IMG/VR virus record: IMGVR_UViG_3300020202_000001
Span: 1-64,000 of that record
DNA: 64,000 nucleotides
Strand: one strand, 5' to 3'
Part shown: positions 1-64,000 of the stretch, piece after piece
How positions within the stretch are numbered: the stretch's first letter is position 1
How the letters are laid out: each line of letters starts with the position of its first letter
The notes under the pieces: model-generated
What the model was told of the DNA's origin: nothing
What the model saw: only the letters and a program-made list of their open reading frames with translations
The model's database searches: none
Made by a program: the position numbers and the translations under genes

Positions 1-2
1 CG

Positions 3-266
3 TGCGGGTGCGAGGTCGGGCCGCTGCACACGGACGTCGAGCACGACGAGGTGGGCGACGGGGAGGGCGGCGAGATCCCGATCGTCGTCTGCCCCGTGTG
101 CCGCGAGGTCGTGGCGTTTACACTGGAGCGGCTGACGGACCAACAGTGCAAGGAGGCGCTCGATGGGGCTGGCGAGGCAACACAAGCTGGACGAGCTGCG
201 GCGGCGGTTCAAGATGGCGGCCAAGCGGAAGCGCATGGCGGCCCGGGACACGTCCGTCTACCGTAA
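3..266 (+). CDS. 5'-truncated hypothetical protein with Cys motifs (CGC...CPVC), possible Zn-binding
   Basis: Open frame from window start to stop at 266, with high GC3 in the 5' part. Confidence 0.4.
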   Translation, partial: CGCEVGPLHTDVEHDEVGDGEGGEIPIVVCPVCREVVAFTLERLTDQQCKEALDGAGEATQAGRAAAAVQDGGQAEAHGGPGHVRLP

Positions 267-345
267 CGCCGACGACGAGATGCGTAAGGTCGAGCAGGAG
301 ATGCGGGAGTTCTTCCGCGGGCAGAAGAAGCAAGGAGGCAAGTGA
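163..345 (+). CDS. small basic hypothetical protein
   Basis: AAGGAGG upstream, high GC3, stop overlaps the next start. Confidence 0.55.
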   Translation: MGLARQHKLDELRRRFKMAAKRKRMAARDTSVYRNADDEMRKVEQEMREFFRGQKKQGGK

Positions 346-1055
346 TGGCCGGCGAGCTGACCGTCGTGATGCTGAACTGGATGCGGCCGGAGAACGTCCG
401 CCGCTTCGTGCACTTCTACGCCATGCACGACGCCGTGGCCCAGGTGCTGGTGGGCGACAACAACCCGCACGCCGGCCCGAGGCCGCACAGCCTGAACCTG
501 GCGAACCACCTGCCGCCCGACGCAGCCGAGAAGATCGTCGTGGCGTCGTTCAGCCAGGACGTCGGCCTGCCGTCGCGGTTCGCCCTGGCCGCCATGGCAC
601 GCACGGACCACGTCCTGATCTGCGACGACGACATCGACCTCCCCGACGACACGGTCCGCCGGCTGCTCGCCGAGTTCCAGCGGAACAACGCCGGGGCCGT
701 GGGCCTGCACGGCCGCAAGCCGGCGGAGGACGGGCGGTACACGATCGACAACCACTACGGCCCGGTGCCGATCCTGCTGACGCGGGCCGTCGTCACCACG
801 CCCCGCGTCGCCGGCGAGGCGCTGTGGCAGAGCGTCCGCATGGCCCGAGCCCTCGGCGGCGTCCCGTTCGGCAACGGCGAGGACATCGTGATGAGCTACG
901 TCGCGATGCGGCAGGCGGGCCGCCCGAACATCGCCGTGAGGCTGCCGTACAAGAACGTGGGGTTCAACGACGCCAACGCGATCAGCGTCCGCTACCCCAA
1001 GCACGAGGAGCACCGATCGAAAGTAGTTCAATGGTGCCGCGAGCACGTTCTCTGA
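342..1055 (+). CDS. glycosyltransferase, GT-A fold, GT64/EXTL2-like
   Basis: SRF..., VLICDDDI (DxD) and NGEDIVMS motifs resemble GT64. Confidence 0.7.
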   Translation: MMAGELTVVMLNWMRPENVRRFVHFYAMHDAVAQVLVGDNNPHAGPRPHSLNLANHLPPDAAEKIVVASFSQDVGLPSRFALAAMARTDHVLICDDDIDLPDDTVRRLLAEFQRNNAGAVGLHGRKPAEDGRYTIDNHYGPVPILLTRAVVTTPRVAGEALWQSVRMARALGGVPFGNGEDIVMSYVAMRQAGRPNIAVRLPYKNVGFNDANAISVRYPKHEEHRSKVVQWCREHVL

Positions 1056-1061
1056 AGTTTC

Positions 1062-1090
1062 TTGACACGTCCCCCCATCGGGGGTAACTT
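1062..1090 (+). promoter_or_regulatory. sigma70-type promoter
   Basis: TTGACA(1062)-17 bp-TAACTT(1085). Confidence 0.7.
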
Positions 1091-1096
1091 TCCTGA

Positions 1097-1357
1097 CGCT
1101 GGACGGGCATGGACGTGGAACGGGGCCAGGGATGGCCACTGGGGACAAGGATGTCACCACCGCGTCCGGCCGGTTCGGTGGGCGTTTTGACGGACGCCCT
1201 AAGAGCCGCAGAGGAGATGAGGTGTGCCGACGCAGCTCGACCCTGCGACGGGAGCCTCAACAAGAAACGGGGGCGGCCAGTGACTCCTTGGCCGCCCCTA
1301 CATTGAAATCTTCCCTCCACAGCCCGACCGGCTCACCCACGCGGTCGGGCTTCTTTG
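1097..1357 (+). ncRNA. candidate CsrB/RsmZ-like small RNA
   Basis: Lies between a promoter and an intrinsic terminator; 9 GGA motifs in 1101-1253; hairpins GGCC-AGGGAT-GGCC and GAC-AAGGAT-GTC; no convincing ORF. Confidence 0.55.
1321..1356 (+). terminator. intrinsic terminator
   Basis: AGCCCGACCG...CGGTCGGGCT stem followed by TCTTT. Confidence 0.7.
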
Positions 1358-1423
1358 TAACTGGAGGTTCTAACCCGCCCCGGCCCAGCCGGCACGGGGC
1401 ATACTCGTAGCAAGGAGGCTCAG

Positions 1424-3085
1424 ATGCCTGACCTTCGCCCGCCGCCCGGTTCCGACCTGTCCAAGCTCCGCAACCTCAAGGACACGCGCGTCGTCCTGCA
1501 GCGCGGGGCGACCTACCAGGCCTCCAGCGACTGGGGGCTCAAACGCAACGTCGAGGTCGTGGCCGAGGGGACCGGCGGCCCACGCCCGCGGGTCGACTTC
1601 CTCGACAGCGGTGCCGGCGTCCACCTCCTCGGCGCGCAGAACATTGCCGTCTCCGACGTCGCCCTGATCTGCGTCCACCCCCAGCCGTCCTCGGGCGGCG
1701 TCCGCTCGGTCAGCTCGAAGGACGTCCGCCTCACCCGCGTCGAGGTCGCCGGCTTCCGCAACGGCATGACCAGCGAGGGCAAGCCCGGCGAGCGCAGCTC
1801 GAACTTCACGGTCGAGCAGTGCTACGTCCACAACAACTTCAACGCCAAGCCGCCTACCGGCAGCCCGCACGGCGGCGGCCACAGCCAGGGCATCTTCACG
1901 AGCTACACGGACGGCCTCCGGCTCCTCCGCACGGTCTGGGACACCAACGGGTGGACGCCGGGCAAGGGGATCGCGACGCAGTTCAACCACAACGCCTACC
2001 TGAACGCCTCGTGCGGACCGGCCGAGGTGGTCGGCAACCTGTTCTACAACGGGGCGGCGACCGGCCTGCAGCACCGGTGCGGCGGGCCGAACTCGTACAA
2101 CCTGTTCCTCAACAACCCGATCGGCCTGACGTACGGCCTGGTCAACGGCGGCGGCCCGCTGTGCCAGGGCGGCGTCAGCGGCGACGTGCACCACCTCGTG
2201 TTCGTCGGCGGCCGGGACATCAACGGCAGCCCGCGCGGCAACGCGATGTCGTTCGCCAACTGCAAGCGGGTCCGCGTACGCGACGTGCTGATCGCCCACG
2301 CCCCGCAGGACAAGTTCCAGGCCGTTGCCCTCGAACGGTGCCGGATGGGTGCCGACAGCGAGTACCTGAACAAGCCGGGCGGCATCGACATCGGGATCGC
2401 CGACCTGGAGTTCGACCGGGTCTACGTCTGGGACTGGCCCAAGGGCGAGTGGATTCAGTCGATCGGCGGCCAGGACGTGAAGCGGCTGGTCAAGCCGCAG
2501 AGCTGGGCTCCGCCGAAGCGGCCCGACCTCCGCGAGTGGATCGAGGAGCGGGGCGTGCTCGCCAACGCCCGGGCGAGCTACGCGACGTTCGACGCCAAGC
2601 CGCTGATCGACCAGATGTTCGCCCTCGCCGGCGCTGGCCAGGCCCCGACGCCCACGCCGACCCCGCCGCCCCCGCCCACCCCGCAGCCGACCCCGCCGAG
2701 CGAGCCGCGGCTCGACCTGATCGCGGTCAAGCTCGACGGCAAGCCGGTCGGCCGGCTGCAGGGCTCGTCGCTGCACTCCCCGGTCGCGGTCAAGGCCGTG
2801 CCCGTGCTGCCGGGCGGCCGGGGCATCGACCGCGTGCACTTCAGCCTCGACAAGCTCGGGGACGAGAAGCCGCCGCTGCTGGAGAAGGAGGAGCGGACCC
2901 CGCCCTACGCCTTCCCCGGCGACACGGGCGGCGACCGGTTCACCAAGTTCCCGTGGACCAGCGGGGCGTACCGCATGGTCGCCCGGGGGTACGCCGGGAC
3001 CAAGGAGGTCGTCAAGCAGGTGGCGGAGTTCAGCGTCTGCACCGACGAGGAGGTCGCGGCCGCGCTGGCGGCGAAGGACGACTAG
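1424..3085 (+). CDS. right-handed parallel beta-helix (pectate-lyase-like) protein with Pro/Thr linker and C-terminal beta domain; possible depolymerase
   Basis: Asn-ladder repeats (HSQGIF, DTNGW, FNHNAY, GNLFYN), PTPTPTPPP linker, SD upstream. Confidence 0.6.
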   Translation: MPDLRPPPGSDLSKLRNLKDTRVVLQRGATYQASSDWGLKRNVEVVAEGTGGPRPRVDFLDSGAGVHLLGAQNIAVSDVALICVHPQPSSGGVRSVSSKDVRLTRVEVAGFRNGMTSEGKPGERSSNFTVEQCYVHNNFNAKPPTGSPHGGGHSQGIFTSYTDGLRLLRTVWDTNGWTPGKGIATQFNHNAYLNASCGPAEVVGNLFYNGAATGLQHRCGGPNSYNLFLNNPIGLTYGLVNGGGPLCQGGVSGDVHHLVFVGGRDINGSPRGNAMSFANCKRVRVRDVLIAHAPQDKFQAVALERCRMGADSEYLNKPGGIDIGIADLEFDRVYVWDWPKGEWIQSIGGQDVKRLVKPQSWAPPKRPDLREWIEERGVLANARASYATFDAKPLIDQMFALAGAGQAPTPTPTPPPPPTPQPTPPSEPRLDLIAVKLDGKPVGRLQGSSLHSPVAVKAVPVLPGGRGIDRVHFSLDKLGDEKPPLLEKEERTPPYAFPGDTGGDRFTKFPWTSGAYRMVARGYAGTKEVVKQVAEFSVCTDEEVAAALAAKDD

Positions 3086-3173
3086 GGGTAGCATTTATGG
3101 TCTCATGCGGTTTCGGGCCGCCCGCAACCCCACAGCGGCCCAGTCCAGCGTTTCGTGAAAGGAGTCACGCACC

Positions 3174-3581
3174 ATGCGGACTTTCCGTTCCCGGTTCTCG
3201 GCCCTCGTGGCCGTCGCGTTCCTGTCCTCGCTCCTGCTCGGCCTGACCGGCTGCGGCGGGAAGAACATCAACACCGCCAACACCGGCGGCACGCTGACCG
3301 GCGTCGTCGACCGGCACGACAAGTACGTGCAGGCCGACCCCAACGTCGACCAGGCCGAGGCCCTCGCCGACTCGGCGGTGCTCAGGCAGGCGTGGCAGGC
3401 GGAAAGCGTACCGGCCAACGCGATCGAGGCCCCCTTAAACCGCGTCGCCGACCGGCACGACGGGTACGTCCAGTCGGACGGGACCCTGCCGCCCTACAAG
3501 CAACGCGCGAACCTACGCGACACCGCGATCCTGCGGGAGCTGCTGAAGGTCGGGAGGGCGACACCCGCCACCAACCCCTAA
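3174..3581 (+). CDS. putative lipoprotein
   Basis: Basic N-terminus, hydrophobic stretch, lipobox LTGC. Confidence 0.7.
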   Translation: MRTFRSRFSALVAVAFLSSLLLGLTGCGGKNINTANTGGTLTGVVDRHDKYVQADPNVDQAEALADSAVLRQAWQAESVPANAIEAPLNRVADRHDGYVQSDGTLPPYKQRANLRDTAILRELLKVGRATPATNP

Positions 3582-3659
3582 CGGCCGTCGCCCCGTAGCG
3601 GCGGCCCGCACCGCGTCCACGGACGGACGCACGAGACGACGTGACAAGGAGGTCACCCA

Positions 3660-3983
3660 GTGCCCAACCCCGAGAACGACAACCTCAAGCAGCAGGCGAC
3701 GCAGGCCCTCGTCGAGAGCCTGAACGACCTGATCGTCGGTGCCCGGTCCGACCTGCAGAACTTCGCCCAGGCGATCATCGCCGACTCGGTCGACGCGGCG
3801 GCGGCCGGCGACCAGGAGACGTTGGCCCAGCTCCGCAACCAGACGAAGTCCCTCATGGAACTGAACCGCCTCCGGGCGGTACACGGTGCCGAGCGGACGA
3901 TCTTCCGGCTGGTGGGGCTGGCCCTGAACCTGGTCCTGAAGTTCGTGGTCCCGATCCCCCTCACCGGCGTCCAGCAGATCTAA
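3660..3983 (+). CDS. hypothetical protein with C-terminal hydrophobic segment
   Basis: GTG start after AAGGAGG; high GC3. Confidence 0.65.
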   Translation: MPNPENDNLKQQATQALVESLNDLIVGARSDLQNFAQAIIADSVDAAAAGDQETLAQLRNQTKSLMELNRLRAVHGAERTIFRLVGLALNLVLKFVVPIPLTGVQQI

Positions 3984-4014
3984 CCCACCTGCTGATCCCA
4001 CGACGCCACCGCCC

Positions 4015-4050
4015 AGAGCCCCCGGTCCGCCGCCGGGGGCTCTTTGTTTT
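4015..4050 (+). terminator. intrinsic terminator
   Basis: AGAGCCCCCGG/CCGGGGGCTCT stem + TTGTTTT. Confidence 0.8.
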
Positions 4051-4059
4051 CCCTCGGAT

Positions 4060-4077
4060 CTCAAAACCGGTTTTTGG
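4060..4077. repeat. dispersed palindromic motif copy 1
   Basis: CTCAAAACCGGTTTTTGG (reverse orientation of consensus). Confidence 0.85.
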
Positions 4078-4208
4078 GACTTTGCCGTAGACCCGATCGG
4101 GGGATGGTGGTTAAGATGGCCTCGCTCGAAGGAGTGTCACGGCACGGATGCCCCGCCCGCGTTGGGCGGTAAACAAGGACTTCTCTTGACCGTACCAGGC
4201 CCGCAATC

Positions 4209-4448
4209 ATGTTCTCAGTGGCCGCGAAAGTTCGGCCCTACTGCCCGGACGAGCACATCACCGCTCGCCAGCTCCGGGGGTTAGGCTTCTACCTCTCCGA
4301 GATGATCCCGGACGAGGCCTTCGTGCGCCGGGTGGCCGTGGGGTTGAACGACGACGAGGAGCTGGACGACGGCTCCTCGACCCTCGGCCTCCGGGTGGAC
4401 GAGCCGTTCGCAGTCGCGAGTGAGCTGGAGCTGGCAGCCGTGGCATAA
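4209..4448 (+). CDS. hypothetical protein
   Basis: ORF with plausible composition. Confidence 0.5.
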   Translation: MFSVAAKVRPYCPDEHITARQLRGLGFYLSEMIPDEAFVRRVAVGLNDDEELDDGSSTLGLRVDEPFAVASELELAAVA

Positions 4449-4477
4449 TGCCCTCGACGTGCAAAGGAGTGCACACC

Positions 4478-4888
4478 ATGAACCGCATCGGCTTCCTCTT
4501 CCGTTCCCTGCTCGCCCTGGTCGTCTCCCTGTTCCGCGTCTCGCGACGGCGGTACCGGGCCGCCCGCGCGAGCTGGTTCCCCCGCCAGCGGCCCGCGAAC
4601 GCCTACGCCAAGCCGCTCCAGACCTGTAAGGACATCGCCCGGATCACGGCGACGGCGATGCGGCAGAACCGCAGCGCCAACATCGTCGTCGACGCCGGCG
4701 GGTACGTGTACGAGTCGGACGTGACCATCCCGCAGGGGAAGGGTTACATGCCGCTCGAAGGCGTGCTCGTCGACGACTCGGCCTACTACGTCGGGGCCAA
4801 GTTCGACGTGCGGCACGACGGCCGCAAGAGCGTGGTCAACCTGGGCCGGTCTCGGCCCGCCACGCTGAAGACGCTCACCGCCGCCTGA
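4478..4888 (+). CDS. hypothetical protein
   Basis: ATG 4478 after the AAGGAG hairpin; high GC3. Confidence 0.6.
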   Translation: MNRIGFLFRSLLALVVSLFRVSRRRYRAARASWFPRQRPANAYAKPLQTCKDIARITATAMRQNRSANIVVDAGGYVYESDVTIPQGKGYMPLEGVLVDDSAYYVGAKFDVRHDGRKSVVNLGRSRPATLKTLTAA

Positions 4889-4971
4889 AGACGCGGCCGG
4901 CTGACACACAGAGACCAGCGGGGACGGCCGTCGCGCGTGCGGCGGCCGTCTTCGCGTCACGAGGAGACGCC

Positions 4972-5202
4972 ATGGAAGAGAGCACGGACAACAAGACGTT
5001 CGCCACCGAGGTGAAGGACCACGTCCACACGATCACGGTCCACGGGGCCGACGACAGCCTCCAGTGGGCCGTGGCCGACAAGGGGGCCAAGGCACCGGTC
5101 GCGGTGACCCGCTCGGGCTCGACCCTGACCGCCACGACCCGCGACGAGGCCACCGCCGCCGAGATCCAGGCCTTGCTGAAGGCTGCCGGGTACCGCGGGT
5201 AG
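4972..5202 (+). CDS. hypothetical protein
   Basis: GAGGAG SD; high GC3. Confidence 0.6.
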   Translation: MEESTDNKTFATEVKDHVHTITVHGADDSLQWAVADKGAKAPVAVTRSGSTLTATTRDEATAAEIQALLKAAGYRG

Positions 5203-5211
5203 GCCGTTTCC

Positions 5212-5240
5212 TTGCCCGTTATCCCCCGTTCGGGTACTGT
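5212..5240 (+). promoter_or_regulatory. putative sigma70-type promoter
   Basis: TTGCCC-17 bp-TACTGT. Confidence 0.45.
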
Positions 5241-5262
5241 CTTGCGTCAAAGGAGACCCCCG

Positions 5263-6309
5263 ATGAACTCACGACGCGACTTCCTCCGAACGGCCGTGGC
5301 GGCCGGGACTGCAGCCTTGGTCCCGGCCGCCGCTTTCGGGCACGTCCAGAAGCGAACCGTGCTCAACAAGGAGTGGGCGGTCACGCTCGCCCCCGAGCTG
5401 CCGCCCAACCCGTTCGTCATCACGACGGACTTCGGCCGCAACACGACCTTCAGCCTCGACGACGCGAAGCTCTCCGGCCTGTGCGTCCAGTCGGTGACCG
5501 CCTTTCACCACCGGGCCAACGGCCCCGGGCGTGACGACGAGTACCACGTCACGATCGACGCGATCTACGTCACCCCGCCCAAGACCAAGCCCAAGCGGGA
5601 GCCGGTCACCCGCACGGTCATCCTGGCCCGCGCCGACATCGCCAAGGCCGAGCGCGGCCTGACGCCGCGGATCTCGCGGCTGGAGTGCTACGACGTCGTG
5701 AAGTGGATGCGGCACCCGGACCTCGACATCACCCAGCCGGTCGTCCCCCAGGTGCTCAAGTACCTGCACCGCGTCACCGACATTCACTGGGCCGCCTACA
5801 ACGACATCTTCGAGCAGGCCCCGATCGAGCCGACGTACGCCGGCCACGCGATCGTCGACCCCGTCGTCGGCAAGGTGCCGATGCTGGCGGACGGCACGAA
5901 GCTCCCGCTCCGGGTCATCTCGACCAACCGCGACGACTTCAGCTGCGTCCACAAGGTGACGCTGTGCGGCGTGGCGACCGTGAAGTTCGCCGTCGACATC
6001 GAGGCGGACTACTGGAAGGCCCTGCCGGTCGGCCGGCACACGTTCAAGAGCTTCCGGCTGGCCGTCCACGAGGACGGCTTCCTGCACGTCTTCAGCGAGC
6101 CCGAGGGCGAGGCCGACCCCAAGCTGTTCAGCTTCGGGCTGCCGGCGACCTACGGCCCGCCGCTGCGGTACATCACCCCGCGCGTCGACGTCAACCCGGA
6201 CACGGTGGCCAAGATCAGGTCGATGTTCCAGGAGAGCCGCAAGGGCGACTGGCACGTCATGCCGTACCCGGTCGAGTACCAGCCCCTGACGCCCACGATC
6301 GGAGGCTGA
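5263..6309 (+). CDS. hypothetical protein with twin-arginine (Tat)-like signal
   Basis: MNSRRDFLRTAVAAGTAALVPAAAFG; SD AAGGAG. Confidence 0.65.
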   Translation: MNSRRDFLRTAVAAGTAALVPAAAFGHVQKRTVLNKEWAVTLAPELPPNPFVITTDFGRNTTFSLDDAKLSGLCVQSVTAFHHRANGPGRDDEYHVTIDAIYVTPPKTKPKREPVTRTVILARADIAKAERGLTPRISRLECYDVVKWMRHPDLDITQPVVPQVLKYLHRVTDIHWAAYNDIFEQAPIEPTYAGHAIVDPVVGKVPMLADGTKLPLRVISTNRDDFSCVHKVTLCGVATVKFAVDIEADYWKALPVGRHTFKSFRLAVHEDGFLHVFSEPEGEADPKLFSFGLPATYGPPLRYITPRVDVNPDTVAKIRSMFQESRKGDWHVMPYPVEYQPLTPTIGG

Positions 6310-6312
6310 CCC

Positions 6313-7200
6313 GTGACGACGCTGCCCGTCATCGGCGTGATGCTGACGCAGCCGTCCCGCGAGGGCCTGGCGGTGCGGGCGATCACTGACTTCGTCAACC
6401 AGACGGTCCCCCGCAAGTCGCTGTACGTCTACACGACGGACCACGACTACGCGATCCGCCTGATGAACCGGTTCATGCCGCAGCTCGGCACCGTGTTCGT
6501 CGTCGCGGCCCGCCCGGGCTCGACCCCGCAGGACATGCTGCGGGCCGGGCTCTCGCAGGCCCGGGAGACGATGGGGTACGTCGCCCTCTGGGACGACGAC
6601 ATCCGCCACCACCCGGGCCGGCTGGAGCGGCAGACCGTCCAGACGGACGACGCGAACCGCCCCAGCCTGCTCAGCTCCGGCGTCTGGCACTTCTTCGACA
6701 GCGACGAGCTGTTCGTGTACCGCCTCGACAAGCGGCACGAGCCGCTGAAGGTGCGGCTGGTCGGCTCCACGCTCGTCTGCCGGGCCGAGCGGGTGACGGA
6801 CGACCTGATCCCGGTGAAGTACACTGGCAGCCCGACGCACGCCCTCGGCATGTCGGTCGTGCAGCGGTACGACGCCGTGCGGCCCACGGACGAGTGGTGG
6901 TGGATGGTGTTCGGCGTCCGCGGCGACAACGCGGGCGGTTACGAGTTTCACAGGAAGTGGGCCACGAACAAGGACCGGTGCCCTAGCGCCGCGTGGCTCC
7001 GAGAGAACCAGGTACTCCTGCGGCACTGGCTCGGTCAGTACGCGTGGGACGTTCCCAGGCTGGACGTCTGTGGCCAGGACGGCGTGGCGTTCCAGTTCGA
7101 GCCGCCCACGCTGTGGGGTCCAGAGGTGCCGCCGGTCGGCGAGCCCGAGGGCTTCGAGCGCGTGCGGGAAGTGCTGCAAGAGGAAACCAACAATGGCTAA
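6313..7200 (+). CDS. glycosyltransferase-like (GT-A/GT2) protein
   Basis: Segments AITDFVNQT and YVALWDDDIRHHPGRLERQ are typical of GT2. Confidence 0.55.
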   Translation: MTTLPVIGVMLTQPSREGLAVRAITDFVNQTVPRKSLYVYTTDHDYAIRLMNRFMPQLGTVFVVAARPGSTPQDMLRAGLSQARETMGYVALWDDDIRHHPGRLERQTVQTDDANRPSLLSSGVWHFFDSDELFVYRLDKRHEPLKVRLVGSTLVCRAERVTDDLIPVKYTGSPTHALGMSVVQRYDAVRPTDEWWWMVFGVRGDNAGGYEFHRKWATNKDRCPSAAWLRENQVLLRHWLGQYAWDVPRLDVCGQDGVAFQFEPPTLWGPEVPPVGEPEGFERVREVLQEETNNG

Positions 7201-7480
7201 GAAGACCAACGCCCTCGACCCCGAGACGACGCCGAACCACCCGGAGCTGACGCTGCGGGAGGTGCAGATCGCCATCGGGATCGCCGAGGGCAAGACCTAC
7301 CCCGAGATCGGCGACGCGCTGGGCCTCGGGTACGAGACCGTCCGGTCGTACGTCAACCGGCTCCGCGAGAAGACCTGCAGGCGGCGGAAGGCCGAGCTGG
7401 CCATCTGGGCGTCGCAGGAGCGGAGCTGGCTCGAACACCAACAGACCGACCTCACCGCGAAGGGCCAGACCGATGTTTGA
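7193..7480 (+). CDS. LuxR/GerE-family helix-turn-helix regulator (stand-alone)
   Basis: LTLREVQI...AEGKTYPEIGDALGLGYETVRSYVNRLREK. Confidence 0.85.
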   Translation: MAKKTNALDPETTPNHPELTLREVQIAIGIAEGKTYPEIGDALGLGYETVRSYVNRLREKTCRRRKAELAIWASQERSWLEHQQTDLTAKGQTDV

Positions 7481-8024
7481 ACTCGTCAAGGGCTGGAACC
7501 TGCTCAAGGGGCAGGACGACTGGGAGGAGTACCGGAAGCAGTTCGCCGAGAACCAGGGCTGGGCCACCGACCAGGTCGCGTGGGGTGCCGGCCCGGTGAA
7601 GTTCCCGGCGATGGTCGTGTCGTACGCCCCGATGTACGCCAAGGTGGTCAGCTGCTACTTCTACGACGACGAGGCACGCAAGCTGCTGTCGGCCGCGACC
7701 GGCGTGCCCCTGCGGCCGCTGAAGGGCTGGCCGCCGCCGCAGACGCTCGACGGCCCGCAGCCCGAGCGGATCGTCGAGCGGGTCAACACGGTCGGCCCCA
7801 ACCAGGGCGAGACGAACAAGCACGTCGCGGCGACCCTGCTGAGCGTCGTGCAGGTGCTGCTCGACAAGCGGCTCATCACGGCCGAGGCGTTCGAGGCCAA
7901 GATGCAGGCGAACCTCGCGGCCGTCGACGGGTTCAAGACCGAGCACCAGGCGACGATCGCGTCCCTGGTCGACCCCACGCACATGCTCGGCGGCCTGCTG
8001 CCCGAGCCCGACACCGAGGGCTGA
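7473..8024 (+). CDS. hypothetical protein
   Basis: Coupled ORF, high GC3. Confidence 0.6.
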   Translation: MFELVKGWNLLKGQDDWEEYRKQFAENQGWATDQVAWGAGPVKFPAMVVSYAPMYAKVVSCYFYDDEARKLLSAATGVPLRPLKGWPPPQTLDGPQPERIVERVNTVGPNQGETNKHVAATLLSVVQVLLDKRLITAEAFEAKMQANLAAVDGFKTEHQATIASLVDPTHMLGGLLPEPDTEG

Positions 8025-8318
8025 GTGGTCGACGAGATCATCGACGTCGAGTTCGTGCAGGCCGGACCGGTGATCGTCCACGCTCACCGGTCCGCCCTCG
8101 TCTGCATCACGATCGAGAGCCCCAAACCGCCGACCAAGCAGGAGCTGATCGCCAAGGTCCTGTACAATGCCGGGTACGACCCGGTCGCCTTCGCGGCCAA
8201 CCCCGCGGGCCAGATGATGATCCAGGAGTGCGTCGCCGGCCGGATGAACCGCGACGGGCTCCTGCACACGGCGAAGAACATCGCCGTGCTGGACCCGACG
8301 ATCATCCGGCGTCGCTGA
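8025..8318 (+). CDS. hypothetical protein
   Basis: Abuts the previous stop; high GC3. Confidence 0.55.
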   Translation: MVDEIIDVEFVQAGPVIVHAHRSALVCITIESPKPPTKQELIAKVLYNAGYDPVAFAANPAGQMMIQECVAGRMNRDGLLHTAKNIAVLDPTIIRRR

Positions 8319-8338
8319 TCCAAAAACCGGTTTTGAGA
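8317..8338. repeat. dispersed palindromic motif copy 2
   Basis: GATCCAAAAACCGGTTTTGAGA. Confidence 0.9.
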
Positions 8339-8352
8339 TGTGAGGGAGAGAC

Positions 8353-9255
8353 ATGGACGTCGGTATCCCCGGCAAGATCTGGCCCGCCCGGCTGCTGGAG
8401 CCGCCGGTGCCGTGCCCCAACTGCCAGCAGCCCGTCAACGGGTTCGTCAGCGGCGAGAGCCTGTACAGCGGCAACTCGATCACCCGGTCGGAGTCGATCG
8501 AGGGCGTGCCCGCCTCGAAGCTCAAGTCGACGATCGTCTACACCCTCCACCCGTGCTACTGCCAGGTCGACCAATACTGGATGAGCGCGTTCTCCGAGGA
8601 GATGGGCCGCCGCGAGAAGGGCCGCCCGCCCCGCAGCGTCGAGGGCCGGTCCCAGGCGAACAAGGAGGCGATGGTCGAGGAGCTGCAGGGCCGGCTCCGC
8701 GCCCTGTACACGAAGCGGGACGCCGCGATCGTGGCCGACATCCCCAGCCGCAAGGCCGCGATCGAGCGGGAGATCTGCCTGCTGGTCACCGAGCTGGCCC
8801 GGGCGATCCCCGGGTCGCACAACAAGGTCGCCGCGATCGCGCTGGAGCCCGAGGTCCTGCAGTGGGCCAGGCAGTCCAAGCTGAACGTCCCGCCCGGCTC
8901 CGGCTCCAACCCCGAGCGGGCCGTTAAGCTCACGCTGGAGCAGATCCACAAGCACCTGCAGCTCGACCCGGAGTTCAACGAGAAGCAGACCGGCCGCCGG
9001 CTGCTCGTGCTCGCCCAGGCGATGTTCAAGGAGCTGCAGGACTTCGTGAACAAGGGCAAGCCGGTCAGCCAGCAGACCCTTCGCGTCGCCGGCAAGCTAG
9101 TACCCGGGGCCGAGGGCTTCATCGTCGGCCGCGAGGTCGAGGGGCCGGTGATCGACGACCCGGAGACCGTCTTCCAGGACTCCTTCGCCCGCCGCCGGCG
9201 TCGGCGGCTCGACGTGCGGAACGACGACGACGGCAAGGATGTGGATGACGAGTGA
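8353..9255 (+). CDS. hypothetical protein with N-terminal CPNC...PCYC Zn-finger-like motif
   Basis: GGGAG SD; high GC3. Confidence 0.6.
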   Translation: MDVGIPGKIWPARLLEPPVPCPNCQQPVNGFVSGESLYSGNSITRSESIEGVPASKLKSTIVYTLHPCYCQVDQYWMSAFSEEMGRREKGRPPRSVEGRSQANKEAMVEELQGRLRALYTKRDAAIVADIPSRKAAIEREICLLVTELARAIPGSHNKVAAIALEPEVLQWARQSKLNVPPGSGSNPERAVKLTLEQIHKHLQLDPEFNEKQTGRRLLVLAQAMFKELQDFVNKGKPVSQQTLRVAGKLVPGAEGFIVGREVEGPVIDDPETVFQDSFARRRRRRLDVRNDDDGKDVDDE

Positions 9256-9263
9256 GGTCGCGG

Positions 9264-9600
9264 TGGACGGGACACGCTTCGGCGGGGTATGCTAGTAGCA
9301 GGTAAGCCGTTGGCCGCGAGCGTCGGCCGGTAATGGACGGGTGGCGATGCCAAGGATGGCGACACCACCCACGGAACGGCGTCATGGCGTGAAGGCCCGA
9401 CGCCCGGTGGTGCGACGGAACGCTCAATTCGCCGTCGCAAACGGAGTCACGCTTAGCGGCGTGATACCACGGAGCCGGAAACCGACTCGGACGCGGCGGG
9501 CGAACCGCCGTGACAACCCCGAGGTGGCTGGGGAAACCGGCAGCGAGCTTACCGCAGTACAACGCACGGACGTACCCGTAGAGTCACGGAGGACTCGCCA
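9264..9600 (+). promoter_or_regulatory. putative promoter plus long GGA-rich structured leader or sRNA
   Basis: TGGACG-18-TATGCT; 8 ANGGA motifs in 9333-9591, three in clean hexaloop hairpins. Confidence 0.5.
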
Positions 9601-10073
9601 TGCCCGGCCACATTCTCGCCCAGAGCCTCGACACCTGGAACCCGCTGACCGTCATCATCGCAGCGGCGGTCCTGATCTACGTCGCCTGCCAGGGGGCCGT
9701 GATGGTCATCCGCGCCCTCCGCGGCGACAAGGAGAAGACCAGCTTCGAGCAGCAGATGGGCGGCATCCTGAGCCGGCTCGGCAACGTCGAGCAGCAGACC
9801 GGGAGCATCGCCAAGGACTTCGTCCCGCCCGACGCCTTCGCCGGGATGCTCAAAGGCCAGGTCCTCGACACGATCCTCGAAATCCAGCGGAGCCAGGACC
9901 AGCACGCGGCACTCGCGCGGCCGGTCGTCCCCCCGGCTCCGGTGGGCACCACGCAGACCACGGTCGCCGCCACGACGACCACGACGCAGCCCGTTCGGGC
10001 CGCAGCCCCCCGCCCGGCTCCAGCGCCGGGCACCGCCGTCCACACGGCGGCCGGGGCACTCGGTCAGCGATAG
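9600..10073 (+). CDS. membrane protein (N-terminal TM)
   Basis: Hydrophobic LTVIIAAAVLIYVAC; SD in hairpin. Confidence 0.6.
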   Translation: MPGHILAQSLDTWNPLTVIIAAAVLIYVACQGAVMVIRALRGDKEKTSFEQQMGGILSRLGNVEQQTGSIAKDFVPPDAFAGMLKGQVLDTILEIQRSQDQHAALARPVVPPAPVGTTQTTVAATTTTTQPVRAAAPRPAPAPGTAVHTAAGALGQR

Positions 10074-10105
10074 ACCAGCGGGGAAGGAAGGCGTGACGGG
10101 TCAGG

Positions 10106-10690
10106 ATGGCCAAGTCGCGACGTAAACCCGAACGCACGGAGGCGTTTGTGCCAGTCAACGAAACCGAGTTTGACGCCGTTAAGGATCGGCTCACACGCAC
10201 GGAGTCGACCCTCTCCCAGGTCGTCGACTCGGTGGGCCAGGTAGCCGCCACCCAGCAGCAGCAGCAGGCGGCCCTCGGCTCCCTGTCGAGCGACATGCAA
10301 TCGCTGCTGACGCTGATGAAGACCAAGGACGGCCGCCTGGACATCCGCCTGCTGATGGCGGTGATCGGCGGGCTGGCCGCCGTCATCGTCCCGCTCGGGG
10401 CCATGTTCCTCGCCCCGCTCAAGACCCAGGTCGACAACCTGCAGCTGCAGATGATCCGCGATTTGGGCAACACCCGGACGGACATCGACGTGCTTCGCAA
10501 GGACGGGGCACCCGTGATCCGCGAGCGGCTGGCGGTCGACGAGGAGCGGGCTAGGATCACCGCCGCTCAGATCGCCGAGCTGCAGGACCGTGAGCGGGCC
10601 AGGCTGGAGGCGGAGGCCGCCGCCGGCCGGCGGTTCCTCTACGGCGGCACCCCGGCCCCGCACGTCCCCGCCCCGAAGGACACGCCATGA
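10106..10690 (+). CDS. coiled-coil protein with central TM segment
   Basis: LLMAVIGGLAAVIVPLGAMFL flanked by helical regions. Confidence 0.6.
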   Translation: MAKSRRKPERTEAFVPVNETEFDAVKDRLTRTESTLSQVVDSVGQVAATQQQQQAALGSLSSDMQSLLTLMKTKDGRLDIRLLMAVIGGLAAVIVPLGAMFLAPLKTQVDNLQLQMIRDLGNTRTDIDVLRKDGAPVIRERLAVDEERARITAAQIAELQDRERARLEAEAAAGRRFLYGGTPAPHVPAPKDTP

Positions 10691-11241
10691 TCGAAGTGCT
10701 CGACGGCCCCGGCTACTGGGACAGGCAGGCGTACGCCCTCGGCAGGCTCAAGGCCGCCGAGGACGACACGCCGACGCCCTCCTACAGCATGTCCGGCCTC
10801 CTGTACGTCTCCGAGGCGTCGGGGCGGCCGTGGGCGTGCCTGTCCGTGCCGAACGCCCTGGTCCGTGGCATGTTCGACGCGCTGACCGAGCCGGGGATCG
10901 AGCTGCCGATGACGGACGGGAAGCTGAACGCGCACATCAGCGTCTTCCGGCCCGAAGAGATCGAGATGCTGGGCGGACCCGAGGCACTAAAAAACGACCG
11001 AGGGAAGCCCTTTCGGTACTCCCTCGGTCGTCTGGTCGAGTTGACCCCGGCGGCTTGGGCCGACATGGCCAAGTGCTGGGTGCTTAGGGTTCATTCGCCC
11101 GAGCTGCAACAGCTGCGTCGAAGCCATGGGCTCTCGGGGCTGCCGAAGGACGGCGAGTACGACTTCCACATCACGGTGGCTGTCAGGCGGAAGGGCGTAC
11201 TCGGTCGCAACGACACCGCCAAGGCTACGGACGCGGCTTAG
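10687..11241 (+). CDS. 2H phosphoesterase superfamily protein
   Basis: Two Hx[S/T]x motifs, HISV and HITV, ~78 aa apart. Confidence 0.75.
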   Translation: MIEVLDGPGYWDRQAYALGRLKAAEDDTPTPSYSMSGLLYVSEASGRPWACLSVPNALVRGMFDALTEPGIELPMTDGKLNAHISVFRPEEIEMLGGPEALKNDRGKPFRYSLGRLVELTPAAWADMAKCWVLRVHSPELQQLRRSHGLSGLPKDGEYDFHITVAVRRKGVLGRNDTAKATDAA

Positions 11242-11729
11242 CAGGCCAGGCTAGGGGCGAAAGGGGACGGGGCCGCCTGACGGTTCTCGCGGCGGATCGC
11301 CTCGTACACTTCCTTACGGTGGACCGGGACGTCGGCCGGGGCCACGAACCCGAGCCGGACCTTGTCGCCGCGGATGTCGACGACCGTGTACTCGCAGGCC
11401 GTGGGTACCTTGTACCCCTCGCCCCTGCCGGCCGCGACCGCGTCGGCGAACTTCTGCAGCTCCGCGGGCTCCACCAGCACGATCGACTCGTCCCGCTGGC
11501 GGGAGAGGACGAGGTTGCCCCCGCCCTTGCGCTCGCGGACCGGCGGCGGCTGGTTGCCCCGGGCGATGTCCTGTAGGATCTGGACGTAGAGTTCCTTGCG
11601 GTAGACCTGGTACTGCTCCGGGGCCTTGATGCCGGTACGGACCTTGTCGCCGCGGATGTCAACGACGGTGACCTCGACGTCATCGCCGATGAGCGTGGAC
11701 TCGTCTCGTTGACGGGAGAGAACGAGCAT
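11238..11729 (-). CDS. csrA: tandem two-domain carbon storage regulator CsrA/RsmA
   Basis: Two repeats of LVLSRQRDES...TVVDIRGDKVR.G..AP....V.RKE.Y; the only well-supported minus-strand gene. Confidence 0.92.
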   Translation of the reverse strand: MLVLSRQRDESTLIGDDVEVTVVDIRGDKVRTGIKAPEQYQVYRKELYVQILQDIARGNQPPPVRERKGGGNLVLSRQRDESIVLVEPAELQKFADAVAAGRGEGYKVPTACEYTVVDIRGDKVRLGFVAPADVPVHRKEVYEAIRRENRQAAPSPFAPSLAC

Positions 11730-11730
11730 G

Positions 11731-11746
11731 ATCGACTCCTTTCGAT
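11731..11746 (-). promoter_or_regulatory. CsrA-type hairpin over the csrA RBS (possible autoregulation)
   Basis: Minus strand reads ATCGA-AAGGAG-TCGAT immediately before the ATG. Confidence 0.65.
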
Positions 11747-11765
11747 GCAGGAAGAATCGGGAAAA

Positions 11766-11794
11766 TTGACTTCCTGACAGCCGGTAAAGATACT
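11766..11794 (+). promoter_or_regulatory. putative sigma70-type promoter
   Basis: TTGACT-17 bp-GATACT. Confidence 0.5.
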
Positions 11795-11838
11795 ACCCCC
11801 GAACGGGGGACGACACAAGCAACACTGGACACATTGCC

Positions 11839-13542
11839 ATGGATGGCACGACGACCGCGCAAATCTGTCTTCCGCGGGTGGAGCTGCCCCCGAGCGGACT
11901 GAACAACGCCCGCTTGGCCTTGTCGAAGCTGGGTGAGGCCCGAGCCCTCGCCGAAGAGGTGGCTTCCGCGGCTGCCGCCACGGACGTAAAACCCACCCTC
12001 GCTCAGCGTAAAGCCGGTAACTACAAGAAGGGGAAGGTCGCCATCCATGGCCTTGTGGTCTCCGTCGAAAACCCTCGGGGCTCATACCGCGAGGGGACCG
12101 CACCGGACGGAAGCAAGTGGCGTACCAAGATGGAGCACCACTACGGCGCGATCACGGGTACGACAGGACGTGACGGCGACGCGGTCGACGTGTTCGTCGG
12201 CCCCGACCCCGACTGCGAGCTGGTGTTCGTGGTCAACCAGAACGACCCGGCGACCGGCCGGTTCGACGAGCACAAGGTCATGCTCGGGTTCACGACCGAG
12301 GCCGACGCGCGGGCCGGGTACCTGGCCTGCTACGAGAAGGGGTGGAAGGGGCTCGGCTCGATCAAGCCGATGACCCTCGACGATTTCAAAAACCGGTTTT
12401 TGAAAGGCGACCTCACCAAGAGGGCCAAGGAAGGCGACCATGCCCGTAGCGAAGATGCCGCCGCAGAAGGTGAACCTGACCGGGAAGATCCTGCGGGGGA
12501 AGGACGGCCGCCGGCGGCAGATGGTCAGCGGCCAGCTCGTGATGCTCGACGGCCCGACGACGCCGGCGAGCAGGGCGGCGACTCCATCCTCGCCGGCCTC
12601 CCCGACGCCGCCGACCGGGAACCACCTGCTGTCGCCGCCGATGGTGATCGCGGACGCGGACGGCCTGGCGAAGGCGGCGAGCCGGGGGCTGAAGGTGGGC
12701 GTGCTGCGGTACCCGGACGGGTCGCTGGCGGTGGTGCACGGCCTGTCGGGGAAGAACCTGCTGACGGACCGCGGCCGGATCGACATGATGGTGACGCAGG
12801 CGGGCCACGACCCGAAGCGGCTGGTGAAGTTCGGGGAGATGAAGGCGGCGGACGTGATCCGCTACCGGCGGGAGAACGCGAAGCTCGCGAACCAGCCGAG
12901 CGGGCGGATGAAGGAGGCGGACGCGGACGCTGGACCGATCTACTCGCTGGTCTCGTCGGGCCTGCTGACGAGCGAGGAGGCGATGGCGATCCTGGGGACG
13001 ATCACGACGCCGACGCCGCAGACGCCGCACGGCCGGCTCCGGGCGATGGGCTTCAAGGACGAGCTGATCGAGACGATCGTGCGGGACAGCCCGGCGTCGC
13101 CGACGATGCTGGCGTCGCCGGCGGCGGCCCCGCCGATGATCCCCAAGCCGGCCAAGGAGAGGAAGCGGCGGATCGACCAGCTCCCCGACCCAAGACCGTA
13201 GCCGTCGACCTCGACGGCACGCTCGCCGAGGAGTACGAGACGTTCGACCCGAAGGTGATCGGCGAGCCGATGCCCGACGTCGTCGCCTGGCTCCGCAAGT
13301 TCAAGGCGACCGGGGCCGTCGTCATCATCTGGACCGTCCGCGGCGACGACGCCCTGGTCAAGGCCTGGGCCGACAAGCACCAGATCCCGTACGACTACAT
13401 CAACGAGAACCCGCACCAGCCGCCGGACAGCAGCGGCAAGCTCGTCGCCGACGTCTACCTCGACAACCGGGCGATCCGGGCGGAGGGGACGTGGGACGAG
13501 TTCGCGCCGGCGGTGCTGGAGCAACTTCAGGAGGCCGCATGA
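11839..13542 (+). CDS. inorganic-pyrophosphatase-like (polyvalent-protein InPase) domain + disordered linker + HAD phosphatase domain; start uncertain
   Basis: AGNYKKG..ENPRGS..YG.I.GT.G.DGDAVDVF..FDEHKVMLGF; C-terminal AVDLDGTLA and DVYLDNRA. Confidence 0.7.
   Translation: MDGTTTAQICLPRVELPPSGLNNARLALSKLGEARALAEEVASAAAATDVKPTLAQRKAGNYKKGKVAIHGLVVSVENPRGSYREGTAPDGSKWRTKMEHHYGAITGTTGRDGDAVDVFVGPDPDCELVFVVNQNDPATGRFDEHKVMLGFTTEADARAGYLACYEKGWKGLGSIKPMTLDDFKNRFLKGDLTKRAKEGDHARSEDAAAEGEPDREDPAGEGRPPAADGQRPARDARRPDDAGEQGGDSILAGLPDAADREPPAVAADGDRGRGRPGEGGEPGAEGGRAAVPGRVAGGGARPVGEEPADGPRPDRHDGDAGGPRPEAAGEVRGDEGGGRDPLPAGEREAREPAERADEGGGRGRWTDLLAGLVGPADERGGDGDPGDDHDADAADAARPAPGDGLQGRADRDDRAGQPGVADDAGVAGGGPADDPQAGQGEEAADRPAPRPKTVAVDLDGTLAEEYETFDPKVIGEPMPDVVAWLRKFKATGAVVIIWTVRGDDALVKAWADKHQIPYDYINENPHQPPDSSGKLVADVYLDNRAIRAEGTWDEFAPAVLEQLQEAA
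12384..12405. repeat. dispersed palindromic motif copy 3 (intragenic, perfect 22-bp palindrome)
   Basis: TTTCAAAAACCGGTTTTTGAAA. Confidence 0.9.
12440..13201 (+). CDS. hypothetical protein nested in another frame within the InPase-HAD ORF
   Basis: Own GCC-AAGGAA-GGC hairpin/RBS; this frame has the genome-typical GC3 and normal amino-acid composition. Confidence 0.65.
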   Translation: MPVAKMPPQKVNLTGKILRGKDGRRRQMVSGQLVMLDGPTTPASRAATPSSPASPTPPTGNHLLSPPMVIADADGLAKAASRGLKVGVLRYPDGSLAVVHGLSGKNLLTDRGRIDMMVTQAGHDPKRLVKFGEMKAADVIRYRRENAKLANQPSGRMKEADADAGPIYSLVSSGLLTSEEAMAILGTITTPTPQTPHGRLRAMGFKDELIETIVRDSPASPTMLASPAAAPPMIPKPAKERKRRIDQLPDPRP

Positions 13543-14018
13543 CGTTCGATCCGAACAAGGTCCAGGTCGTTCCCGCGACCGAGGGCACGACCTACTCGAT
13601 GATCCTCGGGCCGGACGGCAAGCCCGCCCCGGTCCCGCCCCCGGAGCCGCCGAAGCACCAGGTCGGCTTCTACGCCTACGAGACGGTCGGCTACACGCCG
13701 GTCGACCCGTACCCGCAGCCGGTGCCGACCGTCGAGGAGATCGCGGCCCGGTTCCGCGAGGCGCTGGTGCCGTTCATCGGGAAGACGAACGTGACGCAGC
13801 AGCTCGTCACGGCGATCAAGGAGCAGGTGGCAGACATCCTCGACGCGCACGGCCCGCGGTTCACGGTCGAGGCGGTGCCCGAGGAGTCGACGCCCGACAA
13901 GCTGACCGTGCGGATCAGGACCGACGACCCGGTCCTCGGCGCGATGCTCCGCGAGGCGATGAACGCCCCGACCGGCGACGCGTCGATCGAGATGGACTTC
14001 CAACCCGAGAAGCAGTGA
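13539..14018 (+). CDS. hypothetical protein
   Basis: AGGAGG SD, ATGA overlap. Confidence 0.6.
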   Translation: MTFDPNKVQVVPATEGTTYSMILGPDGKPAPVPPPEPPKHQVGFYAYETVGYTPVDPYPQPVPTVEEIAARFREALVPFIGKTNVTQQLVTAIKEQVADILDAHGPRFTVEAVPEESTPDKLTVRIRTDDPVLGAMLREAMNAPTGDASIEMDFQPEKQ

Positions 14019-14362
14019 TGCCCACAGCACAAGAGAAGGCCCACCGCCTGGAACGGCTGATCGCCCTGTACGGAACCGACGACGTCGAGGAGATCGCCCG
14101 CGCGCTGGGCTGCTCCGTCAACGACGTGACGCTCGACCACCTGCCCAACATGGGCGGCGACGGGTTCGGCAACCCGCCCCTCCCGCTGGTCATGAACACA
14201 ACAACGGACAACACCCAAAATCCGTTGTTCAAATTGTGGCAGGACGGACAGACGAGGCCGTTGCATCCCCCGAAGAGGGGGTCCACAATAGGCGGTGCCG
14301 CACTGGAGGCCGCGGTGGCCGCAGTGGTAGACGGCTTGAAGGGTCCGGGTTTGCGTAAGTAG
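14018..14362 (+). CDS. hypothetical protein, possible N-terminal HTH
   Basis: VEEIARALGCSVNDV. Confidence 0.45.
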   Translation: MPTAQEKAHRLERLIALYGTDDVEEIARALGCSVNDVTLDHLPNMGGDGFGNPPLPLVMNTTTDNTQNPLFKLWQDGQTRPLHPPKRGSTIGGAALEAAVAAVVDGLKGPGLRK

Positions 14363-14380
14363 CTGCCGCTCAGCTATACT
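14351..14380 (+). promoter_or_regulatory. sigma70-type promoter for the RNR genes
   Basis: TTGCGT-18 bp-TATACT. Confidence 0.6.
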
Positions 14381-14514
14381 GCCCCGGGCAATTTCAACGA
14401 ATCGTGCGAAGGCAAGGAGGCCACACGTCAGCCTCCTCTTCGCGACTATGTCAGGCCCGACCTAACCGCCGGCAAACGGTGGGTCGGGCGAGGAAGTTCT
14501 AGGAGAGCTGGACT

Positions 14515-15840
14515 ATGTCCCAGGTTCCAACAGCCGCGTCGCCGTCCCCCGACATCAAGGTCCGCAAGCGGTCGGGCAAGGTGGTCGACTTCGCGACGAA
14601 GAAGATCGTGCAGGCCGTGCGGCTCTGCCTCGTGAACGGGTGCCGCCGCGAGGACAACGACGACACGACGACGCTCGCCACGCGGGTCGCCGAACGCATC
14701 ACGGTGATCCTCTCCCGCAACCCCGGCTCCACCGTCACGGTCGAGCACATCCAAGACCTCGCCGAGACGGTGCTCATGTCGTTCGGCGAGCACGACGCCG
14801 CCAAGCACTACATCCTGTTCCGCGACGAGCGCCGCCGCCTGCGGGAAGAGCAGGAGGCCAAGCGGGTCTCGATCTTCAAGAAGCGCGAGGCGTTCAAGCC
14901 GTTCGAGTACCCCGACGTCGTCGCCTACAAGAAGGCGATCCAGCACGCCTACTGGACCGTCGACGAGTTCGAGTTCATCAGCGACCACCACGAGTTCCAC
15001 GTCAAGCTGCAGCCGTACGAGCGGGAGGCGATCACCCGCGCCCTGCTCGCCATCGCGCAGATCGAGGTCAGCGTCAAGCGGTTCTGGGCGAACATCGGGC
15101 TCCGCTTCCCGAAGGCCGAGATCGAGCAGGTGGGCATGGTGTTCGCGGAGAGCGAGGTCCGCCACGCCGACGCCTACTCGCACCTGCTGCAGGTCCTCGG
15201 GCTCGACAGCGCGTTCGACGACATCCTCAAGGTCCCGGCCATCCGCGCCCGCGTCGACTACCTGCAGGAGTCCCTCAAGGGGGCCGGCAAGTCGGAGGAC
15301 GACGAGTACGCCATGACCCTCGCCCTGTTCTCCCTGTTCGTGGAGAACGTCTCGCTGTTCAGCCAGTTCGCGATCGTGAAGAGCTTCAACAAGCACCGGC
15401 AGGTGCTCAAGGACGTCGACAACGTCGTCCAGGCGACGCAGAAGGAAGAGCAGGTTCACGCCCTGTTCGGCGTCTGCCTCGTCAACCACATCCGCGCCGA
15501 GCGGCCCGAGTGGTTCGGGTCCGACTTCTACGACAGGCTCAACGCCATCGCCCAACGGGCGTTCGAGGCGGAGTCCAAGATCATCGACTGGATCTTCGCG
15601 GAGGGCGAGCTGCCCTTCCTCCCGAAGGCGTCGCTGGTCGAGTTCATCAAGCACCGCATGAACGAGAGCATCGCCATGATCGGCGGCTCGGGCCACTTCA
15701 TCGTGGACGAGCAGGCGATCGAGGGCATGCGGTGGTTCACCGACGAGATCGCGGCCGACGTTCGCGCTGACTTCTTCCACAAGCGGAACGTGCTGTACAC
15801 GCAGGGCGAGAAGGCGTACGACGCCAACTCGCTCTTCTGA
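14515..15840 (+). CDS. nrdB: class I ribonucleotide reductase beta subunit with N-terminal ATP cone (class Id/NrdBi-like)
   Basis: VRKRSGKVVDF..KI..AV, VEHIQDLAE ATP cone; QIEVSVK, ESEVRHADAY, ENVSLFSQF, EEQVH; DFFHKR..Y. Confidence 0.93.
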   Translation: MSQVPTAASPSPDIKVRKRSGKVVDFATKKIVQAVRLCLVNGCRREDNDDTTTLATRVAERITVILSRNPGSTVTVEHIQDLAETVLMSFGEHDAAKHYILFRDERRRLREEQEAKRVSIFKKREAFKPFEYPDVVAYKKAIQHAYWTVDEFEFISDHHEFHVKLQPYEREAITRALLAIAQIEVSVKRFWANIGLRFPKAEIEQVGMVFAESEVRHADAYSHLLQVLGLDSAFDDILKVPAIRARVDYLQESLKGAGKSEDDEYAMTLALFSLFVENVSLFSQFAIVKSFNKHRQVLKDVDNVVQATQKEEQVHALFGVCLVNHIRAERPEWFGSDFYDRLNAIAQRAFEAESKIIDWIFAEGELPFLPKASLVEFIKHRMNESIAMIGGSGHFIVDEQAIEGMRWFTDEIAADVRADFFHKRNVLYTQGEKAYDANSLF

Positions 15841-15917
15841 TTTCCCGGCGGACGCTTCCCGACACTCGACCGGACCACGGCGGCCCCGCGCCGCCACGAC
15901 GACCTTTGGGACAACTC

Positions 15918-17645
15918 ATGAGCACGAACGATTACGTCTGGCTGAACCCCGACTCGCAACGCTTCCTCGAAATGGACTACCTGCTGCCCGGCCAGACGGT
16001 CGACCAGCGGGTCGACATCATCTGCAACCGCGCCGAAGAGATCCTGAACCGCGACGGCGTGAAGCGGCCGGGGTGGGCCGCGAGGTTCAAGGCGAACGTC
16101 AAGAAGGGCTGGTACAGCTTCTCGTCGCCGGTGTGGGCCAACTTCGGCGTCACCCGCGGGCTGCCGATCAGCTGCTTCGGCTGCAACATCAACGACAGCG
16201 TGAAGAGCATCATGCAGGCCCACTACGAGGCCGGCATGATGTCCAAGTACGGCGGCGGGACCAGCGGCTACTTCGGCAACATCCGACCGCGCGGCACCCC
16301 GATCAAGGACAACGGCGAGTCGGCCGGCACGGCCAACTTCGCCCTGATGTTCGAGACGCTCATCAAGGTCATCAGCCAGGGCAGCACCCGCCGCGGGCAG
16401 TTCGCCGGCTACTGGCCGATCGAGCACGGCGACATCATGGAGGTCCTGCAGTTCCGCTCGAAGGGGCACGACATCAAGCAGATGTCCTTCGGCGTGTGCG
16501 TCCCCGACGAGTTCATGGAGCGGATGATCGGCGGCGACATGAAGGCCCGCCAGATCTGGGCCGAGGTCCTCAAGGCCCGCGCCCGCACCGGCTACCCGTA
16601 CATCCTGTTCATCGACAACGCGAACAAGTACGCCGTCGACGTCTACCGCGACAAGGGGATGCGGATCGTCGCGAGCAACCTGTGCACGGAGATCATGCTC
16701 CCGGCGACGGCCGGCGACTCGCTGACCGAGCAGGCGACCGGCGTCCGCACGACGGGCGGCGCGGCCGAGGAGGGCGAGAGCTTCGTGTGCGACCTCGGCT
16801 CGATGAACGACCGGTACTACGACGACTGGAAGGACACCGACGCCGTCCAGCTGAAGGTCGAGTTCCTCGACGCCGTCATGACGGACTTCATCGACCGGGC
16901 CACGGGCAAGGCCGGGATGGAGCGGGCCGTGCGGTTCGCGACCCGACACCGCGCCCTCGGACTCGGACAGCTCGGGTACCACGACTACCTGCAGTACAAG
17001 AACGTGCCGTTCGAGAGCATGCAGGCCAAGCGGTACAACGCCGAGATCTCGCAGACGATCCAGCGGCAGGCCCTCGAAGCGTCCCGCCGGCTCGCGGCCG
17101 ACTACGGCGAGCCGGAAGTGCTCAAGGGGTACGGCCGGCGGAACACGACGCTGACCGCGATCGCCCCGACGATGTCGTCCAGCTTCATCCTCGGCGGCGC
17201 GTCGCAGGGCATCGAGCCGTGGCAGGCGAACTACTTCATCCGCGACCTGCAGAAGGGGAAGTTCACCATCGTCAACCAGCAGCTCAAGGCGGTGCTGGCG
17301 GCGAAGGGCAAGGACGACCGCGAGACGTGGGAGTCGATCCTCAAGCACGGCGGCAGCGTCCAGCACCTCGACTGCCTCGACGCCCACGAGAAGGACGTCT
17401 ACAAGACGTTCGCCGAGATCAACCCGATGGAGATCGTCGTGCAGGCGGCGCAGCGGCAGAAGTACCTGTGCCAGGGCCAGTCGACGAACCTGCTGATCGA
17501 CCCCAAGGTGTCGGTGAAGGACGTCAACGCCCTGTACGTCGAGGCCTGGCGTCTCGGGGTGAAGTCGCTGTACTATCAGATCAACGAGAACGCCGCGCAG
17601 CAGTTGAGCCGGTCGATCCTCACCTGTTCGAGCTGCGAGGGCTGA
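15918..17645 (+). CDS. nrdA: class I ribonucleotide reductase alpha subunit (no ATP cone)
   Basis: LPISCF, GGGTS, SNLCTEI, AIAPTMSSS, KSLYY, C-terminal CSSCEG. Confidence 0.95.
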   Translation: MSTNDYVWLNPDSQRFLEMDYLLPGQTVDQRVDIICNRAEEILNRDGVKRPGWAARFKANVKKGWYSFSSPVWANFGVTRGLPISCFGCNINDSVKSIMQAHYEAGMMSKYGGGTSGYFGNIRPRGTPIKDNGESAGTANFALMFETLIKVISQGSTRRGQFAGYWPIEHGDIMEVLQFRSKGHDIKQMSFGVCVPDEFMERMIGGDMKARQIWAEVLKARARTGYPYILFIDNANKYAVDVYRDKGMRIVASNLCTEIMLPATAGDSLTEQATGVRTTGGAAEEGESFVCDLGSMNDRYYDDWKDTDAVQLKVEFLDAVMTDFIDRATGKAGMERAVRFATRHRALGLGQLGYHDYLQYKNVPFESMQAKRYNAEISQTIQRQALEASRRLAADYGEPEVLKGYGRRNTTLTAIAPTMSSSFILGGASQGIEPWQANYFIRDLQKGKFTIVNQQLKAVLAAKGKDDRETWESILKHGGSVQHLDCLDAHEKDVYKTFAEINPMEIVVQAAQRQKYLCQGQSTNLLIDPKVSVKDVNALYVEAWRLGVKSLYYQINENAAQQLSRSILTCSSCEG

Positions 17646-17722
17646 GCACGCCGGTAGTCGTGCGGGTGACGTAGCCCGCCGACGCTCACGGCAAGAGACC
17701 CCTCCGTTCTAGGAGACGCGCC

Positions 17723-17800
17723 ATGGCCACGAAGAAGGCTCCCGCGAAGAAGCCGGCCGCCAAGAAGCCGGCCGCGAAGAAGACGACCAAGGGCAAGTAA
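17723..17800 (+). CDS. 25-aa Lys/Ala/Pro-rich histone-H1-tail-like peptide
   Basis: MATKKAPAKKPAAKKPAAKKTTKGK; AGGAG SD; terminator follows; below the ORF-track cutoff. Confidence 0.7.
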   Translation: MATKKAPAKKPAAKKPAAKKTTKGK

Positions 17801-17826
17801 GCCCGGTCGCCACGCACCACGAACAC

Positions 17827-17864
17827 GGACGCCCCGGGCCACGCTCGGGGCGTCCTGCTTTATT
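17827..17864 (+). terminator. intrinsic terminator
   Basis: GGACGCCCCG/CGGGGCGTCC stem + TGCTTTATT. Confidence 0.7.
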
Positions 17865-17917
17865 AGTCGGCCCCGCCCGTGGTATCATCGAAGGGCTGAC
17901 AACACTGGAGACGCGAC

Positions 17918-19066
17918 ATGGAGGTCGAACCCATCCCCAGCGTTGAGGAGATGGCCGCTTGGATGCGGCTGCCCCTCGCCGCCCTCAAACAGGCAGAGGA
18001 CCTGGCCGCGACGGCCTGGGACCTCCGCCAGTCGTTGCGCGGCGTCTACACGTCCGTCCCGGTCGGCGTGTACGTCCGCAGCCTGCACGACGGGTCGGTC
18101 AAGCTGGCCGCCGTCTGCGACGACACCGGCCTCGCCACCCCGCAGGACCTCGCCCTCGTCAAGTCCGCCGTCTCCCGCGTGGCCGACAACGCCGGCTGCC
18201 TCGACCTCACCGAGTTCAACGCCGAGGCCGCCCTGAGCCAGTGGACGAAGGTCGCGTACAGCCCCTTCCTCCGCCGCACCGGCGAGCTGCTGAACTTCTT
18301 CCCCGGCAAGTACCCCGGCGGCATCCCCAACTCGCCCGGCCCCGTCCAGTCGATGCTGACGAGCGGGCTGGTCGGCGCTGGCCTCGGGTACGGTGCCGGG
18401 TGGGCCGCCGAGAAGCTGATGCCGCAGACGTGGAAGAAGGGGCGGCTTCGCAAGACGCTGGCCGTCGCCGGCGGGCTGGCCGGGGCCGTGCCCGGGGCGA
18501 TCTGGGCCGGCTCGAACCTGCAGCAGGGGAAGGGCTTCAACGACAACTCGCTCCTCACGCAGCCCACGCAGATGAGCCCACAGGACATGCCGTGGAAGGC
18601 GGCGTTCGACTCGATCAAGCTGGGCACCCGGTACACCGAGGCGTGCGCCGCGTACGCCGAGAAGCTCGCCGCCGACAACGAGGGGATGCTCAAGGAGGCG
18701 TTCGGCGACTCCTTCGCGACCAGCTACGGCTCCGCCCCGCCGCCGAGCCCCATGAGCGTCAACGTCGACGCGATGGGCCGCACGCTGTGGGAGACCGGGG
18801 CCAGCCCGCAGACGGCGGGGATGACGATGGGTGCCCTCGCGGCCGCCCAGCAGATGCCCGGCGGCGACCAGCCCGGCTTCGTCACCCCGGCTCAGATGGC
18901 GAACCTGGCCGTCCACATGGGGGCCGGGTATCTTTCCGGGGCCGTCGTGGGTCACACGCTCGGCCTCCTCACCGGCATGCCGGATTCCACCGTGGATCGT
19001 CTGAAGCAGACGGGCATGTACCTCGGGATCGTGAAGTCCGTTGTCCCGAGGCTGTTCGGTCAGTGA
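17918..19066 (+). CDS. putative internal virion protein with Gly-rich hydrophobic helices
   Basis: GxxxG-rich segments, several KxA motifs; extended -10 TGGTATCAT at 17880. Confidence 0.55.
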   Translation: MEVEPIPSVEEMAAWMRLPLAALKQAEDLAATAWDLRQSLRGVYTSVPVGVYVRSLHDGSVKLAAVCDDTGLATPQDLALVKSAVSRVADNAGCLDLTEFNAEAALSQWTKVAYSPFLRRTGELLNFFPGKYPGGIPNSPGPVQSMLTSGLVGAGLGYGAGWAAEKLMPQTWKKGRLRKTLAVAGGLAGAVPGAIWAGSNLQQGKGFNDNSLLTQPTQMSPQDMPWKAAFDSIKLGTRYTEACAAYAEKLAADNEGMLKEAFGDSFATSYGSAPPPSPMSVNVDAMGRTLWETGASPQTAGMTMGALAAAQQMPGGDQPGFVTPAQMANLAVHMGAGYLSGAVVGHTLGLLTGMPDSTVDRLKQTGMYLGIVKSVVPRLFGQ

Positions 19067-19101
19067 GACGGACACGCGCGCGAAGCAAGGAGGCTTCGAT
19101 C

Positions 19102-19446
19102 ATGGGACAGAAACAGCACGGCGTCGAAGGCCAGACCTCGGTCCCCCCGGGACTGCAGGCCCTTTACCGCTCGCTCAAGGAGATCAAGGACAGCGCCCAG
19201 TGCGGCGTCGACAAGCCCGAGGCCGTTACGCGGATGGTCGTGCTCGACGCGCTCATGCTGTTCGCGAAGCTGACGGGCAGGCCGCCCCGCCTGATCCACA
19301 TCCCGCCCTCGCTGGAGGCCGTGCTGCAGATCGACCGGGGCCAGAACCTGGGCATGCCGTCCAAGACGCACGGCAAGCTCCGGGAGCACGAGCTGGTGTT
19401 CACCTGCCGCCCCGTGTGGGACGCGGCCGAGTTTCGTGTAGAATGA
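19102..19446 (+). CDS. hypothetical protein
   Basis: ATG after the CGAAGC-AAGGAG-GCTTCG hairpin. Confidence 0.6.
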   Translation: MGQKQHGVEGQTSVPPGLQALYRSLKEIKDSAQCGVDKPEAVTRMVVLDALMLFAKLTGRPPRLIHIPPSLEAVLQIDRGQNLGMPSKTHGKLREHELVFTCRPVWDAAEFRVE

Positions 19447-19467
19447 ACCCGAACGGGGGGACGGGCG

Positions 19468-19489
19468 TTCTAAAAACCGGTTTTGAGAA
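19468..19489. repeat. dispersed palindromic motif copy 4
   Basis: TTCTAAAAACCGGTTTTGAGAA. Confidence 0.9.
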
Positions 19490-19513
19490 GTTTCCCACGG
19501 AAGGGTTTGACAG

Positions 19514-19918
19514 ATGGCTATCCCGATCATTCGCGGCCGCAACGGCGTCATCTTCGAGTCCGTCGACCCCAAGACGGGCCGGACGAACGAACGGTACCGC
19601 TGGTGGGCCGAACGCGGGCTGATGCACTGGGAGAACCAGAGCAACGGCAACTACGGGTCGGTCTCGATCCGCCTCGTGCTCCAGCGGCTCCAGGCGATCC
19701 AGGACATGATCCGCAACAGCCGCACGGAGCGCGGCTACATGAAGCCGGACGACGTGAACCGCTACCAGCGGTACGTCGACGACATGATCGTCGAGATCCA
19801 GAAGGCGAAGGAGCAGGGCGACCCGCACAACGCCAAGCACTCGAAGCAACACGCCGAGGACTGGAAGGCCAAGCGGCACAGCCGCCTGGTCGTCGTCCCC
19901 GGCCTGCGGACGTTCTGA
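19514..19918 (+). CDS. hypothetical protein
   Basis: High-GC3 ORF. Confidence 0.6.
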   Translation: MAIPIIRGRNGVIFESVDPKTGRTNERYRWWAERGLMHWENQSNGNYGSVSIRLVLQRLQAIQDMIRNSRTERGYMKPDDVNRYQRYVDDMIVEIQKAKEQGDPHNAKHSKQHAEDWKAKRHSRLVVVPGLRTF

Positions 19919-19956
19919 ACGACCGGTAACTGACTGACGGACCGACAAGGAGGCGC

Positions 19957-20319
19957 ATGGACGCGCGTACCGCATTTAAGCAGGGCTTCATCGCCCACTG
20001 CATCGAGCTGGGACACACCGACCCGGCCGCGATCCGCGACATCGTCAAGCAGGCGTTCGTCACGGAGGCGGTCAACAAGGTCACGAACTTCGCCACCGGG
20101 GCCGGCAAGCTCGGCCTCGGGCTCGCCCTCGCCGCCCCGCCGATCGTCGGCGGCGTCGCCGGCCACCTCGCGGCCAAGGCGACCGACGTCTCGGACTACG
20201 ACGTCGAGGAGGCCAAGAAGCAAGAGGTCATCGACGAGTACCGCCGCCAGGCCGAGCGCATGCGGCGGTCCGGGCTGCTGCGTCGGTACACGGCGGGCGG
20301 GCCGGGCAACCTGCTCTAA
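19957..20319 (+). CDS. putative virion protein with hydrophobic Gly/Ala helix
   Basis: AAGGAGG SD; KQA motif. Confidence 0.6.
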   Translation: MDARTAFKQGFIAHCIELGHTDPAAIRDIVKQAFVTEAVNKVTNFATGAGKLGLGLALAAPPIVGGVAGHLAAKATDVSDYDVEEAKKQEVIDEYRRQAERMRRSGLLRRYTAGGPGNLL

Positions 20320-20328
20320 AGGACGGCC

Positions 20329-20730
20329 ATGGCCAGCTCCAGCATCTTCAAGTTCGCGAACCAGACGAACGGCGGCAAGGGCCGCATCCTGCACTGGGGC
20401 CGCGCCGACATCGACGGTGCCCCGTTCCGCGGGTCCGCCCCGCCGATGCTGCAGGGCGAGGAGATGGAGGACCGGCTCGTGCGGGTCGCCGACCCGCACG
20501 TCCGCATCTTCGACCTGAGCAACGAGCACGACACGAAGGCCTACCTCGAAGTGCGGGACATGATCGTGAACGGGTGGGCGCACACGGTCTACTGCAAGCG
20601 GGTGGTGACACGGAACCGGAAGACGGACCTGATCCGCGTTCGCATCGTCCTTGAGTGGGTCCAGTTCTACATGCAAGACGGCCAGCCGATGATGTCGCAG
20701 CGGCCGTACATCGGGAGGTCCAATGACTAG
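20329..20730 (+). CDS. hypothetical protein
   Basis: High-GC3 ORF. Confidence 0.6.
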   Translation: MASSSIFKFANQTNGGKGRILHWGRADIDGAPFRGSAPPMLQGEEMEDRLVRVADPHVRIFDLSNEHDTKAYLEVRDMIVNGWAHTVYCKRVVTRNRKTDLIRVRIVLEWVQFYMQDGQPMMSQRPYIGRSND

Positions 20731-21613
20731 CGCGAACCCCTTCGTCACCCTCGGCCGCTTCGCCGCGAGCGAGAAGCAGGCCCTCGACCCGGCCGCGTAC
20801 GAGCAGCAGCTCGCCAGCGCCGGCATGAAGGACATCATGCACACCGGGCTGGCCGCCCTCGGCGTCGGCGCGGCCGCCCGCGGCGCGATGGGCCTGGCGA
20901 ACCTCGTCAAGCGGCACACGAACCCGCCCCGGCCGAAGTACCCGCAGGCGATCGTGACCCGCGTGCCCGTCCCCGTCGAGGAGGACGAGGAGAAGACCGC
21001 CGCGATCACGGCCAAGGACGCCCACCCGTGGTACTACCCGGGCATGCTGCTGGCCGGCGGGGCGGGCCTGGTCGGCGGGTGGAAGGGCGTGGACTTCCTG
21101 CTGGAGAAGCAGCGGACCGCCCAGAAGGAGCACGAGCTGCGGCGGGCCAAGGGCGACTTCGAGGAGGCCCTGCTGTCGAGCTACGGCCAGCCCCGCAAGA
21201 TCGGGCCGGGCGGGGTCGCGACCAAGACGGCCGCCGCCGAGCTGGGCGAGCTGCTCGACGGCGTGTTCGACGGCATGCAGCAGAAGCAGGCGTTCAACTG
21301 GGACAACCTCAAGGGCCGGATCGGCGGCATGTACGGCATGTACGCCCTGGCGACCGGCATCCCCGCCGCGATGTGGCAGTACAACCGCACGAGCAGCACG
21401 GGCCGCGGGGCCACGCTCGACAAGGCGATGAAGCTCCGCAGCCGCAAGGCGTACATGAACCGCCCGAGCGAGATCTACGCGGTCCCGGAGCCGGTGCTGC
21501 GACGCAAGCCGGCCCCGGCCGCCGACGCCGCCGCGCTGGCCGAGGTCGAGGGCGAGCCGACGCTTGAGGGCGACGCGCCGCTCAAGCCCCGCCGCCGCGT
21601 CGACTTCCTGTAA
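20723..21613 (+). CDS. putative internal virion protein (KxA motifs, hydrophobic helices)
   Basis: EKQAL, EKTAA, TKTAA, QKQAF; three hydrophobic segments. Confidence 0.6.
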   Translation: MTSANPFVTLGRFAASEKQALDPAAYEQQLASAGMKDIMHTGLAALGVGAAARGAMGLANLVKRHTNPPRPKYPQAIVTRVPVPVEEDEEKTAAITAKDAHPWYYPGMLLAGGAGLVGGWKGVDFLLEKQRTAQKEHELRRAKGDFEEALLSSYGQPRKIGPGGVATKTAAAELGELLDGVFDGMQQKQAFNWDNLKGRIGGMYGMYALATGIPAAMWQYNRTSSTGRGATLDKAMKLRSRKAYMNRPSEIYAVPEPVLRRKPAPAADAAALAEVEGEPTLEGDAPLKPRRRVDFL

Positions 21614-21646
21614 CCGCCGCTGCCGCACGCTCAGGGAAAGGACGCC

Positions 21647-24600
21647 ATGGGCCGCCTCGGATCTGGCATCAACATCATGGGGGATTCGGACCTCGGCATC
21701 ATGGACGCGATGCCGGGGTTCGTCTCCGCGCCCATGCAGCTGCAGGCCCCGAAGCCCGTCGAGGAGGTCGAGGCCGAGCCCGAGGGGCTGCGGGCGTTCG
21801 GCGACGTGGACGCGACCCGCAAGGCGATCTACGACTCCGTGTTCGAGGCCGCCTCGAAGATGGAGCCGACGAAGAACCAGAAGCACACGCTCCGGCTGAC
21901 CGGCGTGCAGTGGCAGGACCCGGACAAGTTCACGATCCGCCAGCGGAAGGAGGCCCTGCTGCGGGGCGAGACGCTCGGCCGCCGGCTCAAGGGCACCTGG
22001 GAGCTGCTCGACAACGCGACGAACCAGGTGATCGACCGCCGCGAGCAGACCGTGCTCCGCGTCCCGCACCTGACCGGGGGCGGCACGTTCGTCCACAACG
22101 GAAGCGACTACGCGCTGGGCAACCAGCAGCGGCTCCGCTCGGGCATCTTCGCCCGCGTGAAGGACAACGGCGAGTACGAGTCGCACGTCAACGTGCTGGA
22201 GGGCGGCCCCTCGCACAAGATCCAGCTGAACCCGGAGAAGGGCGTCTTCTACGTCAACATCGGGCAGGCGAACATCCCGCTGCTGCCGCTGCTGCAGACG
22301 CTCGGGGCGAGCGAGAAGGACCTCCGCGCGGCGTGGGGCGACGACCTGTACGCCCGGAACTACCAGAAGGCGGACGGGACGGCGATGGCGAAGATCGTCG
22401 CCAAGTTCCTGAAGAAGCCGCCGGTCGACGGCACGAGCACGGCCGACGCCCTCCGCCAGACGTTCGAGAACATGCGGCTCGACCCCGAGGTCACCAAGCG
22501 GACGCTCGGCCAGCCGTACGACCGCCTGGGCAAGGACGCGCTGGTCGCCGCGACCGCCAAGCTCCTGCGGGTCCACCGCAAGGAGGAGGAGCCGGACGAC
22601 CGCGACCACCTCGCGTACCAGACGTTCCTCGGCCCCGAGGACCTGTTCGCCGAGCGGCTCCGCAAGGACCGCGCCGGCGTCCGCCGCAACATGCTCTTCA
22701 AGATCAGCGGCAAGGGCAGCCTGCGGGCGATGGGCTCCAGCCCGCTGCAGGACCAGATCGACTCGGCGATCATGTCGTCGGGGCTCGGCCAGGCCCTCGA
22801 AGAGATCAACCCGGCGGAGATCCTCGACAAGAACACGAAGATCAGCCGGATGGGCGAGGGCGGCATCCCGAGCTACGACGCGGTCCCCGACGAGGCCCGC
22901 GCCGTGCAGCCGTCGCACTTCGGGTTCATGGACCCGCTCCGCACCCCGGAGAGCTTCAAGGCCGGCGTGGACGTGTTCCTGAGCGGCAACGTCCGCAAGG
23001 GCCGCGACGGGAAGCTGTACGGCCGGTTCGTCGACGCCCGCACCGGCAAGCCGGCGTGGAAGACGCCGCAGGAGGTCGCGGACGCCGTCGTCACGTTCCC
23101 GGGGGCCGACAAGCTCCCGTACAAGCGCATCCCCGCGATGAAGAACGGGCGGATGGGCTGGGCGACCCGCGAGGAGGTCGGCCTGGTGCTGCCGACGATG
23201 GAGCACGCGTTCAGCCCGATCGACAACCTGATCCCGCTCAAGAGCCAGCTCAAGGGCCAGCGGGCCAGCATGGCGAGCCGGATGACCACCCAGGCCCTGC
23301 CGCTGGTCGGCGCTGAGGCCCCGCTGGTGCAGAGCGGCCTGCCCGGCTCCAAGGGCGAGCGGAGCTACGAGGAGGAGTACGCGAAGCACATGGGGGCCGT
23401 CGTCGCCGACCGCGGCGGCAAGGTCCTGGCCGTGACGCCGGACGCGATGACGGTGAAGTACGACGACGGCAAGGTCGACACGATCGAGCTGTACAACAAC
23501 TTCCCCTACAACCGCAAGACGGGCATCACGCAGACGCCGACCGTCAAGCCCGGCCAGCGGTTCGAGGCCAAGCAGCCGATCGCCCGGTCGAACTTCACGG
23601 ACGACAAGGGGGCCGCCGCGCTGGGGCTCAACGCCCGCGTCGCGTACATGCCGTGGGGCGGCCAGAACTTCGAGGACGCGATCGTCATCAGCGAGGGCAT
23701 GGCCAAGCGGATGACGTCCGAGCACATGTACCAGAACGGGCTGGAGGTGAACGACCGCACGAAGGTCGGCCGCAAGGAGTTCATCTCGCTCTTCCCGTCG
23801 AAGTACGACAAGGCCACGCTGGCGAAGCTCGACGATAAGGGCCTCATCAAGCCCGGCACCCAGGTCCACTTCGGCGACCCGCTGATCCTCGCCGCCGAGG
23901 AGCGGAGCACGGCCCAGAACAAGATCCACAAGAAGGGCACGCCCGCGTTCAACGACGTGTCCGTCACCTGGGACCACCACGACCCCGGCATCGTCACCGA
24001 CGTCGTCGAGGGCAAGAACGGCCCGGTCGTCCTGGTGAAGAGCCAGCACCCGATGCAGGTCGGCGACAAGATGAGCGGGCGGTACGGCGACAAGGGCGTC
24101 GTCAGCGCGATCATCCCGGACGACCAGATGCCGCACGACAAGGACGGCAAGCCGTTCGAGGTGCTGCTGAACGACCTGGGCGTCATCAGCCGGACGAACC
24201 CGAGCCAGTGGGCCGAGGCCAAGCTCGGGGCGATCGCCGCCAAGCTGGGCAAGGCGATGAAGGTCGAGGACTTCGACCCGGCGGTCGAGGACCGCGCGGC
24301 GTGGGTCGAGGAGCAGATGCGGAAGCACGGCATCCCCGACCAGGAGGACGTGACCGACCCGGTGCGGGGGACGAAGATCCCGGGCATCTCGACCGGCAAC
24401 CGCTTCTTCATGAAGCTCCACCACACGGCCGAGTCCAAGGGGCAGGGCCGCGGGTCGGGCGCGTACGCCTCGGACGACACGCCGGCCAAGGGCGGCGAGA
24501 CGGGCAGCAAGCGGAACTCGCTGCTGAACGTGAACGCCCTGCTCTCGCACGGGGCGACCGACTACCTGCAGGACGTCGGGGCGATCAGCGGCCAGCGGAA

Positions 24601-26152
24601 CGAGGACTACTGGCTCCAGTTCATGCAGGGGTTCTCGCCCCGCAAGCCGAAGGTCCCGCTCGTGTACGAGAAGTTCGTCAACGAGCTGAAGGGGGCCGGG
24701 ATCAACGTCGTCCGCGAGGGCAGCCAGCTCCACGTCATGGCGCTGACGGACAAGGACGTCGACCACCTGGCCGGCGACCGCGAGATCGAGGTCGGCGACA
24801 CGGTCGACTTCTACAACGAGCTGAAGCCCGTGAAGGGCGGCCTGTTCGACAAGACGAAGACCGGCGGCCACCACGGCAACCGGTGGGCGGCGATCAAGCT
24901 CGCGGAGCCGATGCCGAACCCGGTCATGGAGGAGCCGATCCGCCGCGTGCTCGGGCTGACGCAGAAGCGGTTCGAGGACGTGATCGCCGGCCGCGAGCCG
25001 CTGAACCCGCAGACCGGGGCGACCGGCCCGCGGGCGATCGCCGAGGCCCTGAAGACGATGAACGTCGACCGGGAGATCGCGATCGCCCGGGCGAAGATCC
25101 AGAACGGCACGAAGGCCGAGCGGGACATGGCCGTGCGGAAGCTCGGCTACCTCAAGAGCGCGAAGAAGACGGGCGTCCTGCCGGGCGACTGGGTGCTGAA
25201 CCGCGCCCCGGTCCTGCCGCCGCAGTTCCGCCCCGTGAACGTGATGGGCGGGAAGAACGTACCGCTCGTCGCGGACGCGAACTTCCTCTACAAGGAGCTG
25301 TTCGAGGCGAACAAGAACCTCCGCGACATGAGCGAGCAGGTGGGCGACGACGTCGGCGACGAGCGGCTGGCGGTGTACCACGCGTTCAAGGCGGTCACGG
25401 GCCTCGGCGAGCCGATCACGCAGAAGAGCCAGGAGAAACAGGTCAAGGGAATCCTAAAATCGGTTTTTGGATCTTCGCCGAAGTTCGGCACCGTGCAGCG
25501 GAAGCTGATCGGCTCCACGGTCGACAACGTCGGCCGGGGCGTCGTCGTCCCGAACCCGGACCTCGACATGGACAGCGTCGGGCTCCCGGAGGACCGGGCG
25601 TTCGACGTCTACAGCCGGTTCGTCGTCCGCCGCCTCCGCCGCTCGGGCATGCCGATGGCCCAGGCCCTGCGGCACGTCAAGGACAAGAGCCCGCTGGCCC
25701 GGAAAGTGCTGGTCGAGGAGATGGACCACCGGCCGGTGGTCGTCAACCGCGCCCCGGTGCTCCACCGGTTCGGCATCATGGCGTTCCGCCCCAAGCTCGT
25801 GAAGGGCTCGGTGCTGCACGTCCCGCCGCTGATCGTGAAGGGCTTCGGCATGGACTTCGACGGCGACGCGGTGCAGTACCACGTCCCGACGAGCGAGGAC
25901 GCCCGGGCCGAGGCCCTCGACCGGATGCTGCCCAGCCGGCAGCTGCTGAGCCCCGGCGACTTCAAAAGCCCCGTGCACGTCCCGGGGCAGGAGTACGTCG
26001 GCGGGCTGTACAAGGCGACGAGCGGCCGCAGCAAGCGGCCGGTCCGCTACTTCCGCAGCGCCAAGGACGTCCGCCACGCCTGGGAGCACGGTGAGGTCGC
26101 GATCGACGACGTCATCAAGGTCCTGGGCGACGCGGTCGCGGCGAAGCGGTAG
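21647..26152 (+). CDS. phage multisubunit-type RNA polymerase: beta fused to the N-terminal catalytic half of beta'
   Basis: beta motifs SHFGFMDPLRTPES, MPWGGQNFEDAI, GDKMSGRYGDKGVV, MKLHH; beta' motifs GGLFD, PVLPPQFRP, NRAPVLHR, catalytic GMDFDGD. Confidence 0.92.
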   Translation: MGRLGSGINIMGDSDLGIMDAMPGFVSAPMQLQAPKPVEEVEAEPEGLRAFGDVDATRKAIYDSVFEAASKMEPTKNQKHTLRLTGVQWQDPDKFTIRQRKEALLRGETLGRRLKGTWELLDNATNQVIDRREQTVLRVPHLTGGGTFVHNGSDYALGNQQRLRSGIFARVKDNGEYESHVNVLEGGPSHKIQLNPEKGVFYVNIGQANIPLLPLLQTLGASEKDLRAAWGDDLYARNYQKADGTAMAKIVAKFLKKPPVDGTSTADALRQTFENMRLDPEVTKRTLGQPYDRLGKDALVAATAKLLRVHRKEEEPDDRDHLAYQTFLGPEDLFAERLRKDRAGVRRNMLFKISGKGSLRAMGSSPLQDQIDSAIMSSGLGQALEEINPAEILDKNTKISRMGEGGIPSYDAVPDEARAVQPSHFGFMDPLRTPESFKAGVDVFLSGNVRKGRDGKLYGRFVDARTGKPAWKTPQEVADAVVTFPGADKLPYKRIPAMKNGRMGWATREEVGLVLPTMEHAFSPIDNLIPLKSQLKGQRASMASRMTTQALPLVGAEAPLVQSGLPGSKGERSYEEEYAKHMGAVVADRGGKVLAVTPDAMTVKYDDGKVDTIELYNNFPYNRKTGITQTPTVKPGQRFEAKQPIARSNFTDDKGAAALGLNARVAYMPWGGQNFEDAIVISEGMAKRMTSEHMYQNGLEVNDRTKVGRKEFISLFPSKYDKATLAKLDDKGLIKPGTQVHFGDPLILAAEERSTAQNKIHKKGTPAFNDVSVTWDHHDPGIVTDVVEGKNGPVVLVKSQHPMQVGDKMSGRYGDKGVVSAIIPDDQMPHDKDGKPFEVLLNDLGVISRTNPSQWAEAKLGAIAAKLGKAMKVEDFDPAVEDRAAWVEEQMRKHGIPDQEDVTDPVRGTKIPGISTGNRFFMKLHHTAESKGQGRGSGAYASDDTPAKGGETGSKRNSLLNVNALLSHGATDYLQDVGAISGQRNEDYWLQFMQGFSPRKPKVPLVYEKFVNELKGAGINVVREGSQLHVMALTDKDVDHLAGDREIEVGDTVDFYNELKPVKGGLFDKTKTGGHHGNRWAAIKLAEPMPNPVMEEPIRRVLGLTQKRFEDVIAGREPLNPQTGATGPRAIAEALKTMNVDREIAIARAKIQNGTKAERDMAVRKLGYLKSAKKTGVLPGDWVLNRAPVLPPQFRPVNVMGGKNVPLVADANFLYKELFEANKNLRDMSEQVGDDVGDERLAVYHAFKAVTGLGEPITQKSQEKQVKGILKSVFGSSPKFGTVQRKLIGSTVDNVGRGVVVPNPDLDMDSVGLPEDRAFDVYSRFVVRRLRRSGMPMAQALRHVKDKSPLARKVLVEEMDHRPVVVNRAPVLHRFGIMAFRPKLVKGSVLHVPPLIVKGFGMDFDGDAVQYHVPTSEDARAEALDRMLPSRQLLSPGDFKSPVHVPGQEYVGGLYKATSGRSKRPVRYFRSAKDVRHAWEHGEVAIDDVIKVLGDAVAAKR
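25451..25472. repeat. dispersed palindromic motif copy 5 (inside RNAP gene)
   Basis: ATCCTAAAATCGGTTTTTGGAT, within a run of rare codons gga atc cta aaa tcg gtt ttt gga tct. Confidence 0.8.
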
Positions 26153-26172
26153 CGTCAAGGAGGACGCGCACC

Positions 26173-26487
26173 ATGGAACTGATCGCTCGACCACTGAAGT
26201 TCGGCGGGCCGAAGCTGCGGCGGGTCGCCCAGGCCGCCCGGGACCGCAGCGGGCGGCTGGCGGTGAACACCCCGATGCTCCACCTGATCGAGGCGTGCTA
26301 CGCCGGCGGCCCCGACGACGTGCGGCTGGGCGTGGAGCACTACCACGACCCGCTGCTCGACGGGCTGTACGCCGACCCCGTGGCCGTCGCGGTGACCGCC
26401 GACCGCTCGCTCGTCGGGCCGGGTCACCCGGACGACCAGTACCGAGGCATCCCGCCGGAGCGGGCCGCCTGTATCCTGTTCTCCTGA
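26173..26487 (+). CDS. hypothetical protein
   Basis: SD in the GCGTC-AAGGAG-GACGC hairpin. Confidence 0.55.
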   Translation: MELIARPLKFGGPKLRRVAQAARDRSGRLAVNTPMLHLIEACYAGGPDDVRLGVEHYHDPLLDGLYADPVAVAVTADRSLVGPGHPDDQYRGIPPERAACILFS

Positions 26488-26581
26488 CCGCCGCAGCGCA
26501 CGGGGCTGGCGGCGGACCCGGTAGTTGTTACACTAACGGGTGAGCACGCAAGGAAGCACTCAACACGCAAGGACGCGACCT

Positions 26582-27349
26582 ATGTCGAAGCACCTCGTCA
26601 ACCCCCAGCTCCTCGGAATGGCGTACCAGAGCGTCGCCGGGTCGCTGGCCAAGCACGCCGCCGCACCGCAGCCCGTCGCGCGGTCGTTCAACCTGATGGA
26701 CCCGAACGGGTACGACAAGGCAGCCTTCGTGCCGGCCGGCGACCCGAGCATGGACCCCGCGGCGGCGGCCGGCGGCGGCGCTCCCCCGCCCCCGGGTGGC
26801 GACCCTGCGGCCGGCGGCGGCGGTGCTCCCCCGGCCCCACCGGCGGCCCCGCCGGTCGACCCGAACATGATCGCCCAGCAGGTGCTGTCGATGATCCAGT
26901 CGCAGGGCGGCGGGATGGGCGGCGGCGGGGGCATGGGCGGCGTCGAGCCGATCAAGCCGAAGATCGACGTCAACGTCGAGATGCTCCAGATCAAGAAGAT
27001 GCTCGCCAAGATCTGCGACACGCTCGGCATCGTCATCCCCGCGAGCGACATGGCCGTCACCAGCCAGGACCTGACCCAGATGGCCCAGCAGCAGGGCCAG
27101 GCGGGCGGGGCCGGCGGCGGTGCCCCGCAGCAGAGCGCGATCGCCCCGATCTCCCCGATGCAGCCGGCCGCGCCGGGCATGGGCGGGGGCGGCGACGCCG
27201 GCGGCGGCATGGGCGGCGGGCCGAAGATGGCCAGCGCCAAGCAGGCCGCGGTCAACAACGGCCGCGGGTTCAGCACCGAGGGCCTCGGCAACCTGACCAA
27301 CAAGGCGGCCGCGATCGCTCAGCTCCGCAGCCGCCGCCGGGCGGGGTAA
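26582..27349 (+). CDS. Gly/Pro/Met-rich putative internal head protein
   Basis: Low complexity, KxA motifs; extended -10 TGTTACACT at 26526. Confidence 0.6.
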   Translation: MSKHLVNPQLLGMAYQSVAGSLAKHAAAPQPVARSFNLMDPNGYDKAAFVPAGDPSMDPAAAAGGGAPPPPGGDPAAGGGGAPPAPPAAPPVDPNMIAQQVLSMIQSQGGGMGGGGGMGGVEPIKPKIDVNVEMLQIKKMLAKICDTLGIVIPASDMAVTSQDLTQMAQQQGQAGGAGGGAPQQSAIAPISPMQPAAPGMGGGGDAGGGMGGGPKMASAKQAAVNNGRGFSTEGLGNLTNKAAAIAQLRSRRRAG

Positions 27350-27358
27350 GCAGCGACC

Positions 27359-27637
27359 ATGTTCGTCGAGATCCTGTCCAAGTTCGGGGGCGAGCCGATC
27401 CGCATCGAGGCGGCCCAGCTCGTCGTGCGTAACGACTCCGGCACGCCCGTGATGGTGGCGGGGGAGTACGGCCCGAACAGCACGATCCGCGTCTCGCACG
27501 GCGCGGACGAAGACTTCAACCAGTCGCTCAGGGCCTTCGGCTACGGTCAGGAGACCGTGGTCATGGAGACCGTGAGCACCAGCAACACGCCGATCCCGGC
27601 CGGTGCCCGCCGCGTTGGCGGCCCGTTTGGTCGGTGA
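27359..27637 (+). CDS. hypothetical protein
   Basis: High-GC3 ORF. Confidence 0.55.
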   Translation: MFVEILSKFGGEPIRIEAAQLVVRNDSGTPVMVAGEYGPNSTIRVSHGADEDFNQSLRAFGYGQETVVMETVSTSNTPIPAGARRVGGPFGR

Positions 27638-27665
27638 CACCCCGTTCTCCGAAGGAGACACCCCG

Positions 27666-28682
27666 ATGGCAGCGAACGAAAGCTCGAACAAGGCCTACTA
27701 CGGCAGCGGCCAGAAGTCCGTCATCAACAACAAGAACCCCCTGTACCGCACGGGCAACGTCAACGACCCGCTCCAGGCCAACGCCTCCCCCGTCCACGTC
27801 GCCGGCGACACCTCGACCGACCAGTATTACAAGAACGGCGGCTCGAAGATGCAGCGGCGGGCGGCCGAGCCCGCGAAGTTCATCCCGGTCGACCCCCGCG
27901 CCGACTCCAAGGCCCGCCCGGCCGCCGGTGCCGCGTACACGACGCCGCTGGAGGGCGACCTCCGCCGGCCGCTGCTGGTGAAGGAGGGCCACCCCGCCGC
28001 GATCCGCGCCGCCGTCGCCCGCATCGTCGAGCTGCTGCTCGGCGGCACGAGCCCGGTAATCGTCCACGTCGCCGACGTCGGCTTCGAGCCGGACATCCGC
28101 ACGGGCCTCGACATCCGCGTCGCCCGCGAGGAGATCTCCCGCGACCAGTACCGCGACGTCCAGTTCTCCCTGGCCCCGAAGACCGGCACCGAGCTGGCCG
28201 ACCAGACGTTCGGCGCGATCGACCCGGCGAGCCTGCCCGAGGTCAAGGTCGGCGAGGACCCCGAGGACGCGATCCCCGACGACATCGAGGCGTTCGTCAA
28301 GGGCAACACCGACGCGGACGACGTCGCCCCGGCCGCCCCCGAGGCGAGCCGCGTCCAGACGATCTCCGCCCCGGCCGCCCCGGCCGAGGACAACGACGAC
28401 ACGGACGACGACGTGACCAACACGCAGGGCTCGGACGGCCCGCAGGGTCCGGCCGGCGTCGCCGACGAGGCCCCGGTCGGCAACGTCCCCCGTCCCGAGG
28501 CCGTCAAGGCGGCCCCCGAGGCGAGCAACGAGGAGCCGGCGATCTCCACGACCGCCCCGGCGGCCGCCGACACCGACGACGAGGCCGAGACGGCCGACGA
28601 GCCGGCGGCCACGGGCGACGCCGCCCCCGCCGCCGCCGCCGACGCACCGGCGACCGGCAAGAAGGGCCGCAACCGCCGCTGA
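27666..28682 (+). CDS. hypothetical protein with acidic Ala/Asp-rich C-terminus
   Basis: AAGGAG SD; high GC3. Confidence 0.6.
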   Translation: MAANESSNKAYYGSGQKSVINNKNPLYRTGNVNDPLQANASPVHVAGDTSTDQYYKNGGSKMQRRAAEPAKFIPVDPRADSKARPAAGAAYTTPLEGDLRRPLLVKEGHPAAIRAAVARIVELLLGGTSPVIVHVADVGFEPDIRTGLDIRVAREEISRDQYRDVQFSLAPKTGTELADQTFGAIDPASLPEVKVGEDPEDAIPDDIEAFVKGNTDADDVAPAAPEASRVQTISAPAAPAEDNDDTDDDVTNTQGSDGPQGPAGVADEAPVGNVPRPEAVKAAPEASNEEPAISTTAPAAADTDDEAETADEPAATGDAAPAAAADAPATGKKGRNRR

Positions 28683-28759
28683 TCCTGACAGTCCGCACGC
28701 GACGACGACGCACCCCGCGGACCGGCCTCGGCTGGCTACCACGGGGTGCGTCGTGTTAA

Positions 28760-28782
28760 GATCCAAAAACCGGTTTTGAGAA
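28760..28782. repeat. dispersed palindromic motif copy 6
   Basis: GATCCAAAAACCGGTTTTGAGAA. Confidence 0.9.
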
Positions 28783-28816
28783 GCCACGGACGGCGACACA
28801 CAAGGCACGGAGGCCT

Positions 28817-31573
28817 GTGCAAACGACGGTCGGCCAACTCCTCGTCAACGAGCACCTGCCCGAGGACCTGCGGAACCACGACCGCGTCCTCGACAAGAAG
28901 GGCATCAACGCGCTCCTCCGCGACGTCGCCCAGCGGCACCCCGAGAAGTACCGCGAGATCTCCCACGCCCTCTCGACGATCGGCTGGCGGGCCGCCCAGG
29001 AGACGGGCGGCTACAGCTTCGGCATGCAGCACCTCCGCCCGGCGAAGGCCGCCCTGGCCCTGCGGGCGAAGCTCCGCGAGCAGATGCGGCAGGTGCTCGA
29101 CGACGACAACCTCGACGACAAGACCCGCGAGGACCGCATCACCCGGCTGGCCGGCGCGCTCCAGAAGCAGCAGCAGGAGGATGTGTTCAACGAGAGCCTG
29201 GCCGAGAAGAACCCGCTCGCCTACCAAGTGCTCTCCGGCTCCCGCGGCAACAAGATGAACCTCGCGAGCCTGCGGGGCTCGGACATGCTGTACGCCGACC
29301 ACCGGGACAACGTGATCCCGGTGCCGGTCCTGTCGAGCTACAGCGAGGGGCTGAAGCCGTGGGAGTATTGGGCCGGGACGTACGGTGCCCGCAAGGGTGT
29401 CATGGACGTGAAGTTCGCGACGCAGGACGCCGGCTTCCTGTCCAAGCAGCTGAACCAGGTCACGCACCGGCTCGTGGTCGAGGCCCTCGACCGCGACGGC
29501 GACGGCGAGCCGGACGCCCCGCCCCGCGGGCTCCCGGTCGACACGGACGACATGGACAACGAGGGCTCGCTCCTCGCCCACGACGTCGGCCCGTACAAGC
29601 GGAACACGGTGCTGACCCCGAAGATCCTGTCGCACCTCCGGCAGATCGGGCAGAAGCGCATCCTCGTGCGGAGCCCGGCCGTGGGCGGCACCCCGAACGG
29701 CGGCGTGTACGCCCGCGACGTCGGCGTCCGCGAGCACGGCACGCTCCCCGGCCGGGGCGAGATGCCCGGCCTCGCCGCCGTGCAGGCGCTGTCCGAGCCG
29801 CTGACGCAGGCCCAGATCTCCTCCAAGCACACGGGCGGCGTCGCCGGCGAGGGCAAGGCGATCTCCGGCTTCGAGTACGTCAACCAGCTCGTGCAGGTGC
29901 CGAAGAAGATGAAGGGCGGGGCGGCCCACTCCGACGAGGACGGCGTCGTCGGGCGGATCATCCCCGCCCCGGCCGGCGGCAACTACGTCTACGTGAACGG
30001 CAAGGAGCACTACGTCCCCGAGGGCGTCGAGCTGAAGGTCAAGCCGGGCGACCAGGTCGAGGCGGGCGACGTGCTGACCGCCGGCCTGCCGAACCCGTCC
30101 AAGATCGTCGAGCACAAGGGCATCGGCGAGGGCCGGCGGTACTTCGTCAAGGCGTTCCGGGAGGCGATGGGCGGGGCGAACATGACCGCCAACCGCCGGA
30201 ACATCGAGCTGCTGTCGCGGGGGCTCATCAACCACGTCCGGCTGACGGACGAGGTGGGCGAGCACGCGCCGGACGACCTCGTGCCCTACCACCTGGTCGA
30301 GAGCCGGTACCAGCCCCGCGACGACGCCGCCGAGGTCGAGCCGACGCTGGCCGGCAACCAGTACCTCGAACAGCCCGTGCTGCACTACACGGTCGGCACC
30401 CGCGTCCGCCCGAGCGTGATGCGGGACCTGCAGGAGTTCGGCGTGAAGAAGGTCCGCGTCCACCGCGACCCGCCGCCGTTCAAGGCCGAGATGGTCCGCG
30501 GCATGACCAGCCTGGCGAACGACCCGGACTGGATGACACGGATGTACGGCTCGGGGCTCAAGGGCGGGCTGCTGAAGGCGGTCCACCGGGGCGGCACGAG
30601 CGACGAGGCGGGCACGAGCTTCGTCCCGAGCCTGGCCAAGGCCGTCGACTTCGGCCGCACGCCCGGCGGCATCGTCCGCAAGCCGTCGCCCGGGTGGGCA
30701 CCCGAGCCGCCCGCCGCGATCAAGGTCGGCAGCTCCCCCGGCGTCCCGGGCGGACCGGCCGCCGGCGACGCCCCCGGCGCGCCGGGCGGGATCGGCTCGC
30801 CCCCGGGCGGGCTCGCCCCGCCGAAGCTCGCGCCGGCACCCGCCGCTCCGAAGCCCGCAGCGCCGGCCCCGCCGCCGGCGGCGACGCCCGCCCCCGCGCC
30901 GGCACCGGTGAAGCAGTACATGCCCGACACGGCCGCCCCGGAGCCACAGGCCCCGCTGTGGTTCGGCGGGTACCAGCCGCAGCGCGGGTTCAACCAGCAG
31001 GCGGCGACCGCCCTGATGCCGTACGCCCAACACCTGGGGCCGCTCGCCCCGCTGGCGGTCATGGCCGGCGTCGACTTCAAGGCCCTCGGCACGCTGACCG
31101 GGCAGAAGGACTGGACGCACGGCACCGACTACACGCAGGGCCTTAGGACGCCGCAGACGCCCGCACCCGCCCTCCCGGCCCCTCCGACGCCCCCGGCGGC
31201 TCCTGCGACGCCCCAGGCCCCTCCGGCGGCCCCTGCGGTCCCGCCCCAGCAGCCGCCGGCACCCGTCCAGCCGCCGCCGGCCGCCCAACAACCGGGCTCA
31301 GCCGCTCCGAAGCCGCCTCTGCAGTTCAAGAGCGAGGCCGAGTTCTTCGCCCACCCGCCGGTGCAGACCGCGCTGCAGGGCTTCCGGGGCAAGCTGTTCA
31401 GCCAGGTGACGCCGCAGGGCTTCCACTGGGCAGGCGAGATCGCCGGCATGCCGCAGATGCAGCAGGCGGTGAAGTGGGAGCTGGAGCAGTACGTGCACCA
31501 CCAGGACCCGGCCCGCCTGCAGGCCGGGCTCGACGCCGTGTACCAAGTCGTGATGAAGGCGAGGCAGCCATAA
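28817..31573 (+). CDS. RNA polymerase beta' C-terminal half (funnel, bridge helix, trigger loop) with Pro-rich C-terminal extension
   Basis: TTVGQLLVN, SGSRG, SYSEGL..EY..GARKG, TQDAGFLSKQL, AVQALSEPLTQ..HTGG. Confidence 0.88.
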   Translation: MQTTVGQLLVNEHLPEDLRNHDRVLDKKGINALLRDVAQRHPEKYREISHALSTIGWRAAQETGGYSFGMQHLRPAKAALALRAKLREQMRQVLDDDNLDDKTREDRITRLAGALQKQQQEDVFNESLAEKNPLAYQVLSGSRGNKMNLASLRGSDMLYADHRDNVIPVPVLSSYSEGLKPWEYWAGTYGARKGVMDVKFATQDAGFLSKQLNQVTHRLVVEALDRDGDGEPDAPPRGLPVDTDDMDNEGSLLAHDVGPYKRNTVLTPKILSHLRQIGQKRILVRSPAVGGTPNGGVYARDVGVREHGTLPGRGEMPGLAAVQALSEPLTQAQISSKHTGGVAGEGKAISGFEYVNQLVQVPKKMKGGAAHSDEDGVVGRIIPAPAGGNYVYVNGKEHYVPEGVELKVKPGDQVEAGDVLTAGLPNPSKIVEHKGIGEGRRYFVKAFREAMGGANMTANRRNIELLSRGLINHVRLTDEVGEHAPDDLVPYHLVESRYQPRDDAAEVEPTLAGNQYLEQPVLHYTVGTRVRPSVMRDLQEFGVKKVRVHRDPPPFKAEMVRGMTSLANDPDWMTRMYGSGLKGGLLKAVHRGGTSDEAGTSFVPSLAKAVDFGRTPGGIVRKPSPGWAPEPPAAIKVGSSPGVPGGPAAGDAPGAPGGIGSPPGGLAPPKLAPAPAAPKPAAPAPPPAATPAPAPAPVKQYMPDTAAPEPQAPLWFGGYQPQRGFNQQAATALMPYAQHLGPLAPLAVMAGVDFKALGTLTGQKDWTHGTDYTQGLRTPQTPAPALPAPPTPPAAPATPQAPPAAPAVPPQQPPAPVQPPPAAQQPGSAAPKPPLQFKSEAEFFAHPPVQTALQGFRGKLFSQVTPQGFHWAGEIAGMPQMQQAVKWELEQYVHHQDPARLQAGLDAVYQVVMKARQP

Positions 31574-33777
31574 TGCGATCCACGTTCGCCCCTCTCCTCG
31601 AACCGTTGCTCAAGGCCGCCGAGGGCGTGCCCGGCAGCACCGGCGCGGCTACGGTCCCGGGCGGCGGCGGTGCCCCCAAGCCGATCGGCCTGAACTTCGG
31701 CGGCGGCGGTGCCGGCGGCGGCGGCACGAACCCGTACCTCAAGCCCGCGACCCAGCCCACGACCGTGCCGCCCGGCACGCTCGCCCCGGCCCCGAACCGG
31801 CCGGCGGCGGCGGCACCCGCCGCCCCCGCGCCCGCGCAGCCCGTGCAGCCCAACGCCAACGGCGGCGGCTTCCACCTGCCCGGACCCGGCGGCGGCCAGC
31901 CGCAACCGCAACAGCAGCAGCAGCCCGCGCCGGCACCGCCCCCGGCCGGCGGCAACCCGTTCCTGTCGAACCCGTACCTCCAGGGTCCGCCCAAGCTCGA
32001 CCCGAGCGCGTACGACCAGCAGACGCTGGCCAACGCCGGCACGAGCTGGGCCGGCGGCACCCCGCCGCCCGAGGTCGCGGCCCGTTGGGATTCGGTGCGG
32101 AACCCGCCGTGGCGGCCGAGCGTGCGGTCGCAGATGAGCCGCGACCGGTGGCCCAACGTCCCGTTCGTGGGGCTGCAGGACCCGACGAACACCGGGCAGG
32201 GCGTCCCCGGCGGCGCGATGGCGATGCAGAACAACCTGTTCGCCGGCACGCTCGCCAACGACTTCGCCCTCCGCCCGACCGCGTGGGGCGCGGGCCAGGG
32301 CGCGAGGCTGCTCACCGGCTCGACCCCGGCGTGGCTCGGCGGCACGAGCCGGTTCCTCGGCGGGGCCAGCCACCTCGGCAACGCGGCCGCCCCGCTGATG
32401 CTGAACTACGACGTGACCGAGGACGGCAGCGGGAACATGAACCAGGCGGTCATGTCGCCGGCCATGCTCCGCATGCTCGCGACCGGGAAGTACGCCCCCA
32501 CCGCTGCCCCCGGCGCGACGGCGCTCGGCCGGGCCGGTGCCGCCGGCGGTCGCGTCCTGCCGTACGCCTACTGGGCGGCCGAGCTGGGCAAGGAGGGGTA
32601 CGGCAGCTACGCCCGGGGCAAGGAGCTGGACCCGAACGCGAACTGGCTCGTGGCGACCGGGAAGGGCAACGCCGACCGGTACATGCAGCTGACGCGGGCG
32701 AACGACCGGGCCGCCCACGGCAGCTGGGCCGACGTCATGGCCCAGGCGGGCGAGAACATGGACCACCCGGTCCAGATGCTCGAACACGCCCCCGAGGTCG
32801 TCTACCGGGGCGGGCAGGCGATCAACGCCGGTGCCGGGGCCTGGTCGTCCGCCCGCGACGTGAACGCCGGCTCGGGCCGACTGGACACGGCGCTGGAGGC
32901 CGCCAACGCCGCGCGGCAGCAGTCCGGGGCGACGCCGTACGAGCGGCGGATCGGCAGCACCCAGGTCGACTTCACCGACCGGACCTCGAACGCCTGGCAG
33001 CTCGGGTTCCTGCCCGACGACAAGCGGGTCCGGCCGAAGCACCTGGGCACGGGCGAGGTGTACGAGGACGAGCGGCTCTTGCCCCAGCGGTGGCAGGTTG
33101 CCCGCCGGCTCGACGCGGCCCGGCCGTTCATCCACCCGAACCTCCCGGAGCCGTACGCCCACGCCCTGACCGCCGTGTTCGACCCGAACCACCCGGAGTA
33201 CAACGACGACGGGGCGATGATCCTCCGCGAGCGGCTGGCCGCCAGCCCGCCCAAGGACGCCGCCGGCGTGCAGCAGGCGGTCGACGCGGTGTTCGGCCCG
33301 AACAACGGCCCCGCCCAGCAGACCGCTGCCCTGCGGCAGTCGGCGGCCGAGGCCGCGCGGGCGCACCAGCGGGCCGTCGACGAAGCGCCGCGGACCGGCG
33401 GCGGGTCGCGGACAAGTTGTTTCAGCGGCCTGCCGCAGGGCATGGTCGACACCCGCCGGTGCCACGCGATGACGCGGAGCATCGGCCAACTGCAGCTGAG
33501 CGGGATGGACCCCTACCGGGAGGGGGCGCGGGAGGACTGGCTGCAGCGGAACGCGCCGGCCGTCCAGCAGGCCCGCGACGCTTCGCGGTACACGCACCAG
33601 GCGATCGACGAGGACGCCCCGGTCCCCCAGCCGACGTACCGGCACTACGGGCCGGACCTGGTGACCGGCCGGATGCAAGGCAGCGGCCGCGACCCGGCGA
33701 CGCTCTCCCCCGAGGATCTGGCGATCCTCCGGCGGTGGATCAACGGCCAGAGCGCCGCCCCGGACCAGCCGAAGTGA
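31573..33777 (+). CDS. large Gly/Ala/Pro-rich putative virion (ejection-type) protein
   Basis: TAATG coupling to the beta' C-half gene; N-terminal LKAA. Confidence 0.55.
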   Translation: MRSTFAPLLEPLLKAAEGVPGSTGAATVPGGGGAPKPIGLNFGGGGAGGGGTNPYLKPATQPTTVPPGTLAPAPNRPAAAAPAAPAPAQPVQPNANGGGFHLPGPGGGQPQPQQQQQPAPAPPPAGGNPFLSNPYLQGPPKLDPSAYDQQTLANAGTSWAGGTPPPEVAARWDSVRNPPWRPSVRSQMSRDRWPNVPFVGLQDPTNTGQGVPGGAMAMQNNLFAGTLANDFALRPTAWGAGQGARLLTGSTPAWLGGTSRFLGGASHLGNAAAPLMLNYDVTEDGSGNMNQAVMSPAMLRMLATGKYAPTAAPGATALGRAGAAGGRVLPYAYWAAELGKEGYGSYARGKELDPNANWLVATGKGNADRYMQLTRANDRAAHGSWADVMAQAGENMDHPVQMLEHAPEVVYRGGQAINAGAGAWSSARDVNAGSGRLDTALEAANAARQQSGATPYERRIGSTQVDFTDRTSNAWQLGFLPDDKRVRPKHLGTGEVYEDERLLPQRWQVARRLDAARPFIHPNLPEPYAHALTAVFDPNHPEYNDDGAMILRERLAASPPKDAAGVQQAVDAVFGPNNGPAQQTAALRQSAAEAARAHQRAVDEAPRTGGGSRTSCFSGLPQGMVDTRRCHAMTRSIGQLQLSGMDPYREGAREDWLQRNAPAVQQARDASRYTHQAIDEDAPVPQPTYRHYGPDLVTGRMQGSGRDPATLSPEDLAILRRWINGQSAAPDQPK

Positions 33778-33787
33778 CACCGCAGGT

Positions 33788-33817
33788 TTGTCCCCCGTAG
33801 GGGGCAACGGTTATAGT
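33788..33817 (+). promoter_or_regulatory. putative sigma70-type promoter
   Basis: TTGTCC-18 bp-TATAGT. Confidence 0.55.
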
Positions 33818-33860
33818 TGAGGCTCGGGCTACACGGACCGGTTTTCCACGGATGGAACAA

Positions 33861-36458
33861 ATGACGCACACGAAGCAAGCACCGACCGCGTCGCGTCGGG
33901 GTATCCGCAAGGCCGCCTCCGACCTGGGCGGGACGTACTGGGCGGCCCCCGGCTACACCCACCGCGAGCTGCGGGCGATGTGCCTGCGCTTCGACCGCAC
34001 GAAGCAGGCCGACATCGGCGGCGAGCAGGAGACCGGCTTCGAGCAGGCGTTCTCCTCGCTGGCCTACGCCTACATGAAGGACAAGGCCCCGCGGCTCCTC
34101 GACTACGTCGTCGGGTTCCAGCTCGTCGACCGCAACGAGGACAACACCAAGGCCGTCGCGGTGTTCGGCTTCAAGGTCGGCAAGCAGTGGCTGTACGCCC
34201 CGGTGTTCTTCCTGAACGGGGACCTCAAGGGCCACGAGCTGCTGTACATCAAGAACCAGGACGCCTTCGTCCCGATGAAGGAGAACTGGGTCAACTACAT
34301 CATGTCCCGCAAGCCGCACGTCCTGGGCGAGGGGAGCCCGAAGGACGTGTTCCAGCTCGGCGGGCTCACGCCGAACATCGAGCGGCTCGCGTGGCCGCCG
34401 GCCCACAGCAAGTACGGCAGCGACGGCGGGCTCGGGTTCGACTGCGACGAGTGGGCGCGCGGGTTCCTCCCGCCGCTGGCCGCCGCCGCGACGAAGTCCG
34501 CCCGGTTCATCTGGCGCGACCGCCAGCCCGGCGAGAAGGTCGACCTGACCAAGCTCGCGTCGGCCGGGCTCCTGCCCGCGTTCGTCGGCAACCAGGACCT
34601 GGAGACGCTGCTCGGCGAGAGCCTGCAGCTGACGAAGATCGCGTTCGACTGGTCCCGGCAATTCCCCGGCATCAAGCTCGCCCTCGACCGGTTCTACGGG
34701 CCGGACCTGTTCGAGCGCGTCGCCACCCGGATCAAGGAGGCCGCCGACCGGTCCGACCTGAACATCCTCCCGGCCGACCGCGTGAAGCGCGCGGCCGCCG
34801 CCGCGATGCCCGGCATCTCGATCATGCCCGAGGCCCCGCGCGTCAAGCAGGCGTCGGGCGACGAGAAGGTCAAGATCGTCACCCGCGACGACGTGGCGAA
34901 GGCCAACGTCCAGGAGCTGAACGAGGACGAGAAGGGCAAGGCCCTGCAGGACGGCTACCTGGTCCGCGACCACCGCGAGCCCGAGGAGGTCACGAAGGTC
35001 TACGCGACCCAGATGCGACAGGAGCTGACGAACCCGCACGAGAGCGGGATCTACGAGGTCCTGGAGCGGCCGGGCAACTTCGAGCAGATGATCGTCCTGA
35101 CCAACCCGTACACGAACGCGGGCAAGCAGGGCTTCTGCACCGTCATCCGCAAGGGCGACGGCGAGAAGAGCTGGATCAACGCCCACCGGTCCACGATCTT
35201 CGCCAAGAAGATCGAGATGGACGAGGACTACAAGAAGTGGTTCAAGGGGCTGGCCGATAAGCAGTCGCTGGAGAAGGGCGGCGTGTACGTCGCGCTGAAC
35301 CACAGCGGCCAGGGCACGACCCCGTTCACGGTCCGCGAGGCGTACGACGACGGCCGGTACAAGGTCGACTTCCGCGAATACTTCGACAAGCCCCGCGCCG
35401 GCAACCTGCCCCGCACCGCGCTCGACGGCCCCGGCGAGCCCGGCGGCGAGTACATCAGCGGGTACGGCGCGCTGCTGGTCGTGAACAAGCGGAAGGACTG
35501 CAAGCTGCGGGCGGTCAACGGGGAGCTGCACGTCCCCGAGGCCGACTTCAAGTTCCTCCGGCTCAAGAGCCCGCCGAAGCCCAAGAAGGACGAGGACTCG
35601 ATCCTGTCGTGCTGCCCGTCCGTCTCGTGCGACGAGAGCGGCAGCGAGCCGAAGCCGATCACGCCGGGCGACCTGAAGGACCTCCAGCTGCTCTTCACCG
35701 AGAAGACCGCGCGGGTCAAGCTGCTCGGCGACGCCCACGAGGTGTCGATCACGACGGAGAAGACCGGCAGCGCCCGGCTCCCGTACGGCCAGGCCCTCTT
35801 CCACCTGATCCGCGTCCACGGGTGCAGCGAGGCCGGGGCGACCGAGATGCTCAAGGCCGCCCAGGCCAAGGGCCGCGTCCGCGCCCCGGTCGTCTACCGC
35901 CTGAAGTACGCCAACGGCTACCCGGGCATGGAGGGGCCGAACGCCCCGGCGATCCCGCAGCCCATGTACGGCAGCGAGGCGATCGGCTACAACAACGTCA
36001 ACGCGATCTACCCGCAGGAGGAGGAGATCCCGGTGCCGGGGATGTCCTCGCACCGGACGGACCCGCGGATCTACGACCCGTTCCTTCGGATCACCCCCGA
36101 CCAGCAGGCGATGGGCATGGCCCAGCAGGCCGGTCAGGAGGGCCAGAAGGAGGTCTTCGACACCGCGATGATCTCCGGGATGCTCAAGGCCGTCCGGCAG
36201 GACACGCTGGTCGACCGCTACCTCGGCGACCTGATGAAGGCCGTCGACAAGCTCGGCCGCCTCCTGTTCATGTTCTACTGGCACCAGGAGGAGTTCAGCG
36301 AGCGGTACGGCAAGAGCGACCTCCCCGAGCTGGAGGACTCGCTCCGCAACGCGTTCGAGACGCTGGGCGACGTCGTGCTGTTCCTGAAGGAGAAGACGAT
36401 CGAGCCGGGGCTGGACGACATCCAGGACCCGACGATCGAGGACGCGGCCCGTAACTGA
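33861..36458 (+). CDS. large putative head/virion protein
   Basis: 865 aa, >10 KxA motifs, upstream of head genes. Confidence 0.6.
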   Translation: MTHTKQAPTASRRGIRKAASDLGGTYWAAPGYTHRELRAMCLRFDRTKQADIGGEQETGFEQAFSSLAYAYMKDKAPRLLDYVVGFQLVDRNEDNTKAVAVFGFKVGKQWLYAPVFFLNGDLKGHELLYIKNQDAFVPMKENWVNYIMSRKPHVLGEGSPKDVFQLGGLTPNIERLAWPPAHSKYGSDGGLGFDCDEWARGFLPPLAAAATKSARFIWRDRQPGEKVDLTKLASAGLLPAFVGNQDLETLLGESLQLTKIAFDWSRQFPGIKLALDRFYGPDLFERVATRIKEAADRSDLNILPADRVKRAAAAAMPGISIMPEAPRVKQASGDEKVKIVTRDDVAKANVQELNEDEKGKALQDGYLVRDHREPEEVTKVYATQMRQELTNPHESGIYEVLERPGNFEQMIVLTNPYTNAGKQGFCTVIRKGDGEKSWINAHRSTIFAKKIEMDEDYKKWFKGLADKQSLEKGGVYVALNHSGQGTTPFTVREAYDDGRYKVDFREYFDKPRAGNLPRTALDGPGEPGGEYISGYGALLVVNKRKDCKLRAVNGELHVPEADFKFLRLKSPPKPKKDEDSILSCCPSVSCDESGSEPKPITPGDLKDLQLLFTEKTARVKLLGDAHEVSITTEKTGSARLPYGQALFHLIRVHGCSEAGATEMLKAAQAKGRVRAPVVYRLKYANGYPGMEGPNAPAIPQPMYGSEAIGYNNVNAIYPQEEEIPVPGMSSHRTDPRIYDPFLRITPDQQAMGMAQQAGQEGQKEVFDTAMISGMLKAVRQDTLVDRYLGDLMKAVDKLGRLLFMFYWHQEEFSERYGKSDLPELEDSLRNAFETLGDVVLFLKEKTIEPGLDDIQDPTIEDAARN

Positions 36459-36517
36459 TCCCCCGCAGCATCGCGTGGCAAGGACGCCGCGACCCCTGAC
36501 AGCAACGGAGTGCTCCG

Positions 36518-37141
36518 ATGACGCCCTACAGCAAAGAGTTCACGATCACCACGACCGGCGCGAACGAGGTCGTGGCCCTCGACTTCCCGGGGCGGTGCCG
36601 CATCCGGTCGATCCAGGCGCTGAACCTGGGCGGCGGGTCGCACACGATCGACTTCTACTCCCGGGCCTTCGCCGGGCCGGTCATCGCGATCGGCAAGGTC
36701 CGCAGCGGCTCGGGCGGCAAGGCCGAGGTCGTGCTGGAGGACTTCCTGCCCGTCCGCCCCAGCGACGCCGTCACGATCGCCGGCAGCCACGCCGACTACA
36801 ACGGCACCCGCCGCGTCACGAAGGTCGTCCAGTCGCCGACCGCCGGGGTGTACGCCCAGGTGCCGGCCCTGGTCCTGACGCTCGACGTCGCCTACTCGGT
36901 CGACGCCGAGGGCGGCACCGCCCAGACGGTCGTCCCCGCCGCCGAGGAGCCGCTGTTCAAGGTCGCCGGGCTGACCGGTGCCGGCATCCAGACGACGGCC
37001 GCCGAGTTCGAGTACAAGAACCAGGACCCCGAGCCCAAGCGGAACATCGGGACCCCCCGCAAGATCTACGCCCGCGTGCTCGCCGCCGGCACCTACCGGA
37101 TCGTCATCCGGTCGGCCGAGGGCATCGGCATGGGCGGCTGA
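36518..37141 (+). CDS. beta-rich hypothetical (possibly structural) protein
   Basis: High GC3; two CsrA-type hairpins upstream. Confidence 0.6.
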   Translation: MTPYSKEFTITTTGANEVVALDFPGRCRIRSIQALNLGGGSHTIDFYSRAFAGPVIAIGKVRSGSGGKAEVVLEDFLPVRPSDAVTIAGSHADYNGTRRVTKVVQSPTAGVYAQVPALVLTLDVAYSVDAEGGTAQTVVPAAEEPLFKVAGLTGAGIQTTAAEFEYKNQDPEPKRNIGTPRKIYARVLAAGTYRIVIRSAEGIGMGG

Positions 37142-37162
37142 TCCCAAAACCGGTTTTTGAAA
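37141..37162. repeat. dispersed palindromic motif copy 7
   Basis: ATCCCAAAACCGGTTTTTGAAA. Confidence 0.9.
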
Positions 37163-37190
37163 CTGCTCCTCCTGGTCACGGACGACCGAC

Positions 37191-38246
37191 ATGGCTCAGC
37201 AGATCGACTTCGAGAAGTTCAACCCGTTCCGCCGCCCCGACTGGCGGATGGACCGTGTGCTGCAGATGGTCGACCGCATGCCCAACCCGGGCCGGTCGAC
37301 CAAGCGGGACGACGACTACGTCAAGGGCCTGCGGAACTTCATGCTCCGGTACCGGGCGTACGACGACGCCGCCCGCAACCAGCTCGGGTACGAGAACCCG
37401 GGGTTGTTCTGGGCCTACCAGATCCACGACCGGCGGGAGGACGACGGCAAGCGCAAGGCGATCATGGTCGAGGCCCGCATCCTCGCCGGGCAGACGGACG
37501 AGCAGATCGCCGACGAGCTGGGGACCGTGCCGGGCGTCGTGCACTGGTACGAGAAGGTCTTCTTCAACGTCCGCGACCGGCTGAAGAACCACGACTGGGT
37601 CATCGACCACGTCCTGATGCCGGCGTGGGAGGCCGAGCACCTGGACGAGGAGGAGGACGAGGTCAACCCGGCCCACGTCGCGTTCAAGCAGGTGAGCCGG
37701 CCGTACTTCGACTGCACGACGAAGTTCTTCGCCTACTTCGGCGGCGTCTTCTGCCTGGACTACGTGCTCAGCGGGTTCCGCCGGGGCAACCAGGTGATGG
37801 AGCGGGAGGGCGTCGGCGAGTGGATGGACAACAACTACATCGACCGGCTGCGGCACCGCTCGAACATGGCGATGCACACGTTCGAGCCGAACCGCTACCA
37901 GATCATGCAGCTGTTCGAGCTGAACAACCAGATCATCCAGATCGAGCGGAACAAGGACGCGGCCCTGCAGGCGAAGGACAACTTCCACAAGGCCGTGCAG
38001 GCGATGCTCACGAGCATGGACTGGGCGGTCGGCGACGAGGGCAACAAGCTCGTCGAGGGCACGCTGGTCCAGAAGTACGACGAGTCCGCCGTCGAGCTGC
38101 GCGACGACGAGGTGCTCCTGCTGTCGGCGGGGCGGAAACCTGATAAGATCGAAGGGATCGAGACATTCAAGCTGCCGCCCCCGCGGCCGCGTGGCAACGC
38201 TGGTCAGGAGGACCAACAGCATGCGAACGCTCAGCAAGGAAGCTGA
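37191..38246 (+). CDS. hypothetical protein, possible HTH (TDEQIADELGTVPGVV)
   Basis: High-GC3 ORF. Confidence 0.6.
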   Translation: MAQQIDFEKFNPFRRPDWRMDRVLQMVDRMPNPGRSTKRDDDYVKGLRNFMLRYRAYDDAARNQLGYENPGLFWAYQIHDRREDDGKRKAIMVEARILAGQTDEQIADELGTVPGVVHWYEKVFFNVRDRLKNHDWVIDHVLMPAWEAEHLDEEEDEVNPAHVAFKQVSRPYFDCTTKFFAYFGGVFCLDYVLSGFRRGNQVMEREGVGEWMDNNYIDRLRHRSNMAMHTFEPNRYQIMQLFELNNQIIQIERNKDAALQAKDNFHKAVQAMLTSMDWAVGDEGNKLVEGTLVQKYDESAVELRDDEVLLLSAGRKPDKIEGIETFKLPPPRPRGNAGQEDQQHANAQQGS

Positions 38247-39783
38247 ACAGGCCATCATCTCTGCGGCCAAGGAGGCCGTCGACCTGGTCGACGGCGGGGG
38301 CATGTCCCCCAACGCCGCCGTGGAGAAGATCGCGCGCCGCGAGAAGCTGGGGTCGCACAAGATCCGGTTCCTCGCCCACGCGTACAACACCGGCCGCCAG
38401 ACCGCCCAGCGGGAGGGGGCCGACACCGCGCTCGCGAAGTTCGCCGACTTCCCGATCGTCGACCCCGAGCACGTCATCGGGCAGATCTTCCCCGAGACGA
38501 AGGAGGCCGTGCTCAAGCAGGCGTCCGACCTCGGCGTCTCCCTCGACTACCGGCAGCCGCCGCAGTGGACGAGCCTCCGCGCCCACCAGCAGGAGCAGGG
38601 CCGGCTGAAGGCCGCCCGCGAGAAGCACGCGGCCGAGAACCCGCCCGCCCCCAAGCCGACCCGCACCGGCGTCGAGTACGTGTACAACACGCACCTGTCG
38701 CTCAAGCGGGCCGCCGAGGAGGCGCGGACCAAGGCCGGGCAGGCGAACGACCGCCTGATCTCGGCGATGGGCCGGCTGGCCGACTACTTCCGCCAGAGCC
38801 CGCAGAGCCGCGAGAAGTTCGCCGCCGCCGAGTTCGCGGCCGTCACCTACCACGGCAACGCCGGCCGGCAGCTGATGGACTTCGTCTACGGCCGGAACAA
38901 GATGAAGGAGGCCCGCGCCGGCGACCGCATGCCGCTCGTGCACGCCGACCCGACCCGCGCGCCGTACAACCTGATCCAGGAGTGCCTGGACCTCGCCCAG
39001 ACCGTCAACACCAAGCGGGCGGCCGAGAAGGCGGCCAACGACGCGCTGGAGGCCCATGCGATCGGCGAGCTGGCCCCGTACGTCGCGTCCCCGAAGATCC
39101 TGAAGCGGGCGACGGACAGCCTGATCCCCGAGAAGGACATCGCCTACTTCGACGCCGACGACGTGCGGGCGTTCCTCCCGCACCGCCTCCGCGCCAAGGA
39201 GGCCGCCGCCCCGGAGAAGCAGGCCGCCGCCCCCGAGGAGGAGTGGTCGCTGCTCGCCGGCGTGGACAAGCAGGCCGCCAACTCGCTCGACTGGGCGAAG
39301 GGAACGGCGGTCGGCATGGGCACCCGGGGGCTCCTGGAGAAGGCGTTCGGGGACCAGGACCCAGCCCCCAAGATCAACAGCACCTACCTCGAACTCGAAG
39401 ACCCGGCGCACGACGCCCAGCTTCGGCAGATCAAGAGCCAGGCCCTCCTGACGGACCTGATGAACGACGACGTGATCGGCGGGTACGACCCCGACGACGT
39501 GGCCAAGGCGTACAACGAGATCTCGCAGATGGCCCCCCGCACGGCTACGCAGCCGATCGCCGTGCGGAGCCTCCTGCGTCACCACCTGCAGTCGAACCTG
39601 GAGCCGCACGAGGCCCAGCAGATGACGTCGATCGAGTCGGGCATCATGGGCACGAACGCCCCGACGCCCGAGTCGCTGCAGCCGATCCCGAAGACCAACG
39701 TGCCCAAGGCCAAGCCGCCGGTGAAGGCGGCCGAGGACCCCTACAGGATCATCCCCGATGACGCCGAACTCTCCATCCTGTGA
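38221..39783 (+). CDS. putative internal head protein
   Basis: AGGAGG SD; ~12 KxA motifs. Confidence 0.6.
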   Translation: MRTLSKEAEQAIISAAKEAVDLVDGGGMSPNAAVEKIARREKLGSHKIRFLAHAYNTGRQTAQREGADTALAKFADFPIVDPEHVIGQIFPETKEAVLKQASDLGVSLDYRQPPQWTSLRAHQQEQGRLKAAREKHAAENPPAPKPTRTGVEYVYNTHLSLKRAAEEARTKAGQANDRLISAMGRLADYFRQSPQSREKFAAAEFAAVTYHGNAGRQLMDFVYGRNKMKEARAGDRMPLVHADPTRAPYNLIQECLDLAQTVNTKRAAEKAANDALEAHAIGELAPYVASPKILKRATDSLIPEKDIAYFDADDVRAFLPHRLRAKEAAAPEKQAAAPEEEWSLLAGVDKQAANSLDWAKGTAVGMGTRGLLEKAFGDQDPAPKINSTYLELEDPAHDAQLRQIKSQALLTDLMNDDVIGGYDPDDVAKAYNEISQMAPRTATQPIAVRSLLRHHLQSNLEPHEAQQMTSIESGIMGTNAPTPESLQPIPKTNVPKAKPPVKAAEDPYRIIPDDAELSIL

Positions 39784-41347
39784 CCTGACCGCCGTGACCG
39801 TGAAGCAGGCGGCCGCCGCCCTGGCGTGCCGCGCGCTGGCGGTCCGCGGCGGCAGCCCGACCGTCGAGAAGGTCGCGTTCGAGAAGGCCGCGGAGGGCTT
39901 CCTCGGCGCGCTGGCCGGCAAGTACGCCCCCGGCGCGCTAAAGACGGTCTCGGACGGGGTGACCGGGGCGGCCAACAAGGTCGGCCTCGGCGGAGCCCTG
40001 GCGTCGACCAAGGGCATCTGGGACAGCCTCGGCTCGACCGCGCAGTCCGGCATCCAGGGCGGCCTGCTCGGCGGCCTGGGCGGGGCGGCGCTGGGCGGGC
40101 TGACCGAGGACGAGGAGGGCGAGAGCCACCCGTGGTCCGGTGCCCTGCGGGGCGCGCTGGTCGGCGGGGCCATGGGTGCCGGCGGCCAGGCGGCCTACAA
40201 CCACTTCAGCCGCGTCGGCGAGCCCGCCACGCTCAAGATCCCCGGCAAGCCCAAGGGCAGCCCGCTGGACGCCGTCCCCCGCGGTGCCGGCGGCAAGCCC
40301 GGCGAGAAGCCCGGCGTGCTCAGCCCCGAGACGTGGCGGTCGAACTACCGCCGGTCGGGCGTGTCGGTGCCCGAGGGCAACCCGGACAACGCCGCCCTCG
40401 CGGAGCTGACGCGGAAGAAGACCGAGTTCCAGGCGGCGAACCCGGGCCAGGACTTCGAGGTCCCCGGCGGCCTGGGGCTCGTGCCGGAGCAGTCGGCGCT
40501 CCGCGACCGCAACGGGCTGCTGAACCGGGCGATCGAGGCCGGCGGCAACGCCTACGACGCCCCACACAGCACGCTCCCCTACGCCGCCGCCGGCGTCGCC
40601 CCCGGCCTCGCGTACGAGGGGCAGATCCTCGCCCGCCGCGCCCACGCCGCCCGGGGCTCGGCCGCCCTGCAGGGCGTGTTCGACGCCGCCAAGGGCGACC
40701 CGCTCAAGACGGTCGGGCTGACGCCCGCCCAGGCCCAGGCGATGCACGGGGCCAGCCCGGCCACCCGCCAGGCGCTGCAGGCGGCGATGGCGAACAACGG
40801 GGCCGTGTCCCCCGCCCTGCTGGCCCGGGTGCCCGAGGGCGAGCGGGGCCTCCTCCGGGGCGTCGTCGACCGCAACGGCTCCCGCGCCCTCGCCCCGGCC
40901 GCGAGCAAGGTCCAAGGCGCGCGGGTGGCGGCCGGCAACGCCGTGACCGGCACGCAGAACGCGGCGACCTGGGTGGCGAACAAGGTGTGGCGGAACTCGG
41001 CCAACCCGATGCACGCCCCGCACGCCGTGCCCCCGCAGCAGCCGATGCGGCCGCTGACGGCCGCCCCGCGGATGTCGATGCCCAGCGGGTACACGCCACT
41101 GGCGGCGACGGCCAAGCCGCAGTACGGCGGGCTGACCGGCAACAACCTGCCCGGGGCGGTCGCGGCGAGCCGCGCCGGCCTGCGGGCGGACGCGCGGAAG
41201 AGCATCACCGGCAGCAAGGGCGGCCGGGCGTTGGCGTGGGGCGGTCCGCTGCTGATCGCCGCCCAGCAGTACGCCCAGAACAACAGCGGCCTGAACCCCG
41301 ACGAGGCAGCCCGCCTCCAGCAGATCGACGGTCTGCTGGGCAACTGA
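39758..41347 (+). CDS. Gly/Ala-rich putative virion protein with glycine-zipper segments
   Basis: GGLLGGLGGAALGG, GALVGGAMGAGG; N-terminal KQA/KVA/KAA. Confidence 0.6.
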   Translation: MTPNSPSCDLTAVTVKQAAAALACRALAVRGGSPTVEKVAFEKAAEGFLGALAGKYAPGALKTVSDGVTGAANKVGLGGALASTKGIWDSLGSTAQSGIQGGLLGGLGGAALGGLTEDEEGESHPWSGALRGALVGGAMGAGGQAAYNHFSRVGEPATLKIPGKPKGSPLDAVPRGAGGKPGEKPGVLSPETWRSNYRRSGVSVPEGNPDNAALAELTRKKTEFQAANPGQDFEVPGGLGLVPEQSALRDRNGLLNRAIEAGGNAYDAPHSTLPYAAAGVAPGLAYEGQILARRAHAARGSAALQGVFDAAKGDPLKTVGLTPAQAQAMHGASPATRQALQAAMANNGAVSPALLARVPEGERGLLRGVVDRNGSRALAPAASKVQGARVAAGNAVTGTQNAATWVANKVWRNSANPMHAPHAVPPQQPMRPLTAAPRMSMPSGYTPLAATAKPQYGGLTGNNLPGAVAASRAGLRADARKSITGSKGGRALAWGGPLLIAAQQYAQNNSGLNPDEAARLQQIDGLLGN

Positions 41348-41360
41348 GGAGCATCCCGCC

Positions 41361-42854
41361 ATGGCAATGACGAAGATCATCGACCCGCGTGGCTGGGACT
41401 TCGACCGTCCCGTCGCGATGATGGTGAAGGTGTCGAGCCGGGGCCTGATCGGCTCCGACCGCCGCGACTTCATCAAGGTCGCCGGCCACCAGTTCCTCGA
41501 CGCGATCGACGGGCTGAAGGTCGCGAAGGATGAGGTGCCGATCCACCTCGTCGCCCTCGGCGCGTCCGAGTATTACGGCCCGAACCGCAACGGCGACGGG
41601 TTCAAGGCCGCCACCTGCAAGGAGCACCACAAGACGTTCGAGAAGTACGCCAAGTGGTTCCGCAACCACAAGAACAAGCTGTCGAACAACGACCCGTTCT
41701 ACGGGTACGTGAAGCAGTCGGCGTACAACGACGCGATGCACCGGGTCGAGCTGCTCGCGATGCTCAACGCCTCGAAGGAGGCGGCCGAGCGGAACGGCGG
41801 GTTCGTCGCCGACAAGGAGCTGGAGAAGCTCGCCAAGGACGAGGACATCCCCGTCTCGATGGCGTGCCGCGTCCCGTTCGACATCTGCAGCGGGTGCCAG
41901 AAGCAGGCCCGCACCCGGAACGAATACTGCACGAAGGGGACGTGCAAGTACGGCGGGTGCAAGGACAACCTCACGAAGATCGCCGAGGACGGGCACATCC
42001 TCCACGTCGACAACCCGAACCCGGTCTGGTTCGACATCAGCAACGTCTACCGCCCGGCCGACCGGATCGCGTACGGTGCCCGCGCCGACTGGCTGGCCAA
42101 GGCCGCGAGCCACCAGTTCACGCCCGGGGCCGAGATGGCCGAGATGCTCGGCGTCACCGCCCCGCTGGGCGTGTGCATCGGGCAGAACGACGCCGCCTAC
42201 TGGGGCGAGCACGTCGCCGGCCAGATCAAGCTGGCCCAGGCCCTCGCCGCGATCGAGCACGCCCCGCTCGCCGGCACCGGGCTCGACCCCCGGTGGTGCG
42301 ACGGCCGCGTCATGGGCAGCCTGAGCGACGCCCAGCTCGCGCTGATCGGCCCCGCCGGCAGCGAGAAGGCGGCCGCCGCCCTCGCCGCCCTGGCCGACCA
42401 CAAGATCATCCTGCCGCTGGCGGACTTCGCCCGGTGGCGGGGGAAGGCCGCCGCCGCCGACGCGGCCGCGGAGCTGCTGACGGGCGTCTTCGGCCGGCTG
42501 GCCGAGTCGGACGACCTGGGCGAGCGGCTGACCCACAACCTGTTCGAGGTCGGACACGCGAAGACGGCCTCCGTCGCAGTGCGGGGGCTGGCGAGCAACC
42601 TGGTGCCGGCGTTCTCCTTCGAGAAGGCCGCCGCCCAGGACCGGGCGATGCGGAGCGCGGTGCGTCACCGCGATGTGCCGGTTCTCAAAACCGGTTTTTG
42701 GAACGAGAAGCAGGCGGCGGATCACCCCGACGCTGCCTCCCTTGCCGACGAGTACGCGGTCTACAAGCTGGCCGCCCTCTACCGGATCGCCTCGAACGAC
42801 GGGGACTTCAATTTGACAGCGCGCCTTGCGGTCGGGCAGAATAGGGTCTGGTAA
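41361..42854 (+). CDS. prohead maturation protease (assemblin/HK97-type fold with Cys-rich insertion)
   Basis: GPNRNGDGF, FRNHKNK, VSMAC...DICSGC...C...C; just upstream of scaffold and capsid genes. Confidence 0.7.
   Translation: MAMTKIIDPRGWDFDRPVAMMVKVSSRGLIGSDRRDFIKVAGHQFLDAIDGLKVAKDEVPIHLVALGASEYYGPNRNGDGFKAATCKEHHKTFEKYAKWFRNHKNKLSNNDPFYGYVKQSAYNDAMHRVELLAMLNASKEAAERNGGFVADKELEKLAKDEDIPVSMACRVPFDICSGCQKQARTRNEYCTKGTCKYGGCKDNLTKIAEDGHILHVDNPNPVWFDISNVYRPADRIAYGARADWLAKAASHQFTPGAEMAEMLGVTAPLGVCIGQNDAAYWGEHVAGQIKLAQALAAIEHAPLAGTGLDPRWCDGRVMGSLSDAQLALIGPAGSEKAAAALAALADHKIILPLADFARWRGKAAAADAAAELLTGVFGRLAESDDLGERLTHNLFEVGHAKTASVAVRGLASNLVPAFSFEKAAAQDRAMRSAVRHRDVPVLKTGFWNEKQAADHPDAASLADEYAVYKLAALYRIASNDGDFNLTARLAVGQNRVW
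42682..42703. repeat. dispersed palindromic motif copy 8 (inside protease gene)
   Basis: TTCTCAAAACCGGTTTTTGGAA. Confidence 0.9.
42813..42842 (+). promoter_or_regulatory. internal sigma70-type promoter upstream of scaffold/capsid genes
   Basis: TTGACA-18 bp-CAGAAT. Confidence 0.55.
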
Positions 42855-42912
42855 TTCACCGGGCTTCGGCAAGAGGCCAGACTGCAAGGACGCGGTTCAC
42901 AGGAGACCAAGG

Positions 42913-44223
42913 ATGGCAACCAAGCAAGCATCGGGCCGCCCGGCCTTCGCGACCGTCGAGTCGTTCCTCAGCGAGGTTCGCGGGAACGTCAAGGCGGCCG
43001 AGGCCCACACCGAGCCCGGGAGCATCGGCGGGGCGACGACTCACCCCGTCAAGTCGGTCGACGACAACACCAGCGCCGCCACCGAGGGTGCCCGCTCCGC
43101 CGAGAACACCAAGGACGTGAAGAAGGACCAGGGCTCGCCCTCGGTCGACTCCACGGCCGAGGCGAAGGCGAAGACGGCCGCCCTGAAGCGGGCCGGCGGC
43201 CCGGGCGCGGAGGACCACCTCCAGCTCGGCACCACGGTCGCCGCGACCGGCGAGGACCCCGAGAACGAGACGGGCAAGGCCAAGCCGGGTAAGGACGACC
43301 CGGGCTCCAGCCACCCCGCCCGCACCGACAACGCCTCGCTCGACGGCTTCAAGTACGCCGGCGACCTCCAGAACGCCCCGCTGACCAAGCTGGCCGAGAT
43401 GCTCCAGGACCTGGGCGACGCGATCTGCGCCGACCTGACCGTCCAGGGCGTCGAGGTGAAGCAGGCCGGCGACGGCACCGTCACCCAGGTCGCCCCGGCC
43501 CAGCAGAAGCAGGCCGGTCAGATCGACCCCGCCCTCGCCCAACAGGTCGGCTGGCAGATGGCCGGCATCCTCACGGGCACCCTCGACAAGCAGGCGACCG
43601 ACGCGGTCGTCGTCGAGCAGATCGACACGATCATCAAGTTCGCCGAGGACGACGCCGACCGCACCGCGGCCTGGCTCGGCGACTTCTTCGCCCAGAAGCA
43701 GGCCCAGGCCCGCGCCCAGAAGCGTGCCGAGGCCGGTCTCCCGCCCGAGGCGGCGGCCGGCGGTGGCGGCGGCGGTGAGGACATCGCGGCCGCGCTCGGC
43801 GGCGGCGGTGCCCCCGGCGGCGCTCCCCCGGAGGACCCGGCGGCCGGCGGCGGCCTGCCCCCCGAGGCGGGCGGCGAGGCCGGCGGCGGCGGGCTCCAGG
43901 CCCTGCTCGAACAGCTCGGCATCTCCGAAGAGGAGCTGATGGCCGCGATCCAGGAAGAGGCGGCCGGCGGGGGTGCCCCCGGTGGTCCGCCCGCCCCGGG
44001 CGGCGAGGGTGGCGCTCCGGCCGGTCCGGGCGGGCCGGGCGGCGGTCTGCCGCCCGAGGCTGCCGGGATGCCCCCGGGCGGTGCCGGTGCCGGCATGGAG
44101 GTCGCCGCCGGCGATCGCCGTGGCCGCGCCGCGACCCCGCCCCCGAAGGAGGCCGTCGCCAGCTACGTCCGCGAGGTGGTCTCGCGGAGCCGCGCCCAGA
44201 AGGCTGCCGCCGCCCAGCGGTAA
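42913..44223 (+). CDS. putative scaffolding protein
   Basis: Acidic and low complexity, ~14 KxA motifs, between protease and capsid. Confidence 0.55.
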   Translation: MATKQASGRPAFATVESFLSEVRGNVKAAEAHTEPGSIGGATTHPVKSVDDNTSAATEGARSAENTKDVKKDQGSPSVDSTAEAKAKTAALKRAGGPGAEDHLQLGTTVAATGEDPENETGKAKPGKDDPGSSHPARTDNASLDGFKYAGDLQNAPLTKLAEMLQDLGDAICADLTVQGVEVKQAGDGTVTQVAPAQQKQAGQIDPALAQQVGWQMAGILTGTLDKQATDAVVVEQIDTIIKFAEDDADRTAAWLGDFFAQKQAQARAQKRAEAGLPPEAAAGGGGGGEDIAAALGGGGAPGGAPPEDPAAGGGLPPEAGGEAGGGGLQALLEQLGISEEELMAAIQEEAAGGGAPGGPPAPGGEGGAPAGPGGPGGGLPPEAAGMPPGGAGAGMEVAAGDRRGRAATPPPKEAVASYVREVVSRSRAQKAAAAQR

Positions 44224-44307
44224 CGCGGCCAGTCACGAACGTGTGTCCACTGAACCGGGCGGCATGAGGCCGTCCTCGAAACCCAGAAGATCACGGAGGA
44301 TCACCTT

Positions 44308-44766
44308 ATGTCGACCCCAACGGCCAACATCGACCCGGCCAAGGTGCTCCAGTTCATCACCGTCTCCAGCGTCCTCGGCAAGCGGGCTTGTGACCAGATC
44401 ACCGAGAAGGAGGCCGCCGAGAAGCGTGCCGCCGACCTCGTGCCCGACCTGCTGAAGGTCATGCTGGACGCCGGTGTGATCGGGGAGCACCAGAAGGCCG
44501 CGGCCGAAGCCGCGCTGGGCGACCACGCCCAATCGCTCCACCTGCTCAAGAACGCCGTCACCAAGCTCGCCTCCTTCAAGGGGCAGGGCAAGGTCGCCGG
44601 CGACCGCCTCGGTGCGGGCGTCGATTCGGAGAAGGCCGGCACGGATAGCCAGCCCGCTTCGTACGACTCCCTCCGCTCGCCATTCGTGGGCGCTCGGACC
44701 GGCACCGGCGTGAAGAAGGCGTCGGACCTCGCGTTCGCCGCCGGCCTGGGCGTCAACCTCGGGTAA
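44308..44766 (+). CDS. putative head assembly protein
   Basis: GGAGG SD; KxA motifs. Confidence 0.55.
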   Translation: MSTPTANIDPAKVLQFITVSSVLGKRACDQITEKEAAEKRAADLVPDLLKVMLDAGVIGEHQKAAAEAALGDHAQSLHLLKNAVTKLASFKGQGKVAGDRLGAGVDSEKAGTDSQPASYDSLRSPFVGARTGTGVKKASDLAFAAGLGVNLG

Positions 44767-44858
44767 GCACCCGGGGGCGGCGACGCCCAACTGTGTCTCT
44801 TTCAACCTGAACGGATTCGCTGGGCCAGCCATGGCCCTTGTCACGGAGGACAATCACA

Positions 44859-45401
44859 ATGGCAGCTCCTCGCCAGATGACGGCCGAGACCCTGAACGCC
44901 CTCAAGGGCTGGCCGCAGATGAACGCGGTGGACTTCGAGGCCAAGCTGGACGCGTCGGTTTCGACGCGCCTCCCGCCCGGCAGCGTCGTGCACGTCAGCG
45001 CTTCCAAGACCTTCCTGCCGGGCGTCGGCAACGTCGCCCGCATGCCCCTCTACACGTTCCAGGCCAGCGACGACCCGGACGTGAAGAACGAGGGCGGCGA
45101 CCCCGCGACCGACAAGGGCGCGTGGATCGGCATCAACCCGACCGGCGTGATGATGGCCCTCGTGGCCATCGGTTCGTACGAGCTGGTCTCGACGAACTAC
45201 AACTCGGCCGTGTCGTACGCCCCGAACGACTTCCTGACCTCGCCGACCGTGGCGGGCGGCGGCGTGAACGCCGGCCAGCTCACCAAGGGCACGATCAAGA
45301 CGAACTGCCTGTGCGGCGTCGTCTCGCGCGGCGTGGTCGACAACGGGTACGGCGAGGACGCGCTGGCGTTCTGGGCGTACTACCTGCCCCCGATCGCGTA
45401 A
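44859..45401 (+). CDS. putative capsid decoration/cement protein
   Basis: beta-rich 180 aa directly upstream of the MCP. Confidence 0.5.
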   Translation: MAAPRQMTAETLNALKGWPQMNAVDFEAKLDASVSTRLPPGSVVHVSASKTFLPGVGNVARMPLYTFQASDDPDVKNEGGDPATDKGAWIGINPTGVMMALVAIGSYELVSTNYNSAVSYAPNDFLTSPTVAGGGVNAGQLTKGTIKTNCLCGVVSRGVVDNGYGEDALAFWAYYLPPIA

Positions 45402-45523
45402 GCACCGGGAGCAGTCGCAGCAGTGTTCTTTTGAGTCACCGTAGGCCGGTTACGCCTCAGGGATGAGGCGAGGCCTGCGGGAGACGGATCGACAACCACG
45501 ACAACGATCACGGAGGATCGACC

Positions 45524-46468
45524 ATGCCCGCAGGCATCACCACCCAGGAAGAGAGCCGCCTCCTCAACGAGGCCCTGTTCGAGAAGCTCTCCAGCCACGA
45601 CCCCTCGCTCGAAAAGCAGGCCGTGGACGCGGTGAACGACTTCACCCGCACGAAGATGCGCGAAGACGGCTTTTACCGGCGGATCATGCCGCCGCTGCCG
45701 ATCAGCAACGACGAGCTGGACCGCCAGGTCGACACCGACAAGCCGGTCAAGGTCGTCGACAAGGAACCGGACAGCCCGGCCGCGATCAGCATCCCGTTCG
45801 CGACGCTGCCGCAGAACCTGTACATCCGCGGCCCGCGCTACCGCGTGATGTTCGACCGCATCGTGACGCCCCGCTTCACCAAGGACGTCGACGAGCTGCG
45901 GACCTGGATCATGGACATCCGACAGGTGCTGTCGGACAACGCGATCAAGGACATGCTGGCGGAGGAGGACGGCAAGTTCGTCCGCGCCGTCAACACCGCG
46001 ATGGTCGGCGCGGGCCTGGTCGTCCCGACCAGCGGCGTCGTCCAGCACGAGGTCATCAGCGGCGGGATCACTCGCGACACCCTCTGGGACGCGATGAAGA
46101 TCATGCCGAACACCCCGTCGAACCTGGAGGTCCACACGATCCTGGTGAACCACATCACGATCAAGGAGATCTGCAAGTTCGGCCGCAACGAGATGGGCGG
46201 CGACCTGTCGCAGGACATCATGCGGAACGGGTGGACGCAGACGGAGTTCATGGGCAAGACCTGGATCATCACGATCAAGAAGGGTCTCGTGCCGACGAAC
46301 ACGATGTACATGTTCAGCGACCCGAAGTTCATCGGGAAGTCGTACGTGCTCGAAGACACGACGATGTACATCCGGCGCGAGGCGTTCATGCTGGAGTTCT
46401 TCGCGTACGAGACGATGGGTGGCTCGATCGGCCACACCAGCGGCCTCGCCCGCGTCGACTACCAGTGA
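45524..46468 (+). CDS. major capsid protein (HK97-like, inferred)
   Basis: Position after protease/scaffold; RTKMREDGFYRRIMPP, backbone-helix-like IKDMLAEEDGKFV; 314 aa. Confidence 0.7.
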   Translation: MPAGITTQEESRLLNEALFEKLSSHDPSLEKQAVDAVNDFTRTKMREDGFYRRIMPPLPISNDELDRQVDTDKPVKVVDKEPDSPAAISIPFATLPQNLYIRGPRYRVMFDRIVTPRFTKDVDELRTWIMDIRQVLSDNAIKDMLAEEDGKFVRAVNTAMVGAGLVVPTSGVVQHEVISGGITRDTLWDAMKIMPNTPSNLEVHTILVNHITIKEICKFGRNEMGGDLSQDIMRNGWTQTEFMGKTWIITIKKGLVPTNTMYMFSDPKFIGKSYVLEDTTMYIRREAFMLEFFAYETMGGSIGHTSGLARVDYQ

Positions 46469-46581
46469 TCGGGTGGTCAGCCCAGTAACGGGTGAACAAG
46501 CGGGTTGCCCCGGCCGGACATTGAGCCGGCCGGGGCCGCCCCAGTGAACGGACAACCACTCAACCACGCGAGGTAACAACC

Positions 46582-47019
46582 GTGAACGGACAAGCACAAG
46601 CGGGCGCGCTGCCCGACCCCAAGACGGCCTACGACACGCTCTTCCAGAACGTCCACGCCCGCGCCTTCTTCGGCCGGCTGGCCCAGCACGGGTTCACGCC
46701 CGCGTCTGAGAAGCAGGCCCAGGAGTACCTGGACCTCGCCGGCAAGCTCCGCGTGGTCGAGCAGGACCCGCGCGTCAAGGCCGCCAACGATGCGAACGAC
46801 CCGATCGCCGAGGCGAACGCCGCCCTCTCGAACGTCATGGCCCGCCACGGGCTCGACGGCGGGATCAAGGCCGCCGCCGCCAACGACGCCCAGGTCGCCC
46901 GCCGGCAGGCCGCCATCCAGCTCGCCCAGGACCCGAGCATCTACAACTCGGCCCTGAGCCTGAAGGCGGCGGAGGCGTCGCAGCTCGCGGCGCAGATCGG
47001 GTACGGGCAGAACGCCTAA
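46582..47019 (+). CDS. putative head protein
   Basis: KTA/KQA/KAA motifs. Confidence 0.55.
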   Translation: MNGQAQAGALPDPKTAYDTLFQNVHARAFFGRLAQHGFTPASEKQAQEYLDLAGKLRVVEQDPRVKAANDANDPIAEANAALSNVMARHGLDGGIKAAAANDAQVARRQAAIQLAQDPSIYNSALSLKAAEASQLAAQIGYGQNA

Positions 47020-47090
47020 CGCAGGGCCGCTGCTCGGCGGCACCCGTGTGGCGTCCACGCTCGAAGTCACTTTGAACAAGGACAACGACC

Positions 47091-47462
47091 ATGAGCAGGA
47101 CCGGACATTTCGACAAGAACTGCCTCTACTCGACGATCAAGAACGTCTCGGGTAAGAAGATGCGGTTCGGGTTCCTTCCGCCGCACGGCGTCGAGCTGGC
47201 CAACAACCAGGTCTTCACCGTGTTCGGCAACATCATCGAGGCCGTGGGCCGGGGCGACCGCGTCACCGACAAGCGGCAGTACCAGGCCCTCGCCGACGCG
47301 CTCGACCGGGGCGACATCGAGATCCTGACGACCCCGTCGCCGATCCTCCAGGACGCGACGACCGGGGCCAACAAGATGCTCCGGCTGAACAACGGTACCC
47401 TCAGCGCGGTCGACCCGTGCTGGCGGACCTCGGACAGCCTGGACTACGCCGTCGCGGCCTAA
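47091..47462 (+). CDS. hypothetical protein
   Basis: High-GC3 ORF. Confidence 0.55.
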   Translation: MSRTGHFDKNCLYSTIKNVSGKKMRFGFLPPHGVELANNQVFTVFGNIIEAVGRGDRVTDKRQYQALADALDRGDIEILTTPSPILQDATTGANKMLRLNNGTLSAVDPCWRTSDSLDYAVAA

Positions 47463-47514
47463 CGGCTGCAGCGGGGGAAGCCGGAGGCTTCCCACATCGC
47501 ACGGAGGCGAACGG

Positions 47515-47548
47515 AGCGGCTCACCCTCGGGTGGGCCGCTTCTGTTTT
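47515..47548 (+). terminator. intrinsic terminator
   Basis: AGCGGCTCACC/GGTGGGCCGCT stem + TCTGTTTT. Confidence 0.7.
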
Positions 47549-47575
47549 GTCCCCCGATCGGGTATCGTCCCGGGC

Positions 47576-47761
47576 ATGGCCGAGCAGATCCAAAAGCCGG
47601 TTTTGAGATTCGGGGTCCGCCGCCGGATGGTGTTCCTGCGGCGGCAGAAGCGGGCGGGCCTGATCTACTGCCCGCCGCCGCCGAAGAGCCTGGAGGAGGC
47701 GCTGGCCCGGGCCGGGATCTCATCGCAGGAGCTGGCGGCCGAACTGGAGGCCGCACGATGA
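47576..47761 (+). CDS. small hypothetical protein
   Basis: MAEQIQKPVLRF..., coupled to the next gene. Confidence 0.45.
   Translation: MAEQIQKPVLRFGVRRRMVFLRRQKRAGLIYCPPPPKSLEEALARAGISSQELAAELEAAR
47587..47609. repeat. dispersed palindromic motif copy 9
   Basis: GATCCAAAAGCCGGTTTTGAGAT. Confidence 0.85.
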
Positions 47762-49041
47762 CGCCCAAGCTCTCACTGTTCACCCCGACGCACAACGCGA
47801 AGCACCTCCGGGAGGTCTACGACGGCATCAAGGCCCAGGCGTACGAGAACTGGGAGTGGGTGATCGTCACCAACGGCCCGGACAGCTCGATGGTCGATCT
47901 CCAGGCCCTGATCGCGGCGATCGGTATCAGCGACAAGCGGGTCCGCGTGCACCACTCCGCGATCGGCTCCGACAAGATCGGGGCGTTGAAGCGGGAGGCC
48001 GTCGAGCTGTGCCACGGCGACGCCTTCATCGAGATGGACCACGACGACCTCCTCGTGCCCGGCACGCTGGCGAAGGTCGCCAAGGGCATCGCCGAGGGGG
48101 CCGGGTTCGTCTACAGCGACGTGGCCGTGTTCAACGACGGGAAGCTCGACAGCTGGGGGTACGCCCCGTCGTGGGGCTGGGAGCACTACCCGCTCCGGGT
48201 GTACGACAAGCCGTTCCTCGTCACCCGCAACTTCGACATCAGCCCCCGGTCCCTGTGCGAGGTCTACTTCGCCCCGGACCACGTCCGCGTCTGGAGCCGC
48301 AAGGCGTACTGGGCGGCCGGCGGGCACGACGCGAGCATGTCGGTGGGCGACGACCACGACCTGATCTGCCGGACGTACCTGACCGGGGTCCCGTTCCACC
48401 ACATCGGCGGCTGCGGGTACCTGTACCGCTACCACGCCTCGAACACCGTCAAGGCCCGCAACGACGCGATCCAGGCCCAGCAGCGGGCCAACCGGCACAA
48501 GTACCTCGCCCCGCTGATCGGCGAGTGGTGCCGGCGGGAGGAGCACCTGACGCTCGACCTCCTCTCGCAGATGCGGGAGAAGAGCTGGCACCCCGACCAC
48601 CCGACCCAGCTCCGCCGGCCCGAGCTGTCCAACCAGCGGCTGAAGCTCGGGGAGAGCGTCTACCTGAAGAACCGGTTCGGGTACATCACGGCGAGCGACT
48701 GCCTCCAGCTGATCCGCCCCGAGCACCTGGTCGAGGTCATGAACGCCCTGTACGAGGCCCTGCTGCCCGGCGGCTACCTGACCGTGATCGTGCCGGCGCT
48801 GACCGGCCGGTACGCCGACCAGAACCCGCTCCACCGCACCCGGTTCAACCTGAACACGTTCCTCCACTTCAGCCGCAAGGAGTTCGCCGCCCAGCTCCCG
48901 GGCGTGGCGTGCAAGTTCGACCTGATCCAGTCCGAGGAGTTCTACCCCGACGACTTCCACAAGCAGCACGACATGAAGATGCTCCGCGTCGACCTCTGCG
49001 CCCTGAAGGGTCAGCGGCACCCGGGGCCGAAACTCATTTGA
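47758..49041 (+). CDS. GT2 glycosyltransferase fused to a methyltransferase-like C-terminal domain
   Basis: SLFTPTHN, NWEWVIV, EMDHDD, GDDHDL; C-terminal VMNALYEALLPGG..IVP..ADQNPLH. Confidence 0.8.
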   Translation: MTPKLSLFTPTHNAKHLREVYDGIKAQAYENWEWVIVTNGPDSSMVDLQALIAAIGISDKRVRVHHSAIGSDKIGALKREAVELCHGDAFIEMDHDDLLVPGTLAKVAKGIAEGAGFVYSDVAVFNDGKLDSWGYAPSWGWEHYPLRVYDKPFLVTRNFDISPRSLCEVYFAPDHVRVWSRKAYWAAGGHDASMSVGDDHDLICRTYLTGVPFHHIGGCGYLYRYHASNTVKARNDAIQAQQRANRHKYLAPLIGEWCRREEHLTLDLLSQMREKSWHPDHPTQLRRPELSNQRLKLGESVYLKNRFGYITASDCLQLIRPEHLVEVMNALYEALLPGGYLTVIVPALTGRYADQNPLHRTRFNLNTFLHFSRKEFAAQLPGVACKFDLIQSEEFYPDDFHKQHDMKMLRVDLCALKGQRHPGPKLI

Positions 49042-49050
49042 AGGTTCCCC

Positions 49051-49950
49051 ATGAGCAAGCTGATCGCGCGAGACAAGCGGGTCGAGATGGCGGCGAAGTA
49101 CGTGTCGTCGTTCGGGGACGACCCGACGCCCTGGTACCGGCGGATGTACTGGCGGTGGCGGTTCCGCCTCGAAGAGTGGGGCCTCCGCGAGCTGAAGCGT
49201 GACGCGCGGGTGATCGGGCAGATGGTCCAGCACCCGCGGGCGTTCAGGAAGTTCGTCGGGTTCGTCCGGCCCTGGCTGAAGGCGTGGCGGGCCAGCGGGT
49301 TCGACCCGAAGTGGCTGGAGGGCTACGGCTCGACGCCGAACCGGGTCCGGCGGTACCTGCTGGAGGCCTGGTCGATCGCCCGGCACGGCAAGCGGCACAT
49401 GCGGATCTACCTGCCCGTGATCTCAAACACGTTCGACGCCCCGTGCGAGGGCTGCGGGCGGTGCTGCCGGGTGCCCAAGGGCGAGAGCGGGTACGTCCAG
49501 GTGCAGGTCTTCCCGTGGGAGCGGTTCCGCTTCGTGCACCCGGACATCGCCGTGGTCCACCCGGAGCGGCCGAACGAGTACATGTTCCGGTTCGTGGACG
49601 ACGGCGAGGGCGGGAAGAAGTGCCCGATGCTCGCGGCGGACGGCCGGTGCTCGGCGTACGGGTACCGCCCGACCGCCTGCGTGGTGTTCAACTGCGCGGA
49701 CGGGATGAGCGAGTTCTCCGAGGGGATGTTCTCGGCGGGCCAGTTCCTTCGGAACGTGCCGAAGGTCAAAGAGCGGCTCGTGCAGATCGGTTTCAAGAAG
49801 GTGGAACGGTACGAGGTCGAGGACGGCCTCCGCCGGCGACGAAGGGACAGCCAATGGCCAAACTCAATACCGGTTTTTGGATCGACGACGCGGGCATCAT
49901 GCGAGGGGTCGGCCGCGAAACCCCGCCGGACCGCATCGTCCACGTCATGA
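49051..49950 (+). CDS. YkgJ-like CxxCxxCC cysteine-cluster protein
   Basis: CEGCGRCC...CPML...CSAY..RP.AC..F.C. Confidence 0.7.
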   Translation: MSKLIARDKRVEMAAKYVSSFGDDPTPWYRRMYWRWRFRLEEWGLRELKRDARVIGQMVQHPRAFRKFVGFVRPWLKAWRASGFDPKWLEGYGSTPNRVRRYLLEAWSIARHGKRHMRIYLPVISNTFDAPCEGCGRCCRVPKGESGYVQVQVFPWERFRFVHPDIAVVHPERPNEYMFRFVDDGEGGKKCPMLAADGRCSAYGYRPTACVVFNCADGMSEFSEGMFSAGQFLRNVPKVKERLVQIGFKKVERYEVEDGLRRRRRDSQWPNSIPVFGSTTRASCEGSAAKPRRTASSTS

Positions 49951-50087
49951 CGGACGGGACCGAAATGCCCGACGCGATCGAGGCGAAGGTCGTGGAGGAG
50001 TACCTGAAGCGGAAGATCCCGGTGCCGGCGAAGCAGTTGAGCGCCGGGGCGTCGAGCAGCGACGAAATTGACGCGCGGAAGGGCTAA
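49854..50087 (+). CDS. small hypothetical protein
   Basis: MAKLNTGFWIDD..., high GC3 downstream. Confidence 0.5.
   Translation: MAKLNTGFWIDDAGIMRGVGRETPPDRIVHVMTDGTEMPDAIEAKVVEEYLKRKIPVPAKQLSAGASSSDEIDARKG
49861..49882. repeat. dispersed palindromic motif copy 10
   Basis: AACTCAATACCGGTTTTTGGAT. Confidence 0.8.
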
Positions 50088-50117
50088 AAAACGGCCCGGA
50101 ACGTGTCATAATAGGTG

Positions 50118-50400
50118 AGCAGCCGCTTAGCCCACGCGGGCGGCAGTTTTTCGTACACTTCGGTGGCGACAAGACGTTTTTAGGGAAGGAGGCACCGCAT
50201 GGAGTGACGCCAGGCCCAGCCCCGGACCCTCGGACGCCCAACGTCGAGGCCACGGACCAGCGGGAAGCGTCACCTACTCACCACCTTCACTCGAAGAGAC
50301 CCCCTAAAACCAGGGGTCGACTTCAAACTGCCACCAGCGCCGGGGTCACCCGGCACTGGTGATTCAGAGGCCGCCGGGCGTTCCGGCGGCCTCTTCGCGT
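50118..50400 (+). ncRNA. candidate structured ncRNA (rod with central bubble, 6S-like architecture)
   Basis: Extended -10 TGTCATAAT at 50104; nested long-range helices; terminator-like stem 50366-50394. Confidence 0.4.
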
Positions 50401-50413
50401 TTCCACACTCTTC

Positions 50414-50429
50414 ACATCCTGGGAGGATG
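50414..50429 (+). promoter_or_regulatory. ACATCCTGGGAGGATG element over RBS (copy 1 of 3; others at 51261 and 52374)
   Basis: Identical 16-mer inverted repeat just before three start codons. Confidence 0.7.
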
Positions 50430-50432
50430 CCT

Positions 50433-51224
50433 ATGAAGACGACCCTCGCCTCCGCCGGCCGAGTCCTGATCGCGATCGCGATCCTCGGCGGCATCGTGAC
50501 CGGCCTGCTGTACGCCGCCGGCCGCGCCCCGTACGTGCCGTACCCGCAGCTGCCGCTGCTCGCCACGGCGGCCCTCGCGACGGCGTTCTCGGCCGTGTTC
50601 GTGCTTGGGCTGGCCATGCGGCCGCGGCCCGAGACGGGCAAGTTCGCCGGCTTCCTGGCGAACGTCGACGCCGTGACGCACGGCCTCGGCAACGGCCGCC
50701 GCCGGGTCACCTCGCTGCCGAAGCGGGTGTGGGCCTGGTGGAAGAAGCCGAAGGAGGTCGTCGTGGTCAAGAAGGCCAAGCCCAAGCGGAAGTCCCGGGC
50801 CAAGAAGCCCGCGACGACGGCGGCGGCCACGGCGGTCCCTACCACGCGGCCGGCGCGAAAGCCCCGCCGGCCCGTCCCCGTCGTCGCCTCGGCCCCTGAC
50901 GCCGACGACACGGACGACGACACGGACGACGACGCGCCGGCGGGCGGCCTGGCCGGTCACGTCAACCGGTTCGCCGCCAGCAGCGCCGTCGCCGCGAAGG
51001 AGGCCACCGCGATCGCCGCCGCGGTCGTGGGCACCGAGGCCGAGCTGCTCGACGTCGACGAGCCCGGCATCCCCAACTCGGAGCGGGTCCGCCGGTCGAA
51101 GCACAACAAGGCCGTCCGCAAGGCACAGCGGCGGGCCTTGCGGCAGGCCCCGGCGGCGGCCGACGACGACGGCGACGACGTCGACGGGGTACTCGACAAC
51201 GGCTCGCTCGTCGGCGGCCGTTAA
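50433..51224 (+). CDS. membrane protein (2 TM) with basic/acidic tail
   Basis: Two hydrophobic helices. Confidence 0.6.
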   Translation: MKTTLASAGRVLIAIAILGGIVTGLLYAAGRAPYVPYPQLPLLATAALATAFSAVFVLGLAMRPRPETGKFAGFLANVDAVTHGLGNGRRRVTSLPKRVWAWWKKPKEVVVVKKAKPKRKSRAKKPATTAAATAVPTTRPARKPRRPVPVVASAPDADDTDDDTDDDAPAGGLAGHVNRFAASSAVAAKEATAIAAAVVGTEAELLDVDEPGIPNSERVRRSKHNKAVRKAQRRALRQAPAAADDDGDDVDGVLDNGSLVGGR

Positions 51225-51278
51225 GGGGTCGGGACGTTCCCGGCCTCGTTCCAGTTCACCACATCCTGGGAGGATGTC

Positions 51279-51722
51279 ATGCAGCAGTTCTGGACCCGAG
51301 CACGCCAGGTGCTCCAACAGCGGGGCCTGATGGTCCCGTTGGGCGTCCTGCTGGCGATCTTCGTGATCGCCGGCCTCCTGCGGCTCAACACGAAGTTGCA
51401 GCCGCACCCGAGCCCGCACTTCGCCGCCGCGACGCTGATCGTGGTCGCGTTCGTGCTGGGCGTCGGGCTCCGGCCGGTGATGATCCGGCGGAAGATCTGG
51501 CCGGGCCTCATCCGCGTGCTGGACCTGTTGTTCAGCAGCGCGGCAGAGTACCGCGCCCTCGCCGAGGAGCTGAAGGCCCGGCTGCGGACCCGCCGCAACC
51601 AGCTCCGCCGGCTCAAGCAGAAGCTGCGGCAACAGCGGCAGCACCCCCGCCGGCGTCACAACGACCAGCGGCCCCCGGGCGACCGGAGCCACAGGTTCGA
51701 GGACGCCGCGCACCGCGTCTGA
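51279..51722 (+). CDS. membrane protein (2 TM) with Arg-rich tail
   Basis: Two hydrophobic helices. Confidence 0.6.
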   Translation: MQQFWTRARQVLQQRGLMVPLGVLLAIFVIAGLLRLNTKLQPHPSPHFAAATLIVVAFVLGVGLRPVMIRRKIWPGLIRVLDLLFSSAAEYRALAEELKARLRTRRNQLRRLKQKLRQQRQHPRRRHNDQRPPGDRSHRFEDAAHRV

Positions 51723-51736
51723 GTTAGACGACCCCC

Positions 51737-51768
51737 GGCCCGCCGGCGCGTTGCCGGCGGGCCTTTGT
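51737..51768 (+). terminator. intrinsic terminator
   Basis: GGCCCGCCGGC/GCCGGCGGGCC + TTTGT. Confidence 0.65.
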
Positions 51769-51813
51769 CCCCGCAAGTAAACCGTTCACAGAAACCACGA
51801 AGGAGACCAAGCC

Positions 51814-52242
51814 ATGAACAAGTTCACCACCACCCTCGTTCTCGCCGCCCTGTCCCTGACCGCCCTCGTCGGCTGCGACGCCAAGCTCGGCGGTGACGCC
51901 GAGGTCCCCAGCGGCACCCACGAGGTCGCCGTCGAGTACGTGCGGGAGTTCTACCCGCAGTGCCCGATGGACCGGATCAACACGGCGGCCGTCGCGGCGG
52001 CCACGCAGCTGACCGAGGAGGAGATGAAGACGCTCCTGTCGGTCCACCGCGGCACCGTCAAGGCCAGCGACGTCGACCTGAAGCAGCTGTCGCCGATGGT
52101 CGAGAAGCACGACGCCGTGATGCCCGTGCTCCAGGACATCACGCGGTGCCAGCGCGTCGGCCAGGCCACGGCGGCGACGCAGGCCGGTAAGCCGGTGACC
52201 CCGGCCGCGCCGCCCGCGACGCAGCCCGCCGCCAAGGCGTAG
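51814..52242 (+). CDS. putative lipoprotein
   Basis: Signal peptide ending LVGC; AAGGAG SD. Confidence 0.7.
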   Translation: MNKFTTTLVLAALSLTALVGCDAKLGGDAEVPSGTHEVAVEYVREFYPQCPMDRINTAAVAAATQLTEEEMKTLLSVHRGTVKASDVDLKQLSPMVEKHDAVMPVLQDITRCQRVGQATAATQAGKPVTPAAPPATQPAAKA

Positions 52243-52392
52243 GCAATCCCTCTCTCCCCCGAGGGCACCGGTCGCGGGGCGTGCCCCCACGCCCCCGCCG
52301 GTGTAAGGTCCCCCGATCGCCCGCGTGGGCGACGGGGCCGGGTCCCAAGCCCCGGAGCACCGAGAGTCGCCAAACATCCTGGGAGGATGACC

Positions 52393-53673
52393 ATGGCAGA
52401 ACTGAAGATCATGTCCAAGCACGACCAGGCGACCCCTGTAGTCGTGGTCCCGTTCGACCAGACCGTGCCCGCACAGGAGGCGGGGCTCGCGTTCGGCAAG
52501 TGGCTGCGGCTGAACGTCCCGCAGGCGTTCGTCGACGCCATGCAGGCCGGGCTCAAGAGCACGCTGGCGGAGATCGGCGACCCGCACACCCGCATCGTCG
52601 TAACGCGGGAGGAGATCGCCCACGCCGAGTACGTCGAGGTCGACGGCGTGAAGCTGAAGTCGCGGGACGGCGACACCGGGTTCCTGGTCCCGCCGATCAA
52701 GGACGTCCTCGGGCGGGAGGTCCACGGCCGGGTGAACTCGATGTTCAACTGGCCGCTGATGTTCAGCCCCGGCCGGCGGCCCCGGCGAGAGACGGTCCGG
52801 TTCGACGTCGAGGCCCAGCCCGACCGGGCGAAGTTCGTGGCGGCGGCGGCCGCGCTCGGCATCACGGTGCCGGCGGAGGACGACCTACCGGCCGACCAGC
52901 GGGCGGCGGTCGAGTATACGAAGCGGTGGTTCACCGAGAAGGGCTTCACCGTCGTCCGCGAGGAGCGGCTCGGCAACGGCGAGGTCCAGCTCGTGATCGA
53001 CAGCCAGCAGGTGCCCGAGCCGCAGCGGTCCCTGATGACGCACGGCACCGGCCCGAACTCGCGGTTCAAGCGGGTCGTGCAGGAGGCGATCGCGAAGGCG
53101 AACGACGTGGCGCTCAGCTGGGGCCACGAGTACATCGGCACGGAGCACCTGCTGTACGGGATGGCGATGACCGAGGCGGGCCAGAAGCTCCTGACCGCGT
53201 GTGCCATCGCCCCGGAGCCGATCTCGGCGGCGGAGGTCATCCAGGCCCGCATCCGCGACTTGGTGAAGCTCGGGCCGGCGATCGCCACGGCAGGCAAGCT
53301 GGAGGCAACGCCCCGCGCGAAGGCGGTCCTGACCCAGTTCGCCTTGAAGGAGGCGGGCGAGGGCCAGATCGGGCTGCGGGAGCTGCTGATCGGCCTGCTC
53401 GCCGAGAAGCACGGGGTAGCCGGGCACATCCTGGAGGACCTCGGGCTGACGGCCGAGAGGGTCCGGTCGACGCGGCTCTCCCCGGAGTCGTACAACGCCG
53501 GCGTCTTCGACGAGGGGACGGACGTGGGCAACCTGGTGATCCTCGACGAGGTTCACGCCAGCCCGGCCCAGATCCCGCCCGGCCCGGTGAACCCGCTGGG
53601 CGAGAACGACGCCGACGCGGCGAAGGATCACGTCGAACGGCCGGCGGCTCACGACGCCGACTTCGGACGATGA
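52393..53673 (+). CDS. protein with C-terminal double Clp-N (ClpC N-domain) repeat, no AAA domain
   Basis: A...A..WGHEYIGTEHLLYG and TPRAKAVL...A..EA....IG...LL.GLL.E..GVA..IL..LG. Confidence 0.75.
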   Translation: MAELKIMSKHDQATPVVVVPFDQTVPAQEAGLAFGKWLRLNVPQAFVDAMQAGLKSTLAEIGDPHTRIVVTREEIAHAEYVEVDGVKLKSRDGDTGFLVPPIKDVLGREVHGRVNSMFNWPLMFSPGRRPRRETVRFDVEAQPDRAKFVAAAAALGITVPAEDDLPADQRAAVEYTKRWFTEKGFTVVREERLGNGEVQLVIDSQQVPEPQRSLMTHGTGPNSRFKRVVQEAIAKANDVALSWGHEYIGTEHLLYGMAMTEAGQKLLTACAIAPEPISAAEVIQARIRDLVKLGPAIATAGKLEATPRAKAVLTQFALKEAGEGQIGLRELLIGLLAEKHGVAGHILEDLGLTAERVRSTRLSPESYNAGVFDEGTDVGNLVILDEVHASPAQIPPGPVNPLGENDADAAKDHVERPAAHDADFGR

Positions 53674-54002
53674 CGGTCGTCGTCGACAACTGGGTCGGCG
53701 TCGCCGACAAGCGCCCCACGAGCCCGGCCGTGCCCCCGCAGGTGTGTGAGTACCTGCGGTTCACGGGCTCGTGGGGACAGCTCCGGTGGTTGAAGATCTC
53801 GCGGTGCCTGGGTAACAATCTCGGCGTCCTCGTGTTCCCGCACGGCGACTTCGAGCTGCGGTACCCGTCGCTGGAGTACACGATCGCGTACGAGAGCGCG
53901 TGGAACGAGATCATCTACCGGGTCGGCCGCCGCTCGCAGCGGCAGCACGCGTTCTTCGCGAGCCGGGAGGTCGGCCGACGTAAGCGACGCACCGGGTTCT
54001 AA
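53670..54002 (+). CDS. hypothetical protein
   Basis: ATGA overlap with the upstream gene. Confidence 0.5.
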   Translation: MTVVVDNWVGVADKRPTSPAVPPQVCEYLRFTGSWGQLRWLKISRCLGNNLGVLVFPHGDFELRYPSLEYTIAYESAWNEIIYRVGRRSQRQHAFFASREVGRRKRRTGF

Positions 54003-54018
54003 AAACCGGTTTTTGAAT
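53997..54018. repeat. dispersed palindromic motif copy 11
   Basis: TTCTAAAAACCGGTTTTTGAAT. Confidence 0.9.
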
Positions 54019-54032
54019 CTCATCCCCCCAGG

Positions 54033-54074
54033 AGAAGCCGGCCCGCCCGCGAGGGCGGTCACCGGCTTTTCTTT
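54033..54074 (+). terminator. intrinsic terminator
   Basis: AGAAGCCGG...CCGGCTTTT-CTTT. Confidence 0.6.
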
Positions 54075-54150
54075 ACCTATCGGCGGCGGTTATAGTGGAT
54101 GGCTCGCGGCCACGGACGGCCGCCCCCACGCGACAGAGCAAGGAGGCTCC

Positions 54151-55080
54151 GTGTCCGATCTCCTCGACGTCATCGAGCCCGGCATCCCCGTGAAGGACGG
54201 CTGCCCCGTCCTCCGGCGGATCAAGGCGTTCGTCAGCAACGAGGGCGTCCACGCCACCCTCCGGTACACGTTCCGCCACCGCCAGACCGGCCTCCCGATC
54301 GACTTCACGACCGCGTTCGTCACCGCCGTGTCCGAGCCCGCCGGCGTCACCAGCGAGAGCCTGGAGCCGGTCGACGCCGACACGGTCCTGGTCAAGTTCC
54401 GCGAGTTCACCGGGTCGAGCACGGCCGCCGACGAGTGCGTCACGGCCGAGGGCAAGGTCGTCGACCCCGAGAACGGCATCGTCGACTGCAAGATCCCGGT
54501 CAAGGTGTTCTCGCAGAGCGGCATCTACACGGTCGGCTGGGGGTACGTCCACGACGGCCAGCTCAAGGTCACGCAGAACTCCATGCTCAGCATCGAGCGG
54601 AGCCTGTTCGGGTTCGACGACGCCAGCCGGTACCGGACCGAGGGGCCGCCGACGCTCGGCGAGATCCGCATGGCGATGATGGACGACGGCCTGGCCAACT
54701 CGCTGCTGGGCGACGTCGAGTTCGACGACGAGCAGATCCTGCTGGCGCTGGTCAAGCCGATCCAATACTTCAACGAGACGAACCCGCCGCTCAGCCAGCG
54801 GTGGGACACCCGCAACTTCCCCTGGAAGGCCCACTGGGTCGACGCGATCAAGGGCTACCTGCTGGAGATCGCGGCGATGAACTACCGCCGGGAGCGGCTC
54901 CAGGTCACCGGCGGCGGCAAGACGCTGGACGACAAGAACAAGGAGCGGGAGTACCTGGGCGAGGCCAAGCAGCTGATCGCCGAGTGGAAGGACTTCGTCC
55001 TGCGTAAGAAGGTCGAGCTGAACATGGCCGCGTGCGTCGGGTCGTTCGGGTCGACGTACGGCGGGTGGGTGCGGAGCTGA
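54151..55080 (+). CDS. putative neck/head-tail adaptor protein
   Basis: Position before tail genes; helical C-terminal domain. Confidence 0.5.
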   Translation: MSDLLDVIEPGIPVKDGCPVLRRIKAFVSNEGVHATLRYTFRHRQTGLPIDFTTAFVTAVSEPAGVTSESLEPVDADTVLVKFREFTGSSTAADECVTAEGKVVDPENGIVDCKIPVKVFSQSGIYTVGWGYVHDGQLKVTQNSMLSIERSLFGFDDASRYRTEGPPTLGEIRMAMMDDGLANSLLGDVEFDDEQILLALVKPIQYFNETNPPLSQRWDTRNFPWKAHWVDAIKGYLLEIAAMNYRRERLQVTGGGKTLDDKNKEREYLGEAKQLIAEWKDFVLRKKVELNMAACVGSFGSTYGGWVRS

Positions 55081-55976
55081 TGCCGATGGACCCCAACAAC
55101 CCCGCGTGCCGCCCGTGCCGGCCGAGCGACTGCGGCAACCCGTTCGACCGGGTCGTCGTCAGCTACCTCGTCGCCGGCGGCACCCACGTCTTCTGGGACC
55201 TCCGGGACGACTTCACCGACCCCCGGCCGCTGACGTTCCAGCTGGAGGTCGGGCAGAGCGAGAACCCGGACGCCGACGACTGGAAGCCGGTCGGCGCGCC
55301 GGTCGTCGACACGTTCCTCGCCGTCGACGGCGAGCAGCGGGTCTTCGGCAAGGTGCGGTGGCAATACTACCGGGTGCGGCTCGACACCCAGCTCGGGACG
55401 TACTACTCCGCCCCGACCGGGCTGACCGGCACGCTCGACCACCGCGACTGGCGGCTGGCCCGGGCGACGATGCGGGCCGAGCAGGCGTACATGCGGGCCG
55501 GCGACGGCCAGCTCGGGTACCTGCTGAAGCGGCGGGTCGCCGGCGACCGGTGCCGGAGCTGTACGGAGCCGCAGACGGGCGAGGTCACGAACATCTACTG
55601 CCCCGAGTGCTACGGCACCGGGTTCCGGTGCGGGTACTTCTTCCCGATCGGGTGCGTGTGGGCGGACATCAACCCCCGGACGATCCACCTGACGCAGGAC
55701 AAGAGCCGGGGCACGGTCGCCGACGTCGGGGTCTCGGCCCGGATGCTGAACACCTGGGCGCTGGTCGAGGGCGACGTGTTCATCCACAAGACGACGGACG
55801 ACCGGTTCCACGTCCACCGCGTCCAGAACGTGATCGAGTTCCGCGGGGTGCCGATCGTCGCCAACGTCGAGCTGCGGCCCGCCCCCGCAACGGACCCGGT
55901 CTACATGCTCGACGTCCCGCACCAGGTCGACGACGTTGCCCGGCTGAAGGTGAGGGCCAATGCCGCACGTCCCTAA
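55080..55976 (+). CDS. putative neck/head-closure protein with Cys-rich (CRSC, CPECYGTG) insert
   Basis: Position and Cys motifs. Confidence 0.5.
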   Translation: MPMDPNNPACRPCRPSDCGNPFDRVVVSYLVAGGTHVFWDLRDDFTDPRPLTFQLEVGQSENPDADDWKPVGAPVVDTFLAVDGEQRVFGKVRWQYYRVRLDTQLGTYYSAPTGLTGTLDHRDWRLARATMRAEQAYMRAGDGQLGYLLKRRVAGDRCRSCTEPQTGEVTNIYCPECYGTGFRCGYFFPIGCVWADINPRTIHLTQDKSRGTVADVGVSARMLNTWALVEGDVFIHKTTDDRFHVHRVQNVIEFRGVPIVANVELRPAPATDPVYMLDVPHQVDDVARLKVRANAARP

Positions 55977-56289
55977 GCAGCCGCTCGGGAGCCCGAGGCT
56001 CGCGTCGACGACGAGCCCGATCCCGCTGGAGATCGCCAGGAGCCGGTGCGACGACGCCGTGCCGCCGGCCGCCGGCCAGCAGCCGAAGCAGCGGCCCGGC
56101 GTGATCCGGGTGCGGCCGCCGACGATCAGCGTCCGCAACTACCGGGTCGACACCGACAAGGTGATCGCCCAGCTGTTCGGCCGCGAGCTGAAGTTCAACG
56201 AAGTGACGGGAGTGTGCGACCTGTATGAGCCATCAAACCCCCGCAACCTGGTGCCCGCCTCAATCCCCAACCCCGCCGTCCCAAGATAG
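55960..56289 (+). CDS. hypothetical protein
   Basis: Overlapping coupled ORF. Confidence 0.45.
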   Translation: MPHVPKQPLGSPRLASTTSPIPLEIARSRCDDAVPPAAGQQPKQRPGVIRVRPPTISVRNYRVDTDKVIAQLFGRELKFNEVTGVCDLYEPSNPRNLVPASIPNPAVPR

Positions 56290-56920
56290 GCGGCAGCTGC
56301 TGGGGCACTGCATCAAGGGGTCGCTCGCGCACATCGGGTGGCGGCCGATCCTGATGACCGGCCTGCTGCGGCAGAAGCTGATCGAGCACTTCGCCAACGT
56401 CAGGAACATCGAAGACCCGGCGCTGCGGGAGGGGCCGAGCCCGGCCGTCTGGCGTGAGATCCTCCCCACGGGTATCATGATTGAAACGGTGCACAGGTGG
56501 AGGGGCGATCTCGTCGAGAAACGCCCCGCCGTCCTGGTCAACCGAAACGCCTACCGGAACCTGAGGGTCGGAATCGGGGACCGGCATGTGGCAGACGGAC
56601 TTGGGTGGGAGCACTACACGACCCTCTGGGTAGGCTCCCACACCCTGTTCTGCATCCACGGATCGGGTGCAAGTTGCGAGATCCTGGCGACGGAGGTGCA
56701 GCGTGAACTCACGGAGTTCGCACCGGCGATCGTCCAGCAACTCGGCCTCCACAAGTTCCAGGTGACGGAGGTCGGCGCTATCGGCGAAGTTGAAGAGGCC
56801 CGGCAGAACTACGTCGTCCCCATCACGATCGGCTGGGCGTTCCAGCAGACGTGGAAGCTGGAGACGGCGGCCCTGCCCCTGGCGGCCGTCAGCTTCGAGG
56901 TGAACATCGAAGACTGTTGA
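56225..56920 (+). CDS. putative tail terminator/completion protein (start uncertain)
   Basis: Directly upstream of the sheath; alpha/beta pattern. Confidence 0.45.
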   Translation: MSHQTPATWCPPQSPTPPSQDRRQLLGHCIKGSLAHIGWRPILMTGLLRQKLIEHFANVRNIEDPALREGPSPAVWREILPTGIMIETVHRWRGDLVEKRPAVLVNRNAYRNLRVGIGDRHVADGLGWEHYTTLWVGSHTLFCIHGSGASCEILATEVQRELTEFAPAIVQQLGLHKFQVTEVGAIGEVEEARQNYVVPITIGWAFQQTWKLETAALPLAAVSFEVNIEDC

Positions 56921-56963
56921 GACGGATCTCGACAACCCCAACATTGGCACGGAGGCCAGTATC

Positions 56964-59858
56964 ATGCCCACGTACGTCATCCCCCAGGTCGAAGTCTTTC
57001 AGGATCTCCAGACCGCCCCCGCCGTCGTGGCGAACGCCCTGCGAGCCCACATCAGCGGGCCGCACGCGTACCTGCTCCGGTACGCCGACGAGGAGGAGCG
57101 GCCGCTCGGCCAGCTCGACTACTACGACAACCTGAACGACGTCGCCGTCGACTGGCCCCACCGCCCGGCCGGCGGCCAGGTCGACGAGCCCAGCGTGCGC
57201 CTGTTCGTCGAGGACGCGCTCCTGCGGTACTTCCAGGGCGCGGCCGGCAGCACGAGCGGCGGCGTCAAGGTCGCGGGCCACACGAACCGCGTCCGCGCGA
57301 CCGGCACGAACTTCGTCACCAACGGCAGCTTCACCCGCGACGCCGACCTGTTCGACCGCGACGTCCAGGTGGGCGACGTGGTCAAGCTGCGGTTCAGCAA
57401 CGGCGGCGACCCGATCACCGTCTGGTCGTACGTTAAGGGCGTGATCGGTGACGCGGTCGCGGCCGTCGTCGCCGCCGCCACCCGCGACGCCAGCAACGCG
57501 GCCACCGCCACGGCCCTCGCCACGCACAGCCAGGTCCGCGGGCCGTTCAACGCGGTCCAGATCACCGGTGCCAGCGCGGCCAGCTACAACCCGTACAAGA
57601 CGGGCAAGGTCACCGAGACGTACACGATCGTCGTGACCTCCAGCTCGGTCGGCGGCGACCACACGACCGCCACGCTCCGCGTCATCTCGGCCTCCGGGCT
57701 CGACGACGTCGCGGTCGTGACCCCGTCCGCGCAGGGCGTGGCCACCCCGATCGGGACGCTCGGCGCGACCGTGACCTTCAACGGCAACGGCAACGCCGAC
57801 GCCTCGCAGTCCGCCGAGGACCAAGGCATCCCGACCGACGACCTCCTGGTCGGCCAGAAGTTCCAGCTCGTCGCCCGCGCGGCGTTCACGCAGACCGCGG
57901 CCCCGACCAGCGGCGGCACCTACACGGACGAGAACGACACGACCTACATCGTCGAGGTCGTGAAGGGCTCGAAGTTCGCGGACGGCGTCCCGCAGATCAA
58001 GGTCACGACCACGACCGGGATCGACATCAGCGGCCCGACCAACGTGCCGGCCGCCGGGCAGGCGATCCCGATCGGCAGCCACGGCGTCACCGTCACCTTC
58101 GCCGGCCTCGGCCTCGCGAAGGGCGACCGGTTCTACGTCGACGTGACCGCCGAGGGCGTCGGCCCGATGCGGACGCTCGTGCTCGGCAACTCGATCCCGA
58201 GCGACGTCGCCGACAACGACACCGCGGACCTGACGCTGTACATCCGCCAGCCCCTGCTGGAGGTCAGCCGCAACCGCACCGACTCGGCCCCGCTCGTCAA
58301 CTTCGAGACGAGCGACGTCGAGATCACGATCAAGAGCGGGATCACCGCGTACGACCCGACGTGGACGGACGGCGGCGAGCCGCTCGCGCTGGAGCTGGAG
58401 AGCGAGAGCAGCCAGGGCTACGGCCGGCTGTACGTCGAGTACCGTGCGTGGGTGCAGGAGCTGTGTAACGAGGTCGGCACGATCTCGGACGTCGGCGAGC
58501 TGAACGACCGGATCTCCGGCCCGCTCGACCCGGCGAACCCGCTGAAGTGGGGCATCTTCAAGGCCCTGAGCAACAGCAACGGCGTGCCGGTCAAGTACAC
58601 GTCGGTCTGCAACCCGGACGACGTCGACAGCTGGACGAACGTGCTGGAGCTGCTGCTCGGCCGCGACGACGTGTACGGCCTCGTGCCGCTCACGCGGAAC
58701 GCGACGGTGCTCAGCCTGTACGCCGCCCACGTCGACGGCCAATCGAGCCCCGAGCAGGGCCTGTGGCGCGTCCTGTGGGTCAACCTGCAGGGCCTGGCGG
58801 AGATCCCGGTGGTCTCGGCCGGCACCACGGTCCCGGGCCACACGCAGGCGACCACGGCGGACGGCGGCGTCTGCCTGGCGAAGATCGTCGACAACCCGAA
58901 CGACGCGGGCACGCAGTACACGCTGCTGTCGGTGCCGGCCGGGAACGGCGACTTCATCAAGAACGGCGTCCGCGCCGGCGACATCGTCCGCGCGCTGTAC
59001 ACCAGCGACGGGTTCGGGAACTCGACGTACCAGGAGTTCGTCGTCGACCTCGTGCAGACCGAGGAGTCGCTCCGGCTGCTGGCCGGGCCGGCTGCCCCGA
59101 TCAACGCCCCGGCGAAGATCGAGATCTGGCGGAACCTGACCCCGACCGCCGAGGCGACCGCCATCGGCAAGGTGGCCGGGGCGTACGCCAGCCGCCGGGT
59201 CCGCGCCGTCTGGCCGGACACGATCGAGACGGCCGGGACGATCCAGGAAGGGTACCACCTGTGCGCGGCCCTCGCCGGCCTCCGCTCGGGCGTGTTCCCG
59301 CACCAGGGCCTCACGAACGTCGCGGTCGAGGGCTTCGACAACGTCGCCCGCACGACCAAGAAGTTCAACAAGCCGCAGCTCGACATCATGGCGGGCAGCG
59401 GCGTGTGGATCGTGACGCAGGCCCCGACCGGCGAGATCTTCACCCGGCACGCGGTCACGACCGGACCGTACGAGGACATCAACCAGCGCGAGGAGATGCT
59501 GACGTCGAACATCGACAGCATCTCGTACCGGTTCAAGGACACGTTCGCCCCCTTCATCGGGATCGCGAACGTGACCCCGAGCCTGATCTCCCTGCTCCGG
59601 CTGGAGATCATCTCGCTGATCGAGGTGCTGAAGACCGAGAAGTTCACGACGATGCTCGGCGGTCAGATCATCAACGCGACGATCATCGACCTGCGGCAGC
59701 ACCTGACGATCAAGGACCGGATCGTGCTGATCCTGAACCTCGAACTGCCGTACCCGTTCAACAACTTCGAGGTGCACCTGGTCGTGCCGTCCGCGTCGGC
59801 CGCCCAGATCGCCCTCGCCGCCCAGCCGGGCGCGACGACGCCGACCACCACCGGGTGA
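56964..59858 (+). CDS. contractile tail sheath protein
   Basis: N-terminal YVIPQVEVFQ, 964 aa, sheath-like C-terminus (CAALAGL..PHQGLTN, RHAVTT, IVLILNLELPYPFNNFEV). Confidence 0.8.
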   Translation: MPTYVIPQVEVFQDLQTAPAVVANALRAHISGPHAYLLRYADEEERPLGQLDYYDNLNDVAVDWPHRPAGGQVDEPSVRLFVEDALLRYFQGAAGSTSGGVKVAGHTNRVRATGTNFVTNGSFTRDADLFDRDVQVGDVVKLRFSNGGDPITVWSYVKGVIGDAVAAVVAAATRDASNAATATALATHSQVRGPFNAVQITGASAASYNPYKTGKVTETYTIVVTSSSVGGDHTTATLRVISASGLDDVAVVTPSAQGVATPIGTLGATVTFNGNGNADASQSAEDQGIPTDDLLVGQKFQLVARAAFTQTAAPTSGGTYTDENDTTYIVEVVKGSKFADGVPQIKVTTTTGIDISGPTNVPAAGQAIPIGSHGVTVTFAGLGLAKGDRFYVDVTAEGVGPMRTLVLGNSIPSDVADNDTADLTLYIRQPLLEVSRNRTDSAPLVNFETSDVEITIKSGITAYDPTWTDGGEPLALELESESSQGYGRLYVEYRAWVQELCNEVGTISDVGELNDRISGPLDPANPLKWGIFKALSNSNGVPVKYTSVCNPDDVDSWTNVLELLLGRDDVYGLVPLTRNATVLSLYAAHVDGQSSPEQGLWRVLWVNLQGLAEIPVVSAGTTVPGHTQATTADGGVCLAKIVDNPNDAGTQYTLLSVPAGNGDFIKNGVRAGDIVRALYTSDGFGNSTYQEFVVDLVQTEESLRLLAGPAAPINAPAKIEIWRNLTPTAEATAIGKVAGAYASRRVRAVWPDTIETAGTIQEGYHLCAALAGLRSGVFPHQGLTNVAVEGFDNVARTTKKFNKPQLDIMAGSGVWIVTQAPTGEIFTRHAVTTGPYEDINQREEMLTSNIDSISYRFKDTFAPFIGIANVTPSLISLLRLEIISLIEVLKTEKFTTMLGGQIINATIIDLRQHLTIKDRIVLILNLELPYPFNNFEVHLVVPSASAAQIALAAQPGATTPTTTG

Positions 59859-59969
59859 TCGGTCGAGTGAGTGAGGCCTTTCCCCCGGGGGCAACGTCGC
59901 CCCCGGGGGTCTTGCAAGGAAGCAAGGAAGCTGCCCCCGGCCCGGGGGCTCGGTTAAGGAGAACCGACC

Positions 59970-60431
59970 ATGCCCGATCTTTTCCAGCGCGTCGCATCCA
60001 ACCTGGGTGGCGTGTTCACGGCCGACAAGGCGAAGCTGAACATGGGGGCGGACATGTCCGTCCTCATCCAGCAGATGAACGCGTCCTACCAGCAGAACAT
60101 CACTCGGCTCTACGAGGTCGGCGGCGACCGGAGCTACTACATCGGCGGCCGTACGCAGGGGCAGCTCCAGCTGAACCGCGTCGTGGGGCCGACCGCCACG
60201 ATCAAGGCGTTCTACAAGAAGTTCGGGGACGTCTGCCAGGCCCGCAACAACAACATCGAGCTGGAGCTGACCGAGACGGACTGCTCCGGTGCCGGCGGCG
60301 TCGGCGGCGGCTCGATCAAGTACCTCTGCAAGTTCTGCGTGCTGCAGCAGGTGACGATCGGCGTCCAGGCGCAGGACATGGTCATCAACGAGTCCAGCTC
60401 GATGATCTTCATGTCGATGGAAGTGACCTGA
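59970..60431 (+). CDS. tail tube protein
   Basis: Follows the sheath; 153 aa; QNITRLYEVG motif. Confidence 0.7.
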   Translation: MPDLFQRVASNLGGVFTADKAKLNMGADMSVLIQQMNASYQQNITRLYEVGGDRSYYIGGRTQGQLQLNRVVGPTATIKAFYKKFGDVCQARNNNIELELTETDCSGAGGVGGGSIKYLCKFCVLQQVTIGVQAQDMVINESSSMIFMSMEVT

Positions 60432-60546
60432 TCCCGGCCGTCCCGACGACGGCGGGAGAGACTCTACCGGGGCGGCCCCTTCCCACCACGGGCGGGGGCC
60501 GCCCCCAGGGCCTTTGAGCCCGAACATCGCACCTTCAAGGTGAGCA

Positions 60547-63252
60547 ATGCCCCCAGACGCCACGAACGGCACCGGGGCTGGACAGACGCGGCGGGACCGA
60601 CGTACCGAAGACCTGGTCACCGACGCGCACAGCCACGGGGTCCTGAACAAGTCGCTCCGCCAGCTCACGGCCGACCCCCACCGCGGGGCCGGGCAGGAGC
60701 AGTCGGGGCACCAAGCCCGCCCGACCACGCACACCGGCGTGGTCGTCTACTCCGTCCCGTACTGCAACTGGTACCGCGTCCAGCTCGACGGCCTCGGCGG
60801 CACGATCGCGTGCACGGCCGGCGGCGAGTCCGCGTACGTCCCGGTCGGCCCCCGGGCCACCGGCGTGATCCCGCCCTACAGCCAGGTCGTCGTCCAGCTG
60901 ATCCCCGGCCGCAAGCACGGCGTCATCCTCGCCGCCTACCCGCTCACGCAGCACGACGGCACGATGGCCTGCCCCGACTGGATCAGCCAGGGCGGCCAGA
61001 GCGGGCTGCTGCGAGAGGACGCGTACAAGCAGCCGTTCCAGCTCTACCGCGAGGGCGGGATCGACGCGTTCGGGTCCAACCGCCCGGTCGACTCGACCAC
61101 GATGGACTGGGGCCGGATCACCGAGACCGGCGTCGGCATCCACGTCGACGCGTACATGACGTTCCTGCGGGTCAGCGAGATCTGCGGGATCTTCGCCAAC
61201 TACTGGGACGACCACCTGCGGGTCGCCGGCTGGAACATGGACCTGCAGACGGCGGCCCACGAGGTCGTCGTCCGGTCCGACGAGGGCGAGCTGCGGTACG
61301 TCGAGCGGCACAGTACCTACCCGCACGAGGCGCTCGGCCAGTACAAGGACGGGACCGACTACACGACCGAGAACGGCGACGCCGACGTCCAGTTCGAGAA
61401 GCCCGTGGGCAAGCTCGACCTGAAGGACGGCGAGCACGACGTGCAGAGCGTGGCCCGCTACGAGGAGTACGGCGGGTACCTCGGGCAGGGCCGCAAGCGG
61501 GTCGTGAACATCCCGGCCAAGGAGAGCGGCAAGCGGCTGTACAAGGACGACCCGACCTCCGAGCCCGACATGGGCGTGTGGGAGGAGAACGTCGGCCTCG
61601 ACGGCACCTACTCGATGCGGTCGGCCCGCGCGTACTTCAACGTCAAGTACCCGGTGATCCCGGTCGCCAAGGAGATGCGGCTCCCCGAGGACCAGCAGAC
61701 CGGCGACGACGCCCGCAAGGGGAACTACAAGTTCAGCGGCAAGCACGGCGGCGGCGACCCGCACAAGATCAAGGACGTGAAGATCGAGGGCGAGCAGAAG
61801 CACCTGCTGACCGTCGCCGGCGTCATGGACCTGATCGCCCACGCCTTCAACTGGCAGGGGCTCCACCCGTTCCACTACCACAAGGAGGACTACAAGGTCC
61901 CGCAGGAGAAGGACGTCCAGAACAAGGCGGGAGCCCCCGACAAGGCCCAGGACTTCCTGAACTTCGGCTCGCTCGCGAACCAGATGTACATGGACTACCC
62001 GACGCCGCGGACCGTGAAGGTCGACGAGCGGTACGGGGACGTCAAATACTTCGCCCGCGTCGCCTACCACGCGATGCTGCCGGACGGCGGCCAGGTGTGG
62101 GGCGACGGGTACGGGGCCGAGATCACGATGACCGGCGGCCGCATCCGCCTGTCCGCCCCGGGCGGCATCGACGTCACGCCGGGCACGGACTTCAACGTCC
62201 TCGCCGGCCGCGACATCAACCTCCGCGCCCTCGAATCGTTCGACGCCTCGGCCGGCAAGAAGGACCTCCGGCTCAAGGGCCAGATGAACGTCCAGATCGT
62301 CAGCAACAAGGCCGGCATCCTGCTGGAGAGCAAGGCCCCGACGTTCCTGGCCGAGTTCCGCGACAAGGTCGGCGAGGAGGTCGTCAGCGGCGGGATCGTC
62401 CTGAAGGCGAAGGACTCGGCCGTCGTCGCGTACGGCGGCGACGTGTACCTCCGCACGGGCGGGTCCAACCTGCGGGCCGGGCAGATCGTGCTCGACGCCA
62501 GCAAGGGCCGCGACACGGTGGCGATCAAGGGCACCACGGTCAACCACTACGCCCGGTCGAGCGTGAACCACTTCGTCGGCCCCGAGGGCGACAGCAGCAC
62601 GGTGCGGGCCGCCTACTCGTTCAGCGAGAGCGGGGCCATCATCGACAAGCAGGTGTCGATCGGCGGGCAGCTCGGCGTGCTCGGCGGGGCCGTGTTCGAC
62701 GGCGGCATCGTCAACCGCGACGGGTACGGGTCGGTCAACAACAACCCGTTCGTCGGCGACATCCCGGGCAGCGTGATCTCCGAGGCCGCCGGCGCGATCC
62801 GCCAGGCGATCGAGGGGCTGAAGAAGGCCGGCAAGGAGTCCCACAAGGCGATGTTCCCGGACTGGCTCTACAAGGAGAAGCAGCCCGGGAACGACGACAC
62901 GATCAAGGACCTGGAGTTCTCGTTCCGCGACAAGGAGGGCGGCCAGCAGTACCACGCGACCCAGTTCAAGTTCACCGAGAGCCGCTGGCAGATGATGGCC
63001 CGGCTCGGCGGCGGGTCCGGCGGCAAGGAGTGGGACGAGCCCAAGGTGACGTACCAGGGCCGCGAGCAGCTCCCGTACCCCGGCAAGCAGAAGTGGGAGG
63101 ACGAGCCGACCCTCCTGCAGCTCGACTCGTGGACGATGTTCGACGCGGCCAAGGGGCACGCGAAGGACCGCCCCGGGCCGTACGAGGACCCGAAGCTCGG
63201 CACCCTGACCCCCGTTCCGCCGAAGACCGGCTTCAAGGTCATCGGCGGCTGA
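60547..63252 (+). CDS. baseplate hub/spike-like (gp5/VgrG-like) protein
   Basis: N-terminal OB-like segment, C-terminal beta-strand repeats, tail module position. Confidence 0.45.
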   Translation: MPPDATNGTGAGQTRRDRRTEDLVTDAHSHGVLNKSLRQLTADPHRGAGQEQSGHQARPTTHTGVVVYSVPYCNWYRVQLDGLGGTIACTAGGESAYVPVGPRATGVIPPYSQVVVQLIPGRKHGVILAAYPLTQHDGTMACPDWISQGGQSGLLREDAYKQPFQLYREGGIDAFGSNRPVDSTTMDWGRITETGVGIHVDAYMTFLRVSEICGIFANYWDDHLRVAGWNMDLQTAAHEVVVRSDEGELRYVERHSTYPHEALGQYKDGTDYTTENGDADVQFEKPVGKLDLKDGEHDVQSVARYEEYGGYLGQGRKRVVNIPAKESGKRLYKDDPTSEPDMGVWEENVGLDGTYSMRSARAYFNVKYPVIPVAKEMRLPEDQQTGDDARKGNYKFSGKHGGGDPHKIKDVKIEGEQKHLLTVAGVMDLIAHAFNWQGLHPFHYHKEDYKVPQEKDVQNKAGAPDKAQDFLNFGSLANQMYMDYPTPRTVKVDERYGDVKYFARVAYHAMLPDGGQVWGDGYGAEITMTGGRIRLSAPGGIDVTPGTDFNVLAGRDINLRALESFDASAGKKDLRLKGQMNVQIVSNKAGILLESKAPTFLAEFRDKVGEEVVSGGIVLKAKDSAVVAYGGDVYLRTGGSNLRAGQIVLDASKGRDTVAIKGTTVNHYARSSVNHFVGPEGDSSTVRAAYSFSESGAIIDKQVSIGGQLGVLGGAVFDGGIVNRDGYGSVNNNPFVGDIPGSVISEAAGAIRQAIEGLKKAGKESHKAMFPDWLYKEKQPGNDDTIKDLEFSFRDKEGGQQYHATQFKFTESRWQMMARLGGGSGGKEWDEPKVTYQGREQLPYPGKQKWEDEPTLLQLDSWTMFDAAKGHAKDRPGPYEDPKLGTLTPVPPKTGFKVIGG

Positions 63253-63273
63253 TCCAAAAACCGGTTTTGAGAA
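63251..63273. repeat. dispersed palindromic motif copy 12
   Basis: GATCCAAAAACCGGTTTTGAGAA. Confidence 0.9.
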
Positions 63274-63289
63274 GCAAGAGGAGACCCCC

Positions 63290-64000
63290 GTGGCAAAGAG
63301 CGTCCAACTGTCCCCCGGCCCGCGTCCCGGCGTCGCCCCCGTCGCCGCCCCGCCGCCCGTGTCCCAGCCCGTCAACCAGGGCGTGAAGCTGACCGGCCTC
63401 CCGCTGCCGACCGGCCGCGTGTTCGAGGCCCCGGCCGGCATGACGGAGCTGGAGCGAAACCAGCTGAAGCAGGTGGGCTGGGACGGCGGCAAGATCACGC
63501 CGGAGATGCAGGCGGCCGTGCAGGCGATGAACGCCGACGCCCGCGTCCGCCCGCCCGTGCCGATCGACCCGGCGACGCCGGCCGTCGACTTCCAGACCAA
63601 GGACATCAGCGAGCTGCCCCCGGAGGAGCAGCACCGGGCTCGCGCCCAGATCGCCGAGGCCCTGCAGTCCCAGCCGGCCACCGCCCACGTCGGCCAGCAG
63701 CCCCGGCTCCGCACCGGCGAGGTCCAGGCCGTGCAGCCCGGGCCGGCGCTGAACCCGCACGCCCAGAAGGTCGAGGAGGCGAAGATGATCCCGGTGGCGT
63801 ACGGGGAGCCGGCCCGCCCGGCCACCCGCCCGATCCCCGGGGCACCGACCGCCAAGGCCGTGAACCCCAAGGCCGCCAAGCCCGCCGCCCCGCAGTACCC
63901 GGTGGACCCGGCGGAGGCCGCCCGCTCGATCCGCACCGAGGACCCGATCGCCCCGATGGAGAACTGCCCGCACTGCGGGTGGGAGCTGGCCCGGCCGGAC
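63290..64000 (+). CDS. 3'-truncated Pro-rich tail/baseplate-region protein
   Basis: GTG after GAGGAG; open to the window end; CPHC near the end. Confidence 0.55.
   Translation, partial: MAKSVQLSPGPRPGVAPVAAPPPVSQPVNQGVKLTGLPLPTGRVFEAPAGMTELERNQLKQVGWDGGKITPEMQAAVQAMNADARVRPPVPIDPATPAVDFQTKDISELPPEEQHRARAQIAEALQSQPATAHVGQQPRLRTGEVQAVQPGPALNPHAQKVEEAKMIPVAYGEPARPATRPIPGAPTAKAVNPKAAKPAAPQYPVDPAEAARSIRTEDPIAPMENCPHCGWELARPD

What the first reader, a model, noticed from the sequence alone, without database searches (positions are those of the whole stretch)
1062..1357. Candidate phage CsrB/RsmZ-like sponge sRNA
Seen: a self-contained unit of TTGACA-17-TAACTT promoter, ~260 nt and an intrinsic terminator (1321-1356). 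It has 9 GGA motifs, six within 1101-1151. One is GAC-AAGGAT-GTC, matching the ACARGGAUGU core of the known CsrA SELEX consensus; another is GGCC-AGGGAT-GGCC. A strong stem GGGGCGGCCA/TGGCCGCCCC lies at ~1270-1298. Established: CsrB/RsmZ are multi-GGA sRNAs that sequester CsrA. Inference: this is the antagonist arm of the phage Csr circuit and would de-repress late genes or titrate host CsrA.
Basis: partly seen in the sequence, partly recalled or inferred. Interest (0 to 1): 0.8.

Follow-up and report, generated by a model that had tools for sequence, protein, structure and literature searches.

The report
Phage leader RNA with CsrA sites
A soil jumbo phage that encodes its own CsrA regulator also has a short non-coding RNA unit with two textbook CsrA-binding hairpins. 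Related phages show that the unit is a lengthened, terminated gene leader that can hold about one CsrA, not a CsrB-like multi-site sponge.

Summary
Positions 1056-1423 are a non-coding gap with no codon bias. It holds a TTGACA-17-TAACTT promoter, two hairpins that display CAGGGAUG and CAAGGAUG 19 nt apart, a strong stem (1270-1298) and an intrinsic terminator (1321-1358).

The promoter belongs to a conserved class: TTGnnn, a 17-nt spacer with a CCCCC-N-GGGGG palindrome, then TAnnnT. The phage uses the same class for its own tandem csrA gene (11238-11729, minus strand) and its RNR operon.

The sponge reading is only partly supported:
- Only 2 of the 9 GGA motifs are predicted to be exposed. In an E. 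coli CsrB control, 19 of 22 are.
- No Rfam family matches.
- In two related phages (L004, L008) the same promoter and GGA pair sit directly before the SD of the downstream beta-helix gene, with no terminator. That is a classical CsrA-controlled leader.
- Only the window and L003 have a lengthened, terminated version.

Best reading: a leader-derived CsrA-binding RNA that acts as an attenuator and/or a one-dimer decoy. No RNA data were listed, so transcription and binding are inferred.

A better conserved, GGA-rich structured RNA lies at 9256-9599.

The parts
1062..1090 (+). Promoter: -35 TTGACA (1062-1067), 17-nt spacer holding the palindrome CCCCCC-ATC-GGGGG (1071-1084), -10 TAACTT (1085-1090). 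The predicted start is near 1097.
   Evidence: It is the only match of its kind in the window. The same -35/17/-10 layout is kept in L003, L004 and L008. The same class stands before csrA and RNR in this phage and in the L035 phage. It recurs before genes in other high-GC IMG/VR phages.
1108..1115 (+). GGA site 1, CATGGACG, 19 nt before site 2. It is predicted to be paired in the closing helix of the junction.
   Evidence: By position it is homologous to the CAAGGATG of L004.
1124..1137 (+). Hairpin GGCC-AGGGAU-GGCC, which displays CAGGGAUG in its loop.
   Evidence: Unpaired probability of the GGA is 1.0. A 17-nt block is identical in L004, and L008 has CGGGGCCACGGA.
1144..1155 (+). Hairpin GAC-AAGGAU-GUC, which displays CAAGGAUG. 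Its GGA lies 19 nt after the previous one.
   Evidence: Unpaired probability is 1.0. ACAAGGATG is kept in L003 and L004, and ACAAGGA in L008. It is an exact match to ACARGGATGT.
1181..1200 (+). Hairpin around TTGACGGACGC.
   Evidence: The 11-nt core is identical in L003, with different stem flanks.
1268..1300 (+). T1: a 12-bp GC-rich hairpin with a weak U tail in the window.
   Evidence: The homologous hairpin in L003 has a TTTTCATTT tail and ends about 16 nt before the start codon of the downstream gene.
1321..1358 (+). T2: an intrinsic terminator with a 10-bp stem, an 11-nt loop and the tail TCTTTGT.
   Evidence: It is one of 9 such sites on the + strand, 6 of them non-coding. It is formed in both the MFE and the centroid fold.
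1411..1426 (+). SD CAAGGAGG and the ATG of the beta-helix gene (1424-3085). No recognisable promoter lies between T2 and this SD.
   Evidence: There is no TTGAC and no AAAACCGGTTTT motif in 1357-1423.
11238..11729 (-). Tandem csrA gene (163 aa, two CsrA domains). This is the likely protein partner.
   Evidence: Pfam CsrA E = 2.9e-35 in 2 stretches. PDB CsrA hits. AlphaFold pLDDT 92.4. A 59%-identical homologue lies on the L004/L035 contig.
11790..11818 (-). csrA promoter of the same class: TTGTGT, the spacer cgtcccccgttcggggg, then TAGTAT. The csrA SD lies in the hairpin aucgaAAGGAGucgau.
   Evidence: The same architecture and an identical SD hairpin are found in L035.

Best explanation
This is a leader-derived CsrA-binding RNA, not a CsrB-type sponge.

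Proposed mechanism:
1. A host-sigma70-type promoter starts an RNA near 1097. The promoter belongs to the palindrome-spacer class that the phage also uses for its csrA gene.
2. The first ~60 nt fold into a junction that displays two hexaloop hairpins, AGGGAU and AAGGAU, 19 nt apart.
3. Together the two hairpins form one two-point binding site. It would fit one CsrA dimer, or one molecule of the phage's single-chain tandem CsrA.

In relatives L004 and L008 the same promoter and site pair lie 30-50 nt before the SD of the beta-helix gene. That is a classical CsrA-repressed 5' UTR and probably the ancestral state. In this phage and in L003 the leader has grown to 200-260 nt, and terminators (T1, T2) now separate the sites from the gene.

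Most transcripts should therefore end as a ~205-260-nt non-coding RNA holding one high-affinity CsrA site. Read-through would give the beta-helix mRNA. The RNA would then gate expression of the downstream gene in cis, through termination or stability. If abundant, it would also act in trans as a low-capacity decoy, holding about one CsrA per RNA.

Shown in silico: the region is non-coding, the promoter class is conserved, the GGA words are conserved, and the terminator is present. Inferred: transcription, CsrA binding, and the direction of any effect.
For: - Non-coding: GC3 is 0.65-0.69 in every frame against 0.91-0.97 in the neighbouring genes.
- Promoter: it is unique in the window. It is kept with 17-nt spacing in L003, L004 and L008. 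The same class stands before csrA and RNR in two phages and before many genes in other phages.
- GGA sites: shared words of 7-8 nt or more between the four gaps are nearly all GGA sites or the promoter palindrome. GGA spacing is 19 nt in the window, 19 in L004 and 18 and 17 in L008.
- Exposure: both hairpin loops have unpaired probability 1.0.
- Rarity: CA[AG]GGATG occurs 6 times in the window (positions). Four of these are non-coding and two are here.
- Paired sites: pairs of CANGGAN[GC] sites 17-21 nt apart occur 7 times against 0.26 expected, also at leader-plus-SD positions of other genes.
- SD hairpins: 13 of 36 GGA-type SDs sit in loops of hairpins with stems of at least 5 bp, against 1.8 expected and 0 of 1000 shuffles.
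- Leader ancestry: L004 and L008 have no terminator, and their third GGA is the SD.
- Terminators: T2 matches the phage's own terminators. L003 has a strong T1 about 16 nt before the ATG.
- Published motif: CAAGGAUG in a stem-loop is the CsrA motif (bioRxiv 10.1101/2025.07.22.666180).
Against: - No RNA run was listed that holds this sequence, so neither the transcript nor its ends are shown.
- Only four related loci exist. The long versions (window and L003) align poorly at about 50% identity, and no shared fold is supported beyond a few hairpins.
- No convincing antiterminator was found in the window, and only a suggestive one in L003.
- In a 69% GC genome, SD-in-loop hairpins could serve ribosome access rather than CsrA.
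- The binding preference of the tandem CsrA is unknown.
- In the window the SD lies about 260 nt from the two hairpins, so direct translational repression by that pair is unlikely.
Confidence: 0.45

Rival explanations
1. It is a true trans-acting sponge. A discrete, abundant ~260-nt sRNA would have the main job of sequestering phage or host CsrA and so releasing CsrA-repressed mRNAs.
For: - It is a self-contained unit of promoter, non-coding body and terminator.
- Its promoter class is shared with csrA.
- It has two exact CARGGAUG hairpins.
- L003 carries 10 GGA in about 210 nt ahead of a strong terminator, and the SD of its downstream gene has no GGA.
- The phage has many plausible CsrA targets.
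Against: - Only 2 of 9 GGA are exposed, against 19 of 22 in CsrB.
- No Rfam match.
- The discrete form is absent from L004 and L008.
- The body 1160-1300 is poorly conserved.
- A far better conserved GGA-rich RNA lies at 9256-9599, with 7 exposed GGA.
Confidence: 0.2
2. It is an ordinary long 5' leader or spacer with terminators and has nothing to do with CsrA. The GGA hairpins would be SD-like ribosome standby or accessibility elements, RNA-stability hairpins, or sites for another factor.
For: - The module always precedes the same gene.
- SD-in-loop hairpins are common in this GC-rich genome and could simply keep SDs single-stranded.
- The enrichment of such hairpins is weak in the relative L035: 5 of 22 against 4.1 expected.
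Against: - The two loops read GGAUG, which is the CsrA consensus, not the GGAGG of an SD.
- The 19-nt spacing is kept while the surrounding sequence diverges.
- The phage and its relative both keep a tandem CsrA, whose own SD sits in an AAGGAG hexaloop.
Confidence: 0.2
3. It is a chance cluster of GGA motifs and hairpins in a GC-rich intergenic region, or the decayed remnant of a lost gene, with no function.
For: - Nine GGA in 296 nt is not unusual.
- High-GC sequence folds readily.
- The segment 1160-1423 is missing from L004 and L008.
Against: - The promoter and GGA words are conserved across four diverged loci.
- Six GGA in 51 nt occurs in 0.03% of windows.
- Folding z-score is -3.9.
- No reading frame is conserved, and there is no Pfam hit for ORF 1109-1306.
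Confidence: 0.05

Closest known systems
CsrB/CsrC and RsmX/RsmY/RsmZ sponge sRNAs of Gammaproteobacteria
   Same: It is a non-coding unit with its own promoter and an intrinsic terminator. GGA motifs are shown in hairpin loops and match CANGGANG. A csrA gene lies nearby in the genome.
   Different: There is no sequence or structure homology (Rfam). Only 2 GGA are exposed, against 19 of 22 in E. coli CsrB. There is no GacA/UvrY box. Relatives show it to be a gene leader. The setting is a phage, and the host is probably a member of the Planctomycetota.
CsrA/RsmA-repressed mRNA leaders such as glgC and hcnA, with several GGA sites and one over the SD (own knowledge; the hcnA-RsmE structure 2jpp appears)
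   Same: L004 and L008 have exactly this layout: promoter, two upstream GGA sites 18-19 nt apart, then a GGA in the SD. The window keeps the promoter and the site pair, and its SD reads CAAGGAGG.
   Different: In the window about 260 nt and two terminator hairpins lie between the site pair and the SD, so direct occlusion of the SD by the same dimer is unlikely.
mRNA leaders that double as CsrA decoys or CsrA-controlled termination and stability elements: the fim leader of Salmonella, the pgaA leader with Rho, the flhDC 5' end (own knowledge, not checked here)
   Same: A cis-linked leader carries high-affinity CsrA sites far from the SD. Its effect could act on termination or stability, or it could titrate CsrA.
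   Different: No experimental data exist here. The terminators are intrinsic. The element is phage-encoded, and its partner is a tandem (single-chain) CsrA.
Phage-encoded CsrA homologues, for example PTXU04_00028 (PMC11879866)
   Same: A phage carries a csrA homologue. [quoted passage not shown]
   Different: That work concerns the protein only. My literature searches found no phage-encoded CsrA-binding RNA partner.

Membership tests
CsrB/RsmZ-type sponge sRNA | Homology to a curated family (CsrB, CsrC, RsmX, RsmY, RsmZ/PrrB and relatives in Rfam) | tested here: not met
   There are no matches at gathering score in the whole window. At E up to 10 in 950-1500 there are only weak, unrelated hits.
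CsrB/RsmZ-type sponge sRNA | Many GGA motifs (about 5 to 22), most of them in hairpin loops or single-stranded linkers | tested here: not met
   There are 9 GGA, and only 2 have unpaired probability above 0.5. The mean is 0.34 against a background of 0.33. The E. coli CsrB control has 22 GGA with 19 exposed, at 0.80 against 0.44.
CsrB/RsmZ-type sponge sRNA | A discrete non-coding gene with its own promoter and an intrinsic terminator | tested here: met
   Met in silico only. There is no codon bias, the promoter class is conserved, and T2 resembles the phage's other terminators. The transcript itself has not been observed.
CsrB/RsmZ-type sponge sRNA | Kept as a discrete sRNA in related genomes | tested here: inconclusive
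   A terminated long form is present in the window and in L003. L004 and L008 have only a 90-95-nt 5' UTR without a terminator.
CsrB/RsmZ-type sponge sRNA | GacA/UvrY upstream activating sequence TGTAAG-N6-CTTACA (gammaproteobacterial members) | tested here: not met
   There is no match within 3 mismatches near 1062. The feature is not expected outside Gammaproteobacteria.
CsrB/RsmZ-type sponge sRNA | Binds several CsrA dimers and relieves repression of target mRNAs | not testable with these tools
   This needs gel shift or ITC and reporter assays.
CsrA-controlled 5' leader | At least two GGA sites in the 5' UTR at a spacing that one dimer can bridge (about 10-63 nt, own knowledge) | tested here: met
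   GGA lie at 1111, 1130 and 1149, 19 nt apart. Spacing is 19 nt in L004 and 18 and 17 nt in L008.
CsrA-controlled 5' leader | One site overlaps the SD or start codon of the regulated gene | tested here: inconclusive
   This is met in L004 (GAGGAG) and L008 (CATGGAGG). In the window the SD is CAAGGAGG in a stem of only 3 bp, about 260 nt from the hairpin pair. L003's SD has no GGA.
CsrA-controlled 5' leader | Co-transcription with the downstream gene | not testable with these tools
   No RNA run was listed. Indirect support: no promoter motif of either class lies between T2 and the ATG.
Terminator-based attenuator leader | An intrinsic terminator between the promoter and the SD, with no promoter in between | tested here: met
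   T2 is in the window. In L003 the terminator ends about 16 nt before the ATG.
Terminator-based attenuator leader | A mutually exclusive antiterminator whose formation the ligand or protein controls | tested here: inconclusive
   In L003, folding of the nascent RNA pairs the 5' arm of T1 with a GGGAC-containing stretch. In the window only a 6-bp alternative was found.

The most novel reading that the evidence does not exclude
The phage carries a self-contained Csr module with three parts:
- a single-chain tandem CsrA;
- a set of phage mRNAs whose SDs sit in ANGGAG hexaloops;
- a leader-derived decoy RNA whose two hairpins, 19 nt apart, fit the protein's two RNA-binding faces.

The decoy RNA and csrA are driven by the same palindrome-spacer promoter class. 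Their ratio would then time translation of phage genes during infection. This would be the first phage-encoded CsrA antagonist RNA.
Probability: 0.2. Interest if true: 0.8.

Novelty: new variant of a known kind. Interest (0 to 1): 0.55.

Why it matters
Phage-encoded CsrA homologues are known, but the paper read here says their role in the phage life cycle had not been tested before (PMC11879866). My literature searches found no RNA partner. This locus offers concrete, testable RNA ligands for a phage CsrA:
- a pair of exact consensus hairpins under a promoter of the same class as csrA;
- a set of SD hairpins on phage genes.

It also shows a plausible evolutionary route from a CsrA-repressed leader to a free-standing CsrA-binding RNA.

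The RNA is not CsrB-like, its capacity is about one CsrA, and nothing shows that it is transcribed or bound.

Tried and rejected
- Rfam at gathering and at permissive thresholds gave nothing relevant.
- Similarity search against GenBank phages with 1-8000 found no match.
- The generic promoter and terminator scan missed both features because of its fixed criteria. I replaced it with pattern and custom scans.
- Coding reading of ORF 1109-1306 and ORF 1132-1410 was rejected. There is no GC3 bias, no Pfam hit for ORF 1109-1306, and the frames are not kept in L003 or L004.
- A search for a repeated copy of the element elsewhere in the window gave only chance 10-11-mers.
- A metagenome scan with the GT alignment returned 26 loci. 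All but the source contig were distant at 30-45% identity and lacked the module.
- The IMG/VR scan for the 16-nt hairpin word gave 23 hits. All but the source were unrelated.
- The short contigs of P0007 and P0009 were not informative or had no DNA.
- The RNA-run search listed none. The DNA contigs only confirm the sequence.
- Consensus folding of the window against L003 is too diverged to support a shared fold.
- The L008 gap 9681-10049 is not clearly homologous to 9256-9599.
- Foldseek with the tandem CsrA model ranks CsrA chains first among PDB hits, but at weak E-values. It cannot test the pseudo-dimer arrangement.

Full report
**Context**

The window is the first 64 kb of IMGVR_UViG_3300020202_000001, a 224-kb contig from a soil metagenome. 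GC content is 69%, and nearly all genes lie on the + strand.

It encodes a multisubunit RNA polymerase and a ribonucleotide reductase, as well as a major head protein. It is therefore a jumbo phage. The closest single-domain CsrA relatives are from Phycisphaeraceae and Planctomycetota MAGs, so the host is probably a planctomycete.

**Observation**

- Positions 1056-1423 form a 368-nt gap between a GT64-like glycosyltransferase gene (342-1055) and a beta-helix protein gene (1424-3085).
- The gap has no third-position GC bias in any frame. GC3 is 0.65-0.69 against 0.91-0.97 in the neighbours, so ORF 1109-1306 is not a gene.
- Nine GGA in 296 nt is ordinary, but six in 51 nt is found in 0.03% of windows.
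- Three CANGGANG words at 1108, 1127 and 1146 stand exactly 19 nt apart.
- The RNA strand folds better than shuffles (z = -3.9).
- The terminator at 1321-1358 was missed by the generic scan because its loop is 11 nt. It is one of only nine hairpin-plus-T-tail sites on the + strand, six of which are non-coding.
- Two independent run assemblies carry the stretch identically.

**The promoter is real and belongs to a class**

TTGAC-N17-19-TAnnnT occurs once in 64 kb on both strands. Loci found through homologues of the GT gene keep the same layout at the same place:

| Locus | -35 | Spacer | -10 |
|---|---|---|---|
| L003 | TTGACA | 17 nt | TAGGGT |
| L004 | TTGACT | 17 nt | TACGCT |
| L008 | TTGACA | 17 nt | CATCAT |

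In L003 and L004, as in the window, the spacer holds a CCCCC-N-GGGGG palindrome. L008 lacks it.

The same architecture precedes other genes:
- The phage's csrA gene on the minus strand has TTGTGT, the spacer cgtcccccgttcggggg, then TAGTAT. Its spacer differs from the finding's at three positions.
- The RNR operon has it at 14261-14289.
- Gene 33852 has a similar site.
- The related phage keeps it before its own csrA and RNR genes.
- Other high-GC IMG/VR phages carry up to ten copies, each before a gene.

A second, different motif, tcCAAAAACCGGTTTTGAGAa, precedes about ten other genes in the window. It is absent from the gap.

**The Csr context is real**

- Gene 11238-11729 (minus strand) encodes a 163-aa protein with two CsrA domains. 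Both domains keep the arginines needed for RNA binding. The AlphaFold model has pLDDT 92.4.
- A 59%-identical tandem CsrA lies on the contig of L004/L035.
- The SD of csrA itself sits in the hairpin aucgaAAGGAGucgau in both phages.
- Of 36 window genes with a GGA-type SD, 13 have it in the loop of a hairpin with a stem of at least 5 bp. Shuffles give 1.8, and 0 of 1000 reach 13.
- Some of these SD hairpins covary between phages.
- Pairs of CANGGAN[GC] sites 17-21 nt apart occur 7 times against 0.26 expected.

**What the relatives say**

Shared words of 7-8 nt or more among the four gaps are nearly all GGA sites or the promoter palindrome:
- ACAAGGATG is in the window, L003 and L004, and ACAAGGA is in L008.
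- A 17-nt block, CGGGGCCAGGGATGGCC, is identical in the window and L004.
- TTGACGGACGC is shared by the window and L003.

In L004 and L008 the gap is only 85-95 nt: promoter, two GGA sites 18-19 nt apart, then an SD that contains the third GGA, then the ATG of the beta-helix homologue. There is no terminator. That is the layout of a CsrA-repressed leader.

L008 is the most distant relative, at 45-50% GT identity, so the short form is probably ancestral. The window and L003 share a lengthened form with a homologous hairpin T1. In L003, T1 has a strong U tail about 16 nt before the ATG. The window adds T2.

**Test of the sponge reading**

| RNA | GGA count | Predicted exposed | Mean unpaired probability vs background |
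|---|---|---|---|
| Window 1097-1356 | 9 | 2 (1130 and 1149, each 1.0) | 0.34 vs 0.33 |
| L003 long form | 10 | 2 | 0.32 vs 0.37 |
| E. coli CsrB (control, same method) | 22 | 19 | 0.80 vs 0.44 |

No Rfam family matches, and there is no GacA/UvrY box. The body 1160-1300 is poorly conserved. The RNA therefore fails the defining features of the CsrB/RsmZ class, although it keeps one excellent two-point site.

**Mechanism**

My best reading (confidence 0.45) is a leader-derived CsrA-binding RNA. A host-type promoter of the same class as the csrA promoter fires, and the 5' junction offers a bidentate site for one CsrA dimer or one tandem CsrA. Most transcripts stop at T1 or T2, and read-through gives the beta-helix mRNA. 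No promoter of either class lies between T2 and the ATG.

CsrA could act on termination or stability in cis. The terminated RNA could also act as a one-site decoy in trans. An antiterminator is suggestive in L003 but not in the window.

Transcription, binding and the direction of the effect are all inferred. No RNA run was listed.

**Rivals**

- A true sponge (0.2).
- A leader unrelated to CsrA (0.2).
- Chance or a decayed remnant (0.05).

The loops read GGAUG, the CsrA consensus, rather than the SD's GGAGG. The published motif is CAAGGAUG in a stem-loop. This favours CsrA over a ribosome-access role.

**Literature and novelty**

Phage csrA homologues are known. The paper read here says their role in the phage life cycle had not been tested before (PMC11879866). 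My searches found no phage-encoded CsrA-binding RNA. I rate the finding a new variant of a known kind.

**Side finding**

Positions 9256-9599 are 81% identical to L035, although the proteins checked in these two phages (GT64-like, CsrA) are only about 60% identical. Twenty-two of 90 consensus pairs show compensatory changes. The stretch has 14 GGA with 7 exposed, and no Rfam match. If this phage has a conserved multi-site CsrA-binding RNA, that is the better candidate.

Noticed in passing
window 9256-9599 (+); L035 12366-12694 (-): A structured non-coding RNA of about 340 nt. It is 81% identical between the two phages although the proteins checked in them (GT64-like, CsrA) are about 60% identical. 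22 of 90 consensus pairs show compensatory changes. It has 14 GGA, 7 predicted exposed, including a CCAAGGAUGG hairpin with a covarying stem. There is no Rfam match. It ends at the SD hairpin of gene 9600.
   Followed up: partly
window 11238-11729 (-): A tandem (two-domain, single-chain) CsrA with a ~25-aa helical insertion in domain 2. At least 22 diverse tandem homologues exist in metagenomes. The AlphaFold model has pLDDT 92.4 and pTM 0.81.
   Followed up: partly
window-wide, e.g. 3648, 9588, 26159, 45512, 56951, 59958; 50422/51269/52382: Shine-Dalgarno sequences sit in hexaloops (AAGGAG, ACGGAG, UGGGA) of 5-6-bp hairpins. This applies to 13 of 36 GGA-type SDs, against 1.8 expected. Some covary with L003 and L035. 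The enrichment is weak in L035.
   Followed up: partly
window 4065, 8325, 12391, 19475, 28768, 37148, 42689, 47601, 54004, 63259 (+): A recurrent motif tcCAAAAACCGGTTTTGAGAa, mostly just upstream of genes. It is probably the promoter or operator for the phage's own RNA polymerase. A related AAAACGGTTTTTGAG is found in L004/L035.
   Followed up: no
window 1062, 11790-11818 (-), 14261-14289, 33788-33817; L095 6437; IMG/VR loci L066, L080, L113, L122, L137, L067, L079, L127: A promoter class of TTGACA-like -35, a 17-18-nt spacer made of a CCCCC(C)-N3-5-GGGGG(G) palindrome, and a TAnnnT -10. It is shared by several high-GC phages, with up to 10 copies in one 58.7-kb contig. The role of the palindrome (operator or something else) is unknown.
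   Followed up: partly
window 11837-11850 and 33846-33859 (+): The start codons of two genes lie inside GGA hairpin loops (ugccAUGGAUggca and uuccACGGAUGgaa) with no upstream SD. Gene 11839-13542 was missed by my GC3 filter but reads as coding.
   Followed up: no
window 45402-45523 (+): The leader of the major head protein gene holds a 7-bp hairpin displaying CAGGGAUG (45458). Its GGA lies 51 nt before the GGA of the SD hairpin cgatcACGGAGgatcg. This is a likely strong CsrA target.
   Followed up: no
window 3438-3526 (-) and 20067-20146 (-): ARAGORN calls tRNA-Tyr and tRNA-Lys on the minus strand, inside + strand genes with strong codon bias (3174-3581 and 19957-20319). They are probably false positives.
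   Followed up: no
window 21647-26152 and 28817-31573 (+): One 1501-aa protein joins Rpb2-type (beta) and Rpb1-type (beta-prime) RNA polymerase domains. A second 918-aa protein carries Rpb1 domain 5.
   Followed up: no
L009 (Ga0196974_1000007, 224418 bp): The same phage is on record as a contig of identical length but with a different start point, so the genome is probably circular or circularly permuted.
   Followed up: no

Follow-up and report, generated by a model that had tools for sequence, protein, structure and literature searches.

The analysed window comprised the first 64,000 nucleotides of IMGVR_UViG_3300020202_000001, the record of an uncultured jumbo phage with a 224-kb genome and a GC content of 69%. 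A csrA gene was located on the - strand at positions 11238 to 11729, and encoded a 163-aa protein that matched the Pfam family PF02599 twice with an E-value of 3e-35. The protein consists of 2 CsrA domains in a single chain (residues 1-56 and 71-152), which had not been noticed in the sequence-only reading, with an extra helix inserted between strands 2 and 3 of the second domain. Both domains retained the invariant LVLSR and R-K/E-E residues, the AlphaFold model had a pLDDT of 90.6 and a pTM of 0.79, and the best solved relative was 5dmb_D, a CsrA bound to FliW. The RBS of the csrA gene was covered by the hairpin ATCGA-AAGGAG-TCGAT (11731-11746, - strand), located 1 nt before the ATG. This hairpin was identical in the relatives L089 and L179, and was replaced by TGGA-AAGGAG-TCCA in the relative L180, but was not part of the minimum free energy (MFE) fold of the 70-nt leader.

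Hairpins of the same type, in which a short stem encloses an ANGGAN loop, were found at many translation starts on the + strand. In the first third of the window, 2 non-coding hairpins, GGCC-AGGGAT-GGCC and GAC-AAGGAT-GTC, were located 19 nt apart (1124-1155) with no supported ORF behind them. RBS hairpins were identified at 1409-1420 (AGC-AAGGAG-GCT, 6 nt before start 1424), 3154-3169 (CGTGA-AAGGAG-TCACG, 9 nt before start 3174), 4459-4474 (GTGCA-AAGGAG-TGCAC, before start 4478), 10131-10146 (AACGC-ACGGAG-GCGTT, before GTG 10148), 12424-12435 (GCC-AAGGAA-GGC, before start 12440), 19081-19098 (CGAAGC-AAGGAG-GCTTCG, 9 nt before a 114-aa ORF at 19102-19446 with GC values by codon position of 0.70/0.41/0.91), and 19494-19505 (CCC-ACGGAA-GGG, before start 19514). 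A dual site at 3613-3656 consisted of GCGTCC-ACGGAC-GGACGC and the RBS hairpin GTGAC-AAGGAG-GTCAC, with the loops 27 nt apart, before start 3660, whereas a single upstream site, GGC-ACGGAT-GCC (4141-4152), was located 59 nt before start 4209. In 3 cases the start codon itself was located in the loop, namely GAC-AUGGAC-GUC (8350-8361, start 8353), CGAC-AUGGAG-GUCG (17914-17927, start 17918), and GCGC-AUGGAC-GCGC (19953-19966, start 19957). Furthermore, a conserved, structured non-coding leader or RNA was identified at 9256-9599, which contained 8 ANGGA motifs and ended in the RBS hairpin GAGTC-ACGGAG-GACTC (9581-9596) of the gene at 9600. It contained 14 GGA against 6.3 expected and showed 20 compensatory pairs against L089, but had no match in Rfam, and a search with nhmmer recovered it only in the window and in L089. 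We consider it a candidate CsrA-titrating RNA.

In the remaining part of the window, RBS hairpins were identified at 26152-26167 (GCGTC-AAGGAG-GACGC, before start 26173), 26566-26577 (CGC-AAGGAC-GCG, before start 26582), 33844-33857 (TTCC-ACGGAT-GGAA, before start 33861 of an 865-aa protein with no family match), 37174-37187 (GGTC-ACGGAC-GACC, before start 37191), 44289-44302 (GATC-ACGGAG-GATC, before start 44308), and 44838-44853 (TTGTC-ACGGAG-GACAA, before start 44859 of the gene just upstream of the capsid gene). A wobble hairpin, GACTGC-AAGGAC-GCGGTT, with 2 Watson-Crick pairs, or 6 pairs with G-U, was located at 42881-42898, 21 nt before start 42913. Dual sites were located at 28783-28816 (GCC-ACGGAC-GGC and AGGC-ACGGAG-GCCT, loops 21 nt apart) before GTG 28817 of the gene for the RNAP beta' C-terminal subunit (Rpb1_5), at 36477-36514 (GGC-AAGGAC-GCC and AGCA-ACGGAG-TGCT, loops 25 nt apart) before start 36518, at 45453-45520 (CGCCTC-AGGGAT-GAGGCG and CGATC-ACGGAG-GATCG, loops 51 nt apart) before the major capsid gene at 45524, at 54106-54149 (GCGGCC-ACGGAC-GGCCGC and GAGC-AAGGAG-GCTC, loops 28 nt apart) before GTG 54151, the product of which had a weak tail-fibre match in PHROGs, and at 56919-56958 (GAG-ACGGAT-CTC and TGGC-ACGGAG-GCCA, loops 27 nt apart) before start 56964 of a 964-aa protein. 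A triple site, CTTGC-AAGGAA-GCAAG / AGC-AAGGAA-GCT and TCGGTT-AAGGAG-AACCGA (59911-59967), was located before start 59970 of a 153-aa protein. An orphan hairpin, TCGC-ACGGAG-GCGA (47497-47510), was located in a 3' region directly before an intrinsic terminator (47513-47542) and is not an RBS. It was also noted that a variant with a 5-bp stem and a pentaloop, CATCC-UGGGA-GGAUG (50415-50429), preceded start 50433, with exact copies at 51262-51276 and 52375-52389 before starts 51279 and 52393; TGGGA is listed as a secondary CsrA motif (PMC4066749).

The sequence-only reading had reported more than 30 such hairpins at translation starts together with a phage-encoded CsrA, and this observation was confirmed. 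Each of the hairpins that it listed was present at its place, given that its coordinates mark the first stem base, with the only qualification that the hairpin at 42881 requires G-U pairs. Its labels for the capsid and RNAP genes were verified, but searches against Pfam and PHROGs did not verify the labels "sheath" and "tube" for the proteins starting at 56964 and 59970.

To examine whether the hairpins exceed expectation, as had been set as a test beforehand, we counted perfect Watson-Crick stems flanking ANGGAN. The + strand contained 304 ANGGAN motifs, of which 48, 27, 15, and 5 had stems of at least 3, 4, 5, and 6 bp, whereas the - strand contained 59 motifs with counts of 3, 1, 1, and 0, and the single strong one was the RBS of csrA. 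In 200 dinucleotide-preserving shuffles, the numbers for stems of at least 3, 4, and 5 bp were 6.8±2.4, 2.0±1.3, and 0.6±0.8, with maxima of 13, 7, and 4. The excess was located at translation starts: 33 of 67 ANGGAN motifs (49%) within -75 to +5 of a start were in a hairpin, compared to 8 of 212 intragenic motifs (3.8%), which is close to the base rate of 2.5%. Of the 48 hairpins, 21 had the SD in the loop 4 to 11 nt before a start, 3 had the start codon in the loop, 9 were second sites 25 to 59 nt upstream of a start, 7 were located in other non-coding DNA, and 8 were intragenic, which equals chance. Thus, 24 of 60 + strand genes, or about 40%, carry a hairpin at the start, in addition to csrA itself. 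A null model for SD-bearing leaders, in which the flanks were swapped, yielded 1.1, 0.2, and 0 where 20, 16, and 9 were observed.

The geometry of the hairpins was examined next. When loop size and register were varied, only a 6-nt loop with GGA at positions 3 to 5 was enriched (33 against 8.9), while every other loop size or register was at or below expectation, and an unbiased tally of all hexaloops placed ACGGAG and AAGGAG first. In about 2.9 Mb of sequence from relatives, NNGGAN had a stem of at least 4 bp in 3.76% of cases when position 1 was A, but only in 0.53% to 0.55%, which is the base rate, when it was C, G, or T. Position 2 was free (A 93, T 85, C 81, G 23), the closing pair was C-G in 200 of 282 hairpins, and 152 of 282 loops (54%) were not GGAG. 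Selection on the SD cannot explain this pattern, as had also been argued in the sequence-only reading. It equals the published A(N)GGA consensus and the RsmZ-2 hairpin CCCCG-AAGGAU-CGGGG that is bound by RsmA (PMC4066749). Furthermore, the window contained 9 adjacent pairs of sites 19 to 63 nt apart, against 2.05 expected, and the family showed a sharp peak at 20 to 29 nt (18 against about 1.8 per bin), which is inside the bridging range of 10 to 63 nt reported for CsrA. In context, however, MFE folding showed both hairpins in only 5 of 8 leaders tested. Both were present in the leaders at 3613-3656 and 36477-36514, only the upstream hairpin was present in the leader of the RNAP gene, and the capsid RBS hairpin was replaced by an alternative pairing.

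To study the conservation of the hairpins, we compared orthologous leaders from related phages. For the capsid RBS helix, which covaried in 53 distinct family leaders, 80.4% of cells were paired, against 60.5±1.9 when shuffled, and 51 cells had changes on both sides, against 17.4. None of 500 shuffles reached either value and all slid controls were lower, although the relatedness of the sequences inflates these shuffle-based statistics. A hairpin was present in 52 of 79 capsid orthologs and in 45 of 77 orthologs of the upstream gene, with 19 and 15 different stems, and 21 of 64 leaders orthologous to that of 42913 carried a perfect hairpin. In contrast, none of 72 leaders orthologous to that at 37174-37187 and none of 56 orthologous to that at 54106-54149 had a counterpart.

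The presence of a csrA gene and the density of hairpins were uncoupled within the family, and the phage CsrA is therefore not required. In the 76 of 80 syntenic loci of relatives that had no csrA within 10 kb, the hairpins were still enriched 12- to 18-fold, and none of those contigs appeared in the top-80 lists of 2 CsrA scans of IMG/VR. Two low-GC relatives that carry csrA, the L012 and L014 contigs, showed no enrichment, and unrelated viral contigs with csrA were barely enriched, with 62 against about 50 expected for stems of at least 4 bp once the window's own locus was removed. Enrichment was reproduced in relatives of 52% to 65% GC, but members below about 50% GC lacked it.

For comparison, we examined the loci of the 80 closest cellular CsrA proteins, about 75 of which belonged to Phycisphaerae or other Planctomycetota. 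The 4 loci for which the gene content was examined were fliW-csrA-flagellin loci. In the 80 loci, the same class of hairpin was enriched, with 120 against 10.9 for stems of at least 4 bp and 83 against 3.8 for at least 5 bp, compared to 2 and 0 on the opposite strand. The hairpins were located on the flagellin RBS and, as paired sites, in the csrA leader, and displayed the same signature of A at position 1, a free position 2, and C-G closure.

Taken together, we suggest, with a probability of roughly 0.6, that the hairpins are Csr/Rsm-type sites built into the translation-initiation regions of phage mRNAs across the whole jumbo-phage family, with the capsid gene and its upstream neighbor as the conserved core targets. 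The motif, its statistics, placement and covariation, the tandem CsrA, and the identical signature at the bacterial flagellin and csrA leaders were demonstrated here, whereas binding, repression, and a titration-type timing of translation are inferred from sequence alone. In this view, the ligand in most members must be the CsrA of the host, probably a FliW-partnered CsrA of Phycisphaerae-like Planctomycetota, although this part rests on an inferred host. No other recognizable RNA-binding domain was found among 56 window proteins. It is a difficulty for this reading that, if CsrA represses, the most conserved targets are just the genes that must be made in bulk, and that no antagonist was identified, since there was no CsrB/RsmZ-type RNA according to Rfam and no FliW domain in the window. 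A composition- or clade-linked structural role is also not excluded.

The sequence-only reading had inferred that the phage times its RNAP, head, and tail genes, which it thought to have host-type sigma70 promoters, with a translational switch operated by CsrA, and this interpretation was only partly supported. The match to Csr/Rsm sites held in every feature that sequence can test, namely A(N)GGA in a hexaloop, a C-G closing pair, overlap with the SD or start codon, and paired sites 20 to 30 nt apart, but a consensus scan of 42-61 kb gave 1 sigma70 site against 0.8 expected, and the claim of such promoters is not supported. Nor is the idea that the regulon is built around the phage-encoded CsrA. 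A self-contained circuit in which this protein is the dedicated master regulator and host CsrA is irrelevant is consistent with the intact RNA-binding residues and confident predicted fold of the tandem protein, with the hairpin on its own RBS, with the highest hairpin density in the family (10 to 11 per 20 kb against about 3), with several lineage-specific sites, and with the multi-GGA RNA at 9256-9599, which could serve as the antagonist. However, the enrichment in relatives without csrA at the syntenic locus and the weak or absent enrichment in other csrA-carrying phages make it doubtful. The core targets therefore probably predate the capture of csrA, although an ancestral csrA followed by loss in the large clade is not excluded.

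It is less likely that CsrA is not involved, and that the hairpins keep GGA(G) exposed in GC-rich mRNA, act as a standby site, protect against RNases, or bind another, unidentified family-conserved factor, such as a RegB-like nuclease acting on GGAG. The restriction to members above about 50% GC, the presence of the SD in most loops at starts, the lack of association with phage csrA, and the lack of a family match for most window proteins, which makes an unknown binder possible, are in line with this view, but the display of an SD does not predict the strict need for A at position 1 with a free position 2, the fixed hexaloop, or the C-G closure. Moreover, the 9 second sites are too far upstream to be an SD, the preferred spacing suggests a two-faced binder, and the identical signature is found next to csrA in Phycisphaerae. 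More remote is the possibility that the sites chiefly soak up host CsrA and thereby re-program host CsrA targets rather than regulating the phage genes themselves. The sites are of the high-affinity type on what should be the most abundant late mRNAs, those of the capsid gene and its neighbor, extra hairpins occur in non-coding RNA and a 3' region (1124-1155, 9256-9599, 47497), and phage Csr components have been proposed to manipulate host physiology (PMC8450108). However, 24 of the 40 non-intragenic hairpins are positioned exactly on an SD or start codon at ribosome-binding spacing, which a pure sponge would not need, and a phage that also adds CsrA would work against a sponge. Although 3-bp stems are common by chance in GC-rich DNA, chance or a composition artefact is refuted by the 7- to 25-fold excess over shuffles, none of which came near it, the specificity for strand, register, and location, the flank-swap null, the recurrence in relatives, and the covariation.

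In the favored model, a stem of 3 to 6 bp, usually closed by C-G, presents the ANGGAN loop, and many leaders carry a second, non-SD site 20 to 30 nt upstream. A CsrA dimer, which has 2 RNA-binding faces, would clamp the 2 loops, or 2 mRNAs, and hide the ribosome-binding site. In the sublineage of this phage, a csrA gene was captured next to a 2H-SAK gene, and in this phage and several close relatives it is duplicated into a single-chain tandem CsrA, which is probably autoregulated through the hairpin on its own RBS and would add a phage-controlled supply of the regulator. Translation of the hairpin genes would then depend on how much free CsrA is present relative to the number of sites, and the phages of this family thus appear to plug their protein synthesis into the CsrA system of the host.

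The window has a G+C content of 69% and is the first 64 kb of a contig of 224 kb (IMGVR_UViG_3300020202_000001). Codon-position GC statistics supported about 60 genes on the + strand, whereas one clear gene was located on the - strand at positions 11238-11729. The phage has no close cultured relative. A megablast search of the structural region against GenBank phages returned no match, and the nearest cultured capsids, in Salmonella phage Arash, Vibrio phages and Bacillus phage G, were only 26% to 28% identical. However, the major capsid protein (45524-46468) has at least 112 relatives with 64% to 88% identity on IMG/VR contigs of 150 to 230 kb, and the phage therefore belongs to a large family of uncultured jumbo phages. 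It encodes a multisubunit RNA polymerase with an unusual fused and split arrangement, in which one ORF of 1,501 amino acids (21647-26152, + strand) combines beta domains (Rpb2_3, Rpb2_6) with beta' N-terminal domains (Rpb1_1, Rpb1_2), while a separate ORF of 918 amino acids (28817-31573, + strand) carries Rpb1_5. ARAGORN placed genes for tRNA-Tyr (3438-3526, - strand) and tRNA-Lys (20067-20146, - strand) antisense inside well-supported coding frames, and these were discounted as probable false positives. Searches against PHROGs gave almost no annotation for the hairpin-bearing genes and no support for the sheath and tube labels given to 2 of them in the sequence-only reading.

That reading had listed ANGGAN-hexaloop hairpins at many translation starts, and this observation was confirmed, as every listed hairpin is present. 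The + strand contained 304 ANGGAN hexamers, of which 48, 27, 15 and 5 were flanked by perfect stems of at least 3, 4, 5 and 6 bp, respectively. By comparison, 200 dinucleotide-preserving shuffles gave 6.8±2.4, 2.0±1.3 and 0.6±0.8 for stems of at least 3, 4 and 5 bp. On the - strand, the corresponding observed numbers were 3, 1, 1 and 0, and the one strong case was the ribosome-binding site (RBS) of the csrA gene. An unbiased list of all perfect hexaloop hairpins was headed by ACGGAG and AAGGAG. Only a loop of 6 bases with GGA at loop positions 3-5 was enriched, with 33 observed against 8.9 expected for stems of 4 bp or more, whereas all other loop sizes and registers were at or below expectation.

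The excess was found entirely at translation starts. Within -75 to +5 of a start, 33 of 67 ANGGAN motifs were in hairpins, whereas inside genes the figure was 8 of 212, which is the chance rate. Of the 48 hairpins, 21 held the Shine-Dalgarno (SD) sequence in the loop 4 to 11 nt before a start codon, 3 held the AUG itself, 9 were second sites located 25 to 59 nt upstream, 7 were located in other non-coding DNA and 8 were intragenic. In total, 24 of 60 genes on the + strand, plus csrA, have such a site, and the figure was 19 of 42 among genes with at least 25 nt of upstream spacer. We also swapped the 5' and 3' flanks between SD-bearing leaders, which keeps every SD-linked composition bias, and this null expected 1.1, 0.2 and 0 hairpins where 20, 16 and 9 were seen.

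A few further elements were noted in the window. An orphan ACGGAG hairpin (47497-47510, + strand) is directly followed by a strong intrinsic terminator with a 13-bp stem and a T run (47513-47542, + strand), downstream of the gene at 47091-47462. The exact 15-mer CATCC-TGGGA-GGATG, with a 5-bp stem and a UGGGA pentaloop, is repeated 3 times on the + strand (50415-50429, 51262-51276 and 52375-52389), each copy 2 to 3 nt before the ATG of a different gene (starts at 50433, 51279 and 52393). At 14405-14445 (+ strand), in GAAGGCAAGGAGGC...GCCTCCTCTTC, an SD-like AAGGAGG can pair with a downstream anti-SD-like CCTCCT, and no ORF follows within ribosome-binding distance.

The loops are not explained by SD selection alone. 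In the window, loop position 1 was A in 27 of 33 NNGGAN hairpins, position 2 was free, and the closing pair was C-G in 26 of 33. In about 2.9 Mb of related phage DNA, excluding this contig, NNGGAN had a stem of 4 bp or more in 3.76% of cases when position 1 was A, but in only 0.53% to 0.55%, the base rate, when position 1 was C, G or T. Position 2 was free (A 93, T 85, C 81, G 23), position 6 was G in only 130 of 282, so that 54% of the loops were not GGAG, and the closing pair was C-G in 200 of 282. An A that is required 2 bases before GGA, with any base in between, is not what pairing to the 3' end of the 16S rRNA predicts, nor do the upstream second sites and the covarying stems fit. It is instead the published A(N)GGA consensus of CsrA/RsmA, and the architecture equals that of RsmZ stem-loop 2 (CCCCG-AAGGAU-CGGGG), which has been used as a binding standard (PMC4066749); GCC-AAGGAT-GGC is one example of a hairpin type with this architecture. 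Furthermore, the window contained 9 adjacent hairpin pairs at distances of 19 to 63 nt, against 2.05 expected, 6 of which were at 19 to 28 nt, and the family showed a sharp peak at 20 to 29 nt (18 against about 1.8 per 10-nt bin). These distances are inside the range of 10 to 63 nt over which a CsrA dimer bridges 2 sites (PMC4066749).

To study the conservation of the hairpins, we anchored the capsid leaders of the family on the A-N-GGAG nearest the gene, which resulted in 53 distinct sequences, while 9 loci lacked the motif. The 5 flanking pairs were formed in 80.4% of cells, against 60.5±1.9 when shuffled, and 51 cells had changes on both sides, against 17.4±4.1. In both cases, none of 500 shuffles reached the observed value, and every slid control was lower. 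The stems included CGATC/GATCG, GATC/GATC, GCAC/GTGC, GGAAC/GTTCC, AGAAC/GTTCT, AAGAC/GTCTT, TTTC/GAAA and TAAC/GTTA. Relatedness among the sequences inflates such statistics, but the variety of stems under an invariant loop is plain. A gene-by-gene comparison showed that hairpins were present at 52 of 79 orthologs of the capsid gene, at 45 of 77 orthologs of the gene immediately upstream (start 44859) and at 21 of 64 orthologs of the gene starting at 42913. They were rare at genes that lack them in the window, and absent from the orthologs of the genes starting at 37191 (0 of 72) and 54151 (0 of 56). There is thus a conserved core plus lineage-specific additions, and this phage has 3 to 4 times the mean hairpin density of the family. 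Folding of the leaders in context by minimum free energy reproduced both hairpins in 5 of 8 leaders tested, but not the RBS hairpins of the capsid gene or csrA.

The ORF at 11238-11729 on the - strand encodes a CsrA-family protein with 2 full domains in a single chain of 163 residues. It matched PF02599 in 2 stretches with 120.4 bits, against a cut-off of 27, and 9 solved CsrA/RsmA/RsmE chains matched with E-values of 4e-11 to 3e-7, the first among them being 5dmb_D, the CsrA bound to FliW. The RNA-contact residues of the N-terminal L-x-L-x-R strand and the Arg44-equivalent in strand 5 were invariant in both domains across 12 tandem proteins (L2, L4, R6 and R44 in the first domain, and L73, L75, R77 and R138 in the second). 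AlphaFold predicted a compact model of 2 five-strand-plus-helix units with high confidence (pLDDT 90.6, pTM 0.79), while Foldseek aligned only one CsrA chain at a time, so that an arrangement of the 2 domains like that of the interlocked CsrA homodimer, with its 2 identical RNA-binding faces, is only a possibility. An extra helix (residues 88-99) was predicted between strands 2 and 3 of the second unit. RsmN/RsmF of Pseudomonas aeruginosa, which has a rearranged CsrA fold, also has a helix between strands 2 and 3, but domain 2 of the phage protein keeps the normal C-terminal helix, Foldseek ranked RsmN/RsmF (4kji, 4k59) below canonical CsrA chains, and the insertion was present only in a few phage copies.

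Tandem CsrAs were also identified in a few other phages and in bacteria, although we found no paper describing them. One bacterial tandem CsrA of 192 amino acids is encoded between uvrB and uvrA on a contig of 854 kb (locus L093, 10001-10579). The surrounding 20 kb showed no hairpin enrichment, so a tandem CsrA by itself does not imply nearby hairpins. In the phage, the RBS of csrA sits in ATCGA-AAGGAG-TCGAT, which was identical in 2 relatives and replaced by TGGA-AAGGAG-TCCA in a third, a pattern that fits autoregulation.

The interpretation given in the sequence-only reading, that the phage times its RNA polymerase, head and tail genes by a translational CsrA switch with a phage-encoded CsrA, was only partly supported. 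In every family member that has it, csrA is adjacent and convergent to a 2H-SAK (2H phosphoesterase) gene. These members are the window, L089 (the closest relative), the related locus L090, the L006 and L002 contigs, and the low-GC L012 and L014 contigs. The 2H-SAK gene, located at 10687-11241 (+ strand) in the window and with syntenic genes in L089, L090, L179, L180, L326 and L332, is conserved across the family even where csrA is absent. Scans of IMG/VR with the tandem CsrA, with an alignment of 3 2H-SAK sequences or with RNR-small found only the window's own contig or unrelated phages, and an alignment of 5 2H-SAK sequences was needed. With 2H-SAK as the anchor, 76 of 80 family loci had no CsrA domain within 10 kb. 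These 1.14 Mb nevertheless contained 181 hairpins with stems of 4 bp or more, against 15.1 expected, and 81 with stems of 5 bp or more, against 4.6, while the 4 csrA-positive loci contained 15 against 2.2. None of the hairpin-rich csrA-negative contigs was among the best 80 of 133 to 219 hits in 2 IMG/VR-wide CsrA scans, although a csrA gene elsewhere in those genomes is not excluded.

Conversely, the csrA-positive low-GC contigs showed no enrichment around the capsid gene, and 79 unrelated csrA-carrying viral contigs were barely enriched. This comparison is based on locus-wide totals only, since many tblastn match starts in the 80 unrelated csrA loci are not the true ATG, which makes a count of hairpins on the csrA RBS unreliable. 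Family members with a GC content below about 50% generally lacked the hairpins (loci L007, L008, L011, L012, L014, L027, L074-L076, L078-L080, L184 and L253), which may relate to clade, host or composition. The hypothesis that hairpin density follows the phage csrA was therefore rejected, and the trait belongs to a clade of the family rather than to possession of a phage csrA. The suggestion that the genes have host-type sigma70 promoters was not supported by a consensus scan of 42-61 kb, which identified 1 site against 0.8 expected.

The closest cellular homologs of the phage protein were almost all from Phycisphaerae and other Planctomycetota, accounting for about 75 of the top 80 genomes, with up to 77% identity. 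All 4 loci for which the gene content was examined had the order fliW-csrA-flagellin. In the 80 bacterial loci (L342-L421; 0.44 Mb), the same hairpin class (for example L338, 10407-10426) was enriched 11- to 22-fold on the csrA strand, with 120 against 10.9 expected for stems of 4 bp or more and 83 against 3.8 for 5 bp or more, whereas the other strand had 2 and 0. The hairpins were located on the flagellin RBS, as (GA)CAATC-A[A/C/T]GGAG-GATTG(TC) followed by ATG, and also as TCAGTC/GACTGA and TGACATTC/GAATGTCA, and as paired sites with quite different stems in the csrA leader. The signature was the same, in that A was required at position 1 (7.4% against 0.5% to 1.0%), position 2 was C, A or T, and the closing pair was C-G in 79 of 120. 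Flagellin mRNA and csrA itself are the textbook CsrA targets in FliW-type systems, as established for Bacillus subtilis and others, though not in Planctomycetota. The phage hairpins cannot be told apart from what are very probably the native CsrA sites of the lineage that donated the gene, which is likely the host lineage, although this host assignment is indirect and a host CsrA is inferred only from the closest homologs.

The analysis demonstrates the architecture of the sites, their placement, covariation and pairing, and the presence of a tandem CsrA with its own site, whereas the binding of CsrA, its effect on translation and the timing are inferred from sequence alone. In this model, CsrA, from the host in most of the family and from both host and phage here, would bind the loops, bridge paired sites through its 2 faces and occlude the SD sequence or start codon. 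Because the sites sit on genes whose mRNAs become very abundant, the likely behavior would be titration, in which translation is held back until transcripts, or a decoy RNA, outnumber free CsrA, giving a sharp onset. With regard to an antagonist, no Rfam family matched in the window or at 9200-9650, and Pfam identified neither FliW nor any RNA-binding domain other than CsrA among 56 window proteins, most of which cannot be annotated and which represent only 64 of the 224 kb. One candidate antagonist is a conserved, highly structured non-coding region of about 300 nt upstream of gene 9600 (9256-9599, + strand), with 8 ANGGA motifs where 1.6 are expected and 20 compensatory pairs against L089. 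An nhmmer search identified this region only in the window and L089, so its distribution does not bear on a link to CsrA.

Of the alternatives, SD selection without a regulator was ruled out by the loop signature and the flank swaps, but the dependence on GC content or clade leaves room for a structural role of the hairpins. A circuit run by the phage's own CsrA is hard to reconcile with the enrichment at loci that have no csrA within 10 kb. In the preferred reading, a family of uncultured jumbo phages would have wired its capsid, scaffold-like and many other genes into the probably FliW-type CsrA circuit of the host, and one sublineage would have gone further by capturing csrA and fusing 2 copies into a single-chain pseudo-dimer. 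It is possible, though we consider it unlikely, that this lineage now runs a self-contained viral Csr system with an autoregulated regulator, at least 24 target start sites and possibly its own multi-GGA RNA antagonist at 9256-9599, giving a titration-type switch for virion protein synthesis.

CsrA sites at SD hairpins, two-site bridging and csrA autoregulation are textbook features of the Csr/Rsm system, in which CsrA, RsmA or RsmE binds A(N)GGA in hairpin loops at SD sequences, as in glgC, pgaA and csrA of E. coli, hcnA of Pseudomonas and the RsmZ/RsmY stem-loops. The phage shares the A-N-GGA loop with C-G closure, the overlap with the SD, the 2 sites within bridging range and a regulator gene that carries its own site. 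However, the putative targets are phage genes, about 40% of those in the window and including the capsid gene, rather than host metabolic or virulence genes, no CsrB/RsmZ-type sponge was found with Rfam, and the regulator is a single-chain fusion of 2 CsrA domains. In the FliW-CsrA-flagellin partner-switch circuit (Bacillus subtilis hag, Campylobacter, Borrelia; structure 5DMB of Geobacillus CsrA-FliW), the CsrA type is the closest in sequence to domain 1 of the phage protein, as are the Phycisphaerae CsrAs encoded between fliW and flagellin, but no FliW domain was found among the window proteins. Phage translational repressors that act at the RBS, such as the MS2/Qbeta coat protein on the replicase operator, T4 RegA and T4 RegB cleavage at GGAG, control many phage genes through a short RNA element, as is proposed here, but with different proteins and RNA motifs. 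Here, the motif is the host-type CsrA site, and the regulator, where present, is a captured bacterial protein.

CsrA/Rsm homologs borne by phages and plasmids have been surveyed (PMC7366521; PMC8450108), including those of Pseudomonas phages F116 and phi297, Burkholderia DC1 and the plasmid RsmQ-type proteins, and we identified matches in 81 GenBank phage records and more than 200 IMG/VR stretches. Those proteins are single-domain, and the proposed role was the manipulation of host targets such as CRISPR-Cas. In the papers found, there was no report of a phage whose own genes carry CsrA sites genome-wide. What is new is therefore a putative Csr-type translational regulon on the start sites of a jumbo phage family's own genes, with a fused CsrA in one sublineage.

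CsrA is one of the main post-transcriptional regulators of bacteria, and phage-borne csrA genes have been catalogued without being given a role on the phage's own genes. The same analysis defines, from sequence alone, the probable CsrA site and core regulon (flagellin and csrA) in Phycisphaerae, where the system is unstudied, and the hairpin signature could serve as a host-prediction clue for these uncultured phages. If the sites are real, a natural single-chain CsrA whose 2 RNA-binding faces can diverge would be useful for understanding two-site bridging, and there would be a concrete reason why phages pick up csrA. A large family of phages of 150 to 230 kb would then use a host-type RNA-binding regulator to gate translation of its virion genes, which would be a new layer of phage developmental control beyond transcription by the phage's own RNA polymerase.

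What the first reader, a model, noticed from the sequence alone, without database searches (positions are those of the whole stretch)
4060..63273. Regularly dispersed 22-bp AT-rich pseudo-palindrome (ATCCAAAAACCGGTTTTGAGA) written even into coding sequence
Seen: 12 copies at ~4060, 8317, 12384, 19468, 25451, 28760, 37141, 42682, 47587, 49861, 53997 and 63251. They occur in both orientations, 2.3-9.3 kb apart (mean ~5.4 kb), and never cluster. Five are intragenic (InPase, RNAP, protease and two small ORFs) in different reading frames, and they coincide with codons rare in this GC3-rich genome (e.g. gga atc cta aaa tcg gtt ttt gga tct in the RNAP gene). This points to selection on the DNA rather than the protein. 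Several others directly abut stop codons. The core is an A-tract-CCGG-T-tract, which would favour intrinsic bending. Inference: binding sites for a dimeric protein acting across the genome irrespective of transcription units (parS/matS-like organisation, segregation, packaging/ejection or protection signal), not a classical operator. The binding protein is unidentified; candidates here are the LuxR HTH and the ORFs at 14018 and 37191.
Basis: partly seen in the sequence, partly recalled or inferred. Interest (0 to 1): 0.88.

Follow-up and report, generated by a model that had tools for sequence, protein, structure and literature searches.

The report
Dispersed palindromic protein-binding sites in jumbo phage
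A 224-kb uncultured phage carries about one copy every 5 kb of a 21-24 bp palindrome, kept by selection even inside essential genes, which most likely marks genome-wide binding sites for a phage-encoded ParB/Noc-like DNA-binding protein; related phages have their own versions of the palindrome at the same gene boundaries.

Summary
All 12 copies are at the stated coordinates, against 0 expected by chance. They occur in both orientations and are spaced more evenly than random placement allows (CV 0.38, P about 0.001). The window is bases 1-64000 of a 224,418-bp IMG/VR phage contig (GC 69%) whose genes are almost all on one strand. Eleven more copies lie in the other parts of that contig I could read.

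The element is selected at the DNA level. About a third of the A/T-ending codons in the 1,502-codon RNA polymerase gene (6 of 19 by the scored test, 7 by direct count) sit inside the copy at 25452.

The copies are not indifferent to genes. 18 of 23 lie in intergenic DNA, which is 7.7% of the window, typically arranged as stop codon, motif, ribosome-binding site, start codon.

Related phages lack this exact sequence but carry their own palindromes at the same gene boundaries.

The best candidate binder lies outside the window, at contig 180009-180899. It is a 297-aa protein with a ParB/Noc-like DNA-binding fold, an AT-hook-like motif and a coiled coil. Its gene is preceded by the local palindrome in about ten lineages.

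The most likely function is a genome-wide operator or roadblock and organiser set, comparable to KorB or Noc. It is not a promoter, a terminator or an RNA element. No binding has been tested.

The parts
4059..4079 (-). Motif copy, reverse orientation, 2 mismatches. Intergenic, 8 nt after a canonical intrinsic terminator (4015-4051), with a sigma70-like element downstream.
8318..8338 (+). Motif copy, exact. Overlaps stop codon TGA of gene 8025-8318. The next start is 14 nt downstream.
12384..12405 (.). Perfect 22-bp palindromic variant written into the C-terminal end of the InPase gene (FKWWL in relatives, FKNRFL here). Lies 35 nt upstream of the start at 12440.
19468..19488 (+). Motif copy, 2 mismatches. 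Intergenic, 25 nt upstream of gene 19514. The same position holds the local palindrome in L051, L049 and L073.
25452..25472 (-). Motif copy, 3 mismatches, inside the fused beta/beta'-N RNA polymerase gene. It is written with rare A/T-ending codons over the conserved peptide GILKSVFGS.
28761..28781 (+). Motif copy, exact. Intergenic, 35 nt upstream of the beta'-C RNA polymerase gene. Position shared with L072, L051 and L050.
37142..37162 (-). Motif copy, 3 mismatches. Abuts the stop at 37141 and lies 28 nt upstream of gene 37191. Family B has its own palindrome upstream of the orthologue.
42683..42703 (-). Motif copy, 1 mismatch, inside gene 41361-42854, 150 nt before its stop. A sigma70-like promoter lies 110 nt downstream (42813-42842).
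47588..47608 (+). Motif copy, 1 mismatch. In the 295-bp gap after gene 47091-47462, 45 nt after a strong terminator (47513-47542).
49862..49882 (-). Motif copy, 2 mismatches, inside gene 49051-49950, 68 nt before its stop. Rare codons.
53998..54018 (-). Motif copy, 2 mismatches. Contains the stop codon at 54000-54002. It is followed by a terminator-like hairpin and a -10-like TATAGT before gene 54151.
63252..63272 (+). Motif copy, exact. Overlaps stop codon TGA of the 901-aa gene 60547-63252. The next start is 17 nt downstream.
7193..7480 (+). LuxR/GerE-type HTH protein (95 aa). This is the only in-window alternative candidate for the binder.
   Evidence: (GerE E = 2e-7)

Best explanation
The copies are high-affinity binding sites for a dimer of a phage-encoded sequence-specific DNA-binding protein. 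There are about 40 per genome, with consensus close to GATCYAAAAACCGGTTTTRRGATC.

The most likely protein is the 297-aa product of contig 180009-180899, outside the window. It has a ParB/Noc-type helix-turn-helix domain, an invariant AT-hook-like RSGGRKP motif, a long C-terminal coiled coil and a Lys/Ala-rich tail. It has no ParB N-terminal CTPase domain.

Inferred mechanism:
- Each HTH reads an outer TCY/RGA arm.
- The AT-hook-like segment lies in the minor groove of the A/T tracts.
- The coiled coil makes the dimer.

Bound at gene boundaries about every 5 kb along a one-directional gene array, the protein would act as a genome-wide operator or roadblock set, including control of its own gene. 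It might also act as an organiser or bridging factor for the phage chromosome. This is comparable to KorB/OB on plasmid RK2 or Noc/NBS in Bacillus.

Shown here: the sites, their dyad symmetry, the selection on DNA, their placement, their co-evolving counterparts in relatives, and the fold and conserved site-gene linkage of the candidate.

Inferred only: that this protein binds the sites, and what binding does.
For: - Enrichment and symmetry.
- Lineage-specific palindromes in relatives. Arms of the type CTAAAA...TTTTAG are kept across many lineages while the centre changes (CCGG, GTAC, CTAG, CNG, CG). More distant lineages use AGTGGAGACGTCTCCACT or GCAAAGATATCTTTGC.
- The same gene boundaries are occupied across lineages: upstream of the orthologues of genes 17918, 19514, beta'-C, 33852 and 37191, and of ThyX.
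- DNA-level selection. The RNAP copy uses 6-7 of the gene's 19 A/T-ending codons, while L072 encodes the same peptide with only G/C-ending codons. A family-B sublineage created its palindrome in the RNAP gene with ATA, TCT and TTG codons plus two residue changes. The InPase C-terminus is altered.
- No orientation preference on a one-strand gene array.
- Regular spacing.
- Candidate protein. Pfam HTH_ParB E = 4e-4; DUF1016_N in 8 of 10 family members. AF2 model pLDDT 80. The top 29 Foldseek PDB hits are all ParB, Spo0J, Noc or SopB DNA-binding domains. Invariant RSGGRKP.
- Site-gene linkage. The candidate's gene is immediately preceded by the local palindrome in this phage, L193, L194, L195, L199, L237 (two copies), L238/L244, L243 and L242. 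In this phage and L193 the site sits just upstream of the -35 of a sigma70-like promoter.
Against: - No binding data exist.
- The fold match is remote. The best Foldseek E-value is 0.008, the Pfam hit is below the curated cut-off, and the sequence profile against PDB gives only E = 0.62 for Spo0J.
- Sites precede many genes (about 1 in 6-7), so a site before the candidate's gene is not unique. ThyX shows the same in four lineages.
- No palindrome was seen upstream of the homologue in L196 or L197.
- No homologue was recovered from the contigs of families A and B, whose palindromes lack A-tracts. The search patterns used were narrow.
- L195 keeps the CCGG motif at only 31% protein identity, so protein-site covariation could not be shown.
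- The consistent left/right asymmetry of the 21-mer (ATCC... versus ...GAGA) is not what a simple homodimer predicts.
- Regular spacing is not explained by an ordinary operator role.
Confidence: 0.5

Rival explanations
1. The motif is the promoter for the phage's own multisubunit RNA polymerase, possibly with a dimeric specificity factor. Copies would be distributed along the genome like T7 promoters, some embedded in upstream genes.
For: - 15 of 23 copies end within 50 nt upstream of a start codon.
- Two copies directly follow canonical terminators, at 4059 and 47588.
- The phage encodes a fused beta/beta' RNA polymerase. In the relative Arash the RNAP and a sigma factor are virion proteins (PMC10585845).
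- The motif co-evolves by lineage, as T7-group promoters do.
- T7-type promoters also lie inside coding sequence.
Against: - The element is a palindrome, perfect in several lineages. It occurs in both orientations (about 11 forward, 9-10 reverse) upstream of genes that are all on one strand.
- Several copies leave 1-14 nt before the start codon, with the ribosome-binding site abutting or inside the motif (contig 85238, 107438, 185627). A start site would therefore have to lie inside the motif.
- Copy 53998 is followed by a terminator-like hairpin.
- Separate sigma70-like promoters exist at 11766, 33788, 42813 and L106:4727.
- Downstream genes mix nucleotide metabolism (ThyX) with virion genes, so the motif marks no single temporal class.
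Confidence: 0.17
2. The sites are purely architectural: loading, bridging or partition sites (parS, matS or N15-type dispersed centromeres), or packaging or self-marking signals. They would have no role in gene expression, and would sit between genes only because a fixed AT-rich 21-mer is costly inside GC-rich coding sequence.
For: - Spacing is regular, 2.3-9.3 kb, P about 0.001.
- Copies are forced into long genes at the cost of rare codons and residue changes.
- Function is orientation-independent.
- The candidate has a ParB/Noc fold.
- Half of the intergenic copies consist of little more than the motif inserted between a stop codon and the next ribosome-binding site.
Against: - The candidate lacks the ParB CTPase domain needed for clamp loading and sliding.
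- No ParA partner was seen in the parts read.
- The conserved placement at the -35 of the candidate's own promoter looks regulatory.
- Positions are tied to the same gene starts across lineages.
Confidence: 0.2
3. The motif acts at the RNA level, as an intercistronic processing site, translational operator or weak terminator in polycistronic mRNA.
For: - The typical arrangement is stop codon, motif, ribosome-binding site, start codon.
- A tandem CsrA-type RNA-binding regulator is encoded at 11238-11729.
- The family-A palindrome folds into a stable hairpin, -14.6 kcal/mol, z = -2.8.
Against: - The window's copies fold weakly (-4 to -8 kcal/mol), no better than shuffled sequence.
- There are no Rfam matches.
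- Symmetry runs through the centre of the site, which a hairpin loop does not need.
- Canonical GC-rich terminators with T-runs exist separately.
- The conserved core has no GGA motif for CsrA.
Confidence: 0.05
4. The copies are recognition sites for a serine-recombinase-like or nicking enzyme. The half-sites closely resemble the Gin/Hin gix/hix core.
For: The native gix core is CTGTAAACCGAGGTTTTGGA (PMC5175349). The window's reverse form, CTCAAAACCGGTTTTTGGA, differs mainly by lacking the central 2 bp.
Against: - The 2-bp crossover core that defines these sites is missing.
- About 40 recombination sites would scramble the genome.
- No Resolvase domain appeared among the roughly 90 proteins scanned.
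- Synteny with relatives is intact.
Confidence: 0.04

Closest known systems
KorB and its OB operators on IncP plasmid RK2 (from my own knowledge)
   Same: About a dozen copies of a short palindrome are dispersed over about 60 kb. Some lie next to promoters and some far away or inside genes. They are bound by a dimeric ParB-fold HTH protein that acts as a global regulator and controls its own operon.
   Different: KorB has the ParB N-terminal CTPase domain and a ParA partner (IncC). The candidate here has neither, at least in the parts read. OB sites are not evenly spaced. The setting here is a 224-kb phage, apparently lytic, rather than a plasmid.
Noc and its NBS sites in Bacillus subtilis (from my own knowledge; PDB 6y93 and 7ol9 are among the fold hits)
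   Same: Tens of dispersed palindromes with a CCGG-type centre mark a whole chromosome for a ParB-fold protein. The Noc DNA-binding domain gives the best target-normalised TM-score of the fold hits (6y93_A, 0.68).
   Different: Noc has a CTPase domain and a membrane-targeting helix, and it acts in nucleoid occlusion. NBS reads T-tract, CCCGGG, A-tract, whereas here the order is A-tract, CCGG, T-tract.
Stoperators of Cluster A mycobacteriophages (L5 gp71; from my own knowledge)
   Same: Twenty to thirty copies of a short site lie mostly in short intergenic gaps. They are bound by one phage protein that blocks elongation, and the sites and protein co-evolve by lineage.
   Different: Stoperators are asymmetric 13-mers oriented with transcription. 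They belong to temperate phages and are read by the immunity repressor.
Dispersed centromere repeats of the plasmid-prophage N15 bound by SopB (from my own knowledge)
   Same: Palindromic ParB-family sites are scattered through phage genes rather than clustered, and they have side effects on phage gene expression.
   Different: N15 has only four sites, belonging to a true partition system with SopA, in a temperate linear plasmid-prophage.
T7-group phage promoters
   Same: A highly conserved element of about 20 bp is specific to each lineage, recurs along the genome, and sometimes lies within coding sequence.
   Different: T7 promoters are asymmetric, all point with transcription, and are read by a single-subunit RNAP.

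Membership tests
ParB/parS partition system | ParB-type HTH DNA-binding domain in the binder | tested here: inconclusive
   The top 29 Foldseek hits are ParB, Spo0J, Noc or SopB DNA-binding domains, with probability near 1 for most, but the best E-value is 0.008. Pfam HTH_ParB scores 20.9 bits against a cut-off of 22.6. DUF1016_N matches 8 of 10 family members.
ParB/parS partition system | N-terminal ParB/Srx CTPase domain | tested here: not met
   No Pfam ParB N-terminal match. Residues 1-60 of the model are two helices, and the fold hits align only about 100-130 residues of the DNA-binding region.
ParB/parS partition system | Sites clustered near the par operon or origin, together with a ParA ATPase | tested here: not met
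   The sites are evenly dispersed at about 5.3 kb. No ParA appeared among the proteins scanned, but only about half of the contig could be read.
KorB/OB-type global operator set | Many dispersed palindromic operators, some beside promoters and some remote, with autoregulation | tested here: inconclusive
   The pattern of sites fits. Copies lie beside sigma70-like promoters at L106:4702, 4059, 19468, 47588 and 42683, and a site lies upstream of the candidate's gene in about ten lineages. Binding and repression were not tested.
Stoperators (Cluster A mycobacteriophages) | Asymmetric site whose orientation follows transcription | tested here: not met
   The sites are palindromic and occur in both orientations on a one-strand gene array.
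Phage RNAP promoter (T7-like logic) | Single orientation with transcription and room for a transcribed leader | tested here: not met
   About 11 forward against 9-10 reverse copies. The start codon is 1-14 nt from the motif end in several copies.
Intrinsic terminator | Stable GC-rich hairpin followed by a U-run | tested here: not met
   Hairpins are -4 to -8 kcal/mol with z-scores from -1 to +0.8. True terminators lie elsewhere, at 4015-4051, 17827-17855 and 47513-47542.
Serine invertase gix/hix site | Two half-sites around a 2-bp crossover core, with a cognate recombinase | tested here: not met
   The half-sites resemble gix but the central 2 bp are absent. No Resolvase domain was found in the proteins scanned.
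Known RNA family | Match to an Rfam model | tested here: not met
   No hits at gathering thresholds across the whole window.

The most novel reading that the evidence does not exclude
An uncultured clade of roughly 200-kb phages with virion-type multisubunit RNA polymerases may mark its whole chromosome with evenly spaced, lineage-specific palindromes. These would be read by a new CTPase-less ParB/Noc-fold protein carrying an AT-hook-like motif and a coiled coil.

On this reading the array is a physical organiser. It could loop or bridge the chromosome, mark it as self, or couple it to the phage transcription machinery. Selection for it would be strong enough to write sites into the RNA polymerase gene itself through rare codons and residue changes.
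Probability: 0.25. Interest if true: 0.8.

Novelty: new variant of a known kind. Interest (0 to 1): 0.62.

Why it matters
If the model holds, it gives a phage counterpart to the KorB, Noc and stoperator systems: one protein reading a co-evolving, evenly spaced site array across a jumbo phage genome.

- It would expose a layer of genome-wide control or organisation in a large clade that is almost entirely uncultured. More than 60 IMG/VR contigs were found here, and Salmonella phage Arash and three Vibrio phages are the only cultured relatives with near-full-length matches.
- It gives a directly testable protein-DNA pair.
- The sites are a clear natural example of DNA-level selection overriding codon usage and even protein sequence in an essential gene.
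- The even spacing raises a mechanistic question that ordinary operators do not answer.

Tried and rejected
- Exact-motif scans. In IMG/VR, the 19-mer occurs only in the window's own contig. In 185,579 genomes there are 9 unrelated singletons, so no host chromosome carries the array. In JGI metagenomes there are only the phage's own contig, unrelated singletons and an unrelated 22-bp satellite.
- A 14-mer scan of IMG/VR was swamped by chance hits.
- megablast of 20 kb against cultured phages gave no match.
- Restriction-site idea: ACCGGT and CCGG are not depleted or special (37 observed against 36 expected), so the centre is not a spared restriction site.
- Terminator and RNA-structure idea: rejected.
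- ORF at 14018: no Pfam or PHROG hit, and no counterpart in the related loci held here.
- ORF at 37191: conserved, but no DNA-binding signature.
- Arash sigma factor gp196: no homologue in the sequence held here.
- Pfam and PHROG annotation of about 90 proteins gave few functions.
- Strict inverted-repeat discovery missed imperfect palindromes, so about 40 of the 63 related loci remain unclassified.
- Searches for the candidate binder or its neighbour in family A and B contigs found nothing. The peptide patterns used were narrow.
- Literature searches found no description of such arrays in jumbo phages.
- A search for the hix half-site sequence, recalled from memory, returned only unrelated hits, so that sequence was not confirmed. 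The gix core was found.

Full report
**1. What the window is**

The window is positions 1-64000 of IMGVR_UViG_3300020202_000001 (Ga0196974_1000007), a 224,418-bp viral contig with about 69% GC.
- GC3 analysis puts nearly all genes on the + strand. The clear exception is a tandem CsrA gene at 11238-11729 on the - strand.
- Gene 21647-26152 is a fused RNA polymerase beta plus the N-terminal part of beta'. Gene 28817-31573 carries a beta' C-terminal domain.
- Only Salmonella phage Arash and three Vibrio phages among cultured phages match the beta/beta' protein over most of its length, at about 30% identity. In Arash the polymerase and a sigma factor are virion proteins (PMC10585845).
- IMG/VR holds 62 related loci with 40-72% identity in this protein.

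**2.

None was found in 100 shuffles. The copy at 12384 is a perfect 22-bp palindrome.
- Five copies are forward, six reverse and one symmetric.
- In other readable parts of the same contig I found 11 more copies: contig positions 85238, 92357, 107438, 112466, about 179897, 185627, 209765, 214578, 218058 and 223294, plus one in L135.
- Gaps range from 2.3 to 9.3 kb. CV is 0.38 in the window (P about 0.001 against random positions or random gene starts) and 0.34 over 16 gaps.

**3. Selection acts on the DNA**

- The RNA polymerase gene has only 19 A/T-ending codons among 1,502. By the codon test, six of the eight codons under copy 25452 are A/T-ending (P = 5e-11). One search lists seven of the 19 between 25450 and 25474.
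- The peptide there (GILKSVFGS) is conserved across the clade. The closest IMG/VR relative, L072, encodes it entirely with G/C-ending codons.
- Copies 42683 and 49862 show the same effect (P = 2e-4 and 8e-5). The four coding copies use three different reading frames.
- At 12384 the InPase C-terminus reads FKNRFL where relatives read FKWWL.
- In a family-B sublineage the local palindrome was created inside the polymerase gene. It uses ATA, TCT and TTG codons and two residue changes. It has been kept while flanking synonymous sites drifted.

**4. Placement is not indifferent to genes**

- Intergenic DNA is 7.7% of the window, yet 7-8 of 12 copies lie in it (P = 9e-6). Over all 23 copies, 18 are intergenic.
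- 15 of 23 copies end within 50 nt upstream of a start codon.
- 9 of the 18 intergenic copies abut or overlap the preceding stop codon. The common layout is therefore stop codon, motif, ribosome-binding site, start codon.
- Three of the five coding copies lie within 150 nt of the 3' end of their gene.
- The geometry relative to other signals varies.
  - Copies 4059 and 47588 follow canonical terminators.
  - Copy 53998 precedes a terminator-like hairpin and a -10-like element.
  - Copies 19468 and 47588 lie just downstream of sigma70-like elements.
  - Copies 4059, 42683 and L106:4702 lie just upstream of sigma70-like elements.

**5. Relatives carry their own versions**

The exact sequence is unique to this phage, but dispersed palindromes recur in relatives.
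- L072: same arms as here, with a GTAC centre.
- L193 (79% identity in the candidate protein): one base different, giving an odd-centred palindrome.
- L194: CTAG centre. L195, L049 and L050: CCGG types. L051: an A6-CG-T6 palindrome. L037: TTCATAAG-CA-CTTATGAA. L237, L238/L244 and L243: further variants.
- Family A (4 loci): AGTGGAGACGTCTCCACT. Family B (9 loci): GCAAAGATATCTTTGC, mostly inside genes.
- Sources.
- These sites occupy the same boundaries as in the window or in each other: upstream of the orthologues of genes 17918, 19514, beta'-C, 33852 and 37191, and of ThyX.
- About 40 related loci could not be classified with my simple detectors.

**6. What it is not**

- Not a terminator or structured RNA. 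The hairpins are weak and no better than shuffles, and Rfam gives nothing.
- Not a spared restriction site. ACCGGT occurs as often as expected.
- Unlikely to be a promoter in itself.
  - It is symmetric and occurs in both orientations on a one-strand gene array.
  - Several copies leave no room for a leader.
  - Separate sigma70-like promoters exist.
- Its half-sites resemble the Gin gix core (PMC5175349), but the 2-bp crossover core is missing and no recombinase was seen.

**7. A candidate binder**

One copy (L106:4702) lies 91 nt upstream of a 297-aa gene at contig 180009-180899, just upstream of the -35 of a sigma70-like promoter.
- The protein has a sub-threshold ParB-HTH match. Eight of ten family members match DUF1016_N.
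- An AF2 model (pLDDT 80) finds only ParB, Spo0J, Noc and SopB DNA-binding domains among its top 29 PDB matches. The E-values are weak.
- The alignment shows an invariant RSGGRKP segment that I read as AT-hook-like. It also shows a long C-terminal coiled coil and a basic tail, and no ParB CTPase domain.
- The family has no PHROG match.
- Homologues at 27-85% identity are preceded by the local palindrome in L193, L194, L195, L199, L237 (two copies), L238/L244, L243 and probably L242. None was seen in L196 or L197.
- This linkage is what an autoregulated DNA-binding protein would show, but it is not unique to this gene.
- The in-window LuxR/GerE HTH (7193-7480) remains an untested alternative.

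**8. Verdict**

It is a clade-wide system of evenly spaced, lineage-specific palindromes under strong DNA-level selection.

I take the copies to be binding sites of a phage-encoded dimeric protein, most likely the ParB/Noc-fold protein. They would act as a global operator or roadblock set, and possibly as an organiser, in the manner of KorB or Noc. My confidence is about 0.5 for this package and higher for 'protein-binding dyad sites' alone.

The even spacing and the consistent left/right asymmetry of the 21-mer remain unexplained.

Noticed in passing
window 1-64000 (whole): Many 6-bp palindromes are completely absent despite high expected counts: CTCGAG 0 of 47, GGGCCC 0 of 42, GAGCTC 0 of 35, GGCGCC 0 of 21, TGATCA 0 of 21, GGATCC 0 of 16, CACGTG 0 of 14. 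AGCGCT occurs once against 11 expected. This points to very strong avoidance of restriction sites.
   Followed up: partly
window 11238-11729, minus strand: A gene for two tandem CsrA domains (Pfam CsrA E = 3e-35, two stretches). It is the only clear minus-strand gene, and a sigma70-like promoter region lies between it and the InPase gene. Homologues occur in L050, L012 and L051.
   Followed up: partly
window 1060-1095, 11766-11810, 33788-33817; L106:4727-4757; weaker at 4088-4115 and 47543-47575: A second recurring signal. Sigma70-like -35/-10 hexamers carry an embedded or adjacent CCCCC-N3-4-GGGGG inverted repeat, and the arrangement is conserved in L193. It may be an operator for another regulator.
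   Followed up: partly
window 11839-13542: The InPase reading frame has no in-frame stop until 13542, although the coding signal switches to another frame at about 12420-12440. Possible causes are an assembly indel, a frameshift or an unusual gene end, and the switch sits exactly at the motif copy.
   Followed up: no
L072, L073/L056, L037, L051 (RNAP genes); L194:15128-17014 (ThyX): The polymerase genes of several relatives are interrupted by 0.7-2 kb insertions between conserved blocks. ThyX in L194 carries intein and HNH signatures. Both suggest inteins or homing elements in essential genes.
   Followed up: no
L216, L227, L211 (OMLO01124224.1, OMLO01011326.1, Ga0126337_10187736): Unrelated low-GC metagenome contigs hold tandem arrays (period about 22 bp) that contain the same 19-mer 14-36 times. 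This looks like a satellite with no link to the phage.
   Followed up: partly
window 342-1055 and 47758-49041; L008:7259-9268; L194:17047-19837: There are several glycosyltransferases (GT64-like, GT2, GT9-like), plus ThyX, both ribonucleotide reductase subunits and adenylosuccinate synthetase. A UDG-PolA fusion occurs in a relative. Together these hint at extensive nucleotide or DNA-modification metabolism.
   Followed up: no
window motif copies compared with the gix core: The reverse form of the motif matches the phage Mu Gin recombination core CTGTAAACCGAGGTTTTGGA closely, apart from the missing central 2 bp. This may be convergence on A-tract plus HTH recognition.
   Followed up: partly
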